From an uncultured Pseudomonadota bacterium (GTDB lineage: Bacteria > UBA10199 > JADFYH01), in NCBI GenBank assembly GCA_964556135.1, contig CAZKUY010000001.1:114750-178749 (forward strand): a stretch of 64,000 bases of DNA. The letters run 5' to 3'. Below are positions 1 through 64,000 of the stretch, in pieces; position 1 is the stretch's first letter; every line of letters starts with the position of its first letter. The notes beneath the pieces were generated by a model, which worked only from the letters and a program-made list of their open reading frames with translations, did no database searches and had not been told where the DNA came from. The position numbers were made by a program, and so were the translations under genes.

Positions 1-513
1 CAAGCTATGAATGCGGGTTTGTTCCATTCTCTTGATTCCACTACGGAAGGTTCGCATTTGGTGAGTTGGGCAAAACAATTGGGTGTGAGCCCCCAAGTGC
101 TCCACAGCTTGCTGCCTGCTTTGCTTCATTTTCAAGAGCTGGGTTTATCGAGCAAGTCTTTCCTCCAGGGACTCATGCTTTTCTACGGTATTTTTACAGG
201 AGCTTCGCAAAACAGTGTTTCTAACCTGACTTGGGTTTTGTTGAAAGGCATGATGATTCTAGAAACCCAAACGCAGCTCAATCAGGTGCATTCGCCTTTA
301 TTAGACGAATTGGGCGCCTTGCTTTCGACTTCGCGCCGCAGGCTTCGCAGAAGAACTAAAAAACGAACTTCCGGCCTAGATAAAGTGGCTCGAAAAGATT
401 CTTGCTTGGCCGATATGGACGCTCAAGAAACTGCACAAGATGACGAAGCTTTGATTGATCTCTGGCCTAAAAAAGAATCTAATAATCCCTCCATGTCATT
501 TTTTTACATGTAA
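1..513 (+). CDS. hypothetical protein, 5' end outside window
   Basis: Frame 1 is open from base 1, stop at 511-513. Basic RRRLRRRTKKR patch followed by an acidic tail. No family recognised. Confidence 0.4.
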   Translation, partial: QAMNAGLFHSLDSTTEGSHLVSWAKQLGVSPQVLHSLLPALLHFQELGLSSKSFLQGLMLFYGIFTGASQNSVSNLTWVLLKGMMILETQTQLNQVHSPLLDELGALLSTSRRRLRRRTKKRTSGLDKVARKDSCLADMDAQETAQDDEALIDLWPKKESNNPSMSFFYM

Positions 514-538
514 ATTCACAAGCCATAAAGGAGATCTT

Positions 539-1063
539 ATGTGGGAAAGTTTCTTAGCTTCGGATCCTTGGGTGCGTTTTCCGATTTATGCTTTGTTTGG
601 TTGGCTGTGCGAAGTCGTTTACACCGCGCTTTGTGATTTAGTGAATCCCTCCTTTTTGGCGTCTTGGAACGTGCATTCAAAAGGTCCTTTGACTTCCGTC
701 AGGCCTGAATGGGTCGTGAAGGGAAGAGATTCTCGCTTGGTGGGATACACCTTCCTCTGGATGTTTCCAATTTATGGCTGCATGGTATTCTTTGAACCGA
801 TGGTTTTGATCATGAAAGATTGGCCTTGGTTTTTGCGCGGCATTGTTTACATGTTGCTGGTCTGGATTGCAGAATATGTGAGTGGCTGGATTATTAAGAA
901 AATAACCGGACGCTGTCCTTGGGATTATTCTGCATCCCGTTTTTCATTTCATGGTTACATTCGTTGGGACTTTGCGCCAGTATGGTTTGGCTTTGGATTT
1001 TTGTTCGAATATGTGTATCCCCGATTATTGGCTCTCACGCCCCACATCAAAGAAATTTTTTAA
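539..1063 (+). CDS. polytopic membrane protein, putative ABC-transporter type IV (DUF1113/PF06541-like)
   Basis: ATG at 539 lies 7 nt after AAGGAG. FPIYALFGWLCEVVY and CPWDYS...WFGFGFLF resemble the PF06541 pattern as I recall it. Several hydrophobic helices. Confidence 0.6.
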   Translation: MWESFLASDPWVRFPIYALFGWLCEVVYTALCDLVNPSFLASWNVHSKGPLTSVRPEWVVKGRDSRLVGYTFLWMFPIYGCMVFFEPMVLIMKDWPWFLRGIVYMLLVWIAEYVSGWIIKKITGRCPWDYSASRFSFHGYIRWDFAPVWFGFGFLFEYVYPRLLALTPHIKEIF

Positions 1064-1079
1064 TTGTTAAGGAGTAATT

Positions 1080-1838
1080 ATGGATTACGGAATTCAAGGA
1101 AAAGTGGCCCTCGTTTCAGGCGCCGCCAGTAACGGTTTAGGACGTGCGGATGCTGTCGCATTAGCGAAAGAAGGCGTGAACGTCGCCGTAATCGATGTGC
1201 AGAATTGTGAAGAAACGGTTTCCATTTTAAAAGCCGAGGGTGTGAAAGCTTTAGGTTTGAACTGCGACATTAGTAATGAAACACAAGTGAAAGAGGTCAT
1301 TGAAAAAATTTCTAAAGAATTGGGAGTGATTGAAATCCTCGTGAATAATGCGTCGATTCTCACTACGGTGGGCATGTTTGCAGACATTGATCCCAAAAAA
1401 TTCCAACGCGATGTTGATGTAAATTTGATTGGAACCGCGAATGTTACCCGCGCCGTATGGCCGGGAATGCTTGCGAACAAATGGGGAAGAGTGATTTCAA
1501 TGGCATCGATTGCAGGTACCCGGGGCGGCGCAGGGCAAGCGAGTTACTCCGCAACCAAAGCCTCAATGATCGGTTTTGGAAAAACTTTAGCTTTAGAAGG
1601 TGGACGCTTCGGAATTACCTCGAATATCATTGCACCCGGCGTGATGAAGTCTGAAGCAGCGACCACTTTAATTCGCGCTGATATGCGAGAGCGAATGGAA
1701 AAAAAGACCGCTGTCCGTAGATTAGGCGAAGTTACTGAAATTTCAAGTTTGGTAGCTTATCTATGCTCTCAACAAGCCGCTTATCTCACGGGGCAAGTGA
1801 TTGAAGTGGATGGCGGCATGGGGCTTTTCACTTTTTAA
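1080..1838 (+). CDS. SDR family oxidoreductase (FabG-like)
   Basis: N-terminal VSGAASNGLG Rossmann motif, NNAS, and YSATKA catalytic Y-x3-K. RBS AAGGAG upstream. Confidence 0.85.
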   Translation: MDYGIQGKVALVSGAASNGLGRADAVALAKEGVNVAVIDVQNCEETVSILKAEGVKALGLNCDISNETQVKEVIEKISKELGVIEILVNNASILTTVGMFADIDPKKFQRDVDVNLIGTANVTRAVWPGMLANKWGRVISMASIAGTRGGAGQASYSATKASMIGFGKTLALEGGRFGITSNIIAPGVMKSEAATTLIRADMRERMEKKTAVRRLGEVTEISSLVAYLCSQQAAYLTGQVIEVDGGMGLFTF

Positions 1839-1840
1839 AA

Positions 1841-1880
1841 AATAAAAAAGCCTCCTTCGAATTCAAAGGAGGCTTTCTCA
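1841..1880. terminator. bidirectional rho-independent terminator
   Basis: Hairpin GCCTCCTT-N8-AAGGAGGC (1850-1873) flanked by an A-run upstream and TTTCTC downstream, between convergent genes. Confidence 0.6.
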
Positions 1881-1901
1881 GAACTTAGTATTTACAAAAA
1901 A

Positions 1902-2573
1902 TTATTCAGTTCTGAAACTAAAGGAGGGAGGTTGCATTTCGCATTCTCCATCCACATTAGGTCCTACCTTGCCATCGCCATCTACCACTAAAACAGCGGT
2001 GAGCGCCCCATTGACGACTAATGCAGAACCCAAATTGATTCCATGTTCGGCATCTCCCGCACCGGTAGGAGGTTCAAATGGGTTGCTGCTGTCCCCGCCA
2101 CCTGCACTGGTAGCTCCTGTGCTTACATAAAGCCAAACCGGAACGCTATCTCCTTCACTTGCACTACACTCAAACGTTTCTCCCGTTTCGGCATTGGTTA
2201 CTGGAGCTCCCTGACCTCGGTCGGCGCAGACATCTAAGTCGTATGGAGTACCTGCAATGCAATTTCCTTCCGTTTCTTCTGGAGTGAAATTGATAATGTC
2301 CGACATTTTAAAAATGATGCAGGGGTAAGTGCCATTTTCGATACTGCCTTCACCAAAAGTGGGATCGGTGAGCACATTTTGTTCAGAAAATCCCAATGGA
2401 AACAGTGCTGAATCGGTCTCTGCATTAAAGACGGTGATTGGATTTGAACAGTCTTCACTGTCAGAAACATACATTTTATAAATACTGATGTTAAGCTCAG
2501 TGGGATTCACAGCTGCATAAGCGCTAGGCATCCCAACAGCTAGAAGTAAAAATGAAAGGAATAATCTTTTCAT
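1902..2573 (-). CDS. secreted hypothetical protein (Sec signal peptide, 6 Cys)
   Basis: MKRLFLSFLLLAVGMPSAYA-AV signal peptide. Gly/Asp/Thr-rich, beta-type composition. No family recognised. Confidence 0.6.
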   Translation of the reverse strand: MKRLFLSFLLLAVGMPSAYAAVNPTELNISIYKMYVSDSEDCSNPITVFNAETDSALFPLGFSEQNVLTDPTFGEGSIENGTYPCIIFKMSDIINFTPEETEGNCIAGTPYDLDVCADRGQGAPVTNAETGETFECSASEGDSVPVWLYVSTGATSAGGGDSSNPFEPPTGAGDAEHGINLGSALVVNGALTAVLVVDGDGKVGPNVDGECEMQPPSFSFRTE

Positions 2574-2716
2574 GATCCAGCTCCTTTCAATGTGAGTGTA
2601 TTTTCGTTTCCTCCATCGCTGCTAGTATCTGCATTCCCGCAAGCGACTGCACCACTGCCCAAAATTAACAGGGCGAGCAGTAAGTATGCTTTCCATTTTT
2701 GTACGATGAGACGCAT
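2570..2716 (-). CDS. small lipoprotein (48 aa), not in ORF track
   Basis: My translation is MRLIVQKWKAYLLLALLILGSGAVACGNADTSSDGGNENTLTLKGAGS. Lipobox is AVA-C. Its TGA overlaps the ATG of the downstream 223-aa gene (ATGA). Confidence 0.5.
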   Translation of the reverse strand: MRLIVQKWKAYLLLALLILGSGAVACGNADTSSDGGNENTLTLKGAGS

Positions 2717-2847
2717 GCCTCCTCCTTTTTTTCTTTTAAAAGTAATTTTGAATGATTTGATTTTAAAGAACTAGAATGAGTAAAGGAATCGCTAAAATGG
2801 ATGGTGTGTAAGAGATGTTAAGGTCAGTGAAGCTTTGATGAGACCTG

Positions 2848-3489
2848 TTAATAACTTTTCCAGTTCAGAAAGTTACGGCTTTGATAAATTTTTTCAATGG
2901 ATGCAAGAGATGTATAACCTATTCTACTGAGTTCTTGCGCAATCCAACGTAAGGGTAGTCCTACTGCAGCCAAGTAATCACCGCTTAAACTTTTAATTAA
3001 AAATCGACCCTGACCTTGGAGAGCGTAAGCACCCGCTTTGTCTAAGGGCTGATCGAGAGTGATATAAGTTTCAATTTCCGATTCACAATAATGATTCATT
3101 TGTACTTGAATCAATTCGACGGAACTTTGAACTTCATGAGTTTGGGTATTGAGAATGCAAATTCCAGTGAGAATGTCGTGAGATTTTCCATTCAGTTTGT
3201 TTAAAATTTCTTTGGCATGCGTGAGATTTTTAGGTTTACCAATTTTTTCACCTTCGAATTCAAGCAAGGTGTCGCTGCCGATGATCATGGAATGAGGATG
3301 TGAATGGGCGAGCGATCGAGCTTTCTCGACCGAAAAATGCAAAGCTTCATCATAAGCGCTCAAATCTGCTAAACTTTCTTCTTCATAAAGAGGTGGAAAA
3401 ATCTCAAACGGAATTCCCAAAAGTTTTAGAATTTCTGCTCGACGCGGAGAAGTGGAGGCTAAAATTATTTTAGGCGGCTTGGGCGACAT
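2848..3489 (-). CDS. maf: Maf-like nucleoside triphosphate pyrophosphatase
   Basis: ILASTSPRRAEILKLLGIPFEI, GSDT and AGAYALQG motifs typical of the Maf family. Confidence 0.85.
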   Translation of the reverse strand: MSPKPPKIILASTSPRRAEILKLLGIPFEIFPPLYEEESLADLSAYDEALHFSVEKARSLAHSHPHSMIIGSDTLLEFEGEKIGKPKNLTHAKEILNKLNGKSHDILTGICILNTQTHEVQSSVELIQVQMNHYCESEIETYITLDQPLDKAGAYALQGQGRFLIKSLSGDYLAAVGLPLRWIAQELSRIGYTSLASIEKIYQSRNFLNWKSY

Positions 3490-4483
3490 AATCTTTCAGT
3501 ATCTGCTCCAATTCTGGATAAGTGCTCACCCGCACGAGTTTTGCGCGGAGTTCCGCAGCCCCATTAAAGCCCTTCATATACCAACCACAATGTTTGCGGA
3601 TTTGGATGAATTGCTGGGGAGATTTATTTTCCCACAAAAGTTTTGCGTGGTCGAGCAAAGCTTCGATTCTTTCTTGTTTGGAAATGCTTATTTCACCTGG
3701 AGCAATTGTAGGGATCGCTCGATGATTTTCTTTTCCTTTAAATAGCCAAGGATTTCCATAACTCGCTCGACCCAGAAGTACGCCGTTCACAGCATATCGC
3801 TCAACACGTTGTCTCGCGTCTGTCAGGTCTTTTACATCTCCATTTCCCAAAATACTAATTCCAGAACCTTTGGCAAGTTCTGCAGCTTGGCCAATGGCAT
3901 CCCAATCCGCTTGACCCGCATAGCCCTGTTTCAAAGTGCGACCATGGAGAGAAATGTTAGAAAGCTCGCGGCATTCGAGAAGTTGGCCCACCCAATCTTT
4001 GATTAAGGCCTTGTCATAACCTAATCGAGTTTTGACAGAGAGCGGTAGGCGCTTTCCTGTTTCCTGAAAAATTTCATCGAGAGTTTCACCACAAGCCTTG
4101 ATGATGCTTTTGGCATGGGGACAAGCTTGAATGAGCGCGGCACCACCGCCGCTATGCACCACGGACTTTGCTGGGCATCCCATGTTGATATCCACCCCGT
4201 CAAAACCTAATTCTGCAACGATGCGAACACAGGTTTTAAAAGCCTCCGGTTCATAACCATAAATTTGGGCAATCATGGGGCGTTCGTGTGGCAAATATTT
4301 TAAATCATTGAAAAGGGCAGGGATGCGGCGCGATAAGCCTTCAACGCTCACAAACTCAGTGAACATTACGTCAGGCGGCGCTTGGCGGTAGACCACAGTG
4401 CGGAAAATATGGTCCGTCACGCCGTCCATCGGAGCCAGGCCAAAAATAGGTTGAGGCAATTTTTGCCATGAAAACTCACTCAT
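3470..4483 (-). CDS. tRNA-dihydrouridine synthase
   Basis: LAPMDGVTDHIFR, DINMGCP and HGRT motifs of the Dus family. Overlaps maf by 20 nt. Confidence 0.85.
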   Translation of the reverse strand: MSEFSWQKLPQPIFGLAPMDGVTDHIFRTVVYRQAPPDVMFTEFVSVEGLSRRIPALFNDLKYLPHERPMIAQIYGYEPEAFKTCVRIVAELGFDGVDINMGCPAKSVVHSGGGAALIQACPHAKSIIKACGETLDEIFQETGKRLPLSVKTRLGYDKALIKDWVGQLLECRELSNISLHGRTLKQGYAGQADWDAIGQAAELAKGSGISILGNGDVKDLTDARQRVERYAVNGVLLGRASYGNPWLFKGKENHRAIPTIAPGEISISKQERIEALLDHAKLLWENKSPQQFIQIRKHCGWYMKGFNGAAELRAKLVRVSTYPELEQILKDYVAQAA

Positions 4484-4492
4484 GAACGCCCA

Positions 4493-5899
4493 CTACTCAG
4501 ATTGGGCGCCCTGTACAAGAGCCTTTTTAGCGGGATAAATCGCGACAGTCTTGATGTTGACGAATTCATGAATGCCGAAATGCGAAAGCTCTCGGCCGTA
4601 ACCGGACTCTTTAATGCCTCCAAAAGGCAGTCTAGGATCGGATCGAACCTGGGCATTCACAAAACAGGTGCCGGATTCAATTTCATGGGTGGCAATTTCA
4701 GCGCCTCGCTCTAGATCTTGAGTGCAAATCGTCGCGCCCAAGCCGAACACAGAATCATTGGCGACGAAGATAGCCTCCGCTTCATCTTTCACGGGAATGA
4801 TCGATGCGACAGGACCGAATAATTCTTCTTCGTAAGCGGGCATGCCTTTTTTGACATCCGTCAAAACAGTGGGAGGATAAAAAGCGCCTGTTTGTGCTGG
4901 AACTATCCCTCCGCAAAGGAGCTTCGCTCCTTTAGAGATGCTTTGTTGCACTTGTTGATGAAGTTGATCCCTTAAATCGACGCGGGCCATGGGTCCCACT
5001 TCGGTTTTTTCTTGAAAAGGATCTCCCATTTTCAAGGCCTTCATTTTTTCTACCATTTTTTCTTCAAAAGATTTTTTAAGGCTTTCCACGATAATGAAGC
5101 GCTTGGCGGCAATGCAGCTTTGACCGCTATTGACCATTCGAGCTTGCACCGCGAGATCAACGGCCTGATCTAAGTTTGCATCTGCTAGAACGATGAAGGG
5201 ATCGGAGCCTCCTAATTCCAAAACACTTTTCTTAAGGGCAGCTCCAGCTTGAGCAGCCACCGCCTGGCCTGCTCGTGTGCTGCCGGTGAGTGTCACTGCT
5301 TTAACTCGAGAGTCTGCAATGATGCCTGCCACGTGTTTAGAATCTAAGACTAAGGTTCTGAAAAGATGTTCCGGAAAACCTGCGAGAAGAAAAACTTGCT
5401 CAATGGCCAGAGCGCAACCCGTTACGTTGGCGGCGTGTTTTAAAATACCTGCATTTCCTGCCATTAAGGCGGGCGCTGCAAAACGAAAGACCTGCCAGAA
5501 GGGGAAATTCCAAGGCATGACCGCAAGTACAATCCCAATAGGTTCAAAAGCAGCATAGCTTTTAAGAGCTTCAGTCGGGATCATTTCTGCTTGAAGAAAT
5601 TTTTCTGCATTTTGAGCGTAAAACTCACAGCCAAGTGCTGATTTTTCAATTTCAGCGCGGCCCTGAGCAATGGGTTTTCCCATTTCCAAAGTCATCAATT
5701 TGGCGAACTCATCTTTTTTGGCGAGCAGGATTTTCTTCGCTTTATTCATGCAAGTCGAACGCTCTTTGAAGCTGGTTTTTCTCCAAGACAAAAAAGCTTC
5801 GTGGGTCTTTTGCAGAATTTGATTTAATTCTTCAGGAGTGTTTTCTTCGTAGGAACTAATTTTTTCACCCGTTGCTGGATTAATCGATTCGAGTTTCAT
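4493..5899 (-). CDS. NAD(P)-dependent aldehyde dehydrogenase (succinate-semialdehyde dehydrogenase-like)
   Basis: ELGG and NSGQSCIAAKR (catalytic Cys) motifs. Length 468 aa. Confidence 0.85.
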   Translation of the reverse strand: MKLESINPATGEKISSYEENTPEELNQILQKTHEAFLSWRKTSFKERSTCMNKAKKILLAKKDEFAKLMTLEMGKPIAQGRAEIEKSALGCEFYAQNAEKFLQAEMIPTEALKSYAAFEPIGIVLAVMPWNFPFWQVFRFAAPALMAGNAGILKHAANVTGCALAIEQVFLLAGFPEHLFRTLVLDSKHVAGIIADSRVKAVTLTGSTRAGQAVAAQAGAALKKSVLELGGSDPFIVLADANLDQAVDLAVQARMVNSGQSCIAAKRFIIVESLKKSFEEKMVEKMKALKMGDPFQEKTEVGPMARVDLRDQLHQQVQQSISKGAKLLCGGIVPAQTGAFYPPTVLTDVKKGMPAYEEELFGPVASIIPVKDEAEAIFVANDSVFGLGATICTQDLERGAEIATHEIESGTCFVNAQVRSDPRLPFGGIKESGYGRELSHFGIHEFVNIKTVAIYPAKKALVQGAQSE

Positions 5900-5910
5900 T
5901 TTAAATCTCC

Positions 5911-7542
5911 CTAGATGGCACAGACCAATTCACCTAATTGTTCCGTGAGCCGCAAGTTTTCTTGATAATCGACCGGACAATCAATGAGCACGACAGTTTG
6001 ATCTTGGATGGCTTGTTTTAATATCGGCAGCAATTCGCTCGCTGCATTCACGCGGTAACCTTTGGCCCCGAAACTTTTTGCATAAGTGACAAAATCTGGG
6101 TTTTTAAAATCGACGTGGCTGGGTCGACCAAATTTATTATTTTGTTTCCATTTGATGAGACCATAAGTTTCATCGGTCCAAATCAAAATGACGAGAGGCG
6201 TTTGGATTCGCATGGCTGTTTCAATTTCTTGGGAATTCATCATGAACCCTGCATCTCCCGTCAATGCAACTACGGTTTGTTGAGGATAGAGATGTTTGGC
6301 TGCAATGGCGCCTGGCACAGCAATACCCATGGAGGCGAATCCATTGGAGATGATGCAAGTATTTGGCTTTTCGGCTAAATAATGTCGCGCTGTCCAAATT
6401 TTATGAGCCCCCACATCGCAAATGACGATGTCTTCGGCTTTCAATGCCTGCCTCAAATCCGAAAGAATTCGTTGAGGCTTTAAAGGGAAACTTTCGTCAT
6501 GATTTTTTTCTTGGATGACTTGAACGATTTGTCTACGTAAATTTTCAAACCAATTGGGACATTGGCTCTGAACTTGTTTACTAAGCGCGACTAAACTTTC
6601 GGTAATATTCGCAACGACACCCGCTTCTAAAACATAGTGTGCATCGACTTCTGCAGGGGTCGTGTCGATATGAATAATCTTTCGATCTTTGTTCGGATGC
6701 CAAAACGCGGGCGGATATTCTACGATATCGTATCCGATGCAGACAATAACATCCGCAGAATCAAAGCCACAATTCACATAATCATGAGATTGAAGCCCAA
6801 CCACTCCTAAACTCAAAGAGTTTGATAGAGGCATTACACCTTTCGCCATGAAAGTGTTGGCAACGGGAATATGCCAAGCTTGGGCGAATGATTTTAACTC
6901 TTCACTGGCTCGTGCTCGAATGATGCCGTTACCGGCTAAGATCAAAGGTCGCTTAGCTTTGGATAGGATGCTCGCGATCTGTGCAATCTTCTTATCCGGA
7001 GGATCGGGAAGAGCGGGCTTTTGCGCTTTCAGAGGTTCACCAATGGCTTCCATGCCTGCAATATTTTCAGGCAGTTCAATGAAACAAGCGCCCGGCTTTT
7101 CGGTCTCTGCCACCTTAAAAGCTTTGCGAACCACTTCCGATAAAGTTTCTGGCTCACGAATCGAAGCAGAATATTTGGTGATCGGTTGAAAGAGATTAAT
7201 TAAATCTAAAACTTGATGACTTTCTTTATGAAGACGTGTGGTTGAAGCTTGACCGGCAATGGCGACTAAAGGCGCTCGATCAAGCTGAGCATCTGCAACG
7301 CCGGTGATGAGATTGGTCGCGCCCGGTCCTAATGTGGATAAGCAAACTCCTGCATCGCCGGTCAATCGACCTTGCACGTCTGCCATGAAAGCAGCACCTT
7401 GTTCATGGCGCGTCATGATGAAACGGATAGAGCTTTCAAGAAGGGCATCTAGAAAATCTAAATTCTCTTCGCCGGGTAAACCATAAATGGTGCGGACTCC
7501 CTCATTTTCTAAACATTTCACCATGAGTTCGGCGGATTTCAT
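5911..7542 (-). CDS. thiamine-diphosphate-dependent enzyme, acetolactate-synthase-like
   Basis: N-terminal GLPGEENLDFLDAL...TRHEQGAAFMA. C-terminal GDAGFMMNSQE TPP-binding motif. Confidence 0.8.
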   Translation of the reverse strand: MKSAELMVKCLENEGVRTIYGLPGEENLDFLDALLESSIRFIMTRHEQGAAFMADVQGRLTGDAGVCLSTLGPGATNLITGVADAQLDRAPLVAIAGQASTTRLHKESHQVLDLINLFQPITKYSASIREPETLSEVVRKAFKVAETEKPGACFIELPENIAGMEAIGEPLKAQKPALPDPPDKKIAQIASILSKAKRPLILAGNGIIRARASEELKSFAQAWHIPVANTFMAKGVMPLSNSLSLGVVGLQSHDYVNCGFDSADVIVCIGYDIVEYPPAFWHPNKDRKIIHIDTTPAEVDAHYVLEAGVVANITESLVALSKQVQSQCPNWFENLRRQIVQVIQEKNHDESFPLKPQRILSDLRQALKAEDIVICDVGAHKIWTARHYLAEKPNTCIISNGFASMGIAVPGAIAAKHLYPQQTVVALTGDAGFMMNSQEIETAMRIQTPLVILIWTDETYGLIKWKQNNKFGRPSHVDFKNPDFVTYAKSFGAKGYRVNAASELLPILKQAIQDQTVVLIDCPVDYQENLRLTEQLGELVCAI

Positions 7543-7560
7543 AAAGAGCCCTTTCGGAAC

Positions 7561-9159
7561 TTACTTAAAGTTTGAAGTGAGTATATCCTTCATCAGATTT
7601 TTTTTCGTGATGGCAGAGGCTGTTAGAACGCCAGCCATGAGGGCACCACCGATTCCATCCGAGACAATATCCTGACCGGTGAGGAAAAAGTTTTGCAAAG
7701 GAGTGTGGGGTCGCAACCAAGTCGCATTGAATCGCTCCGGCGTATGATCCAATCCATAAATTTCCCCCTGATCGTAATTGCAAAAATGTTGAGTCGAAAG
7801 TGGAGAGGAAATTTCAAAATGCTCAATTTTACCTTTTACCTGAGGGAGGTATTTGTAGAGATTTTCAAAGAGAGGTTCTGCCAATTTATTTTTAAAGGCG
7901 ATGTAGTCTTCGCCGCGCTTATTCCAAGGAGTGTCCTTCCATTTTGAAAACCATTCGTAAGGAGCGACGCCAATGATTTCAATGGTCGATTTTCCAGGGA
8001 AACGCTTTTCCCAATCTGGATCCTTCGACGAAGGAAATGAAATGTAGGTGACTGCAGGTGGAGCTTTCTCCGGGTTTGCAAAATAAGCCCGAAGATTTTC
8101 ATCGTGATCATAGCCAGGATAAATCCAATAGTTATTCTTGGGTAAATTTAAAGTCGCGCCAGACTCTTTGATGCCGATGTAAATACAAAGATGAGCGGTA
8201 GAGGCTTTTACCTTTTTTAAGTGATTATAATATCCTGTTTTTTCAATGTTTTCTTTGGGGATAATTTTAGTCACCGTATTGAGAAATCCTGCATCGCTGA
8301 TCACTTGTTTGGCTTCGATTTCTTCGCCGTTCGCCATTTTTACGCCGTAAGTTTTGTTTCCTTTAACCAAAATTTCTTTCACTTCTGCCCGCACTAAAAC
8401 ATCTCCACCCTTGCTTTGGATGATGGGCAAAATGTCTTCGGCTATTTTCCCAGAGCCACCGATAGGATAGGCCGCTCCGCCCAGATAATGTTTCACGACC
8501 ATGGCATGAATAGCAAAGCTACTTTGCGCGGGAGGCAGTCCATAATCTCCATATTGAGCCGTGAGAACACCGATCAACTTTTTGTTTTGAGTGAGCGAGG
8601 AAACCACTTCTAAAGTAGTTTTTTGGGCAAGTTTCAAAAATTTCGAACTTAAAAAAGGCGAGGCAATTTTTGAAACGAAAGGGGGTAAAGCTTTGGCGCC
8701 GAAATATCCTTTTGCTGATGAGGCTAAACTGTAAACGAGTTCTAAATATTGATCGATGGCTTTGTGCTCTTCGGGAAAATAACTACAGAGTTTGTCGCGA
8801 AAATTTCGTGTGCCCGCAACGAATTCATACTCTGCATCGGGGAATACAATACGATCGTAGACCGAAGGCATTTCTGCCCATTTCAATTTTTCATTGGTGA
8901 TGCAGTCAAAGACTTTGCGTAGCATGGAGTCTTTTCGTTGCACTTCGCCAATGTAATGAACTCCGACATCCCATTCATAGCCTTTGCGATAAAAGGTGTG
9001 GGTGAAGCCGCCCGCGACATAGTGTCGCTCTAAAACGAGCACTTTCTTGCCTAGTTTTGAAAGGAGGGCAGCACAAGCCAAGCCTCCAATGCCAGAGCCA
9101 ATTACGATGGAGTCATAGGGAGGATTTAAATATTCAGTTTTAAAGGGATGATAATGCAT
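7561..9159 (-). CDS. FAD-dependent oxidoreductase, phytoene desaturase/retinol saturase (CrtI/RetSat) family
   Basis: IVIGSGIGGLACAALLSKLGKKVLVLERHYVAGG dinucleotide-binding motif. Length 532 aa. Confidence 0.75.
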   Translation of the reverse strand: MHYHPFKTEYLNPPYDSIVIGSGIGGLACAALLSKLGKKVLVLERHYVAGGFTHTFYRKGYEWDVGVHYIGEVQRKDSMLRKVFDCITNEKLKWAEMPSVYDRIVFPDAEYEFVAGTRNFRDKLCSYFPEEHKAIDQYLELVYSLASSAKGYFGAKALPPFVSKIASPFLSSKFLKLAQKTTLEVVSSLTQNKKLIGVLTAQYGDYGLPPAQSSFAIHAMVVKHYLGGAAYPIGGSGKIAEDILPIIQSKGGDVLVRAEVKEILVKGNKTYGVKMANGEEIEAKQVISDAGFLNTVTKIIPKENIEKTGYYNHLKKVKASTAHLCIYIGIKESGATLNLPKNNYWIYPGYDHDENLRAYFANPEKAPPAVTYISFPSSKDPDWEKRFPGKSTIEIIGVAPYEWFSKWKDTPWNKRGEDYIAFKNKLAEPLFENLYKYLPQVKGKIEHFEISSPLSTQHFCNYDQGEIYGLDHTPERFNATWLRPHTPLQNFFLTGQDIVSDGIGGALMAGVLTASAITKKNLMKDILTSNFK

Positions 9160-9230
9160 GGTTTCTTATTAAGAGATGTAGACGCATGCTTCAAGAAATC
9201 TTTATCTAATGTTCTAAAAATACGATCATT

Positions 9231-10151
9231 TTAAGGAGAAGGCATTGTTTGAGGAGTTGGGCTGAGGGCATTTGGATCATAGGAAAAATAAGTTTGAATG
9301 GTGCTTTGAATGGTTGGAAAACGATCTCCATAAAAACTTTCATAAGAACCATAAGCTTGTTTTTTGAGAGAAGGACTTTGTGATTGCACAAACTTAAAGT
9401 ATTCGCCTTTGCAGCCTTCCATGAGGAAGGCAGACATGAGTTGATCGGCAATTTCATACTTAGCTTGAGCATCCGTGAGAGGAGCTCGTTCAGCACGAGC
9501 TGCTTCGTCATTGCTTAAGTCTTTGGCATATTCATTGAAAATATCTGTTGCCGTTGCATATTTGTCAGCGATTTCGATGAAGCTTTTTCGACACAATTCG
9601 CCTCTCGGACTATCAATGCGAGGGATTTCGTCCATCACTTTTCTCGCATGAGAGAAATGCTCCCAAGCTTTCGCATAATTTTCAGCGACAGGTTGATAAC
9701 GTTTAGATTCAGTAGCTGCAGATGCAGATGCAGATGCTTCGTTGGCGAGCCTCAGCATACCCGCCGCACGGAAATAATATCGACCTTGATTCAACTCAGC
9801 AATTTCTTTTCCAAGAGTATTGAAAAATTCGGCTTTTAAATTGAGACTCATGGCTGCGGGAGGTGGATTGATGGGGGGCACTTTTCTGAATTGCTGGATG
9901 ATGAGGAAAATAACAATTCCCAATGCCAAAGCAATAACCCAAATCATAATACGGTTCTTTGTTTTAGGGATTGTGTTCTGACCTTCTGATGGATCGTCAT
10001 TGTCGCCGGGACGGGCTGATTTTCTAGATTCATCAGAAGCATGTGTTTTTCGAGTGGATGATTCATTGGCTTCTTCAGCGATTGCTTTACCGCAGTGCTC
10101 ACAAAAATTAGCATGATCATCGATGGATTTTTTACAGTGGGGACATTGCAC
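9231..10151 (-). CDS. zinc-ribbon membrane protein, hypothetical
   Basis: N-terminal CPHC-x11-CEHC zinc ribbon, one TM (IMIWVIALALGIVIFLII), helical C-terminal domain. Confidence 0.55.
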   Translation of the reverse strand: MQCPHCKKSIDDHANFCEHCGKAIAEEANESSTRKTHASDESRKSARPGDNDDPSEGQNTIPKTKNRIMIWVIALALGIVIFLIIQQFRKVPPINPPPAAMSLNLKAEFFNTLGKEIAELNQGRYYFRAAGMLRLANEASASASAATESKRYQPVAENYAKAWEHFSHARKVMDEIPRIDSPRGELCRKSFIEIADKYATATDIFNEYAKDLSNDEAARAERAPLTDAQAKYEIADQLMSAFLMEGCKGEYFKFVQSQSPSLKKQAYGSYESFYGDRFPTIQSTIQTYFSYDPNALSPTPQTMPSP

Positions 10152-10255
10152 AGAAACCTCTTCAGAATTAAAGTTTATCTAATCTGTAGCCAGTATGCCT
10201 GTATCAGCGCACCTTCAACAATCAGGGGAAAGAGGATTTTAGACTAGGGGGATCT

Positions 10256-11083
10256 CTAACAAGGCTTTTTTAACTGGGGCTCAGAGCGGCCTTTGACTCC
10301 AAATTTTGAGATAAGAGAGCGAAAAGTCCTTGGAAAATGTCGAAGGATAAAAATTAGGACTTTTGCATGAAAGGTAATAATGGCTTGGGGTTTTCGGGCT
10401 TGAATGGCTTTGTAAATTTGACGTGCCGCTTTATGAGCAGACATTTGAATCCACTTTGGAATGGGATCTTTCGCGTGATCCCGAAAAACTCCCTTGTTAT
10501 TTACTAAGCGAATTTCACTTTCGATAAATCCTGGACAAATCAAAGTGACAGAAACTCCGAATGGCTTCCATTCATAAAAAAGTGATTCTGCAAAGGCCCG
10601 TACCGCAAATTTACTCATCGCGTAGGGAGAGCCTTCGGGCAAAGCAATATAACTGTTCACACTTCCTACAATGGCGAGCCGGCCTTTATTTTGGATGAGT
10701 TCTTTTGAAAAAACTTTTGCGCTGAGAATAACACCATCGATATTTGTTTTGAATTGGCGATGATAATCTTCTAATTCGAGAGAAGAGAAGGGGCCCGCGA
10801 CTCCAAAGCCTGCATTGGCAATGACAGTGTCGATTCGTCCAAATCTTTCCAGACTTTGATCTAACGCTTTTTGTAAATCTTCTTGTTGGGTGACATCGCA
10901 AGCTACAACCAGCACTTCAGAGCCGAGTGCACGACATTTTTCTGCGATCGCGCTTAGTTTATCCATCCGGCGAGCCGCTAAAACAAGGGAAGACCCATGT
11001 TGAGCGTATTCTTCCGCTAGCGCAGCGCCAATTCCTGAAGAAGCACCTGTGATAAAAACGACTTGTTTGTTCGGATTATTCAT
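10256..11083 (-). CDS. SDR family oxidoreductase
   Basis: ITGASSGIGAALA, NAG and YAMSKFA (Y-x3-K) motifs. Confidence 0.85.
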   Translation of the reverse strand: MNNPNKQVVFITGASSGIGAALAEEYAQHGSSLVLAARRMDKLSAIAEKCRALGSEVLVVACDVTQQEDLQKALDQSLERFGRIDTVIANAGFGVAGPFSSLELEDYHRQFKTNIDGVILSAKVFSKELIQNKGRLAIVGSVNSYIALPEGSPYAMSKFAVRAFAESLFYEWKPFGVSVTLICPGFIESEIRLVNNKGVFRDHAKDPIPKWIQMSAHKAARQIYKAIQARKPQAIITFHAKVLIFILRHFPRTFRSLISKFGVKGRSEPQLKKPC

Positions 11084-11145
11084 ATCAATAGTATTTGTGT
11101 AACAAGAATGAAGCGAGAGTCAACTTCAGAAAGAAGGAGTTTTTC

Positions 11146-11844
11146 ATGCTTAAGAAAAGGCCTGCAGGTGAGCGAGGACATTTTAACTTTGGATGGCTTG
11201 ATACGAACCATAGTTTTTCCTTTGGCGAATATTATGATCCAGCCCACATGGGATTCAGAAGTTTGCGCGTCATCAACGACGATGTGATCATGGGCGGCCA
11301 AGGTTTTGGAACCCATCCTCATCAAAATATGGAAATTTTAACTTATGTGTTGGAAGGGGAGTTGGCTCATAAGGATAGCATGGGTACAGGATCCGTTATT
11401 TATCCGGGCGATGTGCAACGCATGAGTGCGGGAACTGGAGTGACGCATAGTGAATTCAATAATTCAGAAGTAGAGGCTTCGCATCTTTTACAAATTTGGG
11501 TCATCCCTGAAAAAGAAGGCCTCAAGCCTAGTTACGAACAAAGGAATTTTGATGAATCGGAAAAAAAGAATCGTCTTCGTCTCATTGCTTCACGAAATGG
11601 AGATGAAGGTTCAGTGGTGATGCATCAAGACATCAAAATTTATTCCTCGATCTTGGAAGATTCTCAAAATTTATCTTTTACCGCCTCTCCTCAGCGCTAT
11701 TATTGGATACAGATGGTAAAGGGAAATTTGTCCGTAAATGGAATGGGCTTACAAAGCGGGGACGGTCTGGCCATCGAAAAAGAAGCTCAGTTGGATTTTA
11801 AAGCCTCGGAAAATTCGGAGTTTTTACTTTTCGACTTGGCGTAA
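11146..11844 (+). CDS. pirin family protein (YhhW-like)
   Basis: ATG at 11146 follows GAAGGAG. HSFSFGEYYDP, GFGTHPHQNMEILTYVLEG and HSEFN cupin motifs. Confidence 0.85.
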   Translation: MLKKRPAGERGHFNFGWLDTNHSFSFGEYYDPAHMGFRSLRVINDDVIMGGQGFGTHPHQNMEILTYVLEGELAHKDSMGTGSVIYPGDVQRMSAGTGVTHSEFNNSEVEASHLLQIWVIPEKEGLKPSYEQRNFDESEKKNRLRLIASRNGDEGSVVMHQDIKIYSSILEDSQNLSFTASPQRYYWIQMVKGNLSVNGMGLQSGDGLAIEKEAQLDFKASENSEFLLFDLA

Positions 11845-11900
11845 AAAAGAATGAGGCTCTCAAAAAACGCCTTGTAGTTTTAAAAGTCAGGAGTTAGTTA

Positions 11901-11999
11901 GAATCGGTCTCATAAATAGTCTCCAATAGAGACCGATTCCACGAATGGTCTCTGCCGGTGAGCCCTCTCGGGCTCAGCTATCTTATTTAAGAGACCATT
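11901..11999 (+). repeat. two related hairpins sharing the half-site GAAT(C)GGTCTC, just upstream of the slyD-like RBS
   Basis: 11901-11911 pairs perfectly (11 bp) with 11929-11939. 11944-11953 pairs perfectly (10 bp) with 11990-11999 and encloses a 7-bp hairpin TGAGCCC-TCTC-GGGCTCA. Confidence 0.5.
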
Positions 12000-12020
12000 T
12001 GTAATTTAAAAGGAGAATTT

Positions 12021-12488
12021 ATGTCGAAAAAAGTTGTTTCGTTTCATTACACACTGAAAGATCCCGCAGGTAAGCAATTGGATTCCTCACAAGGTCAGCC
12101 CCCACTCACTTTCATGGAAGGCGTGGGCCAAATCATTCCTGGCTTGGAAAAAGAAATCATCACTTTGAAAACAGGCGATAAAAAGAATGTAAAAGTGAAA
12201 GCGGTCGATGCTTACGGTGAAAGAGATGAACGTTACGTAGTGAAAGTTCCTCGACAAAATTTTCCAGAAGGCGACATTCAAGTGGGGGATGAGTTCCAAT
12301 CTTCTGAAGATCAAGGTGCTCATCCTTTTCGCGTCGTTGGTGTGACTCCCCAAGAAGTCACTTTAGATGCCAATCATCCTCTCGCCAGTGTTGATCTCGA
12401 TTTTGATGTAGAAATTGTAGATGTTCGTGAAGCCAGCGAAGAAGAATTATCGCATGGTCATGCGCATGGTCCGGGCGGACATCACTAA
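12021..12488 (+). CDS. slyD: FKBP-type peptidyl-prolyl cis-trans isomerase, SlyD-like
   Basis: V-x-F-HYTL start, IPGLE motif, insert-in-flap region, His-rich tail HGHAHGPGGHH. Confidence 0.8.
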   Translation: MSKKVVSFHYTLKDPAGKQLDSSQGQPPLTFMEGVGQIIPGLEKEIITLKTGDKKNVKVKAVDAYGERDERYVVKVPRQNFPEGDIQVGDEFQSSEDQGAHPFRVVGVTPQEVTLDANHPLASVDLDFDVEIVDVREASEEELSHGHAHGPGGHH

Positions 12489-12490
12489 AA

Positions 12491-13654
12491 TTAGCGGCGT
12501 CGTCCTCTGCCGAAGGGTTTAATGACCATTTCCTTGTAGGCTTCCACTCCTGGAGTGGAGCAACGAGGCAGTTCAAAACCCAAGTGTTTTTCAAAATCCT
12601 TAATTCTCAGCGTTTCAGCCCAGGTCACAATCGTCGATACGGTGCCGAGTTCCTCTGCGCGAGCGGTTCTGCCTGCGCGATGAATGTATTCCTCGACGGT
12701 ATCTGGAATTTCAAAATTCACCACATGTTGAATGGACGGCACATCGATGCCTCGTGATGCAATAGCGGTCGCGACGAGAATTCGATGAGAACCTTCTCGA
12801 AAACCTTGCAAGGCATGCGTTCTTTCTTTTTGACTGCGATCTGAATGAATGCGTGCGACGTCTTGTCCTTCGGTTTCTAAAACTCGACAAATCCAATCGG
12901 TGTCCATCTTAGTTTGGGTGAAGACTAAGGTTGAGCCGGGTTCATTATGAATGAGGGAAAGCAAGCAGGCTTTCTTATCTTCAGGTTGAACGATATAAAT
13001 GCGATGATCAATTCCAGAAGCAGTTTTATTTTCCGGAAGAATATCGACACGCACAGGATTTGATAAAAATTGTTGGGCTAAACGCTCAATCGTCGAGGGC
13101 ATCGTTGCTGAAAACATCATGGTATGGCGTTCTTTGGGAAGCTGCTGCAAAATCTCACGAATCTGCGGCAAAAAACCTAAATCGAGCATATGATCCGCTT
13201 CATCTAAAACCAATTGGCTGATTTTACTCAAATTGACTTGGCCCTTTTCGAGATGGTCCGCGAGACGTCCTGGTGTTGCGACGATGATATCGGGGTTCTT
13301 ACTGAGGTCTTTAAGCTGCGGCTTGAAAGGGACACCGCCAATAATGCAAATGGTGTCGAGCTGGTGATGCTGGCCAAATAAGTCTAGAAATTGCTTGGTT
13401 TGCAGGGCAATTTCCCGAGTGGGGCAGAGGATTAAGCCGCGCAGTCCTTCTCCATGAAGTAGTCGCTCGGAAAGCGGAATGCAAAAAGCGGCGGTTTTAC
13501 CGGAGCCTGTTTGCGCTAAGCCAATCACATCCTTACCTTCAAGGGCAATAGGGATGACTTTTTCCTGAATGGGCGTGGGTTTGGTGAAACCTACTTGTTG
13601 GATTGAGTTAATTATCGCAGCGGATAAACCGAGGGAGTCGAAGTTTTGCATCAT
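12491..13654 (-). CDS. DEAD-box ATP-dependent RNA helicase (RhlE-like)
   Basis: AQTGSGKT, PTRELA, DEAD, SAT and HRAGRTAR motifs all present. Confidence 0.9.
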   Translation of the reverse strand: MMQNFDSLGLSAAIINSIQQVGFTKPTPIQEKVIPIALEGKDVIGLAQTGSGKTAAFCIPLSERLLHGEGLRGLILCPTREIALQTKQFLDLFGQHHQLDTICIIGGVPFKPQLKDLSKNPDIIVATPGRLADHLEKGQVNLSKISQLVLDEADHMLDLGFLPQIREILQQLPKERHTMMFSATMPSTIERLAQQFLSNPVRVDILPENKTASGIDHRIYIVQPEDKKACLLSLIHNEPGSTLVFTQTKMDTDWICRVLETEGQDVARIHSDRSQKERTHALQGFREGSHRILVATAIASRGIDVPSIQHVVNFEIPDTVEEYIHRAGRTARAEELGTVSTIVTWAETLRIKDFEKHLGFELPRCSTPGVEAYKEMVIKPFGRGRRR

Positions 13655-13667
13655 AAGGTTCTGTTGT

Positions 13668-13871
13668 CTAAGGCCAAAAAAGGAAAATACTTAGACCAAT
13701 TCCTACCAATAAGGATACTAAAAAATTAGGGATAAAATAGGTGTAGGCAATGAGCACAACTCCCAAGAGCATATGGCGTGCGCTGGAATTTTGCTTTCCG
13801 TAGCGCCAGGCGGAGATGCCGACGATTCCGAAAAAAAATCCTAATAGGATATTCCCAAGCTCGAAGTTCAT
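13668..13871 (-). CDS. small membrane protein (67 aa), hypothetical
   Basis: Two or three hydrophobic helices, 13 nt upstream of the helicase gene on the same strand. Confidence 0.45.
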   Translation of the reverse strand: MNFELGNILLGFFFGIVGISAWRYGKQNSSARHMLLGVVLIAYTYFIPNFLVSLLVGIGLSIFLFWP

Positions 13872-13968
13872 TTTTCAGAGAATCCTTTGATTCATATTGC
13901 TTTAGGGCATGAGATATAGAGTATAAACTTCTTAAGGAAAGCTGAATAGGATTTTTTTGGAGGCTGCG

Positions 13969-15000
13969 ATGAAGTATTATCAAAACTGGCAGGGAGAAAA
14001 ACAATCGGCCTATCTCTATACCGTGATGGCGAAAAAAGAAAAGGATTCTCCTCATGAGAAACTTTTTACCAAGCTTGCCCATGAAGCCGAAAGCCAGTCT
14101 AAAATTTGGGAAGAGAAAATGCGTAAAACGGGTGAGGCGATCCCTGCATTTAAACCCGATGTCCGCACCCGCATTGTTGCCTCTTTGATTGGTATTTTTG
14201 GACCCAAACGATTGGGCTTTATTTTGCCTGCGATGAAAATTCGAGGTATGTCCGCTTACTCTTCGACCCCGCCAGGCCATCCTGTTTATACAAAGGTAGA
14301 ACAAATTGGACGACGCCATCGCGGAAGTGCAGTCGGTGGAAATTTGCGGGCGGCTGTTTTTGGAGTGAGTGATGGACTTGTTTCTAATACGAGTTTAATT
14401 TTGGGAATTGCCGGTGCCTCCAATGATGTTGGATTTATCTTACTCTCGGGCATCGCAGGTTTACTCGCCGGTGCATTTTCGATGGCGGCTGGTGAATATA
14501 TTTCAGTGAAATCCCAACGCGAAATGTTCGAGCATCAAATCGAGTTAGAGAAAAAAGAACTTGAAGAATATCCTGAAGAAGAAGCCTTAGAGTTGGCTAT
14601 GATTTATGAAGCCAAGGGCTTAGACGCGGTGGATGCCAAAAATCTTGCTGATAAACTTATTTCGAATCCTCATCGTGCTTTAGATACTTTGGCCAAAGAA
14701 GAGTTGGGATTAAATGTAGATGAGTTGGGTTCGCCTTATGGAGCCGCCTTTTTTTCTTTCATCGCCTTTGCTATGGGAGCCTTCATTCCACTTTTACCTT
14801 TTTTCATTTGGAAAGAACATACAGGTTTACATTGGACTCTTATTTTATCCGGTATTTTTCTTTTCATCATTGGGGCAGTTTTGAGTCTTTTTACGGGGCG
14901 TCGCGGATTCTATAGTGGCCTTCGAATGCTTGCGATTGGTGCGGTTGCGGGTGGTATTACTTATTTCATCGGTAAATGGCTGGGAGTGGCGCTCAGTTAA
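13969..15000 (+). CDS. VIT1/CCC1 family iron/manganese transporter with N-terminal ferritin-like domain
   Basis: ATG at 13969 after GGAGG. AAVFGVSDGLVSNTSLILG and SMAAGEYISVKSQRE motifs typical of the VIT family. Confidence 0.8.
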   Translation: MKYYQNWQGEKQSAYLYTVMAKKEKDSPHEKLFTKLAHEAESQSKIWEEKMRKTGEAIPAFKPDVRTRIVASLIGIFGPKRLGFILPAMKIRGMSAYSSTPPGHPVYTKVEQIGRRHRGSAVGGNLRAAVFGVSDGLVSNTSLILGIAGASNDVGFILLSGIAGLLAGAFSMAAGEYISVKSQREMFEHQIELEKKELEEYPEEEALELAMIYEAKGLDAVDAKNLADKLISNPHRALDTLAKEELGLNVDELGSPYGAAFFSFIAFAMGAFIPLLPFFIWKEHTGLHWTLILSGIFLFIIGAVLSLFTGRRGFYSGLRMLAIGAVAGGITYFIGKWLGVALS

Positions 15001-15009
15001 AGAATTTTT

Positions 15010-15894
15010 ATGAAAGCAAAAAATAATCAAAGTTACAGACGCATGATCGGTTCTGAAGGCCAAGCAGAGATTCAACGCCTTGGTCTTCGTCGCCATTTTT
15101 GGAGTGATCTCTATCATTTTATATTGAAAATTTCTTGGTTTCGATTGGCGCTCGTTGCCTGTGGGCTTTTTATCGGAGTGAATAGTTTATTTGCGCTGCT
15201 TTATTTGGCAGGTGGCAACGTAATTGAAAATGCGAGACCTGGTTCTTTTGAGGATGCTTTCTTTTTCAGCGTTCAAACTATTGCGACGATCGGCTATGGA
15301 AAAATGGCACCCGTCGGTTTTTATGCGAATAGTGTCATGACGCTAGAAGTTTTCACGGGTTTAGTTTCGCTCACGATGATGACGGGATTAATTTTAGCTA
15401 AATTTTCTCGACCGACTGCACGCATTCTCTTTAGTCGCACAGCAGTGATTACTCCTTATGAAGGAGTCCCGAGTTTAATGTTCCGTATGGCCAATGAACG
15501 CATGAATCGAGTCGTGCAAGCTCAATTGCAGTTGAGCTTAATTAAAAACGAAACGACTCGGGATGGTTTTTTTCTGCGGCGCTTTCATGACATGAAACTC
15601 ATTCGATCTCAGACACCGGTTTTTGGTTTAACTTGGCTAGCCATCCATCCCATCGACGAGACCAGTCCGCTTTATCAGCAAGATCACGAATCTCTGCTTA
15701 CACAAGAGGTGGAAATCGTCGCCAGCTTCACCGGAATCGACGATACTTTCCTGCAAAGCATCCATAAACAGCACTCTTATATCCCTGATGAAATTGTTCG
15801 AGATGCTCAATTCGAAGATGTTTTTATATTTAATTCGGAGGGTGATCTCAAAATCGACTTTAACAAGTTTCATCAAGTGCTACGCAGCTCATAA
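15010..15894 (+). CDS. inward-rectifier potassium channel (KirBac-like)
   Basis: Selectivity filter TIATIGYG between two TM helices. C-terminal beta-rich cytoplasmic domain. Confidence 0.8.
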   Translation: MKAKNNQSYRRMIGSEGQAEIQRLGLRRHFWSDLYHFILKISWFRLALVACGLFIGVNSLFALLYLAGGNVIENARPGSFEDAFFFSVQTIATIGYGKMAPVGFYANSVMTLEVFTGLVSLTMMTGLILAKFSRPTARILFSRTAVITPYEGVPSLMFRMANERMNRVVQAQLQLSLIKNETTRDGFFLRRFHDMKLIRSQTPVFGLTWLAIHPIDETSPLYQQDHESLLTQEVEIVASFTGIDDTFLQSIHKQHSYIPDEIVRDAQFEDVFIFNSEGDLKIDFNKFHQVLRSS

Positions 15895-16070
15895 AATTAT
15901 TTTCTTCAGATTTCGTATAGCTTTCAGACAGATAGTATCTCCTGCAGGAATGGACCGAATTTTGCCTCCTTCCGGTCGTCTTTCATTTTCTCGTAAAATT
16001 ATAAAACGTTAATAAAAACAGAAGACGAAATCTTTACGCGGGTTTTTTCTTCTCAATCAAGGAGAGAAAA

Positions 16071-18119
16071 ATGAACAGGATCAAGACCTGGGGGCTGATC
16101 GTTGCATGCATGGCTCTATTTATGCCATCCCTGGCATCCGCAGCATCGACCCCGTCAAATAGAATAGTAGCGTATTATACAAACTGGGCGCAGTACAGGC
16201 CGGGCGAATGTAAATTCACACCGCAAAATATTAAAGCCGAGTATCTCACCCATCTCAATTACGCCTTCGCAAAAATCGGACCCGACGACAAAGTACAGCC
16301 TGTCGAGTGGAATGATTTTTTAGATTATGCGCCAGGCATGTATCAACAAGTGAATGCGATTAAAACTCAGTACCCGCATCTGAAAACTTTAATTTCGATC
16401 GGGGGATGGACGCTGAGTAATCAATTTCCAGCCACCGCTTCATCCGCCTCGCGCCGAGCCACTTTCATTCAATCTTCCATTCAATATGCTAGAACTCACG
16501 GCTTCGATGGAATTGATCTCGATTGGGAATATCCTGGCTTTGCTGAGCATTCCGGTACGCCACAAGATAAACAAAATTTCACCTCACTTCTCCGAGAATT
16601 CAGACAAGCGATTAACGCTGAAAATTTGCCTGCGGGAAAATCTCGATTACTACTCACCATTGCTTCTCCTGCAGGTGAAAGTAATTACAACAATATGGAT
16701 CTGGCCCAAATTCACCAGTATTTGGATTGGCTGAATGTCATGACTTACGATTTTCATGGATCCTGGGATTCTGTCTCAGGGGTGAATTCACCTTTGATGC
16801 ATGATTCCGCACCCGGTGGGACTTTTTATATCGACTATACGGTAAATGGTTATTTAAGTCGGGGCGTGCCGGCGGATAAAATCGTTTTAGGAATGCCCAC
16901 CTATGGTCGCTCTTTCGGAGGCGTGCAAGGCACAGCTCCCCATAGTCCGAAGAATCCTGCGGCCGTAGCACCTCGCGGGCGTTGCACTCAGGAAAATGGT
17001 TTCATCGCTTATTATGAAATTAAAGAAATGATTAATAGCGGCGCATACTATAAAGCCTGGGATGCAAATACGGAAACGCCTTATGCTTATGACGGACAAG
17101 GAAATTGGATTTCTTTCGACGATGATGTTTCTACTGCAAAAAAATTAAGTTATTTGCAAAGTAAGAATCTGGGTGGCGCTATGGTTTGGGCCATGGATTT
17201 AGATGAGCGCTATGCTTTGATTGGTCTGATGGCACAAACTCTACGCGGTGTGACTCCTCCTGCGCCGAGTCCGACGCCGACCCCCACACCTACACCGACC
17301 CCCACTCCAACTCCTACGCCAACACCGACTCCTACTCCTACTCCAACGCCTGCGCCGGGAGCACCTTTAACTCAAATCTTATCACCGGATTTGAAATTGG
17401 AAATGGTGGTGGATTCTTCTTGGGGAACGACCGAGCCGTGGAGTGGAGCGAGCATGAAAGCGGTGCTCACCAATACGGGCACTAAATCTTTCTCTCAAGT
17501 TCAATTGAAAGCGAATGCGGGTTCGACCCTTGACGTGTGGAGCATGGATGCAGTTTCTAAAACAGCCACGGAAACAGTCATGCAATTTCCTTCTTGGCAG
17601 GCAGGTTTAGCGCCAGGAAAATCTTTTGCCTTTGGATTTAGCATTGCGCCGAATTCAGCGCCGACTTTCACTGTGCATCAGGCCACCGAGTTGCCGGGAA
17701 GTAGTCCTTCACCTGCACCGACTCCAACGCCTACACCTACACCCACGCCGACTCCAACTCCAACTCCAGCGCCGGTGCCCACGCCTCCTGCTAACGGTGG
17801 CATGACTCAAATCTTAGCGAATGGACTCACGGCAACGATGCACATTGATAATCAGTGGGGAACCACAGAATCTTGGGCGGGCGCAAGCGTGACCGTGACA
17901 GTGAAAAACACTACACCTTCAACGACCTTTAATCCCTTGAGGATAGGAGCCGACATGGGAGCGGGTCTCAATATTTGGAGCATGGATGCCGTCTCCAAAA
18001 CGGCGAATGAAACGGTTGTGCAGTTGCCGAATTATCAGAAGAGCTTGAAACCAGGTCAGTCTTACAGTTTTGGTTTCACGGTATCGCCGATTCGGATTCC
18101 AGTTTTGGGTCTCAAGTAA
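16071..18119 (+). CDS. secreted GH18 chitinase with two C-terminal CBM2-like modules
   Basis: Signal peptide ending in [16 protein letters not shown] catalytic motif, [18 protein letters not shown]. Two homologous ~100-aa modules (W..G...V.V.N...W...G.S..FGF) follow Pro-Thr linkers. Confidence 0.85.
17271..17348 (+). repeat. 13 x (CCN ACN) Pro-Thr linker repeat
   Basis: Direct reading gives 13 consecutive Pro-Thr codon pairs. Confidence 0.9.
17718..17765 (+). repeat. 8 x (CCN ACN) Pro-Thr linker repeat
   Basis: Direct reading gives 8 consecutive Pro-Thr codon pairs. Confidence 0.9.
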
Positions 18120-18137
18120 AAGAAGGAAGTATCGCCA

Positions 18138-18179
18138 AGCTTCTCCTCAGTCAAATGAGGAGAAGCTTTTTTATTTTTC
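18138..18179 (+). terminator. rho-independent terminator of the chitinase gene
   Basis: 11-bp stem AGCTTCTCCTC / GAGGAGAAGCT with an 8-nt loop, followed by TTTTTTATTTTT. Confidence 0.7.
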
Positions 18180-18483
18180 TCTCAGGGAATGTAAGTCTTT
18201 AGTAGGGTATTCCCCCGTCTAAAAATCCTCTCTCGCCCGATTGTTTCCAATCCAAAAATAACTAAGATGCCTTCATGTAGTGATGTGGGTCTTTAAAATC
18301 TACAGGGTTGGATCTTCAGGGCCTGGGACAGCCAACCTTATTCTCCAACTGTTACCACCCAAAATCAGGCCTGCACGGTGAGCGTAAGCGAACCGTCCCC
18401 CATTTTTCCTCTCAAGAGCTGTCCTCCTTGGATGAATTAAATCATTCAAGGAGGGCGACTTTCCTTCCTTCAATTTTAATAAA

Positions 18484-18876
18484 TTATTTCAGAGTCACTA
18501 AAATACAGGATCCATCCGCAATCACATTGATGCCGGCTTTTTTACATTCTTCAATAGCCTTTAAACTTTCAGCACCAGGTTGCATCCAAATATTTTGAAC
18601 TCCTTTTTGAAGAGCCTCTTCAATGATTTTTTCTGTTACAGCAGGAGGAGTGATGATTGAAATACTTTTTGTTTCCGAAGGTAAGTCAATGACACTCGCG
18701 AATGCATCGATTCCTTCGACATTTTTTTCGTGGGGGTTAATCGGATAAGCCTTTAAAGAACTTGAAAGATATTTCCTCAATACTTTATTTCCAAATTTAG
18801 AACGATCATTTGATGCGCCAACCACGCCAAAAGAGGGAGAAGAAAAGAAACGATCATAGGAATTTTGAGAAGCCAT
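18484..18876 (-). CDS. CoA-binding domain protein (YccU/YneT-like)
   Basis: FGVVGASNDRSKFGNKV and IWMQPGAES motifs. Overlaps the upstream gene by 23 nt. Confidence 0.75.
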   Translation of the reverse strand: MASQNSYDRFFSSPSFGVVGASNDRSKFGNKVLRKYLSSSLKAYPINPHEKNVEGIDAFASVIDLPSETKSISIITPPAVTEKIIEEALQKGVQNIWMQPGAESLKAIEECKKAGINVIADGSCILVTLK

Positions 18877-19387
18877 CGCTTTCTCCTTTCATCAAACAGG
18901 TATTTTCAACTTTCAGACGCGTACGCAGCCACAGCCAATAAAGCCCAGTGAAAACAACTAAAGTATAATAGCAGCCAAAAAGCCATGGGATCAGGATCAA
19001 CTCTAAACTCACTGCAACATAATTAGGATGTTTGATAAATCGATAGGGGCCTTTGCGCAGAGGGGATGTATTCGGTAAAATCCAGATGCGTGTGGTCCAA
19101 CGCTTTCCCAAACTTTTCATGCTCCAAAAACGCAAAGCTTGAGTCAAAAGAATAAGGATGAAAAGGATGGGCCAGTAAGGGGGACTCTGAGTTTTTAAGA
19201 AAAAATATTCGAATGGAAGCGCTACAAAAAAGAAGCTCATCAAAATCACCACCCAAGGGTAATGATTCGACCCAAATTCAACAGCGCCTTGTACTTTTAA
19301 AAATTTTTCGTGCTGGCGGGCAATAAGCAATTCACTAAGACGTTGGGCAGCAATGCAGATTAAAAAAATGACAAAGAAAATTGTCAT
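18854..19387 (-). CDS. isoprenylcysteine carboxyl methyltransferase (ICMT)-family membrane methyltransferase (BpsB/SrsB-like)
   Basis: Polytopic. GPYRFIKHPNYVAV motif. 4-nt ATGA-type overlap with the PKS gene. Confidence 0.75.
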   Translation of the reverse strand: MTIFFVIFLICIAAQRLSELLIARQHEKFLKVQGAVEFGSNHYPWVVILMSFFFVALPFEYFFLKTQSPPYWPILFILILLTQALRFWSMKSLGKRWTTRIWILPNTSPLRKGPYRFIKHPNYVAVSLELILIPWLFGCYYTLVVFTGLYWLWLRTRLKVENTCLMKGESDGFSKFL

Positions 19388-20439
19388 TTTGAAAACACCA
19401 AACCTTCACAGGCAAAGCCGGGTCCAAAAGCGCAAGAAAAACCAAATCCCTTCGCTTCAGGGTTTTCTAGAATATTCTTCAAACCAGCAATCACAGAACA
19501 CGAAGACATGTTTCCATTTTCTTTTAAATTATCCCAAGAGAATTGCATGCTTTGGGAGTTGAGCTCTAGTGCGTCTTGCAGAGCATGTAGAATCTTTGCA
19601 CCGCCAGGATGCAGCATCCATAAGTGAATGTCAGCGAGTGAGAGAGTGCTTTTTTCCAGAAGATGATTCAAAAAACTTAGACTTTCCTTTTTCGCTAATT
19701 GAGGAATCTCAGGGGAGAGAATGACTTGGAGTCCCGTGGGTAGTTGTTCCCAGCCCATTAAATGCGAAGATTGCGGAAAAAGGTGGCTATAGCTCTCCAA
19801 AAGGTGAAGCGATTTTTCGGAGGGGTAGGGCACTTCGTCGCCTAAAATAAGACTGGCCGTGGCCCCATCATTAAAAATGGCATTGGCGATCACAGATTTT
19901 ACACTCACATCCTGTCTTTGAAAGGCGAGGCTGCAAGTTTCTAAATTGATGAGCAGAATTTTTGCTAAAGGATTATTCTTCGCGAGTTTCATCGCTAATT
20001 GCAATCCAGCGATACCGCCGGTGCAACCCCAGCCTACGATGGGAATGCGCTGAGCTTGAGGGGAAAAACCTAAGTTTTGCATTAAATATGTTTCTAAAGA
20101 AGGGACAGCAAAGCCGGTTGAAGAGACAAAAATTACCGTTTCAATTTCATTGGCTGGAATTTTAGCTTCATTTAAACAATCTTGCGCGGCTTTTTGCGCT
20201 AACTCGAGACCTAAGGTAGCGTAATGTTGATTGCGTTCGACAGCGTTTCCTAAATTTAATACTTTTTCAAAAGGAAGAATGAAGTTTCGTTCGCTCACTA
20301 AAGAGTTTTGAAATACATCCGAAATTTTAAATGAGCTCTTAAAATCTTTCGGATAAATTTTTTCTAAAGATGCGCAAATTTCCGTTTGGCTATATTGAAA
20401 GGGAGCTTTGGATAGTGAAATGTGCGTGAGTTGCGCCAT
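19384..20439 (-). CDS. type III polyketide synthase (chalcone synthase superfamily)
   Basis: Cys-His-Asn triad contexts are present: GWGCTGGIAGL, HPGGAKIL, ENGNMSSCSV. Length 351 aa. Confidence 0.85.
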   Translation of the reverse strand: MAQLTHISLSKAPFQYSQTEICASLEKIYPKDFKSSFKISDVFQNSLVSERNFILPFEKVLNLGNAVERNQHYATLGLELAQKAAQDCLNEAKIPANEIETVIFVSSTGFAVPSLETYLMQNLGFSPQAQRIPIVGWGCTGGIAGLQLAMKLAKNNPLAKILLINLETCSLAFQRQDVSVKSVIANAIFNDGATASLILGDEVPYPSEKSLHLLESYSHLFPQSSHLMGWEQLPTGLQVILSPEIPQLAKKESLSFLNHLLEKSTLSLADIHLWMLHPGGAKILHALQDALELNSQSMQFSWDNLKENGNMSSCSVIAGLKNILENPEAKGFGFSCAFGPGFACEGLVFSK

Positions 20440-20470
20440 TTAAAGAATCTGAACCGAATCCTCCAGGCAA

Positions 20471-21790
20471 TCAAGGTTTAAATTTCACGTGAAGGAAGTT
20501 TTTGATTCTTCGACCTGTGGCCTTGCGATAAATCAATTCAATCAAAAAAGAGGCTAAAAGAAGAACGAGCAGCGCTAATATTTTGATCGGGTCCGTATTC
20601 CATTTGTAAAGAATGATCGCGAAGGTTGCGATGACACAAGATGTAAAACCCATGGCGCAGATGAGGCGATTGGCATGGGTTTCTTTGGCTAATTTAAAAT
20701 TGGCAGCATTCACCGCCGCGAAGATGAATAAAAATCCAGCACTCGCCATCATCGAAATGCTTTCAATGTTGAAGAAATTCCCAACAATGAGAACCAGAGC
20801 AGAAAGCAGAAGCAAGCCTGCAATGGGTTTGCCAACGACCATGCGATCGAGGAAGGTCGGAAGTTCCCCGTCTTTAGCAACTATGAAAGTTACTTTTGCT
20901 GAGCCATAAAGCGCAGCATTGATTGCAGAGGCGCTGGCAATGACTGCTGCAACGCTCACTAAAATAAATCCCCCGTTTCCAAAGAAGGGAAGTGCGCTTT
21001 GGGCCAATGCATAGTCTCGAGCTTGTGCAAATTGAAAAATGGGTAAATTTCCGATCGCGACGATGCTGATTAAAATATAAAGACCGATGACGAAGAGCAC
21101 GCTGGCATAAAAAGCTTTGGGCAAGTTTTTTTCGGGTTTTTTAGTAGCGAGTGAGGCATTGGCGATGAGTTCAAATCCTTCATAGCTTAGAAAAATAATC
21201 ATCCCTCCGGCCAGAATCTCAGGAAAGCTTCCCCAGGCAGGTGCTTCGAGACGAGTCAAATCTACGGTCCAAATCCCTGCAATCACAAATCCTGCCAAAA
21301 TGACTAACTTGAATATATTGAAGAAAAGTTCTGATTTGATGACCATGCGAGGGCTGGTCATGTTGAGTAGGGTGAGAAAAACCACCACAGAGCTTAAAAT
21401 AATATTTTTCCAGAGGTGATCCGCGTGTGGAAATAAACTCATCGCATAATTTGCAAGTCCGACTGCATACAGCGCAACAATGATGACGTAGCTCAAGCAA
21501 AGTAGAATGTTGAGTCCCCCTGAAAAAAGTCCGGGACCAAAAGCCTGGTTTAAAAAAACGACCGTTCCCCCTTGGCTCGGATAAGCGACCGAAAGTTTTG
21601 CGTAAGAATAGGAAGTTAAAAAGGCGACGATGCCAGCCAGGATGAATGCGAGGGGAGTGGCGCCTTTTGCTAAAAGCGCGGTGAGTCCCAAGACAGCGAA
21701 TAAACCTCCGCCCACCATGCCGCCAACGCCTATAGAAGTTAAAGACCAAAAACCAAGAGTGGGTTTTACACTAGAGCTTGTATTGTTCAT
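20471..21790 (-). CDS. APC-superfamily amino acid permease
   Basis: About 12 hydrophobic helices, with typical APC N-terminal GVGGMVGGGLF and FLSYEGFE motifs. Confidence 0.8.
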   Translation of the reverse strand: MNNTSSSVKPTLGFWSLTSIGVGGMVGGGLFAVLGLTALLAKGATPLAFILAGIVAFLTSYSYAKLSVAYPSQGGTVVFLNQAFGPGLFSGGLNILLCLSYVIIVALYAVGLANYAMSLFPHADHLWKNIILSSVVVFLTLLNMTSPRMVIKSELFFNIFKLVILAGFVIAGIWTVDLTRLEAPAWGSFPEILAGGMIIFLSYEGFELIANASLATKKPEKNLPKAFYASVLFVIGLYILISIVAIGNLPIFQFAQARDYALAQSALPFFGNGGFILVSVAAVIASASAINAALYGSAKVTFIVAKDGELPTFLDRMVVGKPIAGLLLLSALVLIVGNFFNIESISMMASAGFLFIFAAVNAANFKLAKETHANRLICAMGFTSCVIATFAIILYKWNTDPIKILALLVLLLASFLIELIYRKATGRRIKNFLHVKFKP

Positions 21791-21843
21791 AATTTGTTTG
21801 GTGACCGAAGGCCTTTCGCGTAAAATGGATACTAAAGCATTTC

Positions 21844-21879
21844 AACTTTTAATGAGTACGATCGTGCTCATTAAAAGTT
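21844..21879. promoter_or_regulatory. 36-nt near-perfect palindrome in divergent promoter region (candidate operator)
   Basis: AACTTTTAATGAG-TACGATCGTG-CTCATTAAAAGTT, with 13-bp perfect arms and a centre containing ACGATCGT. Confidence 0.4.
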
Positions 21880-21889
21880 AGAAATACTT

Positions 21890-21934
21890 ATGGTTGATTA
21901 GTTCGAATATAATAACTGAAAGTTAATCAACCAT
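21890..21934. promoter_or_regulatory. second inverted repeat in the same divergent region
   Basis: ATGGTTGATTA (21890-21900) pairs with TAATCAACCAT (21924-21934), 11-bp arms. Confidence 0.35.
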
Positions 21935-21998
21935 ATTCTTTTTACTGAAATGTAAAAATCATTTTTTCCAGTTTCAAGCGGAAAGGCTATTGATCTTC

Positions 21999-24107
21999 AT
22001 GAGTTTACGCCAGCGGACATTAGTTTTGGTAGGACTCTCGGGGATATTGCTGACGGTCGCCCTTTACATCATCCTCTCGAATGTCTTTTCGAAAAGCTTT
22101 CAAAAGTTAGAATACGATTATGTCGAAGCAGAAGTTTTGAGCGTGCTTGATGCCTTTTCAGGAATCATGGACGAATTGAAAAGTAAGTCCGCCGATTGGT
22201 CGGCCTGGGATGACAGCTATGATTTCGTCCATAGCAAAGATCCTAAATTCCTCAAATCCAACCTCACCAACAACGCTTATATGGCCTTGAAGCTGAACCA
22301 CATCGTGCTCATTAACAATAAAGGGGAATTCGTTTATCGCCATGCTCATGATTTAGTGGGAGGCAAAGAAGTTGCTTTCCCGCAAAGCTTAGAAAGAGTT
22401 TTACGCCCCGATAGTCCGCTATTGAACCACACGGATGTGGATAGCATTCAGGCAGGCCTCGTTGTTTTGCCTGAAGGTTTGCTCTTGCTCGTCTCTCGCC
22501 CCATAGTAACGAGTCTGAAAGAAGGTCCCATTCGCGGCAGCATCGTTTTCGGAAGATATTTAGGAGATAAGCAGATTGAGCAATTGGGTAAAATGACCCA
22601 ACATGTGTTGACCGCACAACGTTATGATGTTCCGAATCTGCCCGCTGATTTTGAAAAAGCGCGGCAACACATTAATCCCAATGAACCCGTCTATGTACAG
22701 CCCCTCACCAAAAATACGATCGCAGGTTATTCTTTTGTGAATGACATCTTCGGAGCGCCTGCCTTGATTATCCGGATGGATCAACCACGCTCCATTTATC
22801 AGCAAGGCGTCTTGACTCTGCGTTATTTAGTCCTATCCGTTATTTTGACAGGATTGGTGACCATCATTGTCATCCTCTTTTTGCTCGAGAAACTTATTCT
22901 CTCGCGACTAAAAGTGATGAGTGGAGAAGTGCAAGCAATTGCAAGCAATGGAAATTTAGATGGACGAATTTCGGATGCGGGTAAAGACGAGCTGGGTGTG
23001 TTTGCGCGCACTTTGAATGATACTTTAGAACAATTAGAAAAGACACAAATTCAAATCAAAAACTCCGAAGAATGGTTTCGAATTCTTTTCGAATATGCGC
23101 CAGACGGAATCTTCTTGAATGATTCGCGGGGAAATCTTCTCGATGCAAATCGAAAAACGCTGCTTTTACTAGGGAAGAGCAAAGATGAAACAGTAGGAAA
23201 ATCTTTAAAGCACTTACAGCTTCTCGTTACCGAAGAAGAGGATGTTAAAAAGAAAAAGAGCATCCATGAGCTTTTCTTTCCTGCCTCAGGTGAGAATGGG
23301 GTGGTTCTCGAAATTCAAAACTTTCCCATCACTTTCAAAGACCAAAATATTACCTTAAATATTGCGCGAGATATTACTGAACGGAAAAGTTTGGAAAAGA
23401 TGAAGGAGGAATTCATCTTTACTGTTTCACATGAACTACGCACACCGCTGTCGATCGTGAAGGCCTTCTTGGGCAATCTGCAAGCAGGCACGGCGGGAGA
23501 GTTGAATGAAAAACAATCCGAGCTTTTGGAAACCTGCATTCGAAATGTGAATCGATTGACTCGACTCATCAATGACATTCTCGATTTTTCGAGACTGGAA
23601 TCGGGTAAAGCGAAGATCAATCGCAAGGCTTCGGCCATTGTTCCTTTGCTCGATGAAACTCTCGATAATTTCAAAGAAAAAGCCAAAACCTTTAACATCC
23701 AACTGCTGAGGGATCTACCTCAGGCATTACCTACACTATATATTGATCCCGATATGATCGTTCAGGTGGTTTTTAATCTTTTGGATAATGCGTTTCGCTT
23801 CGCCAAGAGCCAGGTGAAATTAAGCTGTGAGCTCAAGGATGAAAATCTTGAAGTCATTGTAGCGGATGATGGACAGGGGATGAGTGAAGAGGGGCTTTTA
23901 CTACTTTTTAACAAGTTTCAGCAAATCGATCGGCCCATGGGGGGCGCAGGCTATAAAGGGACGGGTTTGGGCCTCGTGATCTGTAAGGAAATCATCCATC
24001 TACATCAAGGTAAAATCTGGGCGGAGAGCAAAATGGGCGCTGGTGCGTCCTTCCACTTTACTTTACCGCTTGCCCCTCAAGTTATAAAAAGAGAGAATAA
24101 CGAGTAA
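21999..24107 (+). CDS. sensor histidine kinase (CHASE4-like periplasmic domain, HAMP, PAS, HisKA, HATPase_c)
   Basis: Two TMs flank a ~250-aa domain with WDDSYDF (CHASE4-like as I recall). SHELRTPL H-box. N, G1 (DDGQGM) and G2 (GTGLGL) boxes. A TTG at 21990 is an alternative start. Confidence 0.85.
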   Translation: MSLRQRTLVLVGLSGILLTVALYIILSNVFSKSFQKLEYDYVEAEVLSVLDAFSGIMDELKSKSADWSAWDDSYDFVHSKDPKFLKSNLTNNAYMALKLNHIVLINNKGEFVYRHAHDLVGGKEVAFPQSLERVLRPDSPLLNHTDVDSIQAGLVVLPEGLLLLVSRPIVTSLKEGPIRGSIVFGRYLGDKQIEQLGKMTQHVLTAQRYDVPNLPADFEKARQHINPNEPVYVQPLTKNTIAGYSFVNDIFGAPALIIRMDQPRSIYQQGVLTLRYLVLSVILTGLVTIIVILFLLEKLILSRLKVMSGEVQAIASNGNLDGRISDAGKDELGVFARTLNDTLEQLEKTQIQIKNSEEWFRILFEYAPDGIFLNDSRGNLLDANRKTLLLLGKSKDETVGKSLKHLQLLVTEEEDVKKKKSIHELFFPASGENGVVLEIQNFPITFKDQNITLNIARDITERKSLEKMKEEFIFTVSHELRTPLSIVKAFLGNLQAGTAGELNEKQSELLETCIRNVNRLTRLINDILDFSRLESGKAKINRKASAIVPLLDETLDNFKEKAKTFNIQLLRDLPQALPTLYIDPDMIVQVVFNLLDNAFRFAKSQVKLSCELKDENLEVIVADDGQGMSEEGLLLLFNKFQQIDRPMGGAGYKGTGLGLVICKEIIHLHQGKIWAESKMGAGASFHFTLPLAPQVIKRENNE

Positions 24108-24113
24108 TCCCTT

Positions 24114-24494
24114 ATGCTTAAGCAAATTAAAAAACAAAAAATTCTCGTCGCGGACGACGAAGAAGAATTAGTGAAAGCACTTCGAGACCGTTTACATTTC
24201 GAAGGTTATGATACAGTCGCCGCCTTCGAAGGCGTGCGCGTGATTGAAATGGCACACAAGCAGAAACCAGATTTGATTTTACTCGACTTGAGAATGCCTG
24301 CAGGCACGGGGCAATCTGTTTTGAAAAATCTGAAATCCCGTCCTGAAACAGAACACATTCCGGTGATTGTGGTTACGGCCTTAGATAGTTTGAATTTGGA
24401 GCAAGAATTATTGAAGTCAGGCGCCGCAGATTTTATTCGCAAACCTTACGATTGGAGTGTCTTGCTCGAAAAAATGCGGAAGATTTTAGCTTAA
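24114..24494 (+). CDS. single-domain response regulator (CheY-like receiver)
   Basis: ILVADDEEE, DLILLDLRMP (phospho-acceptor Asp) and VVTA...K motifs. Confidence 0.85.
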   Translation: MLKQIKKQKILVADDEEELVKALRDRLHFEGYDTVAAFEGVRVIEMAHKQKPDLILLDLRMPAGTGQSVLKNLKSRPETEHIPVIVVTALDSLNLEQELLKSGAADFIRKPYDWSVLLEKMRKILA

Positions 24495-24506
24495 ACATCC
24501 CACACT

Positions 24507-24866
24507 ATGGAAGATAGTTTACAGATTTATAAAAATTGGATTGAAGTTATCGGCTTTAGCTTAGATGGCTTAGGTGTGGCTATTATTGCAATAGGAGCAT
24601 TGCTAGCTACTTTTCAATTTCTGAAGACTTTTTCAGCTCGACTCTTTCAGGATAATTTCCTCGATTATAAACACAATCTTAGTCGGATCATTTTACTGGG
24701 CCTCGAGTTTTTAGTGGCAGGCGATATTATCCGCACCGTCGCGGTGACACCTACTTACAAATCGATTGGAGTCTTGGCCATTATCATCGCCATTCGCTCG
24801 CTACTTTCATTGGAAATGCAGCTCGAACTCACCGGTCGCCTTCCTTGGCAGAAGAAAAATTTGTAA
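24507..24866 (+). CDS. DUF1622-like membrane protein
   Basis: Three hydrophobic segments with an LEFLVAGDIIRT motif. Family call is from memory. Confidence 0.5.
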   Translation: MEDSLQIYKNWIEVIGFSLDGLGVAIIAIGALLATFQFLKTFSARLFQDNFLDYKHNLSRIILLGLEFLVAGDIIRTVAVTPTYKSIGVLAIIIAIRSLLSLEMQLELTGRLPWQKKNL

Positions 24867-24924
24867 AAAATTTGAAAGCTTTGAAGAATCATTGTAGAGA
24901 GAATTCTCTATCTATGAGGGGACT

Positions 24925-25623
24925 ATGAAAAAAAGAATTCTTAAATTATTGATGGTTTTGAGTTTGGTTTTGCCTTTTCAAGCACAGGCTCGAGAAGTGG
25001 TGATTGGATTGGAAAATACTTATTACCCACCTCGTTATTTTATGGAAGCTGGCAAGCCTGCGGGCATCAATGTCGAATTTCTAACTCGCGCTTTTAAAGA
25101 TTTGGGTTATGAAGTTAAATGGAAAGTTCAGCCGGTAGCGGATCTGTATAGTGACTTATTTCGCGGCGCGATCGATTTTAAATTCCCGGATAATCCTGAG
25201 TGGAAGTATCAAGCTAAAGAAGGTAAAACGGTTCTGTACAGTGAAATAGTTCAAGCGGATAGGGATGGCCTTTTTGTTCAGCCGAAAAATAAAGCGCGTC
25301 CGCTCGAAAAAATCAAAAAAGTAGGGACTCTCCACGGTTTCACCGTAGTAAGTTTGGAACACAATATCCGCAGCGGCAATATTAAAGTTTTGGAGTATAA
25401 CGATACGACGACTCTCATGCAGGCCGCCATCAAGGGAGAAATTGATGGCGCTTATTTAAGCCGTGGCGTTGGAAATTATTATCTTTCCAAAATCCTCCGG
25501 GATCCTGAAAAGCTTGTTTTTGATGAATCTTTGCCGACCGCGAATAATCCTTATTATCTTTCTACTCTGAAAGAGAAGACTCTTCTCGAAAAACTCAATC
25601 AATGGATAGTGAAAAATAAGTAA
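24925..25623 (+). CDS. periplasmic solute-binding protein, family 3 (amino-acid ABC type)
   Basis: Signal peptide ending in QAQA. Size and pattern match SBP_bac_3. No cognate permease or ATPase is adjacent. Confidence 0.65.
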   Translation: MKKRILKLLMVLSLVLPFQAQAREVVIGLENTYYPPRYFMEAGKPAGINVEFLTRAFKDLGYEVKWKVQPVADLYSDLFRGAIDFKFPDNPEWKYQAKEGKTVLYSEIVQADRDGLFVQPKNKARPLEKIKKVGTLHGFTVVSLEHNIRSGNIKVLEYNDTTTLMQAAIKGEIDGAYLSRGVGNYYLSKILRDPEKLVFDESLPTANNPYYLSTLKEKTLLEKLNQWIVKNK

Positions 25624-25625
25624 GA

Positions 25626-26210
25626 TCAGCCACCGACAACGCTAATGACTTGAAAATTCCATTTCCATTTACTGTTGCTACGGTAATTAAAATCCCCGAT
25701 TTTGGTTTGGAAATTAGCACTTTGTCCGGGTGCAATGGACAATCCTTTGAGTGGAACAAACCATTCTTCAGCCGTAGGGGTGTTTGCATCAAGCAAGACT
25801 TTGAGGCTGACTTGATTGACGGTCACTTGCGAGTTGTTCTGGATGGAGCCCGTCAGGGTATCGATGAAGAACTTATGTTTGATTTGAGGGGAAACGATTT
25901 GAACACTGTCGTTGGGGAGGTTGACGCCGGTATTCGCGTTAAAATCCATTTCAGGGTTATCGACTGATCCGCCGGAAACAAAGCCAATAATGCCTAAAAA
26001 CATCATGGGAAGTCCGATGGCCAGCATCACTTTATGACGGCTGCTACGATGATGCTTGCTGAAGGCAAAAACTAAAAGTGTGATCAGTATGACGCCAGCG
26101 ATGCTGAAAGTGATGACTTCGCGGGCTCCTGCAAGCATTGCCACGACTAAAGCCACAAATCCCCACCATACAATGACTAATTGTTGAGTGTTCATAATCC
26201 TCCCATACAT
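25626..26210 (-). CDS. membrane protein, hypothetical
   Basis: Three N-terminal TM helices followed by a beta-rich extracytoplasmic domain. Confidence 0.5.
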   Translation of the reverse strand: MYGRIMNTQQLVIVWWGFVALVVAMLAGAREVITFSIAGVILITLLVFAFSKHHRSSRHKVMLAIGLPMMFLGIIGFVSGGSVDNPEMDFNANTGVNLPNDSVQIVSPQIKHKFFIDTLTGSIQNNSQVTVNQVSLKVLLDANTPTAEEWFVPLKGLSIAPGQSANFQTKIGDFNYRSNSKWKWNFQVISVVGG

Positions 26211-26324
26211 GCGTTATTTTTTCTTATAGATTCAGATTTCGGAATGTACTAGGTAGCGCAGAATTTGTGAAGGAAAGATTCTGTATAAATCTCATTAATA
26301 CGAAAAAGTGAATGGATTGATTGT

Positions 26325-28169
26325 ATGCTCAAAATTTCAGGATTATCCAAAAGTTATGGCTCCCAAGATTTGTTTGAGAGAATAAATCTGCAAATGAACG
26401 AAGGGGAACGTTTAGGTTTAGTCGGCCGAAATGGTCACGGCAAATCCACCTTATTTAGGCTGATTTTAGGACAAGAAGAGGCGGATGAGGGTGGCGTCGG
26501 TATTCCCAAGAATTACAAAATAGGTCATTTAGAGCAGCATTTAAAATTTACGAAGGATACTGTTTTGGAAGAAGCTTGTTTAGGCCTGGTCTCCGATGAG
26601 TGGGAGGCGACCTACAAAGCTGAAAAGATTTTAAGTGGCTTGGGTTTTTCTGAAGAAGATTTCTACAAACCCCCTCAACAGTTTTCCGGCGGATATCAAA
26701 TCCGTATTAATTTAGCGAAGCTCCTCTTGTCTGAGCCCAATCTTCTTTTGCTCGATGAACCTACGAACTATTTGGATATTCTTTCAATTCGCTGGATTAC
26801 TCAGTTTTTGAGAAACTGGCCTGGCGAGATTATACTTATTTCCCATGATCGAGATTTCATGGATACGGTTTGTACGCATTCAGCGATCATCCATCGTAGT
26901 CAGCTTCGCAGAGTAGAAGGTAATACCGAAAAACTTTATGCGCAGATTTTACTTGAAGAAGATGTGCATGAAAAGACACGTCAGAATGAAGAGAAGAAGA
27001 GGAAAAAAGAAGAAGAGTATATTGAGCGTTTTCGGGCGAAGGCGAGTAAGGCAAGTTCAGTTCAATCTCGCATCAAGCGCTTAGCTAAAATGCCCGCCTT
27101 AGAAAAATTATCTCACATCGATCAATTGGATTTCAGCTTTCATTACTCTAATTTCGAGGCGGAATATGTGCTTCGAGCGGAAGGGCTTGATTTTGCTTAT
27201 CCAGAAGCAGCTCCTATCCTCGAAAATTTTTCTCTCAATGTAAAAAGCCGCGATCGCATTGCGATTATCGGTAAAAATGGAAAAGGAAAATCCACTCTTT
27301 TGAATGTGATAGCAGGAGAGTTTAAAGCACAGAGCGGCGAGATCTATCTGCATCCTTCAACGAAAATTGGTTATTTCGGGCAAACCAACATTCAGCGCTT
27401 GGGAGCTAGCATGACGGTTGCGCAAGAAATTGAAAGCTCAAACCCTCTGCTTTCCAGAACCGCTGTAGCCAATATCGCTGCGACCATGATGTTTCAAGGA
27501 GATGCGGCTTCTAAGAAAATTTCGGTGCTTTCAGGAGGAGAAAAAAGTCGGGTGCTCTTAGGGAAAATTCTCGCTCAACCTGCCAATCTTCTCATGCTCG
27601 ACGAACCCACCAACCATTTGGACATGGAATCGATTGAAGCCTTGCTTGAAAGCATAGAAGACTTTGATGGAGCTGTGATTATGGTCACCCATAGTGAATT
27701 GATCCTCAATGATTTTGCTGAGCGACTCGTGGTGTTCGACAACGACCAAGTGGATGTTTTTGAAGGCACTTATCCTGAGTTTTTGGAGAGTGTAGGCTGG
27801 GCGGAAGAATCTAAGAAGAAAGATGAGAAGAAAAAGGCTAAAGACTCGAAAAGTAATAATAAAACAGACGTTAGAAGGCAGCGTGCCCAAGTCGTTGCAG
27901 AGCGCTCTGAAAAATTGGGACCTCTCAAGAAAAAAACGGATGCTTTAGAAATTCAAATTGCCCGCGATGAAGCGGTCTTGAAGGAGAAAAACGAACGTTT
28001 ACTTCAAGCTTCGCAAACGAATCGAGTGGATGAATTCATGGGTTTATCCAAAGAGGTAAAAAATCTGCAGTTAGATTTGGATAAGGCTTATCAGTCTTTG
28101 GAAAGTCTTATAAAAGAATACGAAGAAAAGAACTCAGCTTATGAGGCGGAGCTTGAGAAGTTAGACTAA
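26325..28169 (+). CDS. ABC-F family ATPase (Uup/YheS-like)
   Basis: Two ABC cassettes (GRNGHGKST / GKNGKGKST, LSGG signatures) joined by a charged linker. C-terminal coiled coil. No TM domain. Confidence 0.9.
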   Translation: MLKISGLSKSYGSQDLFERINLQMNEGERLGLVGRNGHGKSTLFRLILGQEEADEGGVGIPKNYKIGHLEQHLKFTKDTVLEEACLGLVSDEWEATYKAEKILSGLGFSEEDFYKPPQQFSGGYQIRINLAKLLLSEPNLLLLDEPTNYLDILSIRWITQFLRNWPGEIILISHDRDFMDTVCTHSAIIHRSQLRRVEGNTEKLYAQILLEEDVHEKTRQNEEKKRKKEEEYIERFRAKASKASSVQSRIKRLAKMPALEKLSHIDQLDFSFHYSNFEAEYVLRAEGLDFAYPEAAPILENFSLNVKSRDRIAIIGKNGKGKSTLLNVIAGEFKAQSGEIYLHPSTKIGYFGQTNIQRLGASMTVAQEIESSNPLLSRTAVANIAATMMFQGDAASKKISVLSGGEKSRVLLGKILAQPANLLMLDEPTNHLDMESIEALLESIEDFDGAVIMVTHSELILNDFAERLVVFDNDQVDVFEGTYPEFLESVGWAEESKKKDEKKKAKDSKSNNKTDVRRQRAQVVAERSEKLGPLKKKTDALEIQIARDEAVLKEKNERLLQASQTNRVDEFMGLSKEVKNLQLDLDKAYQSLESLIKEYEEKNSAYEAELEKLD

Positions 28170-28177
28170 ACGACAAA

Positions 28178-28594
28178 CTAAATACTATGCACTCTCTCAG
28201 ATCGTTTGGCACTGACATGGAAGGGAAGAGCTTTGTTCAGTTTTTCCAATGTTTCAACGAGAGCGGGTTCGGCGCTAAAAGCATTTTTGATATACTTGAT
28301 GGTTCGTCGAATTCGAATCATCATCTGAATGTCTTCTTCCGAAGAAAAAACAATGAAATTTTTGCTTAAATGATGATTGATTAAATGATTGAGTTTGAAG
28401 AGCAATTTTTCAAACACGAGTTGTTCGTCTTGCTTGCGCGAGCGAACGCGACGAGGCAAGAAGTCGCTTTCTTTCAAACCTTGACTATATGCCTCCGTGA
28501 GCTGATGCTGCAAATCCCAAAGTGAATTTGCAGCCTTCTTAAGCTTGGCCTCCAGCTCTTTAATTTCTTTATACACGGTGGCAAACTTGCTCAT
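28178..28594 (-). CDS. hypothetical helical protein (138 aa)
   Basis: Its ATG shares one base with the EF-G stop (TAATG), so translational coupling is likely. No family recognised. Confidence 0.45.
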   Translation of the reverse strand: MSKFATVYKEIKELEAKLKKAANSLWDLQHQLTEAYSQGLKESDFLPRRVRSRKQDEQLVFEKLLFKLNHLINHHLSKNFIVFSSEEDIQMMIRIRRTIKYIKNAFSAEPALVETLEKLNKALPFHVSAKRSERVHSI

Positions 28595-30690
28595 TACTTG
28601 CTCTCGGCTTCTTTCTTTTCTTTATATTTCTGAACGAGTTCTTCCTGAACGTTGCGGGGGACGGGCGCATATTTCAAGAATTCCATCGTAAACTCGCCTT
28701 TGCCTTGAGTACAACTACGTAAATCCGTGGAGTATCCGAACATTTCAGAAAGAGGAACTTCGGCATCGACTTGCACATAGCTATTCAAGCTTCCCGTATT
28801 TAAAATCAAGCCACGACGTTGGTTGATTTGACCGACGACCGAACCTTGGAATTCTTCAGGAGCTGCCGTTTGCAACTTCATAATGGGTTCTAAAATGATG
28901 GGCTTACACTTGTCGTAATTTTCACGAACCGCGGTCATGGCGCAAACACGGAAGGCCATATCGGAAGAGTCGACCGCATGATAGGCACCGTCATCAATGA
29001 CAGCACGGAAACCCACCACCGGCGCGCCAATGAGAAGTCCTTTTTTTAATTGCTCTTGGAATCCCTTGTCGCAAGCAGGAATATATTCGCGAGGAATTTT
29101 ACCGCCGACGACTTCATCCACAAACTCATAGGTTTGCACGGCATCTGCGGGAAGAGGTTCGAACCATCCGCCAATTTTCGCGTATTGACCTGAACCACCG
29201 GTTTGTTTTTTATGCTGATAAACGAATTCGGTTTTTTGAGTGATGGTTTCTCGGTAAGCCACTTGAGGTTGTCCCGCAATAACTTCGCACGCGTATTCGC
29301 GCTTCATGCGTTCGATGTAGATTTCTAGATGCAACTCACCCATTCCTGATATGATGGTTTGGGCGGATTCTTCATCGCGGTGCACGCGGAAAGTAGGATC
29401 TTCTTTTGAAAATCGGTTGAGGGCTTTCGAAAAGTTGGCAGTACCACTTTTGTCTTTGGGGGCAACGGCCAAGGAAATAACCGCGTTAGGCACGTGCATC
29501 GAAGTCATGGTGTATTGCACTTTGCCGTCAGTGAAAGTATCGCCTGAGGCGCACTCTACACCGAATAAAGCCACAATGTCTCCGGCTTCGGTTGTTTCAA
29601 TATCGTGCATTTCGTCGGCATGCATGCGGACCAAGCGAGGGATTTTCACCTTCTTTTGGTTGGTCGCATTGATGATCCAATCGCCTTTGCCGATTTTACC
29701 TTGGTAAATTCTCATGTAGGTCAACTGACCAAAGCGACCGTCTTCAAGTTTGAAAGCAAGTCCTACGAATGGCTTATCGGTGACAGATTCTAATTTTACT
29801 TTTTCTTCGTTGTTCTTTTGGTCATGGGCTTCGTTGAGGCTTTCGGAAGGATTCGGAAGATAGTAGCCCACGGAATCCAATAAAAGTTGAACGCCTTTAT
29901 TTTTGTAAGCAGAACCGCACATCACAGGAATGAACTTTAAACTCAAAGTCGCTTTACGAATCGCAGCACGAAGCAATTCAGGAGACACTTCTTTGTCGTC
30001 CAAATAAAGTTCGGCCACGGTCTCATCGAAATCACCGGTTGCGGCAATCAGTTCATGACGACGTTCTTTGGCTTCCTCTAAAAGTGCAGCAGGAATTTCT
30101 TCGACGCGGATGTTTTCACCGTTATCGCCGTCATAATAATTGGCCTTCATATCAACCAGGTCAATGACGCCTTCGAAGCGATCTTCTGCCCCAATGGGTA
30201 AAGTAATCATGTGAGCATTATGGCCGAGCTTATTGCGGAGTTGCTCCATAACCCGGAGAGGATCCGCGCCAGCGCGATCCATCTTGTTGACGAAAGCAAT
30301 ACGAGGAACATGGTAGCGAGTCATTTGACGATCGACGGTGATCGATTGACTTTGCACACCCGAAACAGAGCAGAGAACCAAGATAGCTCCGTCGAGAACA
30401 CGAAGGGCGCGTTCGACTTCGATAGTAAAGTCGACGTGGCCGGGGGTATCGATGATGTTGATGATCTTGTCTTTCCATTCACAGTAAGTCGCGGCCGACT
30501 GAATGGTGATCCCTTTTTCACGTTCCAAATCCATGTAATCCATGGTGGCGCCAACGCCAGACTTACCTTTCACTTCCTCAATTTTATGAATTTTATTGGT
30601 GTAATAAAGGATGCGTTCGGTGAGCGTTGTTTTTCCCGAATCGATATGAGCGGAAATTCCGATGTTTCTGATTTTTTCGATGTTCGCCAT
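28594..30690 (-). CDS. fusA: elongation factor G (stand-alone, mitochondrial/spd-type signature)
   Basis: [17 protein letters not shown] and NKMD GTPase motifs, domains [12 protein letters not shown] replaces the canonical GITITSAAT. Not located in an rpsL-rpsG-fusA-tuf context. Confidence 0.9.
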
Positions 30691-30841
30691 AAAATTTGAT
30701 ATCTCCAGATAAGTGAATGATCTGCTTAGTAAGTCATTGAAAGAGGGGCGCTTTTAGCAAGGATTAAAGGTAAAAGTCGAGACTTTTTTGCTTGGATTTG
30801 GATATTTTCTCTCCCAGAAGGACTTGGCAGGGGCCGACTAG

Positions 30842-30867
30842 CAACACTTTTGCTCACGGGGCGATAA
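30842..30867 (+). promoter_or_regulatory. CAAC-N16-CGATAA promoter-like motif (copy E)
   Basis: tAGCAAC at 30840-30845 and CGATAA at 30862-30867, exactly 16 nt apart, 77 nt upstream of the ATG at 30944. Confidence 0.6.
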
Positions 30868-30943
30868 AGATCATCCCAGGGGAAAGATAGCTCTATAACC
30901 CTTAAAGGATTCTGCAAATTCACAAGAATCCAGGAGCTTTCTC

Positions 30944-31606
30944 ATGGGCGCACCCCAGGTAACAGGTACAACACACAACAGTCCTATCGATCTTAATATC
31001 TGCCAGGCTTACAGTAGCTATTTCAGGGCAGCACCTTCAGAAATAACAGAATGTAGCAAAACGGATTGCAGCTGGGACGATGGTCAAAATTCTCATTGCG
31101 GCTATCGTGCTGTGGTGAATGGAAGAAGTCGTGAGTTTTTCTTTCCCACAAAGGGTAGGTCCGAAATTCAGGCTGTGAGGTCCCCCTTATTTGATCCAAT
31201 CGATATGATGGGAGGCGGCGGTTTTTTCGCCAAACTGGGTACGAAGTTCGTTGGCAGAAAAGTCGTGGTGGCTGGAGTGGATCATATTCCTAATTACACG
31301 ATCATGCCTCTTATCCGTACTATTTCGACTACCACTGTAGATAATGCCCTCGATGCTCAAAGAGTGGCCAAATCTTTACGTTGGTTAATTGTTGCCACCC
31401 TGGACCAACATGGCTTAACCAGAAGTTTTGTAAATGAAGTGACGAAGCGCACCAGTTATGGAGTTCAAAAGTCGCATGTATTTTCCTACATGATGTTTGG
31501 CAAGCTTACAGGGCAAGGACCTATAATAGATTCAGTGCACGAGAGAATGGTGATCAATGCCATTATGGATGTGGGTCGAGAAATGTTTTTGAAGATATCA
31601 TGGTGA
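30944..31606 (+). CDS. hypothetical protein (220 aa)
   Basis: AGGAG RBS 8 nt upstream. Polar Thr/Ser-rich N-terminus, GGGG patch. No family recognised. Confidence 0.5.
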   Translation: MGAPQVTGTTHNSPIDLNICQAYSSYFRAAPSEITECSKTDCSWDDGQNSHCGYRAVVNGRSREFFFPTKGRSEIQAVRSPLFDPIDMMGGGGFFAKLGTKFVGRKVVVAGVDHIPNYTIMPLIRTISTTTVDNALDAQRVAKSLRWLIVATLDQHGLTRSFVNEVTKRTSYGVQKSHVFSYMMFGKLTGQGPIIDSVHERMVINAIMDVGREMFLKISW

Positions 31607-31619
31607 TATCTCGACCTGA

Positions 31620-32105
31620 TTACGGCATGATTCTTAGGCTACAAAAATGTGCTAAGGATAGCATTTGATTCTTATCAGGCGTAATATTTTCACCCTTAAA
31701 GATGCTTACTGCCAAACGGCGTACATAGCTCATATTGCTTGGAATTCTCGATGGATCGCAATCTGGAGTTTCTGGAGTTGTTTTGTTTGTAGTATGGAAG
31801 TTTGCTATAAACTGTTTGGCTTTTTCGATACTATTTGGAAGGTGTGGGGTGCATTTTTCAGTGGTAACTATGTTGACCTTATCGATTCCGATTGCAATGC
31901 TCCTGAGTAAGAGGCTTGCATCTCGGCGTTTTAGTGCGTTTTCTCTTGTGTCAGGCTTTCCTAGAAGTTTTGTTTCGTAAAATTTAATAACTTCGGGATA
32001 ACCTGTACTGAAGTGTTCTGCAGTTTCTCTGATGACACATTCTTGGTAGGCATTCACATTATCATGCGAGAGAGCAGTGGGTTTTGGCGTCATGACTTTC
32101 TCCAA
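31620..32105 (-). CDS. hypothetical protein (161 aa)
   Basis: Long ORF convergent with the preceding gene (13-nt gap). No family recognised. Confidence 0.45.
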   Translation of the reverse strand: MEKVMTPKPTALSHDNVNAYQECVIRETAEHFSTGYPEVIKFYETKLLGKPDTRENALKRRDASLLLRSIAIGIDKVNIVTTEKCTPHLPNSIEKAKQFIANFHTTNKTTPETPDCDPSRIPSNMSYVRRLAVSIFKGENITPDKNQMLSLAHFCSLRIMP

Positions 32106-32272
32106 TCCTGTAACTAGAACTATTTCTAGTAAACTACTTACATGAGCAAGTAATGTGCCATCTGTGCACGGATTTTTATTGAGTTATAACAAGGACTTAT
32201 GAGGCATGGCCTCAGTATGAGTAGGAGTAGAGTTCTTTAATGTGCCAAATGGGTACATTAAAAAGAAGGCCT

Positions 32273-33466
32273 TTACAAGCTTGTGGCGGCTGCATTCGCC
32301 GATGCCCAAGCCCATTGAAAGTTGAAGCCGCCCAGCCATCCTGTGACATCCACGCATTCTCCAATGAAGTATAAGCCGGGGACTTTTTTGCTTTCCATGG
32401 TCTGAGAGGAAAGTTCATTCGTATCGATGCCTCCGCAAGTTACTTCTGCTTTTGTGTAGCCTTCCTCACCGGCGGGGGCAATTTCCCAATTTTTGAAAGT
32501 TTGAGCGATTTTTGATAGCTCGAGATCAGCAGTTTGAAAAATAGGGCTCGATAAAAGTCTGTGTTTATCAAACCAAATTTCTAAAAAGCGCTTAGGAAAA
32601 AATTGAGCGAGTATATTTTTGACTTCAGCTCTATTGCCTAGATTTTTTTCGCGAAGTAAAAAATCTTCAAGATTGAAATCAGGAAGTAAATGGATGCGAA
32701 TTTTTTCGCCCGCTTTCCAATACGAGGAAATCTGCAAAATGGCCGGTCCGCTCAGTCCTTTGTGAGTAAAAAGAATATTTTCTCGGAAGGATTTTTTCCC
32801 AAAGGAAACAACGGCATCTAAGGAAACTCCGCTGAGCTCCCCGTAAGTTTTGGAGTTTTGCACTTTCCAAAGCAGAGGAACGAGACCCGGTCGAACTTCT
32901 AGAACTTTAATTTTAAATTGTTCGGCAATTTCATAAGCGAAAGGAGTTGCACCCAAGTTGGGGAAGGACAGACCTCCGCTAGCAATGATGAGATGAGACG
33001 AAGTGAAAGCTCCCATCGATGTGTCGATTCTAAATCGTAGGGGCGATGCATGTATCGCCCCCAGCGAATTGATTTTGCAATTTGTTAAAATATGAACGCC
33101 CGCAAGTTCACATTCTCTCAAAAGTAACTGAGTGATTTGCTTTGCGGAAGTTTCGCAGAATAATTGTCCTAATTTTTTTTCGAAATAAGGGATTTCATAT
33201 TTTTCGATGAGATCAATGAAATCTTGAGGTGAATAACGCGCTAAGGCAGATTTGCAAAAGTGGGGATTTTCGGAAAGAAAGTTTTCTGGCTTCGTGTCCG
33301 TGTTGGTAAAATTACAGCGACCGCCTCCCGAAATGAGGATTTTTTTACCGACTCGATCATTGTGCTCTAAAAGTAAAACCTTTTTACCACGATGACCTGC
33401 AATCTGTGCGCACATCAGCCCTGCAGCACCGCCGCCAATAATGATGACATCGTATTCCTTCGACAT
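32273..33466 (-). CDS. HI0933/BaiN-family flavoprotein (NAD(P)/FAD-dependent oxidoreductase)
   Basis: DVIIIGGGAAGLMCA, SGGGRCNFTN and C-terminal GGFNFQWAW motifs. Confidence 0.85.
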   Translation of the reverse strand: MSKEYDVIIIGGGAAGLMCAQIAGHRGKKVLLLEHNDRVGKKILISGGGRCNFTNTDTKPENFLSENPHFCKSALARYSPQDFIDLIEKYEIPYFEKKLGQLFCETSAKQITQLLLRECELAGVHILTNCKINSLGAIHASPLRFRIDTSMGAFTSSHLIIASGGLSFPNLGATPFAYEIAEQFKIKVLEVRPGLVPLLWKVQNSKTYGELSGVSLDAVVSFGKKSFRENILFTHKGLSGPAILQISSYWKAGEKIRIHLLPDFNLEDFLLREKNLGNRAEVKNILAQFFPKRFLEIWFDKHRLLSSPIFQTADLELSKIAQTFKNWEIAPAGEEGYTKAEVTCGGIDTNELSSQTMESKKVPGLYFIGECVDVTGWLGGFNFQWAWASANAAATSL

Positions 33467-34164
33467 TAGCGACGCTTACCCATAATATTTAAGAGGCTTA
33501 GGAAAAGATTGATGAAATCGAGGTAGAGTGTGAGAGCACCATAGATAGCGGGTTTTTCACTTCCGCCTACTTCAGGATTTGCCAAAGCGATTTGCTTGAG
33601 CTTTTGAGTATCATAAGCGGTGAGTCCAACAAAAATAATCACGCCAGCGAAAGAAATCGCCAAGCTCATGGCGCTACTCTTGATAAAGAAGTTCACGAGC
33701 ATCGCTAAAACCATTCCAAGTAAAGCCATAAAAAGAAAACTACCCCATGAAGTAAGGTCTTTTTTGGTGATGTAACCATAAGCGCTCATGCCTGCAAACA
33801 TGCCACCGGTCAGAAAGAAGACTTGTCCGATCGATGAAAGGGTATAGGCGAGGAAAATAACGGACAAAGTCAAACCATTGAGAGCTGAATATGCAACGAA
33901 CATGGCTCCTGCGACAGCCGTGGAAACTCGAGCAGCCATAAAACTCATCGCCATGACCAACACTAATTCCGCAATAATCAAACCGGTAAACATGTTTCGG
34001 TTCATGATAAAGGTTTGGACTAAACTAGGAGTGTTTGCGACATGCCATGAAACGATGCCGGTAAGGACAAGGCCTCCGCACATCCAAATATATACTTTTT
34101 GAAGGAATTCATTGACGATGCTACGTTCTGAAATTCCGGTGAAAGGTCGGCTTTGAATATCCAT
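33466..34164 (-). CDS. Bax inhibitor-1/YccA family membrane protein
   Basis: Start chosen at MDIQSRPF (ATG 34164, AAGGAG RBS). Seven hydrophobic helices. C-terminal LYLDFINLFLSLLNIMG motif. Confidence 0.85.
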   Translation of the reverse strand: MDIQSRPFTGISERSIVNEFLQKVYIWMCGGLVLTGIVSWHVANTPSLVQTFIMNRNMFTGLIIAELVLVMAMSFMAARVSTAVAGAMFVAYSALNGLTLSVIFLAYTLSSIGQVFFLTGGMFAGMSAYGYITKKDLTSWGSFLFMALLGMVLAMLVNFFIKSSAMSLAISFAGVIIFVGLTAYDTQKLKQIALANPEVGGSEKPAIYGALTLYLDFINLFLSLLNIMGKRR

Positions 34165-34174
34165 TATATTCTCC

Positions 34175-34474
34175 TTACTGTATTTTAACTTTAATGCATT
34201 CTGCGGGGGGTTCCTTACCTCGCTCGCGCATGTAAGATGATAAATCATCCAGCGATGAGTAGCAATTCAGGTTATTTTGGGCCGCTCTCAGCTTGCAGTA
34301 AAGATCAGTATCATTATCGATCATTTTTGCCTTATCACAGCAACGGACAAACCTATCACAATGCGGTCCTTTCGGTGGCCACAAATTGACTCCTCCAACC
34401 AGGACTTGAGTACTGCTTTGTGCAAAGAGAGAAGGGGAGACTAACAAAAAGCTCAGAAGAATGATTTTACGCAT
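34175..34474 (-). CDS. small secreted Cys-rich protein (99 aa)
   Basis: Signal peptide MRKIILLSFLLVSPSLFA-Q. Six Cys in the mature part. Confidence 0.5.
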   Translation of the reverse strand: MRKIILLSFLLVSPSLFAQSSTQVLVGGVNLWPPKGPHCDRFVRCCDKAKMIDNDTDLYCKLRAAQNNLNCYSSLDDLSSYMRERGKEPPAECIKVKIQ

Positions 34475-34556
34475 TCCTCAGCTCTATAGTAAAAATGCAT
34501 TGAATGGAAAGCTTTATTGAAGCGTGTACATAAAGTAGCGAAACAAATTTATCTGA

Positions 34557-34582
34557 CAACCTTTTTTCGATACTCGCGATTA
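34557..34582 (+). promoter_or_regulatory. CAAC-N16-CGATTA promoter-like motif (copy A)
   Basis: CAAC at 34557-34560 and CGATTA at 34577-34582, 16-nt spacer, 33 nt upstream of TTG 34616 (45 nt upstream of ATG 34628). Confidence 0.55.
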
Positions 34583-34615
34583 GGAATTATCCTTTTTACG
34601 TCAATTTAGTTTTTT

Positions 34616-37600
34616 TTGGGGCAACTTATGACTCTTGCGACAGGAAATTCTTCCTCATTATTACAGCGCAGATTTTCACAAGCTCAAGCTCCAAGTTTAA
34701 GTGCCGCCCAGCTTGAGATGGATGCGCTGCAAGCCCAACTTCAGACAGAAGCCGGAAACTTTTCCAACCTTCTCGCCATGGCGGGGGGAGGTCTAGCTTA
34801 TAAAGTCGCGCGTTCAGGTTTCCTATCGATCGGTTCCCATCGTGCTTTAGCCGTAATGGGAGGGCTTGCTACGGAAGTGTCCGCTTTTCGGGCGGCGACG
34901 AATGGCTTTGCGAACTTACGAGGTGAAAGACCTCATGAAAATATTTTTGATGCGAAAGCTTGGTTTGGTACTTTCATGAGTTTTGGAGTGCTGAAAGGGG
35001 CGGGACGGCTTGCGCAAGGCCAATCCGCTTTCTTGGCGCATGGCTTTCAGTCTTCAGCGATGGTGGCTGGCAATCAACTCACTTATCATATGGGGCTTAC
35101 CCACGCCCCTGAGGGCAGCTTGTTGCAGCAGCTCATTCATGCAGAAGTGACGAACATGGCGATGATCGGAGGGAATGCGCTGTTAGGGTCGGCGACTGGT
35201 CATTCCTTGGCCTTCTTGGAAAAAAGCTTCGAGTTAAGATCGAGTGCATTCCAAAAAGGGGCTCGCACCTTCAATGCCTTGCCGGCCATGCATCAAAATG
35301 AAATCTTGCAGAGCTTTAAAGACAGTTCCTTGCAAGCAAAACTAAATCCGCTTTTTGAAAAAATCCGCGCAGGTGAATCTGGGCAGCAAGTGGCAAAAGC
35401 TTTGGAGGCCGCAAACATCACTCTAGAAGATGTCGTGGTATACACCGATTTTTCAAATCCCGAGTATGCAAAAAACAATTACGGACGAACGCTTCTCCAT
35501 CGGGATTCCCACTTAGAAGCCCTGGTTTTAGGTTGGAGACCTGGACAACACACGCGTGCTCATGACCATCGCGCCGCGGATGGTTCGCCGGTGAATGTAG
35601 TGGAAACGGCAGTACAAGGGAATGCCGGGGAAATCATCTACGCAAATGAGGGAGCCCGTTGGCGAGAAGTGGAGAGAGTGGTCCAAAAGCCAGGTCAAGT
35701 GATGTCTGGGGGCAAAGACCTTTATCATCTGATCTTCAATGCCGGCGATGGCAACATGATTAGCCTTCATTTATATTGGCCTCCGCTGGATTTGAGTCGT
35801 GGAACTTATCAAGAGTTTGATCCCTGGGCGAGACCGATTTCACTTTCGGATCGAGCGAGAAATTTGGAAATGCCGGGGCCTGCGCAAGTATCGAATTGGA
35901 TTCGCGAACTTCAAGCGAAGGGCGTTGACGATATTATTAATTTAGGAATGGGGCAAAATGGATTTCCACCTGAAGTGCACATTCGGGAAGCTGCGGCCAA
36001 TCAAGCTTTGAACAAGCCTGCCACTTACGGTGCGGTGCAAGGGCAGCCCGAGTTGATCACGTCCATCCGCGAGAAATATCAACGCGATCATGGGGTGAGG
36101 TACAGCGATCAAGAAGTCGTAGTAAGTAATGGCGGAAAATCGTCTCTCACATTAGGCTGCCAAGCACTTTTTCAAAATGGAGAAACAGCGATCATTTTAG
36201 GACCTGCCTGGCCAAGTTACCGCGAGGAAGTGAGTTTAGCGGGAGGAAATCCCGTCATATTATTGGGTGAACGAGAAGCTCAATATCGCATTACCCCTGC
36301 GCAACTCGAACGAACGCTCGATGCACATCCAAATGCGAAGGCATTGATTCTCACCAATCCATCCAATCCCACAGGAATTCTTTATTCTCGAAGCGAGCTT
36401 AAAGCATTTGGTGCTATTGCTGAAAAAAGAGATCTCATTGTGATCGCGGATGAAATTTATGATGGCCACACCTATCGAGGTGACTTTACTGCCTTTGCAT
36501 CACTGCCGAGAATGAGAAGCCGTACTTTGACGATGAACGGTGGCAGTAAAGTCTATTCATTGGCAGGCTGGCGAGTGACTTGGCTCGTCGGTCCTGAAGA
36601 GTTGATTCAAGCTGTGGTGCGCCTTCAAGCGCATGAAGCGTCGAATACCGATACTATGGCGCAAGCGGCATTGACCGCGGCTTTGCAAGGGGAGCAGGGA
36701 TTTATTCGTCGGCAGGTGAGCGAGTTTGAAGCACGTGCAAAACGAATCGTGGCACGTTTGAATGAAATGGAATTACACACGGCCATGCCAGAAGCGGCCT
36801 TCTACGCTTTTGCCGATGCAAGAAAATATTTAAATACGGTGACGCCTGAGGGTTTGCACATCCGAACCGACATCGAGCTCGCGCGCTATCTACTTGAAAA
36901 AGCCCATGTCGCGGTGGTGCCAGGCACTTATTTTTTTGCGCCTGGAAATTTTAGGCTCGCCTTTGGTGGCGCAGAAATTCCTACGATTGAAAGGGCGATG
37001 GATAGAATGGAAGTCGCCCTCAAAGCTTTAAGGCAAAGTGAATTGCCTCCTGAAAGTCCTCCGGCTGCTGCTATAGGAATTGCGGGTGCTGCAGAAAGCA
37101 CAGCGATTGTAGCGACGGCGTTTTCGAGATTGAGGCAGCAAATCGCGCCTTACGCACTCCCAGGATTGGCCCTTGCTTCGATGTGGCAGGGGATGAGTTC
37201 GGGTTGGGCCTTGGTGGCGGGTTTAGGCGTGGCCTTAACGGTGGGCAATCCTTATGGCGAGCTCACGAGCAAAGCGGTGAAACCTTTATTGGCGGCTTCG
37301 CTCATTGGTTTGGGAGCGGGAATGGATTTGAATGCGGTTGCGCGCGCCGGTGCCCACGGAGTTTTTTACACTCTGGGCGGCATCACGATTACGTTGGGCT
37401 TAGGAAAGTTACTGAGTCTAGTGAGTGGTGTAGAGCGCAATCAACGTCGTTTAATTGATTGCGGTACGGCCATTTGCGGAGGAAGCGCGATCGCGGCTAT
37501 CACTCAAACTTTGGGCTTGAAACCTAAAGATCCTGCCGTCTCGGTTGCCTTAGGAACCGTATTTACCTTAAATAGTTTGGCGCTCTTTTTGTTTCCCATG

Positions 37601-38089
37601 ATTGGACATAAGTTGAATATGTCGCAGCACGATTTCGGTCTTTGGTCGGCCATGGCGATTCACGATACGAGTTCGGTAGTGGGCGCCGCGGCTGCCTATG
37701 GTCCCGAAGCCCTCGAAACGGCAACCACCGTAAAATTAGCGCGAGCACTTTGGATTATTCCTTTAGCCTTTGGCATGACTGCCTGGGACCGTCGAAACCA
37801 GGCTCGTTCCGAAAATCCAGCTTCTCGACCGGCTTTTCCAAAATTCATTTTAGGATTTTTAGCCGCTGCAGCCGCCACTACTTTTTTACCTGAGCTCAAA
37901 CCGGCGGGTGATTTCATTGCACATCGTTCGCAGGAAACCATGCGTCTCACCCTTTTTCTGCTTGGTGCCAATATGAATTTTCAATCCCTACGCAAAGTGG
38001 GTCCTAAACCTTTTTTACATGGAGCAGGACTTTGGATTGCAATGGGAGGATTAACGCTTTTAGGAATAGAGCAGGGTTGGATAGACTAA
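34616..38089 (+). CDS. four-module fusion protein: family N-module, cysteine dioxygenase-like cupin, class I/II aminotransferase, and YeiH/UPF0324 membrane transporter domain
   Basis: Uninterrupted 1157-codon ORF (alternative start ATG 34628). aa 1-215 is paralogous to ORFs at 43384, 50765 and 52562. aa ~286-392 has WRPGQHTRAHDH...LYHLIFN...SLHLYWPPLD (CDO-type cupin). aa ~425-805 has NPSNPTG, ADEIY and GGSKVYSLAGWR (PLP lysine). aa ~840-1157 has CGTAICGGSAIAA plus multiple TMs (YeiH family). Confidence 0.8.
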   Translation: MGQLMTLATGNSSSLLQRRFSQAQAPSLSAAQLEMDALQAQLQTEAGNFSNLLAMAGGGLAYKVARSGFLSIGSHRALAVMGGLATEVSAFRAATNGFANLRGERPHENIFDAKAWFGTFMSFGVLKGAGRLAQGQSAFLAHGFQSSAMVAGNQLTYHMGLTHAPEGSLLQQLIHAEVTNMAMIGGNALLGSATGHSLAFLEKSFELRSSAFQKGARTFNALPAMHQNEILQSFKDSSLQAKLNPLFEKIRAGESGQQVAKALEAANITLEDVVVYTDFSNPEYAKNNYGRTLLHRDSHLEALVLGWRPGQHTRAHDHRAADGSPVNVVETAVQGNAGEIIYANEGARWREVERVVQKPGQVMSGGKDLYHLIFNAGDGNMISLHLYWPPLDLSRGTYQEFDPWARPISLSDRARNLEMPGPAQVSNWIRELQAKGVDDIINLGMGQNGFPPEVHIREAAANQALNKPATYGAVQGQPELITSIREKYQRDHGVRYSDQEVVVSNGGKSSLTLGCQALFQNGETAIILGPAWPSYREEVSLAGGNPVILLGEREAQYRITPAQLERTLDAHPNAKALILTNPSNPTGILYSRSELKAFGAIAEKRDLIVIADEIYDGHTYRGDFTAFASLPRMRSRTLTMNGGSKVYSLAGWRVTWLVGPEELIQAVVRLQAHEASNTDTMAQAALTAALQGEQGFIRRQVSEFEARAKRIVARLNEMELHTAMPEAAFYAFADARKYLNTVTPEGLHIRTDIELARYLLEKAHVAVVPGTYFFAPGNFRLAFGGAEIPTIERAMDRMEVALKALRQSELPPESPPAAAIGIAGAAESTAIVATAFSRLRQQIAPYALPGLALASMWQGMSSGWALVAGLGVALTVGNPYGELTSKAVKPLLAASLIGLGAGMDLNAVARAGAHGVFYTLGGITITLGLGKLLSLVSGVERNQRRLIDCGTAICGGSAIAAITQTLGLKPKDPAVSVALGTVFTLNSLALFLFPMIGHKLNMSQHDFGLWSAMAIHDTSSVVGAAAAYGPEALETATTVKLARALWIIPLAFGMTAWDRRNQARSENPASRPAFPKFILGFLAAAAATTFLPELKPAGDFIAHRSQETMRLTLFLLGANMNFQSLRKVGPKPFLHGAGLWIAMGGLTLLGIEQGWID

Positions 38090-38619
38090 GAAGATTCGCC
38101 TATGAGCTGTCTAAACAAGCTCGACTCTCTCTTATAAAAACCTTCGGTATGAAAAGAGTCACCTAGTTTAAAATAAGTATAATCTAAATGGTGCAAGGCT
38201 TCGTGCAGCACAGTGCGTAGAAAACTGCGAAACGCTACTACCTGCACCCGCTTGGCGGTGCGCATCCATACGGTAATTAAATAGAGTCCTCTACGAGAAT
38301 CGCATTGATAAAGTCCGTGGAGTTCTCCCCAGTTTTTTGAGGGTCGTCGTTCTAAAACCTTTGCCTTCACGGGGGGGATGCCAAATAAGTGGCAGAGGTA
38401 AGTCAGAAACTGTTGCACCTTCTCTTCGGTTTTTATTTGATTGCCCGTGGCTAATGCTTCCACCATCTCTTTGAGTACGGATTGAAAGAGATCGACTCGG
38501 GGGAGATTCACATAAGAAATTTGATCGCTTTTCTCGTAAATTTTTTTCTGAAAAGGCTTCAGTCGTTTGTAGTAGGCGTAGGGCAATTTTTCTTCCTTAT
38601 TATTTATTTTCTGATTCAC
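38086..38619 (-). CDS. putative zinc metallopeptidase-like protein (HExxH)
   Basis: VLHEALHHLDY motif near the C-terminus. No signal peptide. Overlaps the upstream gene by 20 nt. Confidence 0.45.
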   Translation of the reverse strand: MNQKINNKEEKLPYAYYKRLKPFQKKIYEKSDQISYVNLPRVDLFQSVLKEMVEALATGNQIKTEEKVQQFLTYLCHLFGIPPVKAKVLERRPSKNWGELHGLYQCDSRRGLYLITVWMRTAKRVQVVAFRSFLRTVLHEALHHLDYTYFKLGDSFHTEGFYKRESSLFRQLIGESS

Positions 38620-39412
38620 GATCGAATTGTTTCCATAAATGAGTCACTACATCCCAGCTTTTTTCAATCATGTTCGTAGGCCAAGGATTATCTAAGATTT
38701 TAACTTGTCCGCTTATTTCGACGTTGTCAGGTGAAATCATTCCAATCCAAATTTCTCCGTCAGTGAAGTAAGAATCACCCCCACCATTGCGGCCTCGAAA
38801 AGTAGGGCCCACTCCTGTTACGGAGTAAAGTAAGCTCACTTGCCTCACATCTTGCAAGTCTTTCAAAATTTTGTCTCTTTCGGCATCGATGTCAGGAGAA
38901 ATTCGATGAGTGACTTGGCCTGTATAGTGACTCAATCCTACGGACTCATCAAAAGTGGCAGCTCCTATCCAAAGGGGTCGATGGAGAGGATCTAAAATTT
39001 TTGTTTGCCAAAACCTCACATGGTGACGTCTTTTGGCTGAATTGCCCAACTCGCGCTCAAAGGCTAAATCTTGTTTTCTTTTAAAAAGGTAGAGTTTGCT
39101 CATAGGAGCAGTGGGGTAAGACTTTTGAGCGAGCACACTCCAAACGATCTTGCGAGAAGAAGAAAAGGTGATGGGATCCGCGGGAAGCCATCCGGCTAAA
39201 AGAAATGCATTAATCACTTCATCTTCGGTGCCTACAACTCCGATATTTAAGGCATCCCCGCTTATGCCAAGATTGGTTTCGGTGACTTTGGGATATTGTT
39301 TTAATTCAGGATTATGCTCATAATGCCTCCAAAATATCGGAAGTAAAACGTAAGCGACTGAGATGTAGGCGAGCAGACAGCCCCCAAATATTTTAAGAAG
39401 TGTATAAGTCAT
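38600..39412 (-). CDS. LssY C-terminal-domain-like membrane-anchored protein
   Basis: N-terminal TM. RRHHVRFW motif and overall pattern match my recollection of the LssY_C family. Confidence 0.5.
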   Translation of the reverse strand: MTYTLLKIFGGCLLAYISVAYVLLPIFWRHYEHNPELKQYPKVTETNLGISGDALNIGVVGTEDEVINAFLLAGWLPADPITFSSSRKIVWSVLAQKSYPTAPMSKLYLFKRKQDLAFERELGNSAKRRHHVRFWQTKILDPLHRPLWIGAATFDESVGLSHYTGQVTHRISPDIDAERDKILKDLQDVRQVSLLYSVTGVGPTFRGRNGGGDSYFTDGEIWIGMISPDNVEISGQVKILDNPWPTNMIEKSWDVVTHLWKQFDRESENK

Positions 39413-39763
39413 GAGTTTTTAAAATCCTGAAGGATATGCAATGAATTCACAAAAAATAGTGCAGTCTGAGGCGCACAACAAGAAAAATAATGAGCAGGGC
39501 AGGGCTGATCCTTGCCTAAAGCTTTCATTGACATCAGCCCTTAAATAGGGTTTTAATGATGAGGTTAGTTAGGCATGAGGCCTGGCAGAGGACCCCTCCG
39601 AGTTGCTTCCGCGAGGGGTGGTTCTTTAAATGTTTTTGGAAGATTGTATGCTTCATGCCTATCTGTAGAAAAGCCATCCTTATGTTTCTTTCCTACTCTA
39701 GGCGGTAGCGATTAGTGAAGAGCCGATCGAAATACTGATGAGGTTCTGAAGAAGAGGTTTACC

Positions 39764-40138
39764 ATGGGAAAGAAACTCTATGTAGGGAGTCTTCCTTATT
39801 CAACCAACGAAGATGAATTACGAGATATGTTCGGAGCATGTGGCTCTGTGGACAGTGTCGCAATCATCCAAGATAAATTTTCCGGTAAGTCCAAAGGTTT
39901 TGGATTCGTCGAAATGAGCAATGACGACGAAGCGGAAAAAGCCATTAACGAGTTAAACGGCAAAGAAATGGGTGGTCGTACCATTGTTGTCAACGAAGCT
40001 CGTCCCCCTGAAAAACGCGCTGGCGGATTCGGTGGCGGTGGCGGACGCGGTGGCCGTGGCGGCGGATTCGGTGGCGGCGGAGGCGGCGGAGGCCGTGACC
40101 GTGGCGATCGAGGCGGCGGAGGCCGTGGTCGTTGGTAA
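39764..40138 (+). CDS. RRM-type RNA-binding protein with Gly/Arg-rich tail
   Basis: RNP2 LYVGSL and RNP1 KGFGFVEM. C-terminal GGFGGGGGRGGRGG repeats. Confidence 0.9.
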   Translation: MGKKLYVGSLPYSTNEDELRDMFGACGSVDSVAIIQDKFSGKSKGFGFVEMSNDDEAEKAINELNGKEMGGRTIVVNEARPPEKRAGGFGGGGGRGGRGGGFGGGGGGGGRDRGDRGGGGRGRW

Positions 40139-40175
40139 TTTTTTCCATTTGAAAAAAAGACTATCGTCAAGAAAA

Positions 40176-40206
40176 GCCCTTCTGGTAATACCAGAGGGGC
40201 TTTTTA
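40176..40206 (+). terminator. rho-independent terminator
   Basis: GCCCTTCTGG-TAATA-CCAGAGGGGC (one G-U pair) followed by TTTTTAATTT. Confidence 0.7.
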
Positions 40207-40232
40207 ATTTCTCAATCACACATGAGGATATT

Positions 40233-40697
40233 ATGGATATTAAGAACACGATTTTTTTAAGGCTTTTTGGACTGGCGAAAATCCCCATGTTGTTTGCTTG
40301 CAGCCCAGAAGTAGTGAAAATGAGCCCAGAAGAAACAATCGTTAAAATCCCTTTGAATTTTATGACCCGCAATCACTTAGGTTGTATGTATTTCGGAGTA
40401 TTGGCTATGGGTGCGGATTGTGCGGGCGGTTTAATGGCGATGAGTTTAATTCGCCAAAGTAAAAACAAGGCCTCACTGCTTTTTAAAGATTTCAAAGCAG
40501 ATTTTTTGAGACGAGCCGAGGGGGATGTGCATTTCACCTGTAAAGACGGGAAAAAAATTGCGGCCCAAGTGAAAGAAGCCATTCGGAAAAAAACTCGAGT
40601 GAACCGCACCTTAAAAATTATTGCGACGACTCCCTCTGTTTCGGGTGATGAACCGGTTGCGAAGTTTGACCTGACTTTATCTTTAAAGGGAAGTTAG
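40233..40697 (+). CDS. DUF4442/hotdog-fold (PaaI-like thioesterase) protein
   Basis: Start chosen at MDIKNTIF (ATG 40233). The longer track ORF from 39972 runs through the rbp Gly-codon region and the terminator. Family call is from memory. Confidence 0.55.
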   Translation: MDIKNTIFLRLFGLAKIPMLFACSPEVVKMSPEETIVKIPLNFMTRNHLGCMYFGVLAMGADCAGGLMAMSLIRQSKNKASLLFKDFKADFLRRAEGDVHFTCKDGKKIAAQVKEAIRKKTRVNRTLKIIATTPSVSGDEPVAKFDLTLSLKGS

Positions 40698-41686
40698 TCC
40701 TGAGCAATGTTTAAGACGATTTTACCGATGTTTTGATTACTTTCCATGCAACGATGAGCGCTTTGTACATCCTGCCAATCAAAAATTTTATAAATAATGG
40801 GTTTTAGTTTTTTTTCTGCAAAGGCGGGAAGTGCTGCCTTGGAAAAATCAGAAATGAGTTTGCCTTTGTAATCGTTGTCACGCGAACGCAAAGTAGTTCC
40901 CATCACCTGTAAATGCTTCGTGAAAAAAGGAAGCATATTAAACTCTTCGACTTTAAATCCTCCTTGGGCGGCAATCAGAATGAGCTTTCCGCCTGCCTTT
41001 AAACTTTTTAGGTTTTGGTTCCAATAAGGAGCGCCAATAAAATCAAGAATCAGATCCACGCCTTTTTTTTGGCTTTCGGCAGAGAGCCAATCTTGCCAAG
41101 TTCCTTGTTTGTAATTAAAGCCCGCAGTGGCTCCGAGTGTTTTGCAGTATTCGATTTTTTCTTCACTGCCCGCCGTGATGTAAATGGCTGAGGCCTCAAA
41201 AAAATTGGCAATTTGGATAGCAGCCGTGCCGACCCCGCTTGCGCCGGCATGAATTAACACGCTTTGCCCGGCTTGAAAATGGCCCAGACTGCAGAGCACT
41301 TGATAAGCGGTGAGAAAGACTTCAGGAATGGCTGCCGCTTCAGTAAAACTCAAGTGCTTTGGAATGGGCATGACCAATCGTTCGTCGACTGAGACAAATT
41401 CAGCATAGCCACCCCCGGAAAGCAATGCCATGACTGCATCCCCCGGTTTATAGTTTTTACAACCTGAACCGACGGCTTCGATGACTCCCGCTACATCCAA
41501 TCCTAAAATAGGACTCGCACCCGCAGGAGGTGGATATTTTCCTTCGCGTTGTAAAATATCTGCACGATTAATAGATGCAGCTTTTACCCGAATTAAAACT
41601 TCATGATTTTGGGGGAGCGGAGTCGGATAGTCCACTAATTCCAGTTGTTCCGCTCCACCCGGTGACTTGATGAGAATTGCTTTCAT
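40694..41686 (-). CDS. NADPH:quinone oxidoreductase (zinc-independent MDR, Qor-like)
   Basis: VKAASINRADILQREGKYPPP and HAGASGVGTAAIQ motifs. Confidence 0.85.
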   Translation of the reverse strand: MKAILIKSPGGAEQLELVDYPTPLPQNHEVLIRVKAASINRADILQREGKYPPPAGASPILGLDVAGVIEAVGSGCKNYKPGDAVMALLSGGGYAEFVSVDERLVMPIPKHLSFTEAAAIPEVFLTAYQVLCSLGHFQAGQSVLIHAGASGVGTAAIQIANFFEASAIYITAGSEEKIEYCKTLGATAGFNYKQGTWQDWLSAESQKKGVDLILDFIGAPYWNQNLKSLKAGGKLILIAAQGGFKVEEFNMLPFFTKHLQVMGTTLRSRDNDYKGKLISDFSKAALPAFAEKKLKPIIYKIFDWQDVQSAHRCMESNQNIGKIVLNIAQD

Positions 41687-43244
41687 AGGAAAAACCTTCG
41701 CTTAATTTTCGTTGTTTTAAATCGAGAAGAAATAAGCAGAACGCCGTCAGCGCATACACGAATGCGAAATCGGGCGCGGTTCCAAAACCAATGCTGTTTT
41801 GCACGCCTGCTTCGCTTAAATTAAAAGCGTGAATAAATCCGAAGAAAGATAAAGTGGCAGCAGCCAGTGCCCAGCAACCGGCTTTGAAAAAATCCTTCTC
41901 GATTAAATAAACCATGAAGGCGGCTAAAAGAATGGAAGAGAGTAGAAAACCTTGGCTTAAGGCGATGATTCCATAAATATAAAGTTCATGACCAAATTGA
42001 GTTGCTGTAGCGAAAAGAGTGGTGCCTGCTTTGCGGAGCGTGGTTTCAATGAGTAAAAGTCCCCAAGCAGCGAGCGCAGGAATGAGTCCTACCGCGACGG
42101 CCAAGTTATGGGCTTTCGGAACTTCTTGAAAGGCTTGCGACGTAATCACGATCCCGATCCAAAGTAAAATTCCAAGCGTGGCCTCTAGAGGAATCCATTG
42201 AAGTAAGAAAGTAATGCCCCCCAAAAAACAAAGGAGTGCAATCACCACTCCATTTAAAACTGAATAGCCACTTCGCGCTCCCATAGCTTTCCAAGCGGGA
42301 TGTCCAATGTAGATCGTTGTTGGAAAAGGGCTACCAAAAAGTGCGGCAATGAAGCCGCAAATGCCATTTGCAAAAAGAGAAGGCTTGGTCGGATAATTAT
42401 CGCCGGCTGCTTGTGCGCTTTCTAGATTTTGTAAAGAGCCGATGATGTTGAATAAAGACATGGGGAAAATTACCGCCATATATTTCCAGCCATGAGCACT
42501 AAAAATGAAGGAGAATAAATCAGCTGGGACAGGAAAAGGCGGATGGAGTCCGAAACTGTATATTTCGGCAGAAGGTTGAAAAAGATTAAAACCCAACCAG
42601 CGACTTAACCACGCAATGAAAGTGCCGACGAGCAGCGCAATAAAACCGCCGGGGAGTCCACCCCAAAAACGCATTTTCGTGGTATAGGCAATTAAGATGA
42701 TGAGCATGGGAAATAATGCGAGCAGAGGAGATGCAAAAATCTCAAAGATGAAACTCATGGCAATGAAAGTGATCGCAATGCCCGCCAGTGAAGAAAGTAA
42801 AGCGGCACGGGGCGTGTTTTTACGTAGCCAATCTCCAAAAAAAACGCCGATCAATTCTACGACTGCACTCACAAGTGAGGCAAATAATCCGACTTGCCAA
42901 GTGAGCAGAGGATTTTTGGTTTCCTGATAGACCGGACCCATGACTAAAAAAATAAAGGCCATCAGGCTTGCGGTATTGATTCCGTAAGGAAGAGCCGTCA
43001 CGTCTTGACGGCCAGTGAGTTTTGCTAAACGCCGAGCTTGCCAGGCATAAAATAAATTTCCGGCTAAGATAGAAAGGGCGGCACCCGGAAGTATTTGATG
43101 CGTGATGAATTCGGTGGGGAGCCCGCAAACCGTATTGCACAGCACCATGATCAGCATGAGTTGTAGAAGATTATCGACAAAAAGTCCGAAGAATCCGTCG
43201 AGGTCACCGAGGCAGAAATAGGGGAGTTTGTTTGTTGTGTTCAT
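41601..43244 (-). CDS. NCS2/AzgA-like permease (xanthine/uracil/vitamin C permease superfamily)
   Basis: About 12-14 hydrophobic helices with an N-terminal DLDGFFGLFVDNL pattern. The 3' tail overlaps qor by 86 nt. Confidence 0.65.
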   Translation of the reverse strand: MNTTNKLPYFCLGDLDGFFGLFVDNLLQLMLIMVLCNTVCGLPTEFITHQILPGAALSILAGNLFYAWQARRLAKLTGRQDVTALPYGINTASLMAFIFLVMGPVYQETKNPLLTWQVGLFASLVSAVVELIGVFFGDWLRKNTPRAALLSSLAGIAITFIAMSFIFEIFASPLLALFPMLIILIAYTTKMRFWGGLPGGFIALLVGTFIAWLSRWLGFNLFQPSAEIYSFGLHPPFPVPADLFSFIFSAHGWKYMAVIFPMSLFNIIGSLQNLESAQAAGDNYPTKPSLFANGICGFIAALFGSPFPTTIYIGHPAWKAMGARSGYSVLNGVVIALLCFLGGITFLLQWIPLEATLGILLWIGIVITSQAFQEVPKAHNLAVAVGLIPALAAWGLLLIETTLRKAGTTLFATATQFGHELYIYGIIALSQGFLLSSILLAAFMVYLIEKDFFKAGCWALAAATLSFFGFIHAFNLSEAGVQNSIGFGTAPDFAFVYALTAFCLFLLDLKQRKLSEGFSYESNSHQVTGWSGTTGISGLSDSAPPKS

Positions 43245-43307
43245 GGGAGGCTTTAATATCCGTCACTTAGCTAGAATAAGTCAACATTCCCGTCCAAAAA
43301 GCGCTCG

Positions 43308-43333
43308 CAACTTTTTGAGTGTTTCGGCGATAA
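43308..43333 (+). promoter_or_regulatory. CAAC-N16-CGATAA promoter-like motif (copy B)
   Basis: GCAAC at 43307-43311 and CGATAA at 43328-43333, 16-nt spacer, 50 nt upstream of ATG 43384. Confidence 0.6.
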
Positions 43334-43383
43334 GTCTCAGAATTATTCATCACTAAAAAATGGGCATACGATGATGGTTTTAC

Positions 43384-46059
43384 ATGACTCGTGTATCGGC
43401 CAACCTGCGTTTTCTATCGGATGTTTCTTCCATTTCTGGGGGAAATATTGCTGCGTTTTCGCGGGCGCAATTGCAGAATGACGCGTCGAGTTATGGCCTG
43501 TCGGAAGAACTCAGTCATTGGCAGTCTTTGGGCGCGATGACTTTAGGAAGCTTATCCTATCGTTTGAGCGGTCTTGTCTTGCGCTCCGTGATGCCAGGGC
43601 TGAGTCGATATCTCGCTCCTGCTTTCGCATTAGGTTCTGAAGTGGCCACTTATGAACTGAGTCAACGTTCTCTTCTTTCTCTCTCAGATTCTACTTCTCA
43701 CTCAAATTTATTTTCCTGGTCTGGCACCGGCGGGATTGAAGAAGGTCTTCGAGTTTCCTACGTGAATTTTGCTTTTCTAAAAATAGGCGGACATTTTCAT
43801 TCCCGAAATTTATTTCTTCAACATCTCACTCAAGCCTCAGCGATGGTGGCAGGTCATGCGGCCACAGCGGGATTAGGTTGGGTGGAAGAAGAAAAAGGAA
43901 GTCTTTTCGAAAGATTAGTTCATGCGGAAGCAATGAATTTGCAAATGGGTATCGCGATGACGCTTCTCCATGGATTTTTACCTCAAGTCCGAAGCATAGA
44001 AAATGATGTGAACAGACGCATTCACGCCTTGCCGACCGCTGAAAATTTTCAATTTCGAAATAATGTTGAAAACTTAGCAATGAGATCTGCGAGAAGAACT
44101 CGCCAACCAGTGCCTCCTGGTGTTTTGCCAATGCCCGCCATTATTCAAGGTTATTTTTCCGAGCTTGAAAGTTTGGATGTTCAAGTCCGTTTGGGGGGAT
44201 TGAGAGCTTTGGGAATGTTGAAACCGGAAGCACGTATTAATGGAAGAATTTTGATGTGTTTGGGAGATCCTGAAGCGCAAGTTCGATTAGAAGCGATTAA
44301 AATTATGGATAGAAATGATCCTGTCCAATTACTCGAAGTGCTGAGACAACTTCAGGGGAAACCCGATCCAGACTCAGGTGTTCGCTTTTTGATAGAGACT
44401 GTGATTTGTAGAAAAGTGGTTCATTCCTCACCTTTGGTGCCCTTTGATCATACTGCGCAGGCCAAAGCTGAAAGGGACTTGCTGCAACTGATGCGTCCGA
44501 ATATGGGCCTTTTGATTGCGATGGGGGGAACTTGGGGGGCTGTTTTTGATGCTGCTTTTGCAAGAAGAACCGGCTCGGATGGGTTTTTAAGGAGAGAAAT
44601 AACAGATGGAACTTTAAGGAAGAAATTGCCTGCTCGAAGGGCGCCTGATCAAATTATCCCTGCCGATTTGGGTTTAAGTTCTTACCGAGGTCGTTACACT
44701 GTGGAAGCGTGGCGTAGACATGCTCGGCAAGCTCTTTCAGATGATAGGCGTCGTGAAGTGACAAGATGCCGGGAGCAAGTCGAAAAGAATTTAAGAGGGA
44801 AGCTCCATAAAGATAATTTATGGCTCCAAGGTTTAATGGAAACGGCCCTCATCGAAGAGCGTTACGGAACTTTGGAAGCTATCAGACAGAGAACCGTGAC
44901 CGATAGGATTGTGGAAGCGCTGAGATGTATTGAAGTGGAACAACGTTCGACTTTTTACGAAGTCATTCTCGAACAAATTTTGGATCATAGCCAAACTCAA
45001 GAGCAGGTGGGGGCTTTAGTAGAGCAATATTTTGTTTTTTGCAAAACATTGGGCCAGCGCAATTTTAAAGCTTCTTTAAGCGCAAGCTTCGATAGAAGAG
45101 TTTTATACGAAGTTGGAAGAGAGCTTCCCGAGGGAAGTCGCTGGTATTTTAATGAACAAGTTGAATTCGTGATAGATGAGGTTTTTGCAGGAATTTATGA
45201 AGAGTTTTTGCTTCGTGGAATCAGCGCAGAGGAAGCGGTCTTAGAAATGGAAACTCTTTTGCGAGAGGGTCGCTTGCACAGGGCTGTCATTCATCGTTGG
45301 GAGAATTGTAGGAGCTCTGCGGTCAGTCCTTTTGAAAGTGTGGATGAAAGACACCCTGTCGAGCAGTTTGATGCGGCCTGTAAACATTTGCTCGAGAAAA
45401 AAGACCTGCCGAGCCCTCGAGAAGATAGAGAGGCTTGCGTCGTGTTGGCAAGAATCTCTGCGGTCCATCCGGATCTTTTCCGCTCTGAGCATTTGGCTGT
45501 TTTATTGAAAATATTTGAAGAAAGAAGATTGTTTGAAATTAATGAGATTTTCCGAAATATATTGGATGCGACTTATTTTCCTGACACCGATCCTGTGATT
45601 GGGCTTCAAATTTTAAATGCGCACCTGGCCTATGAAATAGGAGACATCGAAACATTTCCAGTCGAATTTAAAGGGGGCGATTGTTTAGACCCAAGCCTAG
45701 AAGCCCGTGAGCGCGTGATCGATTTAGCCCGTCGCTACAAGGAATTTTTTTATATCAGGCATTTAACTATTAACTCTACTGCATGGCTTCAAAGTGGTAG
45801 CCAGCATGTATTAGATGGATGGCGTCGTGAATTGCTTTCAGTATTCGGGATGAGGGATGATGCCGGCGTCATTGCAGAGATGAATGCACAAGTCATTGCC
45901 AGACATCATGTTAATACTCATCCCTTAACTCAGGATTCAGAAAGTCGAAGTCGCTTATTGGAGGGAGAGGAAGTTCCTTTGCCATTGATACGAACGCCGC
46001 AAGCCATTCCCTTGGTGGGTCCCCCTAGAACTTCTTCAAAGCCTGGACCAAATCATTGA
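43384..46059 (+). CDS. family N-module protein with HEAT-like repeats and a long all-alpha C-terminal region (891 aa)
   Basis: aa 1-212 is paralogous to the other three family members. aa ~255-330 has VQVRLGGLRALG / EAQVRLEAIKIM HEAT-like repeats. The rest is unrecognised. Confidence 0.6.
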   Translation: MTRVSANLRFLSDVSSISGGNIAAFSRAQLQNDASSYGLSEELSHWQSLGAMTLGSLSYRLSGLVLRSVMPGLSRYLAPAFALGSEVATYELSQRSLLSLSDSTSHSNLFSWSGTGGIEEGLRVSYVNFAFLKIGGHFHSRNLFLQHLTQASAMVAGHAATAGLGWVEEEKGSLFERLVHAEAMNLQMGIAMTLLHGFLPQVRSIENDVNRRIHALPTAENFQFRNNVENLAMRSARRTRQPVPPGVLPMPAIIQGYFSELESLDVQVRLGGLRALGMLKPEARINGRILMCLGDPEAQVRLEAIKIMDRNDPVQLLEVLRQLQGKPDPDSGVRFLIETVICRKVVHSSPLVPFDHTAQAKAERDLLQLMRPNMGLLIAMGGTWGAVFDAAFARRTGSDGFLRREITDGTLRKKLPARRAPDQIIPADLGLSSYRGRYTVEAWRRHARQALSDDRRREVTRCREQVEKNLRGKLHKDNLWLQGLMETALIEERYGTLEAIRQRTVTDRIVEALRCIEVEQRSTFYEVILEQILDHSQTQEQVGALVEQYFVFCKTLGQRNFKASLSASFDRRVLYEVGRELPEGSRWYFNEQVEFVIDEVFAGIYEEFLLRGISAEEAVLEMETLLREGRLHRAVIHRWENCRSSAVSPFESVDERHPVEQFDAACKHLLEKKDLPSPREDREACVVLARISAVHPDLFRSEHLAVLLKIFEERRLFEINEIFRNILDATYFPDTDPVIGLQILNAHLAYEIGDIETFPVEFKGGDCLDPSLEARERVIDLARRYKEFFYIRHLTINSTAWLQSGSQHVLDGWRRELLSVFGMRDDAGVIAEMNAQVIARHHVNTHPLTQDSESRSRLLEGEEVPLPLIRTPQAIPLVGPPRTSSKPGPNH

Positions 46060-47395
46060 TGACCGACTGAGCATCGCCGTAGAGCATTCTCGTATTATCA
46101 CTGAAAAATAATTCATTTTCGATTCCCGCAAAGCCTTTGCCTTTCCCACGTTTGATGACGATGGCATTTTTAGATTTATCGACATCGAGGATGGGCATTC
46201 CGTAAATGGGGCTGGAAGCATTATTGCGAGCGGCTGGATTGACCACATCGTTCGCGCCAATGACTAAGCTGACATCCGTGCTCGGAAATTCTGCATTGAT
46301 TTCTTCAATATCAAATAAGCATTCGTAAGGCACACCGGACTCTGCGAGCAGCACATTCATGTGACCTGGCATGCGGCCAGCGACCGGATGAATTGCGAAT
46401 TTCACTTCGATTCCTTTTTTGCTGAGTAAATCGAGAAGTTCACGTACTTTGTGTTGGGCTTGAGCCACGGCCATTCCGTAGCCTGGAACAATGATCACTT
46501 TATTGGAATAGGCGAGAAGGATCGCAGCGTCTTCCAATCCAATTTCCTTCAGACTGCCTTTCATTTCGCTGGCGACAGTTTCTTGCCCTTTGCCGAAAGC
46601 TCCAAATAAAACATTTCGAATGGATCGATTCATGGCTTTGGCCATAAGTTGAGTAAGCAGCGTTCCCGCTGCACCGACCACGGTTCCCGCGATGATCATT
46701 GAATAGTTATCGAGCGCAAAACCTTCAAAACCCACAGCAAGCCCCGTAAAGGCATTGAAAAGAGAAATGACCACCGGCATGTCTCCGCCGCCAATGGGTA
46801 GGGTCATGAAAATTCCAAAACTAAAGGTCAGGACGAAAAAGAGAATGAGATATAAAGAATCTCCATGAGAAAAATATTCATAGCCGACATAAAAAGTCGC
46901 GGCCAAGAGGATTAAATTAAAAATATTCTGAAGCGGAAAGGTGATGGGTTTTTCTCGCATCCAACCTTGAAGTTTCAAAAATGCAATCAAGCTTCCGCTG
47001 AAAGCAATCACGCCAATGAGTCCGCCGATCATGCTCAAAAAAAGTAAAAGAGGTTGAGCGATGAAGATATTTGCTTCCGTCATTTCGATGAAGGCAATGG
47101 CGCCTGCGGCACCACCACCCATGCCGTTAAAGAGCGCAATCATTTGAGGCATGTCGGTCATGGGAATTTTTTTAGAAGCAATCCAAGATGGAATTACACC
47201 GAGCGCAATAGCCAATAAAATAAGGCCATAATTCGAAAGTCCGGGAGTAAAAAGAGTCACAATACTCGCTAAGAGCATTGCGGCGCCTGCCCAGACAATG
47301 CCGCTTTTGGCACTCAAGGGGGAACTCATTTTCTTCAAACCTAAGATGAAGAGTAAAGCGGTAATGAAATAAGTGCTTTGGATGAGGAGATTCAT
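46025..47395 (-). CDS. pntB: NAD(P) transhydrogenase subunit beta
   Basis: Start chosen at MNLLIQSTY (ATG 47395, 1 nt after the pntAB stop). C-terminal dIII motifs VPGYGMAVAQAQ and GANDVVNPAA. Confidence 0.9.
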   Translation of the reverse strand: MNLLIQSTYFITALLFILGLKKMSSPLSAKSGIVWAGAAMLLASIVTLFTPGLSNYGLILLAIALGVIPSWIASKKIPMTDMPQMIALFNGMGGGAAGAIAFIEMTEANIFIAQPLLLFLSMIGGLIGVIAFSGSLIAFLKLQGWMREKPITFPLQNIFNLILLAATFYVGYEYFSHGDSLYLILFFVLTFSFGIFMTLPIGGGDMPVVISLFNAFTGLAVGFEGFALDNYSMIIAGTVVGAAGTLLTQLMAKAMNRSIRNVLFGAFGKGQETVASEMKGSLKEIGLEDAAILLAYSNKVIIVPGYGMAVAQAQHKVRELLDLLSKKGIEVKFAIHPVAGRMPGHMNVLLAESGVPYECLFDIEEINAEFPSTDVSLVIGANDVVNPAARNNASSPIYGMPILDVDKSKNAIVIKRGKGKGFAGIENELFFSDNTRMLYGDAQSVINDLVQALKKF

Positions 47396-47396
47396 G

Positions 47397-47687
47397 TTAA
47401 TTTTTCTTCTTTGCCTCAAACATTTTAAGCATGCGAACGGTGACGGTATATCCGCCTGCCGCATTCATGGCGGACAAGAAAACTCCGAGAAAGCCAATGA
47501 TTTTATCCTGCAAAGTCACCGCATGTCCTAAACAAAGAATGGCACCGACGAGCACGATACCGTGGATGAAATTGGAGCCTGACATCAAAGGTGTGTGTAA
47601 AATGACCGGGACTTTTGCGATGACTTCATAGCCAGTGAAAATAGCGAGTAGAAAAATATACAGCGCGGGCCAAAGCGATTCGCTCAT
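47397..47687 (-). CDS. pntAB: NAD(P) transhydrogenase subunit alpha part 2
   Basis: 96-aa, three-TM protein between pntAA and pntB. 4-nt overlap with pntAA. Confidence 0.85.
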   Translation of the reverse strand: MSESLWPALYIFLLAIFTGYEVIAKVPVILHTPLMSGSNFIHGIVLVGAILCLGHAVTLQDKIIGFLGVFLSAMNAAGGYTVTVRMLKMFEAKKKN

Positions 47688-48766
47688 AAGAGTGTCCCCG
47701 AAATAATTTCATCTTGTAGGTTAAAGTCTAAAGTTTTTCCATTTTGAGTCAGATGATCGACAAAATTAAAAATATTTTTGGAATACATTTCAGAAGCATG
47801 AACCGGAAGTTCACTGGGTAAATTCACCGGACCAAAAATCCGAATTCCATTTTTCTCGATGATTTTTTTTGCTTGCGTGAGGCTGCAATTTCCACCGCTC
47901 TCGGCTGCTAAATCAATAATCAAAGAGCCAGGTTTCATTCGAAGAGCCACTTCTTCCGAAATGAGGAGTGGCGCCGGTTTTCCAGGGATTTGGGCAGTGG
48001 TGATCACGACATCCGAAAGGGCGATGTGTTCCGCGAGCTTTGCGGCATCTTGAGCCTTTTCTTCAGGACTGAGTTCGCGAGCGTAACCGCCTTGGGCCTC
48101 TGCATCGACGGAACTGCTGACAAAGCGAGCTCCCAAAGACTCCACTTGCTCACGTGCCGAAGCACGAACATCATAGCCTTCGACAATGGCACCTAATCGA
48201 CGCGCGGTCGCAATGGCTTGAAGGCCTGCAACGCCTGCACCCATCACTAAAACTTTTGCGGGTCGAATGGTACCCGCCGCGGTGGTCAACATTGGGAAAA
48301 AACGAGGGCAGAGCAGGGCCGCATGTAAGGCGGCGCGATACCCTGCGATGGTTCCTTGAGAAGAAAGGACATCCATAGACTGCGCGCGTGTCACACGAGG
48401 AATTTTTTCCATCGCGAAAACACGCTTCATTTTTTCTTTTAAAGCCTTAGCCTCTTCAGGAAAACGGTAAGGAAAGATCAAGCTGACCAAGCAAAGATCT
48501 GGATTTAAAAGTGCTATTTCCGAAAGGTTGGGCGCTTGAACTTTGAGGAGGATTTGGACATTTTGGAAAAGCGCTTGGGGGCTATCTTCGAGAGTCGCAC
48601 CGGCACTGAGGTATTGTTCGTCTGAAAAATAGCTTTCTTTGCCCGCTCCTCGCTGAACTGAAACCTCAAAACCTAAGTGGATGAGCCGTGTCACGGCATC
48701 GGGCACGAGGGCAACGCGTCTTTCCCCCTCATGGCTTTCTTTGGCAACTCCGATTCGAATAGGCAT
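47684..48766 (-). CDS. pntAA: NAD(P) transhydrogenase subunit alpha part 1 (alanine dehydrogenase-like dI)
   Basis: RVALVPD and VLVMGAGVAGLQAIATARRLGA motifs. Confidence 0.9.
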   Translation of the reverse strand: MPIRIGVAKESHEGERRVALVPDAVTRLIHLGFEVSVQRGAGKESYFSDEQYLSAGATLEDSPQALFQNVQILLKVQAPNLSEIALLNPDLCLVSLIFPYRFPEEAKALKEKMKRVFAMEKIPRVTRAQSMDVLSSQGTIAGYRAALHAALLCPRFFPMLTTAAGTIRPAKVLVMGAGVAGLQAIATARRLGAIVEGYDVRASAREQVESLGARFVSSSVDAEAQGGYARELSPEEKAQDAAKLAEHIALSDVVITTAQIPGKPAPLLISEEVALRMKPGSLIIDLAAESGGNCSLTQAKKIIEKNGIRIFGPVNLPSELPVHASEMYSKNIFNFVDHLTQNGKTLDFNLQDEIISGTLL

Positions 48767-48894
48767 GCCATTGAATTACCTCAAAAAAAATGAAATCCCA
48801 AATAAAAAGCTATTTCTCTTAAAACCCTTTTCCTTTGCATTTATCGTGAATTCCCATTAAGGGGGACGACCTAATCATTAAAGAAAGAGATGCT

Positions 48895-50703
48895 ATGAAA
48901 CCCAGTGCCCAAAATGAAAATATCCGCAATGTCGCCATTATCGCTCACGTCGATCATGGTAAAACTACCCTCGTTGATTTTATGCTTCGTCAAGCCGGTG
49001 TGTTCCGAGAAAATCAAGCGACCGAAGATCGAGTGATGGATAGTATGGACCTCGAACGCGAACGCGGAATTACGATTGCTTCCAAAAATTGCTCCGTTCA
49101 ATGGAAGGGTAAAAAGATCAACATCATTGATACCCCAGGCCATGCTGATTTCGGTGGTGAAGTGGAACGCGGATTGAAAATGGTCGATGGAGCGATTTTG
49201 CTTGTTGATTCTTCCGAAGGTCCTTTGCCTCAAACCCGTTTCGTTTTGAAAAAAGCTTTAGAAGCCCATCTCAAAATTATTGTTTTAGTGAATAAGATTG
49301 ATCGTAAAGATGCCCGTCCTCAGCAAGTTTTGAATGAAATTTACGATCTGTTTATTGATCTCGATGCAGATGAAAAACAAATTGAATTTCCAGTCCTTTA
49401 TGCCATCGGTCGTGAAGGAATTGCTCAGCTAAAATTAGAAGATAAGGGCACTCATTTAGGACCTTTACTCGACGCGATTGTCGATGAAGTTCCTCCTCCC
49501 AGTCATGACCCTGAAGAGCCCTTTCAAATGCTCGTTACCAACCTCGGTTACTCCGATTATTTAGGAAGACTTGCCATTGGTCGTGTGTTTCAAGGTTCTG
49601 CAAAAAAGAATGAAAGTTTAGTTTGCATTGGTAGAGATAACCTACCGAAAAACCTCAAAGTTTCTTGTCTTCAAGTTTATGAAGGTTTGAAGTTTCAAGA
49701 GGTCGAACAAGTCGATCCTGGCGAAATTGTTATTTTATCCGGAATTGAAAACGTAGAAATTGGGGATACCATTTGTACTTTGGCCCAGCCCAAAGCTTTA
49801 AAGCGCTTAGTGGTGGATGAACCTACCGTCGCGATGAAGTTCATGCCCAATAGTTCTCCTTTCTCAGGTCGAGAAGGAAAACTTGTTCAATCTCAACGTA
49901 TTTGGGATCGTCTTCAAAAGGAAACTTTACACAACGTGGCTTTAAGAGTGGAGTCGAGTTCGACCGGTGATAGTTTCATTGTCAAGGGTCGTGGTGAATT
50001 CCAAATGGCCATTTTGCTCGAGACCATGCGTCGCGAAGGTTACGAAGTTTGTGTCGGTCGCCCTCAAATTATTTTCAAAGAACAAGACGGTCAAAAGCTT
50101 GAGCCAATTGAGCACTTATTTGTTGATATTCCAGATGATTACATGGGTGTTGTTACAGAGAAACTTTCTCTTCGTCAGGGTCGCATGACTAATATGGTCA
50201 ATCATGGATCAGGTCGTATCCGGCTTGAATTTTCAGTGCCAGCCCGAGGCCTCATCGGCTACCGCAATGAATTCCTCACGGACACCAAAGGGGTGGGACT
50301 CATGAATTCTTATCTCTTAGGTTATGAGCCTTTACGGGGTGATATTAAAAGCCGCGTGAGTGGTTCTTTGGTCGCCGATCGACAGGGTGAATCCGTGGGT
50401 TATGGACTTTTCCATTTGGAACCTCGTGGTGTTTTATTCATTGATGCAGGTGTGCCGGTTTATGAAGGCATGATCGTCGGCGAACATAACCGCGACAATG
50501 ATTTGAACGTCAACGTCTGCCGAGAAAAGAAACTCAGCAACATGCGCGCGACTGGTAAAGACGAACACATCGTGCTCACCCCCATTACCCCCATGACCTT
50601 AGAACGAGCCATTGAATTCATTAAAGACGATGAATGGGTGGAAGTGACCCCCAAAAGCATCCGTCTTCGCAAAGTGACTTTGGCCTCGAATATGAGAAAG
50701 TAA
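48895..50703 (+). CDS. typA: translational GTPase TypA/BipA
   Basis: [33 protein letters not shown] and NKIDR motifs. Length 602 aa. Confidence 0.92.
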
Positions 50704-50709
50704 GTCTAG

Positions 50710-50735
50710 CAACTTTTGCTCTAAGCTCTCGATAA
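50710..50735 (+). promoter_or_regulatory. CAAC-N16-CGATAA promoter-like motif (copy C)
   Basis: tAGCAAC at 50708-50713 and CGATAA at 50730-50735, 16-nt spacer. Confidence 0.6.
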
Positions 50736-50797
50736 ACCTGCATATTATTACAGAGTTTTATGAGGTGGCTGCATGGGGTCTGCAGTGTTTATCGTTT

Positions 50798-52402
50798 GTG
50801 GCAAGGTTAAATCTATCATCTTCTATTTCAGCTCATAGTGAATCCTGGGTCAGTCGTTCCGGCTTAGAGATTGATGCCGCTGTGCAGGCTGTGACTACTG
50901 AAGCGCTGCGATTCGATTCTCTTTTGGCCATGATGGCTGGAGGGCTAGCTTACCGTTTTACGAAAGCGGCGAGTTTGTCTTGTCTATCTGGAGTTTTTTC
51001 TCCCGCCTTAGCTTTGACCGGAGAAGTTTTTACTTATGAGAGTGTCCATCGAGCCTTTGGACAAAATCAGAATTCCTTTTCAGAGGGCTTTCGCAGCTCT
51101 TTTCTTACTTTCGGGGTATTGAAAAGTTTTTCTCACATTTTTAAATCACAAAATATTTTTCTACGACATCTTAGTCAAGATGTCGGTGTGGTGCTGTCAG
51201 AAGAAGCAGCGTTTTGGTCTGGCTTTGGACTTAGCCCTAGTGGAAGTATTTTCCAAAGACTCTTACATGCGGAAAGCAGCAATCTTTGTTTAGGGATAGG
51301 AATGTATTGCGGACATTTATTCACAGGTGGAATTTTTCAAATTTGTGAAAATGCTTTGGCAAGATCCATACAAATTCACTCGAGCATGCAGCGAAATTCT
51401 CCTGCTTCGTTTCAATTTTTGGAAAGTGTTCGTGCCGAAGGAGGAAGTTTTACTTCCCTTTTAAGTGTAAGAGAGAAAAATTTTATTCAACAAAGTTTAG
51501 CAAAAATTGACGCTCGAGCTTTTCGCTCCGGCATCACGGCTGAACGTTTGGTGCAATATCGACAAGTCCTGCAAGAAATGGGTATCCAGCGTTCGTTTGT
51601 AGAAGGACGTCGGCGTTTGATCGAAATTTTGCGAGAAGATTGGATAGAAAAGTGCGAAGAAATTGGAATCGAAGTAAAAAGATTAAAGTTAAGTGAATAT
51701 GTAGCTTTGCTTCGCGCTTGCCGTCAAAGCGTGCCTAGTTGGGTCGATGCTTTTATAGTAGAAAGCGAAACCAATGCAGCCCTGGAAGTTATTTCACTCA
51801 CTTCTTACGGCTGTGGCAGTTTGGATCATGACGACGCCCTCTTAAGAATAGAGGAAGAGAATTATCTTGGTTTGCATTTTGGAGGATCCACGGATCAAAA
51901 ACTTATCACAGAGCCTCTGGGTTTAAGCCCCGGAGCCTTAAGTAATTCGATGGATGAGTTGCGCCCTCAAAATTCTGAATGGCGCAGATTCTTTCTGCCT
52001 GATGAATTGATTTTGCAATCAGCAGGGAGGGCTCATTCCCATATTGCCCCAGGACTCCATTCTTATGCAGAGTTCTGTAGTCTCGATGAAGTGCGGGAAT
52101 CACGAGCTGTGGATGCATGGGTGTTACATTTAAGTCCTGAAGAAAAAGTTCCATTTCACGATAGCAAATTTCATCCCTACCTTGCGATTGTTCACGATAT
52201 CCATATTCATTGGAACTATCTGAATCGCTTCAATCCTGAAGTGAGGATGGAAAAAGTAAGCGCATTTGATCATATAAAAAGAGAGCGAATTCATGTGAAT
52301 GAGAGACGAAGAACGATGCTCAGGGACTCAGATATTGCAGAAATATTGGAAGGCCTTTGGGATCACCATGAGGCACAAAGAACCCTAGAAAATAGCCGAT
52401 AG
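50798..52402 (+). CDS. family N-module protein, C/D subtype (tandem paralog 1)
   Basis: The ORF is open from GTG 50765. I prefer GTG 50798 (V-A-R-L...) because it is homologous in sequence and position to the only possible start of the paralog at 52562 (GTG GCA AGA CTG). Confidence 0.6.
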   Translation: MARLNLSSSISAHSESWVSRSGLEIDAAVQAVTTEALRFDSLLAMMAGGLAYRFTKAASLSCLSGVFSPALALTGEVFTYESVHRAFGQNQNSFSEGFRSSFLTFGVLKSFSHIFKSQNIFLRHLSQDVGVVLSEEAAFWSGFGLSPSGSIFQRLLHAESSNLCLGIGMYCGHLFTGGIFQICENALARSIQIHSSMQRNSPASFQFLESVRAEGGSFTSLLSVREKNFIQQSLAKIDARAFRSGITAERLVQYRQVLQEMGIQRSFVEGRRRLIEILREDWIEKCEEIGIEVKRLKLSEYVALLRACRQSVPSWVDAFIVESETNAALEVISLTSYGCGSLDHDDALLRIEEENYLGLHFGGSTDQKLITEPLGLSPGALSNSMDELRPQNSEWRRFFLPDELILQSAGRAHSHIAPGLHSYAEFCSLDEVRESRAVDAWVLHLSPEEKVPFHDSKFHPYLAIVHDIHIHWNYLNRFNPEVRMEKVSAFDHIKRERIHVNERRRTMLRDSDIAEILEGLWDHHEAQRTLENSR

Positions 52403-52474
52403 CATAGGATGACTAGGCCTGAGATCGAGTCTCAGAGCGGTTTAACCCCTCAGTGGTATAACAAAAGAGCTTAG

Positions 52475-52500
52475 CAACTACATTCCTAAGTGACCGATAA
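52475..52500 (+). promoter_or_regulatory. CAAC-N16-CGATAA promoter-like motif (copy D)
   Basis: tAGCAAC at 52473-52478 and CGATAA at 52495-52500, 16-nt spacer, 61 nt upstream of GTG 52562. Confidence 0.6.
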
Positions 52501-52561
52501 GTTAATAAACCATTGGTTACTTAAAGGAAATGCTGCATGGGCACTGTAGCAATTTTGTATT

Positions 52562-54229
52562 GTGGCAAGACTGTGTTCTCCAACTACTTTCAATCTTTCA
52601 AATAGCTCACTTTTGTCTTATGCAAAAGTGCAAGCGAATGTAAGTACGTTACAGCTAGAATTAGATGCGACTGTTCAATCTGTAGTGCGCGAAGCTAGTC
52701 GATTTGAGTCGTTGTTTGCGATGATGAGTGGAAGCGCTGCCTATCGTTTGGTGAAAAATTCCTCATTATCCTTTTTTTCTCATCTTTCTCCCTTCCATTC
52801 TTCGGTCGCACTTTTGTCTTCCGTGGCCTCACCACTGGTGGGTTTGCTCGCGGAAGTGCCTGTTTACGAAGGCCTGCATCGAGGCCTTTTAAAACTCATG
52901 GGACACGAAGAAGCGGGAAGTTTTGCGGAAGGCTTAAGGACTTCATTTTTCAATTTTGCTTGTATAAAAACCTTTGCGCAATTGGGAGCGGGACAGCATT
53001 TTTTATTGCGGCGCTTGAGTCAAGATTTAGGCATGGTGCTAGGAAATGATCTCACGACTTGTTTAGGATGGACTCCAAGACAAGAGGGATCTTATGTGAA
53101 GCGCTTGCTGCAAGCCGAGGCCATGAGTTTTTCCATGGAAGCAGGAATGTTCTTAGCTCAAGGATTAATTGGCTCGCATGTGTTGCGGCAAGTGTGCTCC
53201 TTTCAATCAGCAAATTCACTTACGGAAGTCGGCTTGAGAACATTTGCAGCTGACGGCAGTGGCTTCAGTTATCATCCAGAGTTCAACTTGAGAAACCGCG
53301 CCTTCGTAAGCGATAGCTTATCCAAAATTTCCTCTCCTACTTTTCGTTCCGGGATTACTCCTGCAAGGCTGAGTCGCTATCGACAAACTTTAGAACGCAT
53401 GCGAGACTTTAAAATTCCTTTCCTCGAAGGCAGAAGGAATTTGATGGAAGTTTTGCGGGAAGATTGGGTGGAGAAATGCGAAGCCACTGGAGCCGAAGTG
53501 GGCAGGATTCGCCTCGATGATTTTGTGGGAGGTTTGAGGCGAGATGGAAAGAAAGTGCCTCCATGGGTCGATGAGTTTATCCGAGAAAGCGAAGCGAATG
53601 CGGCTTTGGAGGTTATTTCCTTACTGCGTGGCCCCATTGGGCATTTGTCCGCAGATGAAAAAATGCGGAAAATGGATAAAGAGGAATATTTGGGCTTTAA
53701 CTTCGGGAGTCAAACGGATTTCTCCCTCATCGCAGAGTCTTTGGGTTTCAAGAATGATGCCTTATTGAAATGCGAAGTTGATTTAACTCAAATTCCTGCA
53801 GTGAGGGAGAAGCGCTATTACTTGCCGGATGAACTCATTTTGCAATCCGGGAACAGAACTCACCCGCATGCGGCTGCGAATTTGGATACTTATGTGGATT
53901 TTTGCAACGAAACGCAAATCACTAGCTCTCGTTCCGATGATGCCTGGGTGCTGCAGCTCACTCCCGAAGCAAGCGCGCAATTTCATGGGGGCACTTATCA
54001 TTCTTACATATCCCTGCTTCATGACTTGCATGTGCATTGGAATGTCCTTAACAACTTCCACCCCTTGATGCGTTGGGAGCAAATTGACACTTACATCCGA
54101 CTACATCGAGTTCCCGCAAACTTACGTCGAAATCGCCTGAGCGATCAGCGCTTAGGAGAAATTATCGAAGGATCATTTAGATGTTCTATTGCTAAGCAAA
54201 TCTTAAAAGATCATTTTCCGGACTATTAA
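52562..54229 (+). CDS. family N-module protein, C/D subtype (tandem paralog 2)
   Basis: 555-aa ORF, collinear and similar to the 50798 gene over its full length. An in-frame TAG at 52546-52548 excludes any earlier start. Confidence 0.6.
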   Translation: MARLCSPTTFNLSNSSLLSYAKVQANVSTLQLELDATVQSVVREASRFESLFAMMSGSAAYRLVKNSSLSFFSHLSPFHSSVALLSSVASPLVGLLAEVPVYEGLHRGLLKLMGHEEAGSFAEGLRTSFFNFACIKTFAQLGAGQHFLLRRLSQDLGMVLGNDLTTCLGWTPRQEGSYVKRLLQAEAMSFSMEAGMFLAQGLIGSHVLRQVCSFQSANSLTEVGLRTFAADGSGFSYHPEFNLRNRAFVSDSLSKISSPTFRSGITPARLSRYRQTLERMRDFKIPFLEGRRNLMEVLREDWVEKCEATGAEVGRIRLDDFVGGLRRDGKKVPPWVDEFIRESEANAALEVISLLRGPIGHLSADEKMRKMDKEEYLGFNFGSQTDFSLIAESLGFKNDALLKCEVDLTQIPAVREKRYYLPDELILQSGNRTHPHAAANLDTYVDFCNETQITSSRSDDAWVLQLTPEASAQFHGGTYHSYISLLHDLHVHWNVLNNFHPLMRWEQIDTYIRLHRVPANLRRNRLSDQRLGEIIEGSFRCSIAKQILKDHFPDY

Positions 54230-54342
54230 GTTCTCAATGATGATTTGATCATGGCATCTGGAGCAAAAGCCCATTTCAAAAGATTCAATTGTCTTAGATA
54301 TTCTTGCTTGGAGCTGCTTTTGAATAAAGCTAAGATAGACAG

Positions 54343-55161
54343 ATGAAATGGTTTCTCTTCGAAAAATATGCCCTGTATTTCGAGTTAGCTTTAGCTGTCA
54401 TGTTAGTTCTCGATTTATATCTGATCTGGAGGCACTTCAAATCGAAGCGAGAAGACTTAATTGAGCTCTTGTCTCGCATTCTAGGCAGCAATTTTTTCGG
54501 TTTTTATCTCTTCTACCGCATCATTTGGAAAATCAACGATAGTATCCACTACCCGCATCGCCAAATTTGGACAGGCTGGTTGCAGTGGATCATCATCGTG
54601 ATTCCCTTCGCAATTTTCTTTTGGAGCTATCTTTACCGTGCGCCGGCTCGCGGGGTGGCTAACCGAATGCGAGAAATTGTTTTTCCGCTCTTTTGTTCGC
54701 TCATTCCTTTTGTAATTTATGAATCGAGCTCTTGGATTTATGGAGGCTGGATTCAGCAAACGCCTGAATTGCGCTCACTATTTCGTCCTTTTTACCCAGG
54801 GGGATATGGAATTTATGACAAGACAGCTTACATTTTTATTTTGATTGGTGATGTCATTACTCTGTGGGGAATTTTTTATCTGAAACGATCTTTCAGCATC
54901 ATGACTGAAGTGCGCGTTTGGGTGACGACAGGGCCTTATCAATGGATCCGACATCCTCTTTATTGTGGAGAGATTATTTCAACGATCGGTTTTTGTTTTT
55001 TGAAATTTTCCTATTTTAATATTTTTCTGACCTTCCTTTTCATTTTTTGTATTGCACTCCGTGCGCGCTATGAGGAAGAAAAAATCATCCAGTTTTATCC
55101 TGAATATGAAACTTATCGAAAAAAAGTGGGCTTTCTCTTTCCTAAGGGAAAGGCTTCTTAG
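54343..55161 (+). CDS. ICMT/PEMT-family membrane methyltransferase
   Basis: Polytopic. GPYQWIRHPLYCGEII motif near the C-terminus. Confidence 0.65.
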   Translation: MKWFLFEKYALYFELALAVMLVLDLYLIWRHFKSKREDLIELLSRILGSNFFGFYLFYRIIWKINDSIHYPHRQIWTGWLQWIIIVIPFAIFFWSYLYRAPARGVANRMREIVFPLFCSLIPFVIYESSSWIYGGWIQQTPELRSLFRPFYPGGYGIYDKTAYIFILIGDVITLWGIFYLKRSFSIMTEVRVWVTTGPYQWIRHPLYCGEIISTIGFCFLKFSYFNIFLTFLFIFCIALRARYEEEKIIQFYPEYETYRKKVGFLFPKGKAS

Positions 55162-56322
55162 ATGGACTCTGCCTACTACGTGACTCTGCACGATGATCTT
55201 TCTAAAATATTTGCCCAAGAATGGAATGCACTCGTCTCCGCAGACAATCCTTTTTGGGAATATGAATTTCTGAGAAATTTAGAACTGTCAGGAAGTTTGG
55301 GAAAAGAAAGCGGCTGGGAAGCTCATTACTTCACCGCTCGCAAAGCCGGCGAGCTTGTTGCCGCCTTAGTCCTTTACGTAAAAGAAAATTCCTACGGCGA
55401 ATTTATTTTCGATTTTGAATGGGCCCGAATTCATCATCAATACGGTCGACACTATTATCCTAAAGGGATTGTGGCGATTCCCTTTACACCCGTAACCGGC
55501 GAGAGATTTTTAGTGAGAGAAGGAGAGGGAGAGGCTGCCAGGGAGGCCATTCTTCAGGCTCTTTTTTCTTGGTCGGATGAACGAGGCTTAAGCTCCCTCC
55601 ATTTTCTCTTCTTGAAAGAAGAGGAGTGTGCATTCTTAGAGTCGAGAGGATTTTCAAAACGAACTCACTATCAATTTCATTGGAAAAATAATCACTATCA
55701 AAGCTTCGAAGATTATTTGGAAGATCTGCAACACAAAAGAAAAAATCAAATCCTGCGTGAACGACGGCGGGTGGCAGCTTTAGGTTTAAAAATTCATTTG
55801 TTGCAGGGGGACCAAATCCAAAAAGAGCATTTAGAAGCCATGTGGCACTTGAGTGCTCGCGTTTTCATCCAAAAATCGGGAGACTTTCCTTATCTTACTG
55901 AAAGTTTTTTTCAGAATATTTATCAAAATTTCAGGCATCGCACGGTGATGGTCATGGTGCACGACGGTGAAAGCTGGGTGGCAGGCAGTATCAATTTCAC
56001 CAAAGGTAAAAATCTCTATGGTCGTTATTGGGGCGTAGCCGGGGATTATCCCTTTCTGCATTTTGAATGCTGTTTTTATCGACTCATTGAATATGCCATC
56101 GAGAATAAAATTGAGCTTTTTGAAGCCGGGGCGCAAGGTGAACAGAAGTTCTTCCGTGGTTTTGGAACCTGTTCCACCTACAGCATGCACTGGATCCGAG
56201 ATCCTGTGCTGAGACAGGCTATTGATGCCTTTTTAAAGGAAGAATCCAAGCAGGTTCAGCGTCTCATTTCAGATTATAATGCGATCTCCCCCTTGAAACG
56301 CCTGCGTGAAGTAGTTAAGTGA
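55162..56322 (+). CDS. DUF482 / FemAB-like GNAT family protein
   Basis: NPFWEYEFLRNLELSGS...GW.AHY...GEFIFDFEWA...YYPK...PFTPVTG matches the PF04339 pattern as I recall it. Starts immediately after the previous stop. Confidence 0.65.
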   Translation: MDSAYYVTLHDDLSKIFAQEWNALVSADNPFWEYEFLRNLELSGSLGKESGWEAHYFTARKAGELVAALVLYVKENSYGEFIFDFEWARIHHQYGRHYYPKGIVAIPFTPVTGERFLVREGEGEAAREAILQALFSWSDERGLSSLHFLFLKEEECAFLESRGFSKRTHYQFHWKNNHYQSFEDYLEDLQHKRKNQILRERRRVAALGLKIHLLQGDQIQKEHLEAMWHLSARVFIQKSGDFPYLTESFFQNIYQNFRHRTVMVMVHDGESWVAGSINFTKGKNLYGRYWGVAGDYPFLHFECCFYRLIEYAIENKIELFEAGAQGEQKFFRGFGTCSTYSMHWIRDPVLRQAIDAFLKEESKQVQRLISDYNAISPLKRLREVVK

Positions 56323-56415
56323 TATGGTAAGTAATGCTGTGTAAATGGATTAAATTTGCTAGAATAGAGTCAGAGGAGAACTCCTTGCTTGTATCTGAGG
56401 CCGGAGTCGGAAATC

Positions 56416-56748
56416 ATGTCAGAGAAGAATCCTTATTTAGAAGATGACCATGAAGGACAGATATTAACGGAAGAGGAGATCAGAGTAAAAAAACCAAATC
56501 TCTACCGGGTTTTAATCCTGAACGACGATTATACGCCCATGGAATTTGTGGTTTATGTTCTGCAGAAGATATTTTTTAAAAACATCGATGAAGCGACTCG
56601 CTTGATGTTGAAAGTCCATACGGAAGGACAAGGTTTGTGTGGCGTCTTTACTTATGACGTCGCGGAAACCAAAATGCATCAAGTGAAAGCCCTTGCTCAA
56701 AAAAATCAACATCCTTTGGAATGTGTGATGGAGGTCGAGGAATCATGA
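56416..56748 (+). CDS. clpS: ATP-dependent Clp protease adaptor ClpS
   Basis: [25 protein letters not shown] and [19 protein letters not shown] motifs. Confidence 0.9.
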
Positions 56749-58979
56749 TACTTACTGAAGAACTCGAAAAAACTCTGAAGCGGGCCTACGAAGAAGCGCA
56801 CTTACGCCAACACGAGTTTGTGACTTTAGAGCATCTGCTCTTCGCACTGACTTACGATAAAATCGCCGCGAAAATTCTCGTCCACTGTGGCGCGGACCTT
56901 AATAAGATTCGTCATGAAATTGAGACTTTCTTCAGCAGTCATCTCCAAAAAATGGCCGTTCCCGAAGAACCCCAATACACCATGGGAGTTCAGTATGTTT
57001 TGCAAATGGCAGCGACTCACATGCAATCGGCTTCGAAGAGTGAGATGGATGGCGGCAATGTCTTAGTCGCTTTATTCCGAGAAAAAGAATGTCATGCAGT
57101 TTATATTCTGGCTCAAAATGCGATCACTCGATTGGACGTGGTTCGCTATATTTCTCACGGCATTTCGAAAGTCGAAGAAGGTGATAGAGAATCTGAAAAC
57201 GAAGACGATTCCGACTCAGATCGAAAGCCTTCCAAAAAGAAAGATCCTCTGTCTAGATTTTGCGTCCATTTGAATGAAAAAGCACTTAAAGGTGAGATTG
57301 ATCCTCTCATTGGTAGAAGTTTGGAATTAGAACGAACGATTCATATTTTGGCGCGCCGAAGAAAGAATAATCCCATTTTTGTCGGCGATGCAGGGGTTGG
57401 TAAAACAGCGATTGCTGAAGGTTTGGCCTTACGGATTACTCAAAAAGATGTGCCGGATGTTTTACTCAATTCCATTGTTTATGCTTTGGATATGGGTGCT
57501 TTGATGGCGGGCACTAAGTTTCGCGGGGATTTTGAAGAACGTTTAAAAGCTGTTATCAATGCCCTCAAAAAAGACCCTAAAAATATTTTATTCATCGATG
57601 AAATTCACACCATCATTGGTGCAGGCGCCGTGAGTGGTGGGTCCTTGGATGCCTCCAATATTTTAAAACCGACACTCGCCAGTGGTGAAATCAAATGCAT
57701 TGGAACGACCACTTTTAAAGAATACCGAAGTATTTTTGAAAAAGATCACGCGCTGTCGCGCCGTTTCCAAAAAGTGGAAGTCGAAGAACCGAACTTAGAA
57801 GATTGTGAAAAAATTCTCCAAGGTCTGAAAAAACATTATGAAGAATTTCACGGCGTGAAATACAGCGATGAAGCGATCAAGGCCTGCGTAGAACTTTCAT
57901 CCAAATATATTAACGATCGATTTTTGCCAGATAAAGCGATCGACGTGATGGATGAAGTAGGCGCGGAAGTGAAGCTTCGAAAAGCAGGTTCGAAAGATAT
58001 TAGCTTACAAGACATCGAAAAAATCGTTTCCCGCATCGCCAAAGTTCCCACGCAATCGGTGAAGGTGGATGATAAAAAGAAATTGGCAAGTTTAGCTCCC
58101 GATTTGAAAAAAGGTATTTACGGCCAAGACAATGCCATCGACCAAGTGGTTCGTTCGATTCAGCTTTCGCGTGCAGGACTCTCCGAACCGGATAAACCCA
58201 TTGGTAGTTTTCTGTTCGCGGGTCCGACCGGCGTAGGAAAAACGGAGCTTGCCAAACAATTAGCAAAGAACTTAGGCATCGAGTTTGTTCGTTTCGATAT
58301 GAGTGAATATATGGAGAAGCATACGGTTTCTCGTCTTATTGGTTCACCTCCTGGTTATGTGGGCTTCGATCAAGGCGGTCAATTGACCGACGCCATCCAT
58401 CGCAATCCCCATGCGGTTTTGCTCTTAGACGAAATCGAGAAAGCTCACGAAGATATTTTTAACATCTTGCTGCAGGTGATGGATCACGCAACCCTTACCG
58501 ATAACAACGCCCGCAAATCTGATTTTCGCCAAGTCATTTTAATCATGACGACCAACTCCGGCGCGCGGGAAAGCATGGCGAAAACCGTCGGTTTTGGCAG
58601 CTTAGAATTCGAAGATAAAAGTCTTAAAACCATCGAAAAACAATTCAGTCCCGAATTCAGAAATCGTCTGACCTCTATTGTTCCTTTCAATCCTTTAGGA
58701 TTGGAAGTGGCGGAGCGCATCGTCGATAAGATGTTAGTGGAGTTGAGCAAGCGCCTTGAAGCCAAACATGTGAAGATTAAGCTAGAAGCCAGCGCGCGTA
58801 AATATCTTGCCGAAAAAGGCTTTGATTTGAAGTTTGGCGCACGGCCCATGCGACGCCTTATTGAAAATGAAGTCTCGCAAGTCATTTCCACTGAAATTCT
58901 TTTTGGAAAATTGGAAGAGGGTGGGGACGTATCGATTCGAGCGAAAGACGGAAAGCTTTCTTTTCAATACGCTAAATAA
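56745..58979 (+). CDS. clpA: ATP-dependent Clp protease ATP-binding subunit ClpA
   Basis: ATGA overlap with the clpS stop. N-domain [13 protein letters not shown]. Two AAA+ modules ([16 protein letters not shown]). No middle UVR or coiled-coil domain. Confidence 0.92.
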
Positions 58980-58988
58980 ATTTCAGAA

Positions 58989-59303
58989 TTATTGTTTTTC
59001 TAAACGACAACGAAGATCAAAAGCAAAATACTGCCCGAACATGCCATGCTTTTGAGTGTCATCATCGCAATAGATGCGTCCTTTTTGCTTGCAAGCTGTC
59101 ACCGGAATTTCCGTCGGGCCTTCATTGAATTGGTAACTCGGACCCATTTCGATTTGCTCCGGGGGGCAATTGAATTCGCGGGCCGCAAGCGCTCGAACTG
59201 TTTGAGTCTGTAGCATCATATAATGATAGGTGTACCAGCTTATATAAGCGACGAAGATGAAAGCGATGATTCCAAGAAGAATGAGTTTAATTTTAAGTGT
59301 CAT
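58989..59303 (-). CDS. membrane-anchored hypothetical protein (104 aa, 4 Cys)
   Basis: N-terminal TM LILLGIIAFIFVAYISWY. 3-nt gap to the upstream LOG gene. Confidence 0.45.
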   Translation of the reverse strand: MTLKIKLILLGIIAFIFVAYISWYTYHYMMLQTQTVRALAAREFNCPPEQIEMGPSYQFNEGPTEIPVTACKQKGRIYCDDDTQKHGMFGQYFAFDLRCRLEKQ

Positions 59304-59306
59304 AAG

Positions 59307-59888
59307 TTATACATCCTCCTTGTTAATCCACTTCGCTTCCGGTTCCGGTAAATAGTTTTTCATTCTTTGCAGGAGAAATTTCGGATCCGATTCTGTAAGG
59401 TATAAATTCCTATTTTTCTCTTTCAGAAATTTTTCATCTACCATGTGATCTAAGAATTTTAATAAGTGGTCGAAGTAACCGTCGGTATTGAGAATGCCGC
59501 AAGGCTTCTTATGTAAACCTAATTGGGACCAAGTGAGGATTTCGAAAAACTCCTCGAGCGTCCCAATGCCGCCAGGGAGCGCAATGAAAGCATCCGACAA
59601 GTCATACATTTTTTGCTTTCGAGCATGCATGCTATCGACGACGAAAAGCTCCGTGAGTCCGCCATGCGCGATTTCTTTTCGGCTTATACTTTTGGGCATG
59701 ACGCCAAAGACCTTGCCTTGGCGCTTGAGCACTTCATCCGCCAAAATTCCCATTAAACCGATGCTCGCGCCGCCATAGACCAAGGCGATGTCGTCTTTCA
59801 CTAGAAGCTTGGCTAAATCTTCAGCGGCCTGTTTGTAAGAGCCATTTTTCCCTTTGTTTGAACCACAAAAGATGCAGAGTGATTTCAT
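59307..59888 (-). CDS. LOG family protein (TIGR00730, nucleotide 5'-monophosphate nucleosidase/cytokinin riboside phosphoribohydrolase-like)
   Basis: VYGGASIGLMG and PGGIGTLEE motifs. Confidence 0.85.
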   Translation of the reverse strand: MKSLCIFCGSNKGKNGSYKQAAEDLAKLLVKDDIALVYGGASIGLMGILADEVLKRQGKVFGVMPKSISRKEIAHGGLTELFVVDSMHARKQKMYDLSDAFIALPGGIGTLEEFFEILTWSQLGLHKKPCGILNTDGYFDHLLKFLDHMVDEKFLKEKNRNLYLTESDPKFLLQRMKNYLPEPEAKWINKEDV

Positions 59889-60343
59889 TTATTTCCTTTC
59901 ATGCCGAGTTGTCGATAAGCCTCATAGAGCACAATGCTTACCGAACCTGCTAAATTCAAACTCCTCACTGGGCCCCACATGGGAATGGTGAGAATTTGAT
60001 CGGGATATTTTTCAAAGACTGGCGCGGGCAAACCTGAGCCTTCGGATCCAAACACCAAAATGTCATCGTTGTGAAACTCGGCTTCATGATAAGATTTTTT
60101 CCCCTTGGTGCTTAAATACCAAATACGGGCAGGAGGGGCTGGGGCTTGGATATCCTCAAGGCGATTGACCTGCTGAACTTTTAAATCCTTCCAATAATCT
60201 AAGCCCGATCTTCTAATCTCCTTATCGCCTATGAAAAAGCCCAAGGGCTTCACTAAAATGAGTTCCGTATCGGTGGCAACGCAAAGTCTTCCGATATTTC
60301 CGGTGTTTTGGGGAATTTCAGGTTGAAAGAGCACTACCTTCAT
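59885..60343 (-). CDS. trmL: tRNA (cytidine/uridine-2'-O-)-methyltransferase TrmL (SpoU/TrmH family)
   Basis: 152 aa. PQNTGNIGR, FGSEGSGL and SLNLAGSVSIVLYE motifs. Confidence 0.85.
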   Translation of the reverse strand: MKVVLFQPEIPQNTGNIGRLCVATDTELILVKPLGFFIGDKEIRRSGLDYWKDLKVQQVNRLEDIQAPAPPARIWYLSTKGKKSYHEAEFHNDDILVFGSEGSGLPAPVFEKYPDQILTIPMWGPVRSLNLAGSVSIVLYEAYRQLGMKGNK

Positions 60344-60360
60344 AAGCTATAATCCCATAT

Positions 60361-61617
60361 ATGACTTACACAAATCATTGGTTTTTCTATCTATTCGCCA
60401 GCGTCTATTTTTTCCATGAAATTCTTGAGACTTATTTGACTTTGCTGAATCGGAAGCACGTACTTCAGCATCGCGGGGAAGTCCCCGAATATTTCAAGGA
60501 AAGCATTGATTTTGCGACTTATCAAAAAAGCATCGCCTACAATCTTGAGAAAGCGAACTTTGGTCTTCTCATGAGATGGATCGGGGTAGGGCTCACATGG
60601 GGAATTATTTTGTCGGGGGGCTTTGATAAATTAGGCGAACAATTAAGTTTTTGGGTTTCATCGCAAAGTTTAAGTTATTCGGTGCTATATTGTTTGGCGG
60701 TGGGATTTTTTATTTTAATTTTGGGGATTCCGTCTTCGCTCTATTCACAATTTGTGATCGAAGAAAAATACGGCTTCAATAAAATGACGGGAAAATTATT
60801 CGTCGTCGATTTGTTGAAAAGTATTTTGCTGAGTTTAGTTTTAGGTCTGCCCTTACTCTATCTTTTATTTTGGCTTTATCAGGTCAGTGGTGAATATTGG
60901 TGGTTATGGGCTTTCCTGGCATTTTTTGGCTTTCAACTTTTCTTAGCCGCTGTTTATCCCACTTTTTTAGCGCCTTTGTTTAATAAATTTATTCCTTTGG
61001 CGGATGGAACTTTGAAACAAGCCATTGAAGACATTGCTCAAAAAGTAAAGTTCAAGATGTCGGGCATTTTCACGATTGATGGATCCAAACGCTCATCGCA
61101 TTCCAATGCCTATTTTGCAGGTTTAGGAAAATTCAGACGCATCGTCCTTTTTGATACTTTGATTCATCAGATGAACGAAGAAGAAATCGTTTCTGTGCTT
61201 GCCCATGAAATGGGCCATAACAAAAAACGACATATTCAAAAACAACTTCTCCTTGGTTTTGTGAGTGGATTGCTGTCCTTTTGGATACTCTCTCTTTTGA
61301 TGACCTGGCAGCCTTTCTATCAGACCTTCCAAGCCGGTAATCCTAATCCAGGTAAAGCTTTAGTCTTGTTCTCGCTTTTCGGCGGAAGCTTCGGCTTTTT
61401 CATTACTCCGTTTACGAATTATCTTTCGAGAAAATATGAATATGAAGCCGATGGTTTTTCAGTGCAAGCCACTGGAAAAACGGCGCCCATGATCTCTTCA
61501 CTTTTAAAGTTGAGCAAAGAAAACCTTTCGAATCTCAAGCCTCATCCTTGGTATAGCTTTTATCACTACACACACCCGACGACCTTGGAGCGAATTCAAG
61601 CCATCGAAAAAGCTTAA
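60361..61617 (+). CDS. M48 family metallopeptidase, Ste24 (CAAX prenyl protease 1)-like
   Basis: Multi-TM N-terminal region. HEMGHNKKRH zinc motif. C-terminal HPTTLERI motif. Confidence 0.85.
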   Translation: MTYTNHWFFYLFASVYFFHEILETYLTLLNRKHVLQHRGEVPEYFKESIDFATYQKSIAYNLEKANFGLLMRWIGVGLTWGIILSGGFDKLGEQLSFWVSSQSLSYSVLYCLAVGFFILILGIPSSLYSQFVIEEKYGFNKMTGKLFVVDLLKSILLSLVLGLPLLYLLFWLYQVSGEYWWLWAFLAFFGFQLFLAAVYPTFLAPLFNKFIPLADGTLKQAIEDIAQKVKFKMSGIFTIDGSKRSSHSNAYFAGLGKFRRIVLFDTLIHQMNEEEIVSVLAHEMGHNKKRHIQKQLLLGFVSGLLSFWILSLLMTWQPFYQTFQAGNPNPGKALVLFSLFGGSFGFFITPFTNYLSRKYEYEADGFSVQATGKTAPMISSLLKLSKENLSNLKPHPWYSFYHYTHPTTLERIQAIEKA

Positions 61618-61629
61618 TCGAGGGAAAGA

Positions 61630-62406
61630 TTAACGACGATGAATGTCGCTGGAGCTTCCCAAAATTTGATTGGACCCTGGAATCCAAATAGTCTCATCCG
61701 AGGGCATTACATTGAGTAAGGCAGATGCAATGCGCGCATCTTTCAACATGAATTGCGCATTATTTGCGAAAAAGTAGATTTTATCCGCATCGGCAGATTG
61801 GATCGCATCAATGATCTGCTTCATTTCTTTTCTTTCATAATTGTAAAAATACCATTTATCTCGACCATGCAGACGGTAATAAACAGTGTCGTTGCTGCGT
61901 AAAATTTTTCGGGGAAGCTGAGGCGCGTCAATGCTTACCAAGGTGATTCCTAAATCTTTTGCCCAATCTTCGTGTTCTGTCGTGAACCAATCATTCGTGC
62001 GGCCTTCTAAAGCAAATCGATGTCCCAATTTTGAACGATGAATGAAGTCTTCTAGCAGCTTACGTTGATCAATTTCAAATGAGGGTGGAAGTTGGAAAAG
62101 ATAAAAATCAATTTGGGGATCCAGCTTTTTAAAGGCGGATTGAAATGATTGCCAACTTTCCCATGCAGTCTGATTGAAACGATGGAAGTGAGTAATAGCC
62201 CGATGCACTTTAATGCTCCATCGCAAATGATTGCCTTTTTCCACCCAGTTTTTTACCTGAGTTTCGGTGGGCATTCGGTAATACGATGCATTTAATTCAA
62301 CCGCGTTCAGCCTAGAATTTTGAACATACCAATCAAGACTTTCGGAAGGATTCCATTCTTTGTAAGACCAACCTGATGTACCAACATAGATGTCTCTCAT
62401 GAACAC
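61630..62406 (-). CDS. DUF72 (YecE/UPF0759) family protein
   Basis: GTSGWSYKEW, FQLPPSF and YYRLHG motifs. Confidence 0.8.
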   Translation of the reverse strand: MFMRDIYVGTSGWSYKEWNPSESLDWYVQNSRLNAVELNASYYRMPTETQVKNWVEKGNHLRWSIKVHRAITHFHRFNQTAWESWQSFQSAFKKLDPQIDFYLFQLPPSFEIDQRKLLEDFIHRSKLGHRFALEGRTNDWFTTEHEDWAKDLGITLVSIDAPQLPRKILRSNDTVYYRLHGRDKWYFYNYERKEMKQIIDAIQSADADKIYFFANNAQFMLKDARIASALLNVMPSDETIWIPGSNQILGSSSDIHRR

Positions 62407-62445
62407 CTCCTCATGGAATAATTATATGAAGTGCTCTCTCTTTAT

Positions 62446-62573
62446 CACAATCAGGTCATCCCTGGTTTTACTCTAGGGATAAACCCTTAACGAACCTTTA
62501 CTCTTATCGGCAAAAATAGTTTCTCTATTTTGGGGAAATACCTGGGTCTGAAAACAGGGATGACCTGATTGTG
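62446..62573. repeat. 19-bp perfect inverted repeat flanking about 90 nt (large hairpin or MITE-like element)
   Basis: CACAATCAGGTCATCCCTG (62446-62464) is the exact reverse complement of CAGGGATGACCTGATTGTG (62555-62573). Confidence 0.6.
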
Positions 62574-62657
62574 GGAAAAAGTTCACTCGTATATCTTAGA
62601 ATGGAGTTTAAAAATAAATAGCCACTCATTAATCAAAGCAATAAGAGGGGAATGATC

Positions 62658-62777
62658 ATGAAAAAGGAAAAACAGGAAAATCTCGAAAGCGGCAAAATCG
62701 GATATATCTTAGCTTGGCTCGTCGGAATACCCATCCCTATTTTAATCCTGGTTTTTCTACTTCGAGGTTGTAATTAA
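62658..62777 (+). CDS. small membrane protein (39 aa), not in ORF track
   Basis: My translation is MKKEKQENLESGKIGYILAWLVGIPIPILILVFLLRGCN. GAGGGG RBS lies 7 nt upstream and a terminator follows. Confidence 0.45.
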   Translation: MKKEKQENLESGKIGYILAWLVGIPIPILILVFLLRGCN

Positions 62778-62787
62778 GCTTCGTTAG

Positions 62788-62821
62788 AAAAAAAGCCCCC
62801 TTAGGGGGCTTTTTGCTTTTT
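62788..62821. terminator. bidirectional rho-independent terminator
   Basis: AAAAAAA-GCCCCC-TTA-GGGGGC-TTTTTGCTTTTT between convergent genes. Confidence 0.7.
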
Positions 62822-64000
62822 AGAAGGTTTGGATGACTTCAAAAACAGTGTTAGCTGCTTCTCCACCATAGCCCACCTCAATTTTGAAGGTATAATATTT
62901 CTTTAGGGTAACGCGAATTCCACCACCGACTGAATATTGAAAATCCTTAAAGGAAAAGTGCTCGATGCCATTGAAAACTCGGCCCGTATCGGCAAAGAGA
63001 GTACCGTCTATATTGTTCCAAAGCGGATAACGTAGTTCGGCGTTCGCAACCACGCTGCTCTTATCCCGAAAACGGCCGCGGCTAAATCCACGCACTGGCG
63101 CAAAAAGATCAATCGCGGGTAGGCGATAGAATGGAATTTGATTTCCATCTGGGCTTTCTGCGAAGGTCCAGCCATTGTTCAACCAGAGGACGAGTCCTTT
63201 ATATCCTAAGGGAAAGTATTGCTCTGCTTTCACGCGAAAAACTAAATAATCAAAGCCTTTCTGATTAAGGCCTTTCATGTATTGGAAAATAAAAGAACGG
63301 ACACCGCCTTTTTGCGTGTAGTAAATATTATCGCGAGTATCGTGCGCAAAACGAAAACCGAAATCTGCATAGGCGATGGTGCTATTAAATCCTGCAAGCT
63401 CTGAGGCGGGAAAGATATTCTGTACGCTCGGTGTAGAGTCAATGTCCTTATAAGAAGATTTTCCCCAATCTAAGGCGATGTGAGGAGCAATGTTGAGGTT
63501 CTGGGGGAGGTCAAAGCCCAAGGTCCCCCCGACGCGGAGAAGCTTAGAACTGAATTCTCCTTTGTCGTTTTTTTCCGTGTTGGGGCCAATCCCAAAATAA
63601 TCTTCGTTAGAATCCATAAACCAATCGGCACCTGCCAAAAACGAAACTCTTTGGTCTTTGATGCGGAAAAGATCCCTTTTGCCAATACTTACCTTGCCAC
63701 GAAAATCGAGATCGGTGAAGACGATGGTGTTTAAGGATAAAATATAATTTCGATTAAAAAGATCGGGAATAGCCAGGCCAAACCCGCCTCCAAATCGTCC
63801 ACCGTCCGCAAAAGCTATTGCCGGATAGATATAATATTTTTCGCTAAATGTTTTCTTTTTTGATTTTGAAGCTTTGGGCTTGTTGGGATCTCCGTCGATT
63901 AAATTTCCTAATAAAGAAATAGGATAAGTGACCCCTTTCATAAGATAGTAAGGCAATACGATGTCTGGTACATGCGGAAGTGTTTCAGGTTGAGTATTGG
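62820..64000 (-). CDS. Omp85/BamA-family (bacterial surface antigen D15) outer-membrane beta-barrel, 5' end outside window
   Basis: C-terminal ...FADTGRVF...SVGGGIRV...VGYGGEAANTVFEVIQTF ends in Phe. Alternating beta-strand pattern. The frame remains open upstream of the TTG at 63956 to the window edge. Confidence 0.6.
   Translation of the reverse strand, partial: NTQPETLPHVPDIVLPYYLMKGVTYPISLLGNLIDGDPNKPKASKSKKKTFSEKYYIYPAIAFADGGRFGGGFGLAIPDLFNRNYILSLNTIVFTDLDFRGKVSIGKRDLFRIKDQRVSFLAGADWFMDSNEDYFGIGPNTEKNDKGEFSSKLLRVGGTLGFDLPQNLNIAPHIALDWGKSSYKDIDSTPSVQNIFPASELAGFNSTIAYADFGFRFAHDTRDNIYYTQKGGVRSFIFQYMKGLNQKGFDYLVFRVKAEQYFPLGYKGLVLWLNNGWTFAESPDGNQIPFYRLPAIDLFAPVRGFSRGRFRDKSSVVANAELRYPLWNNIDGTLFADTGRVFNGIEHFSFKDFQYSVGGGIRVTLKKYYTFKIEVGYGGEAANTVFEVIQTF

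Follow-up and report, generated by a model that had tools for sequence, protein, structure and literature searches.

Sigma factors of the ECF class (group 4) consist of regions 2 and 4 only and are usually autoregulated from the same promoter that they read, with an adjoining anti-sigma gene. One of them, HrpL, reads the hrp box of Pseudomonas syringae and Erwinia, GGAACC-N15/16-CCACNNA, which is found singly in front of many unrelated genes that move horizontally (type III effectors). Each of these genes carries its own box, so that a search for the box reveals members of the regulon. The promoters read by the ECF factors sigma-W, X, M and V of Bacillus subtilis follow the pattern tGaAACnTTTt-N-CGTA/CGTC/CGAC, where the -35 element of sigma-V is GCAAAC and the promoter from which sigma-X regulates itself has a CGAC -10 element (PMC5758882).

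The other class that bears on this study is sigma-28 (FliA/SigD/WhiG, group 3). In Escherichia coli its consensus is TAAAGTTT-n11-GCCGATAA, and single changes at positions 1, 3 or 5 of the -35 element abolish the dependent activity (table in PMC2859248). The FliA-type promoters of Bdellovibrio bacteriovorus, TTAAG-N16-CCGATA, make up 92 of the 140 mapped attack-phase promoters, and sigma-28 there controls hundreds of non-flagellar, mostly uncharacterized genes (PMC3627812).

Here we analyze a bipartite motif, CAAC-N16-CGATWA, that precedes five genes in a 64-kb stretch of DNA from an uncultured bacterium (the window). We consider it likely that the motif is the -35/-10 pair for a dedicated alternative factor of the sigma-70 family, not for the housekeeping sigma, and that it probably drives a lineage-wide regulon, activating in concert a large family of modular proteins that has not been described before. 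As in the HrpL regulon, each gene has its own box, and the genes are variably present between close relatives; the parallel extends to a related MAG in which an SctU/FlhB-type export protein adjoins the family genes. Unlike the HrpL regulon, this one has a different box sequence, and its modular proteins, whose secretion would be hypothetical, carry cytoplasmic or signalling domains in many cases. Literature searches turned up no precedent, either for the motif or for a regulon of this kind.

Occurrence and placement of the motif in the window

An exact scan of both strands of the window for CAAC-N16-CGATWA gave five matches, all on the plus strand, at 30842, 34557, 43308, 50710 and 52475. Each is intergenic and has the same orientation as the gene downstream. 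These are the positions, strand and setting that an earlier note on this DNA had given for the motif. In 100 dinucleotide-preserving shuffles the mean count was 0.15 and the maximum 1; that is, no shuffle reached five, and the motif is far above chance. The both-strand scan found no copy in the coding DNA of the window, and relaxing any single position of the -10 element, or setting the spacer to 15 or 17, added no intergenic site. About 55 other genes lie in the window, and a regular expression and PWM scan found no strong copy at any of them; the motif is absent upstream of the fusA-like gene, bipA, clpA, pntAB and the others. As a control, the pattern occurred three times in 70-odd BipA loci of unrelated taxa, which we judged to be about chance level. 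The number, position and strand of the copies are observed directly.

We designate each copy by the letter of the gene that follows it. Copy E (30839..30867, plus strand, 21.6 bits by PWM) reads TAGCAAC-N16-CGATAA and would serve as the -35/-10 pair of gene E, whose start codon lies 76 nt past the end of the motif. Copy A (34557..34582, plus strand, 21.3 bits) reads (ga)CAAC-N16-CGATTA and ends 33 nt before a TTG at 34616 or 45 nt before an ATG at 34628, the latter being the likely start of gene A. Copy B (43307..43333, plus strand, 25.0 bits), GCAAC-N16-CGATAA, is followed after 50 nt by its start codon. The last two copies both read TAGCAAC-N16-CGATAA: copy C (50707..50735, plus strand, 25.9 bits) begins 4 nt past the stop codon of bipA and ends 29 nt before a GTG at 50765, or 62 nt before a GTG at 50798, which the family alignment suggests is the true start, while copy D (52472..52500, plus strand, 19.2 bits) ends 61 nt before its start codon. 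All five are exact matches. The distance of 33-77 nt to the start codon proposed earlier is therefore essentially right, with copy C slightly outside it at 29 nt, and the TAG/GC extension 5' of CAAC is present as had been described.

When the five upstream regions were aligned, identity was limited to (c)TAGCAAC(t)TTT and CGATAA, without spreading into the flanks. The spacers and flanks are unrelated among the copies and cannot be aligned, so the copies are not duplicated DNA, and the identity of the motif has been maintained by selection and does not reflect recent duplication.

Genes downstream of the motif

Genes A, B, C and D share an N-terminal, helical module of approximately 220 aa (the N-module). 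Gene A (34616..38089, plus strand) encodes 1157 aa, and alignments and Pfam matches resolve it into the N-module (E = 2e-57), a cysteine dioxygenase-like domain, a class I/II aminotransferase and a YeiH-like (PF03601) membrane domain. Gene B (43384..46059, plus strand; 891 aa; E = 2e-68) has a weak Pfam match to HEAT repeats in its C-terminus. Genes C (50765..52402, plus strand; 545 aa; E = 2e-46) and D (52562..54229, plus strand; 555 aa; E = 1e-47) are tandem paralogues with about 40% identity (tblastn E = 4e-118), and they have in common a C-terminal domain of no known type. The HMM was built without sequences from the window; its matches (E = 1e-46 to 1e-68) place the module in A, B, C and D and not in E. 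Gene E (30944..31606, plus strand) is an open reading frame for a hypothetical protein of 220 aa that matches neither the N-module HMM nor any Pfam or NCBIfam entry; its relatives among 5.8 billion proteins number three, one of which is the window's own.

The family that is defined by the N-module is large. Grouped at 50% identity, the proteins from an exhaustive HMMER search form at least 938 clusters, and their C-termini are very diverse. An initial word-indexed protein search had returned just five homologues, and the exhaustive search was needed to see the size of the family. Many of the proteins have bacterial-type cytoplasmic or signalling domains (GGDEF, histidine kinase, PAS, biotin carboxylase, aminotransferase), and that of gene A has a multi-pass membrane domain as well. 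The N-module itself has no match in Pfam, NCBIfam or the PDB; a sequence profile search of the PDB was also negative, and neither of two AlphaFold models, the second with a core pLDDT of 85-94, gave a significant fold match there. A Kyte-Doolittle analysis shows no classical transmembrane helix in the module, and we therefore rejected the idea that it is an integral membrane anchor. A scan of GTDB species representatives with 8-mer seeds from protein C found no relative, so the family is not among these representatives in a form that such seeds detect. MAGs of the lineage are variously labelled Myxococcota, Deltaproteobacteria or Pseudomonadota. A chlamydial origin, at first suggested by the style of the sequence, is refuted by the neighbours of its BipA.

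Comparison with a syntenic relative (L004) showed that gene B is missing there between the permease gene and pntB, and that genes C and D are both missing, the bipA-PEMT intergenic region being only 43 nt long. Relative to that locus, B and the C-D pair are presence/absence insertions. Searches with proteins of the window for DNA past its two ends yielded short contigs at most.

Conservation beyond the window

As an independent test set we used 58 metagenomic loci that were chosen by homology to the N-module protein alone, and scored 54 family genes in them. AAC-N16-CGA was found upstream of 49 of the 54, and for 47 of them the site lies no more than 150 nt from the start codon; approximately two such hits would be expected, as estimated from the background rate of the same loci. 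The other five genes had no detectable site. The median distance to the start codon was 42 nt. In the fetched loci the gene strand has 89 occurrences of CAAC-N16-CGA and the opposite strand 17. This strand excess shrinks to little or nothing when the spacer is set to 15 or 17; in other words, the spacer is fixed at 16 nt. With the PWM, sites were found for 29 of 38 complete family ORFs compared with 9 of 106 non-family ORFs of the same loci. The same sites had served to train the PWM, which makes this statistic partly circular; the regular expression test (49 of 54) is not circular. The motif also precedes all three homologues that came from the first protein search. That it is conserved across distant genomes, among proteins 29-72% identical to the query and in samples of 40-58% GC, is a direct observation.

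Individual orthologues give the same result. The orthologue of gene E with 85% identity (L146) has an identical motif. In the one with 68% identity (L144/L145) the motif reads GCAAC-N16-CGATAT, with an unrelated spacer and an intergenic region that is otherwise mostly unalignable, and on the other strand of that relative a 978-aa gene joining the N-module to an aminotransferase has the motif as well. The site orthologous to that of gene A in L146 is GGCAAC-N16-CGAAGA with a diverged spacer. In a separate MAG (GCA_046346885.1) the motif precedes three family genes and two other genes.

These data leave little place for a motif without function, be it a chance match, a leftover of flanking DNA, duplicated or mobile, that was carried along with the paralogues, or a piece of a structured leader RNA. 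The tandem paralogues C and D do have some leader sequence in common, including a hairpin, and the insertions relative to L004 would suit mobile DNA. However, the shuffle test, the unalignable flanks and the conservation in 49 of 54 genes effectively refute this explanation, and we regard it as extremely improbable. Its leader RNA form, including a riboswitch, we rejected, because the Rfam and tRNA scans of the window were empty and folding of the leaders revealed no shared or significant structure (z-scores of +0.6 to -0.9, except -2.3 for E).

Promoter or binding site

Conservation alone proves a functional cis-element and does not identify the protein that binds it. The two blocks could instead be the site of an activator or repressor, with half-sites one and a half helical turns apart and the promoter elsewhere in the intergenic region; a position 20-150 nt upstream of start codons suits operators too. 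We consider such a site improbable. Neither block repeats the other in direct or inverted orientation; the element is asymmetric, its spacing is fixed and its orientation strict; and its sequence and geometry match two known classes of sigma promoter. Furthermore, no other sigma-70-like promoter (a TTGACA-N16-18-TATAAT-like hexamer pair) was detectable on the plus strand of the five motif-bearing intergenic regions. At gene C there is no room for a separate one, since the motif takes up nearly all of the space from the bipA stop codon to the gene.

From these patterns we infer that the motif is a promoter and that a single sigma factor would read all of its copies. The earlier proposal of a regulon under a non-housekeeping sigma, linking the N-module genes with the module-less gene E, gains support from the 49 of 54 conserved sites, the E orthologue, the separate MAG and the lack of a sigma-70-like promoter in the five regions. 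All of the computational tests that the note had named turned out in favor of this proposal.

Consensus and the class of the proposed factor

The logo of 57 sites is GCAAC(T/C)TTT-N11-(g)CCGA(T/A)AA, and its conserved columns are limited to the two blocks. Several of these columns played no part in the selection of the sites and are nonetheless informative: of the 57 sites, 43 have G at -2, 52 have C at -1 and 52 have T at +4, and 36 have C ahead of CGA and 41 have A following CGAW. The G of the GC before CGA is weakly preferred (25 of 57). CAAC-N16-CGA is equivalent to two octamers separated by 11 nt, the gap found in sigma-28 promoters.

Within the alternative-sigma reading we slightly favor an ECF-type (group 4) factor, although only tentatively. 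This class is favored by an invariant AAC with GC before it and a T-tract directly after it, by a strict spacing of 16 nt from AAC to CG and by the close adherence of the sites to the consensus, all of which resemble ECF promoters; AAC is present in the -35 element of all five window copies. On the other side, the -10 element has CGA(T/A)AA as its core, preferably preceded by C, unlike the typical ECF CGT(C/A). The putative regulon consists of a huge modular family, unlike the envelope stress genes of ECF factors, and no ECF sigma/anti-sigma operon bearing the motif was found. Specifically, the gene table and Pfam searches of selected ORFs revealed no sigma or anti-sigma gene in the 64-kb window, and in the related loci examined their gene tables, together with a crude phmmer search with the RpoD-like part of P0024 as query, showed none except rpoD in L011; thus an autoregulated sigma operon of the ECF type was not seen. 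The motif had earlier been called the hallmark of ECF promoters. While the AAC, the 16-nt spacing and the CG core fit that description, it was too exclusive, because the logo fits the geometry of sigma-28 promoters equally well.

Close behind, and possible in our judgment, is a sigma-28 (FliA/WhiG-type, group 3) factor with changed -35 specificity, in which an altered region 4 would read GCAAC for TAAAG. This is a sub-case of the alternative-sigma reading that differs in the class of the factor alone. The consensus GCAACTTT-N11-GCCGATAA and the E. coli sigma-28 promoter share one geometry and agree at 13 of 16 positions, including CCGATAA in the -10 element and the AA core and TTT of the -35 octamer, and the -10 octamers in the window match GCCGATAA at 5-7 of 8 positions. 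The -10 core, CGA then (T/A)AA after (g)C, is closer to GCCGATAA than to the usual ECF CGT. Recruitment of sigma-28 to a large non-flagellar regulon has precedents in Bdellovibrio, Chlamydia and Streptomyces, and the SctU/FlhB-type export gene of the related MAG lies 1.3 kb from the family genes. Against a sigma-28 factor, the -35 element is GCAAC(T/C)TT where sigma-28 has TAAA(GTTT): almost every site has other bases in place of T1, A2 and G5 of TAAAG, while E. coli and Bdellovibrio keep TAAA or TTAA. The G before the C of the -10 element is only weakly preferred, as noted above. Neither fliA nor flgM was seen in the window or the related loci examined, flagellar genes (flagellin included) and chemotaxis genes did not appear among the targets of the motif there, and the SctU/FlhB gene itself has no motif site upstream.

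Implications for the putative regulon

If the motif is read by an alternative sigma factor, then RNA polymerase would, when that factor is active, start approximately 7-9 nt downstream of CGATAA. The regulon would consist mostly of modular proteins that join the new helical module of about 220 aa at the N-terminus to very diverse C-termini, and would also take in certain hypothetical, secreted or membrane proteins that are unrelated to these, such as that of gene E. With its own copy of the promoter, each gene could be gained, lost or moved without leaving the regulon.

The promoter box offers a handle, obtained purely from sequence, on a regulon in bacteria that have never been cultured: genes preceded by GCAACnTTT-N11-nCCGAWAA can be nominated as co-regulated. 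Because the consensus lies between those of the ECF and sigma-28 classes, it also bears on the evolution of promoter specificity in group 3 versus group 4. A uniform N-terminal module, variable C-termini and presence/absence between close relatives resemble effector or cargo repertoires, and should the N-module prove to be a targeting tag, the family would represent a new delivery or localization system.

A more far-reaching reading, which we think rather doubtful, is that one dedicated sigma of hybrid ECF/sigma-28 specificity fires a very large repertoire at once, all with the same N-terminal tag, as a new effector or cargo-delivery system. If this is true, the repertoire would run to dozens of proteins or more in each genome, and to at least 938 sequence clusters in all, with cargoes that span kinases, diguanylate cyclases, and acetyl-CoA-carboxylase-like, acyltransferase and aminotransferase enzymes. 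The N-terminal helical domain would then be a common address tag, for example for type III-like export or for one cellular structure or developmental compartment, and the delivery system would be recognizable by its promoter box and protein tag together.

Five motif copies in the window

An exact scan of both strands of the window for CAAC-N16-CGAT(A/T)A gave five matches, at 30842, 34557, 43308, 50710 and 52475, all of them on the plus strand. In dinucleotide-preserving shuffles of the window the mean was 0.15 matches, and none of 100 shuffles reached five. All five copies (E, A, B, C and D, named for the genes that follow) are intergenic, with the next plus-strand start codon 29-76 nt downstream; copy C starts just 4 nt past the bipA stop codon. 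The scan thus confirms the earlier note, which had described five intergenic, plus-strand copies of a bipartite motif with a 16-nt spacer. Relaxing single -10 positions, or allowing a spacer of 15 or 17 nt, added no intergenic site in the window.

When the five upstream regions are aligned, identity is limited to (c)TAGCAAC(t)TTT and CGATAA. The earlier note had warned that the similarity might turn out to be duplicated flanking DNA; because the flanks and spacers of the five copies are unrelated and cannot be aligned, duplication is ruled out. No Rfam family or tRNA was found in the window and the leaders gave no common fold, which rules out a leader RNA, and no sigma-70-like hexamer pair was present on the plus strand in any of the five motif regions.

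The family genes and their leaders

Four of the downstream genes, A (34616-38089), B (43384-46059), C (50765-52402) and D (52562-54229), all on the plus strand, have a common N-terminal module of ~220 aa (the N-module), identified by alignment and HMM. An HMM built without any window sequence finds it in A-D at E = 1e-46 to 1e-68, and detects no trace of it in gene E (30944-31606, plus strand). The module has no match in Pfam or NCBIfam, nor among PDB sequences, and contains no classical transmembrane helix. AlphaFold predicts a seven-helix bundle (core pLDDT 85-94 in the deeper model), a fold with no significant match in the PDB.

Gene A is a four-part fusion of the N-module with three domains recognised by Pfam, a cysteine-dioxygenase-like domain, an aminotransferase and a YeiH-like membrane domain; a unit for catabolism and export of cysteine or sulfinate is what this composition looks like. 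Close relatives vary in domain make-up: a called 778-aa gene at locus L146 (4201-6537) has no aminotransferase Pfam match, and a 978-aa gene at locus L144 (15194-18128, minus strand) joins the N-module to an aminotransferase, another combination.

A scan of the leaders of the tandem paralogues C (50768-50786) and D (52531-52551) showed that they share a GC-rich hairpin followed by a T-run, terminator-like, which lies after the motif and before the probable start codons and so could be an attenuator. The hairpin is not significant in folding energy, and none like it was seen in the A, B or E leaders. Folding of the gene E leader is better than that of its shuffles (z = -2.3). This leader contains GGGGAAAG(A/G)TAGCTC (30880-30895), which is kept in a 68% identical E orthologue (L144, about 9945-9965) in an intergenic region that is otherwise not conserved.

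Conservation outside the window

The three metagenomic homologues found first all had the motif upstream, as TAGCAAC-N16-CGATAA (L083), CACAAC-N16-CGATAA (L084) and TAGCAAC-N16-CGATTT (L085, where the called start is clearly too far downstream). We then considered 58 metagenomic loci chosen by protein homology to the N-module alone (29-72% identity to the query; mean GC 56%). At these loci 49 of 54 family genes are preceded by the core pattern AAC-N16-CGA, taken from the window copies, 47 of them within 150 nt of the start; the background rate of the loci would give an estimated 2 or so such matches. Matches to CAAC-N16-CGA numbered 89 on the gene strand versus 17 on the other, and spacers of 15 or 17 nt gave little or no strand excess. 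The motif stands a median of 42 nt before the start codon. A position weight matrix (PWM), a check that the earlier note had proposed for upstream regions, agrees with its claim: sites occur at 29 of 38 complete family ORFs versus 9 of 106 other ORFs, although the matrix was trained on these same sites and the pattern count is the independent result. With the shuffled windows, that count rules out a chance pattern.

The motif also precedes genes outside the family. Footprinting across orthologues agrees with the count: the orthologue of gene E (68% identity, L144/L145) keeps GCAAC-N16-CGATAT, while neither the spacer nor most of the intergenic sequence can be aligned; on the opposite strand of L144, CGCAAC-N16-CGAATA stands about 30 nt upstream of the 978-aa gene. 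In the MAG GCA_046346885.1 the motif precedes two unrelated genes for hypothetical proteins as well as three family members (2504, 1803 and 1703 aa). In L011, a locus from a clade member with 75% identical BipA, three sites that score highly precede genes outside the family. The L011 site at 10141 (plus strand, 25.5 bits by PWM), lies within dnaG, 1.3 kb upstream of rpoD (11426). Internal alternative-sigma promoters drive principal sigma genes in other bacteria, an arrangement that this copy recalls.

Unrelated taxa showed the pattern at about chance level. At L081 (11916, plus strand), from a MAG labelled Nitrospirales with 65% identical BipA, CACAAC-N16-CGATAA lies directly 3' of bipA, like copy C, and the 489-aa ORF that follows shows no similarity to the family that could be detected; the match may be due to chance.

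Nature of the probable promoter

The 57-site logo reads T..(a)GCAAC(T/C)TTT-N11-(g)CCGA(T/A)A(A/g). Positions outside the selection are strongly informative too: on the -35 side, G at -2 (43/57), C at -1 (52/57) and T at +4 (52/57); on the -10 side, C before CGA (36/57) and A after CGAW (41/57). A weak preference for A appears 9 nt past the hexamer, where transcription would be expected to start. Because the motif is asymmetric, fixed in spacing, strict in orientation, 20-150 nt from start codons, absent from upstream of housekeeping genes and conserved across distant genomes, it is probably a promoter for an alternative sigma factor. A transcription-factor binding site is possible but disfavoured: the two blocks have no repeat symmetry, keep a strict orientation and closely match two sigma consensus sequences, and copy C leaves no space for a second promoter.

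As to class, the factor could quite possibly be of the ECF type. Like ECF promoters, among which CGAC is a known -10 variant, the motif has an AAC -35 element, the hallmark of the class, a T-tract (tGaAACnTTTt) and a 16-nt gap to a CG core (PMC5758882); in place of CGT, however, its -10 element reads CGA(T/A)AA and has a C before it. An autoregulated sigma/anti-sigma operon, as expected for ECF factors, was not seen in the window or the related loci examined. A sigma-28-type factor is possible and only a little less likely. The logo has the same geometry as the published E. coli consensus, TAAAGTTT-n11-GCCGATAA, and matches it at 13 of 16 positions (PMC2859248); in Bdellovibrio a FliA-type promoter, TTAAG-N16-CCGATA, is able to drive many genes unrelated to flagella as one large regulon (PMC3627812). 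However, the -35 GCAAC departs from TAAAG at three positions, two of which are positions 1 and 5, where single changes are critical for E. coli sigma-28 (PMC2859248). A crude search and the gene tables revealed no sigma gene in the window or the related loci examined, except the rpoD of L011.

Family size and variation between relatives

Searched exhaustively with HMMER, a set of 1.84 billion representative proteins yielded the N-module in 938 clusters at E <= 1e-3 and 478 at E <= 1e-30. In the best 150 matches listed the module is N-terminal, and total length ranges from 236 to 3930 aa. Among the 70 members scanned, most C-termini had no match to anything; the others include PAS, GGDEF, histidine-kinase, Ser/Thr kinase, FHA, phosphatase, helicase, LRV/HEAT, malic-enzyme and HPr domains and a partial RpoD-like sigma domain. 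Biotin-carboxylase and PlsC-type acyltransferase domains are the fusion partners in further members. Source databases name members 'hypothetical protein' or for the C-terminal enzyme only. One metagenomic protein, P0024 (1084 aa), combines the N-module, a partial RpoD/RpoS-like sigma segment (roughly region 2 onward, with no match beyond about residue 510) and an amine-oxidase domain.

The window has a GC content of about 44%. Two MAGs deposited as 'uncultured Pseudomonadota bacterium' have the BipA proteins nearest to that of the window, at 91-92% identity. Next, at 75-83%, come MAGs that carry the labels 'Pseudomonadota', 'bacterium', 'Myxococcota bacterium' or 'Deltaproteobacteria bacterium CG11...', and no other BipA exceeds 71%. 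The host lineage is uncultured and poorly placed. L004, a syntenic relative with about 75% nucleotide identity to the window, lacks gene B between the permease gene and pntB (window 43245-46059, L004 6946-6991) and lacks C and D, its bipA-PEMT spacer being only 43 nt (window 50704-54342, L004 11808-11852). Even close relatives thus differ in which family genes they carry, each gene having its own motif, and the orthologous short spacers of L004 indicate that they are gained or lost as promoter-plus-gene units.

Possible role of the proposed regulon

Alternative-sigma promoter boxes are an already known kind of feature. What appears to be new is the consensus found here, the way it falls between the ECF and sigma-28 types, and the fact that it is coupled, in an uncultured lineage, to a protein family that is very large and undescribed; the literature searched held no precedent for the motif or a comparable regulon.

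The putative regulon joins a uniform N-terminal module to hypervariable cargo, with a private promoter per gene and presence/absence variation between relatives, and the non-family targets of the motif are often secreted or have Gly-rich hydrophobic tails. In these respects it resembles effector repertoires, of which the HrpL hrp-box regulon is one. Some motif-preceded non-family genes form small paralogous families (L112, 1767 and 8627; L120, 3632 and 893, both minus strand), one with a conserved N-terminus containing ...GDPxDPFRF... and another diacylglycerol-kinase-like, and several of the non-family products have Gly-rich hydrophobic C-terminal tails.

In GCA_046346885.1 (locus L150), two family genes that bear the motif have a SctU/FlhB-type type III export gene within about 10 kb, which passes the curated cut-offs for SctU and for FlhB alike, and a SpoIIE/HATPase_c_2 + STAS partner-switching pair is also near family genes (7597-8694 and 21916-23927, minus strand). 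No other genes of an export apparatus appear to accompany the export gene. Against secretion, ordinary bacterial domains of cytoplasmic or signalling type make up many of the cargoes, and the C-terminal part of gene A is a multi-pass membrane domain; for these reasons, the N-module as a common docking or localisation tag would be at least as plausible as secretion.

Follow-up and report, generated by a model that had tools for sequence, protein, structure and literature searches.

A single gene joining cysteine dioxygenase, aspartate-type aminotransferase and YeiH-type membrane domains to an uncharacterised N-terminal module in an uncultured bacterium

The gene described here lies in a stretch of 64,000 nucleotides (the window) from an uncultured Pseudomonadota bacterium, and joins in one reading frame an uncharacterised N-terminal module (N-module), a cysteine dioxygenase (CDO), an aspartate-type aminotransferase (AspAT) and a polytopic membrane domain of the YeiH family. 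This four-part fusion is undescribed. The sequence evidence shows it to be a real, undivided gene, which encodes a predicted four-domain inner-membrane protein. We think that it is reasonably well explained, and probably best explained, as a membrane-anchored fusion that would convert cysteine to sulfite and remove the latter, with a role in disposal and with recruitment through the N-module. All the support for this pathway reading is computational.

Gene Structure and Conservation

The open reading frame (ORF) occupies positions 34616..38089 of the forward strand, with the stop codon at 38087-38089. In the ORF listing of the window it is a single ORF of 1157 aa with a TTG start, and no competing long ORF is listed there. 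The preliminary description had proposed one unsplit ORF made of four parts. This is borne out by the unbroken translation, in which all its motifs (AHDH, LYHLIF, SLHLYWPPLD, NPSNPTG, ADEIY, SKVYSLAGWR and CGTAICGGSAIAA) are found, and by the same order in four further lineages. The extent of the ORF stands only in part: the frame is open throughout, but the true start is probably the ATG at 34628 (codon 5), because all the orthologs begin at this Met, and the predicted protein would then have 1153 aa instead of 1157. The upstream sequence was also considered for the choice of start site.

The four other lineages, which come from independent assemblies, keep the four-part order with 64–72% identity over the aligned parts. 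Synteny is also conserved among the fusion orthologs, with an HI0933-like flavoprotein, Bax1-I, LssY_C and DUF4442 as neighbours. An assembly chimera, a read-through of adjacent genes due to sequencing errors or a decaying pseudogene might be suspected, as 1150-aa multi-domain fusions with a transporter are unusual and the source is a metagenome-type assembly. However, one frame runs through all the junctions in five independently sampled lineages (ENA, JGI and several SRA runs) and the catalytic residues are conserved. Moreover, the GC content is about 0.50 evenly along the ORF, versus 0.39–0.45 in the flanks, and the GC profile has no compositional seam at the domain junctions. Since the same order and the same gene neighbourhood recur in four other independently assembled lineages, an artefact is hardly conceivable, and we regard such an origin as effectively refuted.

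The ortholog alignment shows a short and conserved linker between the CDO and the aminotransferase, and variable linkers at the other two junctions. The one from the aminotransferase to the membrane domain is Pro/Ala-rich (aa ~807-845; 37034..37150, forward strand) and poorly conserved among orthologs (alignment columns 870-910). In the same alignment, the aminotransferase is cleanly deleted in the ortholog P0005. Its PLP lysine is replaced by Glu in P0002 and P0008, while P0007, from the same 90% cluster, retains Lys. The CDO and YeiH domains stay highly conserved where the aminotransferase is deleted or its lysine lost; in the window protein, as in three other lineages, all the catalytic residues of the aminotransferase are intact. 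Because this domain is deleted in one lineage and has its PLP lysine mutated in another, CDO plus YeiH appears to be the conserved core of the fusion, and the three-step route would not be obligatorily encoded in cis. The complete route on one polypeptide, as claimed earlier, would thus not be the unit that is universally selected.

The Cysteine Dioxygenase Domain

The CDO, aminotransferase and YeiH assignments of the preliminary description all find Pfam matches, at coordinates close to those proposed there. The cupin (aa 226-393; 35291..35794, forward strand) matches CDO_I (PF05995) with 32.1 bits against a gathering cut-off of 23, over positions 2-163 of the 170 of the profile. In a PDB profile search the B. 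subtilis CDO is retrieved with an E-value of 2e-10 and mammalian CDO with ~1e-4, whereas 3-mercaptopropionate dioxygenases reach only ~0.07. The structure model (pLDDT 84.8) has as its best Foldseek match the Cys-bound B. subtilis CDO 4qm9 (E 4e-13), and it superposes on solved CDOs with target-normalised TM scores of 0.80–0.87 and rmsd of 2.5–3.1 Å.

The active-site codons were located by homologue alignment within 35486..35776 of the forward strand: Y289, R291 (35486-88), H316 (35561-63), H318 (35567-69), H371 (35726-28), S383, H385 and Y387 (35774-76). They align, in this order, to rat Y58, R60, H86, H88, H140, S153, H155 and Y157. Across 18 homologues, both fused and stand-alone, all but S383 are invariant; at S383 the other 17 have Thr, which retains the hydroxyl. 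The three-His iron site H316/H318/H371 is aligned with the B. subtilis ligands, and these metal ligands are intact in the confident model, as the assignment of the cupin demanded. The outer-sphere triad Ser-His-Tyr is present (S383, Thr in the orthologs; H385; Y387), and so is the substrate-carboxylate Arg (rat R60), instead of Gln, in the invariant Y289-x-R291. This Arg is the mark of ‘Arg-type’ cysteine-specific enzymes, and Gln-type 3-mercaptopropionate dioxygenases relocate it (PMC8050391). Both sequence and model support an Arg-type cysteine dioxygenase, for which conversion of L-cysteine to cysteine sulfinate is the predicted activity.

The Cys-Tyr cross-link is a feature of mammalian CDO that bacterial CDOs do not require. 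A Cys at the homologous position is absent in the window protein, and present in P0004 and in the stand-alone relatives. The Arg-type B. subtilis CdoA/YubC (3eqe, 4qm8, 4qm9) also does without the cross-link, and shares with the window domain the cupin fold, the 3-His iron site, Tyr-x-Arg, the Ser/Thr-His-Tyr triad and the G-L-x-H spacing at the third His. However, identity is only ~25%, and the fused clade carries a 5-residue insertion after or next to the HxH motif, near the active site. Furthermore, CdoA is a soluble enzyme of ~160 aa, whereas the window CDO lies inside a 1153-aa membrane protein. Beside the stand-alone relatives of the fused CDO, no YeiH or aminotransferase genes were found, which counts against the pathway reading.

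The Aminotransferase Domain

Pfam, NCBIfam and PDB matches assign the next domain (aa ~410-806; 35843..37033, forward strand) to the aspartate-type aminotransferases of subgroup Ib, with the PLP lysine K645 at 36548-36550. The Pfam match to Aminotran_1_2 spans aa 439-797 (201 bits, 3e-59). The best NCBIfam match is the aspartate transaminase NF004769 (2e-81), with 273.7 bits against an equivalog cut-off of 617; the domain is below every NCBIfam equivalog cut-off and is thus AspAT-like, not an equivalog. In the PDB the best match is S. meliloti AatB 6f35 (5e-66), and Thermus AspAT 1bkg is found at 3e-51.

The PLP signatures had been called intact, and alignment to 6f35 and 6f77 confirms it. SK645VYSLAGWR, NPSNPTG, ADEIY, FRLAF and NGGKS fall on equivalent residues in both structures, so that the PLP Schiff-base Lys, the PLP-binding Asn/Asp/Tyr, the alpha-carboxylate Arg and the distal-carboxylate GGK Lys are all kept. 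Binding of the distal acidic group falls to the GGK lysine in the Thermus AspAT. Full-length alignment to the subgroup-Ib enzymes (S. meliloti AatB 6f35 and AatA 6f77, Phormidium 1j32, Thermus thermophilus 1bkg) gives E-values from 5e-66 to 3e-51, with the PLP lysine, NPSNPTG, D-x-x-Y, the alpha-carboxylate Arg and the GGK lysine in common. Unlike these enzymes, the window domain has GMGQNGF where GEPDF is usual and is fused at both ends, and domains of its type are deleted or without the catalytic lysine in two related lineages. The conversion of cysteine sulfinate to beta-sulfinylpyruvate, and from it sulfite, via AspAT has been described (PMC10308199; PMC4709694).

The YeiH Domain

The polytopic membrane domain at the C-terminus (aa ~846-1157; 37151..38086, forward strand) belongs to the YeiH / UPF0324 family (TC 2.A.98) on the basis of PF03601, TIGR00698 and hydropathy. 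Cons_hypoth698 (PF03601) matches aa 884-1134 with 155.4 bits versus a gathering cut-off of 24.5 (2e-45). The TIGR00698 match (1e-24) has 87.3 bits, below the cut-off of 232.6, as for a divergent member, and there is weak Pfam similarity to the organic-acid permeases GntP and KdgT. Kyte-Doolittle analysis gives about nine hydrophobic segments, whose orientation was borrowed from the one predicted for YeiH of E. coli and Salmonella: nine TM helices and a re-entrant pair, with the N-terminus inside and the C-terminus periplasmic (PMC12880088).

YeiH proteins are among the most widespread uncharacterised membrane proteins of bacteria, and their mechanism is explicitly open (PMC12880088). Their tie to sulfite dates from 2026 and consists of genetic evidence only (PMC12880088; bioRxiv 10.64898/2026.04.22.720190). 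In Salmonella, resistance to sulfite is determined mainly by YeiH, and a yeiH mutant is sulfite-hypersensitive (PMC12880088). In B. pertussis, the yeiH homologue BP2808 is induced by cysteine together with two CDO genes and is required for growth on sulfite (bioRxiv 10.64898/2026.04.22.720190). The window domain resembles these two members of TC 2.A.98, the ‘putative sulfate exporter’ family, in its PF03601 and TIGR00698 signal, including the conserved CGTAICGGSAIAA, in its approximately nine hydrophobic segments and in belonging to a family genetically tied to sulfite and CDO. It differs from them in its divergence (87 bits versus 232.6 for TIGR00698), and it is tied to CDO covalently, in one polypeptide, and not through co-regulation. 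The predicted domain composition of the fusion lends support to the recent proposal of sulfite as the compound that YeiH proteins handle. Among the scanned flanking genes, no YeiE-type LysR regulator was identified.

Proposed Role and Alternatives

The route suggested earlier, from cysteine to cysteine sulfinate, then to pyruvate and sulfite, and finally export, appears coherent in the light of the domain matches, the cupin model and the 2026 YeiH literature. The C-terminal YeiH domain would act as membrane anchor. Since its N-terminus is predicted to be cytoplasmic (nine TM helices plus re-entrant pair, periplasmic C-terminus), the N-module, CDO and aminotransferase would be cytoplasmic and attached directly to the transporter, and the predicted N-in topology fits such a cytoplasmic N-terminal fusion. 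The Fe(II) cupin would use O2 to convert L-cysteine into cysteine sulfinate. The AspAT-type domain, presumably dimeric as other AspATs and tied to the CDO by the short conserved linker, would transform the latter with 2-oxoglutarate into 3-sulfinylpyruvate, which would decompose spontaneously into pyruvate and sulfite. The toxic sulfite would then be removed by the YeiH domain where it is made; we infer that sulfite is the exported species. The role is probably to dispose of excess cysteine or to catabolise it, with the sulfite removed at once, and the aminotransferase may be an add-on whose place a housekeeping AspAT can take. The cysteine response of B. pertussis, formed by two CDOs (BP2871, BP3011) and YeiH (BP2808), has the same components and the same proposed flow from cysteine via cysteine sulfinate to sulfite and export. 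However, its genes are separate, it is without a dedicated aminotransferase and its CDOs are mammalian-like and Cys-containing, whereas the window protein fuses all the parts and adds the N-module.

The cupin might instead act on 3-mercaptopropionate, cysteamine, ergothioneine or mercaptopyruvate, with the aminotransferase working earlier or on another substrate, so that the route would not be cysteine to sulfite. The modest CDO_I score (32 bits), the identity of only ~25% to characterised CDOs and the insertion near the active site could be read in this way, as could the matches of ergothioneine and 3-mercaptopropionate dioxygenase structures to the cupin model (E 1e-8 to 1e-10). We find it improbable, however, because the motif that binds the cysteine carboxylate, Tyr-x-Arg, is invariant, and the cupin model finds its best structural match in Cys-bound B. 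subtilis CDO. Besides, the Gln-type 3-mercaptopropionate dioxygenases have their Arg relocated (PMC8050391) and match by sequence only at E ~0.07, and the ergothioneine dioxygenase alignment is without the substrate Arg. Unlikely, although it has to be weighed, is also that CDO and YeiH alone form the unit, the transporter moving cysteine sulfinate or another organic sulfur acid in place of sulfite and the aminotransferase being a dispensable or structural (dimerising) passenger. The deletion in P0005 and the lost lysine in P0002 and P0008, next to highly conserved CDO and YeiH, point in this direction, and so do the weak similarity to GntP and KdgT and the purely genetic evidence for the YeiH substrate. 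Nevertheless, every catalytic residue of the aminotransferase is kept in the window protein and three other lineages, its linker to the CDO is short and conserved, a lost domain could be replaced by a housekeeping AspAT, and YeiH mutants are specifically sensitive to sulfite (PMC12880088; bioRxiv 10.64898/2026.04.22.720190).

Sulfite could also be the wanted product, secreted as a reductant for disulfide-rich substrates outside the cell or as a weapon against neighbours. In dermatophyte fungi, keratin degradation needs Cdo1 and the sulfite pump Ssu1 (Grumbt et al. 2013, as cited in PMC4756042). The chemistry and logic are the same, with CDO-dependent sulfite production coupled to a dedicated exporter, but the system is eukaryotic, its genes are separate, its exporter belongs to an unrelated family (Ssu1/TDT) and its role outside the cell, in the sulfitolysis of keratin, is known. 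A fusion of producer and exporter would maximise the yield of exported sulfite, and secreted polymer-degrading enzymes are encoded nearby, such as a GH18 chitinase-like protein at 16071-18119. Yet neither the window locus nor the ortholog neighbourhoods contain linked genes for proteases, keratinases or disulfide-related functions, and nothing sets this option apart from simple detoxification; we therefore give it little credence. Under the preferred reading, cysteine disposal with sulfite removal, the fusion would be one of the rare instances in which a soluble catabolic pathway is physically joined to the exporter of its product, which bears on how a toxic intermediate may be channelled. With YeiH naturally fused to both sulfite-making enzymes, it would add independent comparative evidence on the YeiH substrate. 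It also offers a single construct for assaying sulfite production and export together, with the natural variants that have no aminotransferase or a dead one as ready-made controls.

The N-Terminal Module

The N-module (aa 5 to ~220; 34628..35275, forward strand) had been noticed as a family module of unexplained presence. The family is real, as aa 11-225 match three other ORFs of the window with ~30% identity (E 1e-12 to 1e-16), and neither a curated profile nor a known fold matches the module. No profile match was obtained in Pfam (E≤10), NCBIfam, PADLOC or PHROGs, and Foldseek gave no fold neighbours (best E 0.8 in PDB and 0.48 in BFVD). The AF2 model (pLDDT 87.8, pTM 0.76) is all-helical with seven long helices. 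The family comprises at least 874 clusters at 50% identity, always in N-terminal position, and its partners include kinases, GGDEF domains (diguanylate cyclases), P450, helicases, sigma-factor regions and aminotransferases, among others; all the identified cargo is of cytoplasmic type. It would be a helical domain of the cytoplasmic side, common to hundreds of unrelated enzymes and signalling proteins, which most likely brings its carriers to a shared site or partner. In our opinion, a large family outside all the libraries searched, with no detectable structural relative and with a cargo range that suggests a general localisation or assembly role, is worth study on its own.

A more ambitious joint reading, which we put forward tentatively and consider doubtful as a whole, takes CDO, aminotransferase and YeiH as a self-contained, membrane-docked metabolon that passes cysteine sulfur out as sulfite, and the N-module as a new, heavily expanded cytoplasmic targeting or assembly domain. 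If true, the metabolon would be direct evidence, of the Rosetta-stone kind, for sulfite as the cargo of YeiH transporters, and the N-module would bring together dozens of enzymes and signalling proteins that are unrelated to each other, this fusion included, at a single cellular site or partner within a bacterial lineage of which few members have been sampled. The three paralogous N-module proteins found in the window by the paralog search are all on the forward strand. That of 891 aa (43384..46059) has a weak HEAT match in its C-terminal part, and those of 545 aa (50765..52402) and 555 aa (52562..54229) are encoded in tandem and share 39% identity over the full length.

Architecture and authenticity of the fusion gene

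The gene of interest is a single open reading frame at 34616-38089 on the + strand, which in the ORF listing of the window encodes 1157 residues when counted from a TTG. All orthologs begin at the methionine of codon 5, so the ATG at 34628 is the likelier start and the protein would then have 1153 residues. The preliminary description had claimed one uninterrupted ORF, and indeed the translation runs without breaks and every motif quoted beforehand is present. Its assignment of cysteine dioxygenase (CDO), aminotransferase and YeiH domains was borne out by Pfam, which places CDO_I over aa 226-393 (32.1 bits against a gathering score of 23), Aminotran_1_2 over aa 439-797 (E 3e-59) and Cons_hypoth698 (YeiH/UPF0324) over aa 884-1134 (E 2e-45). 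Residues 1 to ~220 are ~30% identical to the window ORFs at 43384, 50765 and 52562, and therefore the family N-module named in that description is real.

From 5.8 billion protein clusters, an identical protein was recovered from another assembly, together with three diverged full-length orthologs, P0002, P0003 and P0004 (69%, 67% and 64% identity), which contain the four parts in identical order. A further relative, P0005, is formed by N-module, CDO and YeiH, with the aminotransferase cleanly deleted in frame (locus L008, 4201-6537). The orthologs come from different samples (ENA, JGI and several SRA runs) and share a neighbourhood of HI0933-like flavoprotein, Bax1-I, the fusion, LssY_C, an RRM protein, DUF4442, Zn-ADH and PntAB. 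In the ortholog alignment, the N-module/CDO and aminotransferase/YeiH linkers vary in sequence and length and the CDO/aminotransferase linker is short and conserved, a pattern that would be expected for a real multidomain protein. In 300-bp bins over 34600-37900, the GC content of the fusion ORF is 0.45-0.55, mostly ~0.50, versus 0.38-0.45 in the flanks, a difference of about 5-10 points. This rise is even over all four domains, without any seam at the junctions, and could reflect either an Ala/Gly-rich composition or a history unlike that of the neighbouring genes. A chimera, a read-through product or a pseudogene is effectively excluded by the orthologs from separate samples, the shared synteny, the even GC and the linker pattern. 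Scanning the GTDB species representatives with an N-module plus CDO profile gave no orthologs, and the JGI metagenome scan gave only the P0004 organism again and one other N-module gene. Promoter and terminator scans yielded nothing exceeding shuffled expectation.

Each catalytic part is a member of a known superfamily, and both the pathway chemistry and the association of CDO with YeiH are known. What is new is the covalent joining of the producer enzymes to the exporter, which the search of 5.8 billion clusters recovered from this small clade alone, as well as the attachment of the fusion to a large, undescribed family of N-terminal domains. The architecture had been thought undescribed, in agreement with a literature search that gave no description of such a fusion.

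The cysteine dioxygenase domain

A profile of the orthologous cupin domains matches Bacillus subtilis CDO with E 2e-10 and mammalian CDO with about 1e-4, whereas 3-mercaptopropionate dioxygenases score only E ~0.07. In an alignment of 18 sequences, comprising the five fused domains and 13 homologues that stand alone, Y289, R291, H316, H318, H371, H385 and Y387 (ORF numbering) are invariant; they are the equivalents of rat Tyr58, Arg60, His86, His88, His140, His155 and Tyr157. The position of rat Ser153 is occupied by Ser or Thr. It is by this arginine that cysteine dioxygenases ("Arg-type") differ from 3-mercaptopropionate dioxygenases ("Gln-type") (PMC8050391). A confident AlphaFold2 model built from the same alignment (pLDDT 84.8, pTM 0.82) contains the metal ligands, on which the preliminary description had made its reading of the cupin depend. 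Its closest PDB neighbour is the Cys-bound CDO of B. subtilis, 4qm9 (E 4e-13, target-normalised TM 0.80-0.87, rmsd 2.5-3.1 Å), and the rat and human enzymes rank next. Two features are peculiar: five residues are inserted behind the HxH motif in the fused clade, and the cross-link position of the window protein lacks a Cys, a trait it shares with other bacterial CDOs. Neither a YeiH nor an aminotransferase gene was found near three stand-alone CDO relatives.

The aminotransferase domain and its natural variants

The best NCBIfam matches of this domain are aspartate transaminase models (2e-81), far under their equivalog cut-offs, and the closest solved structures are aspartate aminotransferases (AspATs) of subgroup Ib, namely Sinorhizobium AatB (6f35, 5e-66), AatA and the Phormidium and Thermus enzymes. 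Alignments place the PLP lysine K645 (nt 36548-36550), NPSNPTG and ADEIY, and also the alpha-carboxylate Arg (FRLAF) and the GGK lysine. In Thermus AspAT, the latter binds the distal acidic group. As is well established (see also PMC10308199 and PMC4709694), AspATs convert cysteine sulfinate into beta-sulfinylpyruvate, which breaks down to pyruvate and sulfite/SO2. A preprint on Bordetella pertussis assigns cysteine sulfinate the same fate overall (bioRxiv 10.64898/2026.04.22.720190).

Nature has provided variants of this domain. In P0002 (L011, ~11920-11950) and P0008, the PLP lysine is replaced by Glu (AAA to GAA) and, two turns later in the SKxxxxxGWR motif, Trp is replaced by Cys (TGG to TGT). 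P0007, from the same 90% cluster, retains both Lys and Trp. Judging from these sequences, the absence of the aminotransferase in P0005 and the Lys-to-Glu change in P0002 and P0008 point to CDO plus YeiH as the conserved core, and the aminotransferase appears to be a dispensable addition. Where it is lost, a housekeeping AspAT presumably replaces it.

The YeiH membrane domain

The match to TIGR00698, "YeiH family putative sulfate export transporter", reaches 87 bits, under the cut-off of 232.6, and is weaker than that to PF03601. Hydropathy indicates about nine hydrophobic segments beyond aa ~850, and a sequence search of solved structures with this domain gave no match. According to a 2026 study of Salmonella, sulfite induces yeiH via YeiE and mutation of yeiH causes high sensitivity to sulfite; its authors call the mechanism of YeiH still unknown, and they describe YeiH as predicted to span the membrane with nine TM helices and a re-entrant pair and to end in the periplasm (PMC12880088). 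This topology would put the N-terminus in the cytoplasm, on the side where Fe/O2- and PLP-dependent enzymes fused to it have to be. In a second 2026 study, two CDO genes of B. pertussis and the yeiH homologue BP2808 were induced together by cysteine in excess, and the BP2808 mutant hardly grew with sulfite (bioRxiv 10.64898/2026.04.22.720190). That published CDO-YeiH link concerns separate genes, whereas here the fusion is covalent. We think that the fusion gives Rosetta-stone support on the open question of the role of YeiH and offers a convenient experimental handle.

In two related loci (L001, 14827-16548, - strand; L009, 17305-19059, - strand), the neighbour of LssY_C is a SulP-family sulfate transporter (Sulfate_transp + STAS), at a distance of a few kb from the fusion; the window has no SulP transporter.

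Proposed function and alternatives

Starting from the observed domain identities, intact catalytic residues and conserved fusion, we infer the reaction steps as follows. Cytoplasmic cysteine would be oxidised to cysteine sulfinate, which the adjacent aminotransferase domain would transaminate; spontaneous decomposition would then free sulfite, to be removed by the YeiH domain that carries the enzymes. We consider this route from cysteine to sulfite and its removal on one protein probable, with some reserve. The transporter might instead move cysteine sulfinate itself. This alternative is kept alive because relatives exist in which the aminotransferase is deleted (P0005) or its PLP lysine mutated (P0002, P0008), and in our opinion it is unlikely. 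Still less probability is given to another thiol as the cupin substrate, against which stands the invariance of the substrate Arg.

A different kind of alternative concerns physiological purpose and not chemistry: sulfite might be secreted deliberately, as in dermatophytes, whose sulfitolysis of keratin depends on Cdo1 and the Ssu1 pump (Grumbt et al. 2013, as cited in PMC4756042). We regard such secretion as improbable, to the same degree as a change of thiol substrate.

The N-module family

An exhaustive HMMER scan over 1.84 billion representatives gave 874 N-module clusters, 403 of them at E <= 1e-30, whereas a word-indexed profile search gave one match only. The proteins range from 236 to 4060 aa and all carry the N-module at their very N-terminal end; Pfam analysis of 115 members revealed a highly diverse C-terminal cargo. 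It comprises Ser/Thr kinases, GGDEF, PAS/HATPase/REC, FHA, sigma-70 region 2 and ResIII/DEAD helicases, as well as phosphoribosyltransferase, amine oxidase, FGE-sulfatase, cytochrome P450, malic enzyme, acyltransferase and aminotransferase; HEAT/LRV repeats occur too. Many of the 115 apparently have no recognised Pfam domain, and the commonest family accounts for 3-4 members per set. Wherever cargo could be identified it is of a cytoplasmic kind, and no transporter besides the fusion was found in this set.

The domain itself has no match in Pfam, NCBIfam, PADLOC or PHROGs; the lack of PADLOC and PHROG matches speaks against a defence-system or phage module. A model from a 60-sequence alignment is confident and all-helical, with seven helices of 17-26 residues (pLDDT 87.8, pTM 0.76), and has no significant structural neighbour in PDB or BFVD (best PDB E 0.8, TM <= 0.26). 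The helices are Gly/Ala-rich and only moderately hydrophobic, with Kyte-Doolittle maxima of only ~1.0; some of their Glu, Lys, His, Gln and Asn residues are invariant or nearly so. These low maxima and the many conserved charged or polar residues make a classical membrane anchor unlikely; a soluble or peripheral cytoplasmic domain would probably fit better. Ahead of the N-module comes a short leader, poor in acidic residues and rich in Ser and Leu, in which S-L-L-x-R recurs and is followed by Q-x-Q-V-D. By inspection of the sequences, a Sec/Tat signal was rejected, since a hydrophobic h-region is missing and the orthologs do not conserve the RR of the window protein. Our best guess is a common localisation, assembly or regulatory handle. 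Exposing this unannotated family may be a more important finding than the fusion.

Three other N-module proteins are encoded on the + strand less than 20 kb from the fusion: one at 43384-46059, and a tandem duplicate pair of 545 aa (50765-52402) and 555 aa (52562-54229). The pair is 39% identical over the full length, and its C-terminal regions match nothing in Pfam or NCBIfam. A scan with two narrow peptide patterns, which sets a lower bound on the distribution, located the family in one named genome, "MAG: bacterium isolate STL-UBA2", at five loci. In three related loci, a partner of 1212-1262 aa is divergent to the fusion (L001, 6071-9859; L009, 6066-9839; L011, 6229-9867; all - strand); in it an N-module is joined to a PrmA/MTS-like methyltransferase and to a distant aminotransferase of class I/II. 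It is missing from the window, L002 and L008, and its aminotransferase is only 22% identical to that of the fusion, which excludes a recent paralogue.

Host and other genes of the window

The window has a GC content of ~0.44. No rRNA, tRNA, tmRNA or Rfam family at gathering threshold was found in the 64 kb, and comparison with plasmids gave no match. It encodes Omp85, ClpA, PntAB, histidine kinases and a GH18-like protein; because of this gene content and of the O2-dependent enzymes, which are the CDO of the window protein and others in the N-module family, the host is suggested to be an aerobic Gram-negative heterotroph of a poorly sampled lineage.

The GH18-like protein has 682 aa (16071-18119, + strand) and joins a chitinase-like N-terminal half (ChiD, E 3e-35) with a short SslE-like segment. 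A 99-aa ORF at 34175-34474 (- strand) has a clear signal-peptide-like N-terminus, MRKIILLSFLLVSPSLFAQ, six Cys and no family match; an equal-sized gene lies between Bax1-I and the fusion also in L002, L008 and L011. Convergent with the fusion, a 177-aa ORF (38086-38619, - strand) overlaps its stop codon by 4 nt. This ORF has no Pfam match, and its HExxH motif (LHEALHHLD) suggests a small zinc metalloprotease-like protein. An RRM_1 RNA-binding protein of 123-124 aa is conserved in the syntenic block (L002, 9125-9499; L008, 9947-10321; L009, 19566-19937), and the window ORF at 39764-40138 (+ strand) corresponds to it in size and position, the Pfam call being taken from the related loci.
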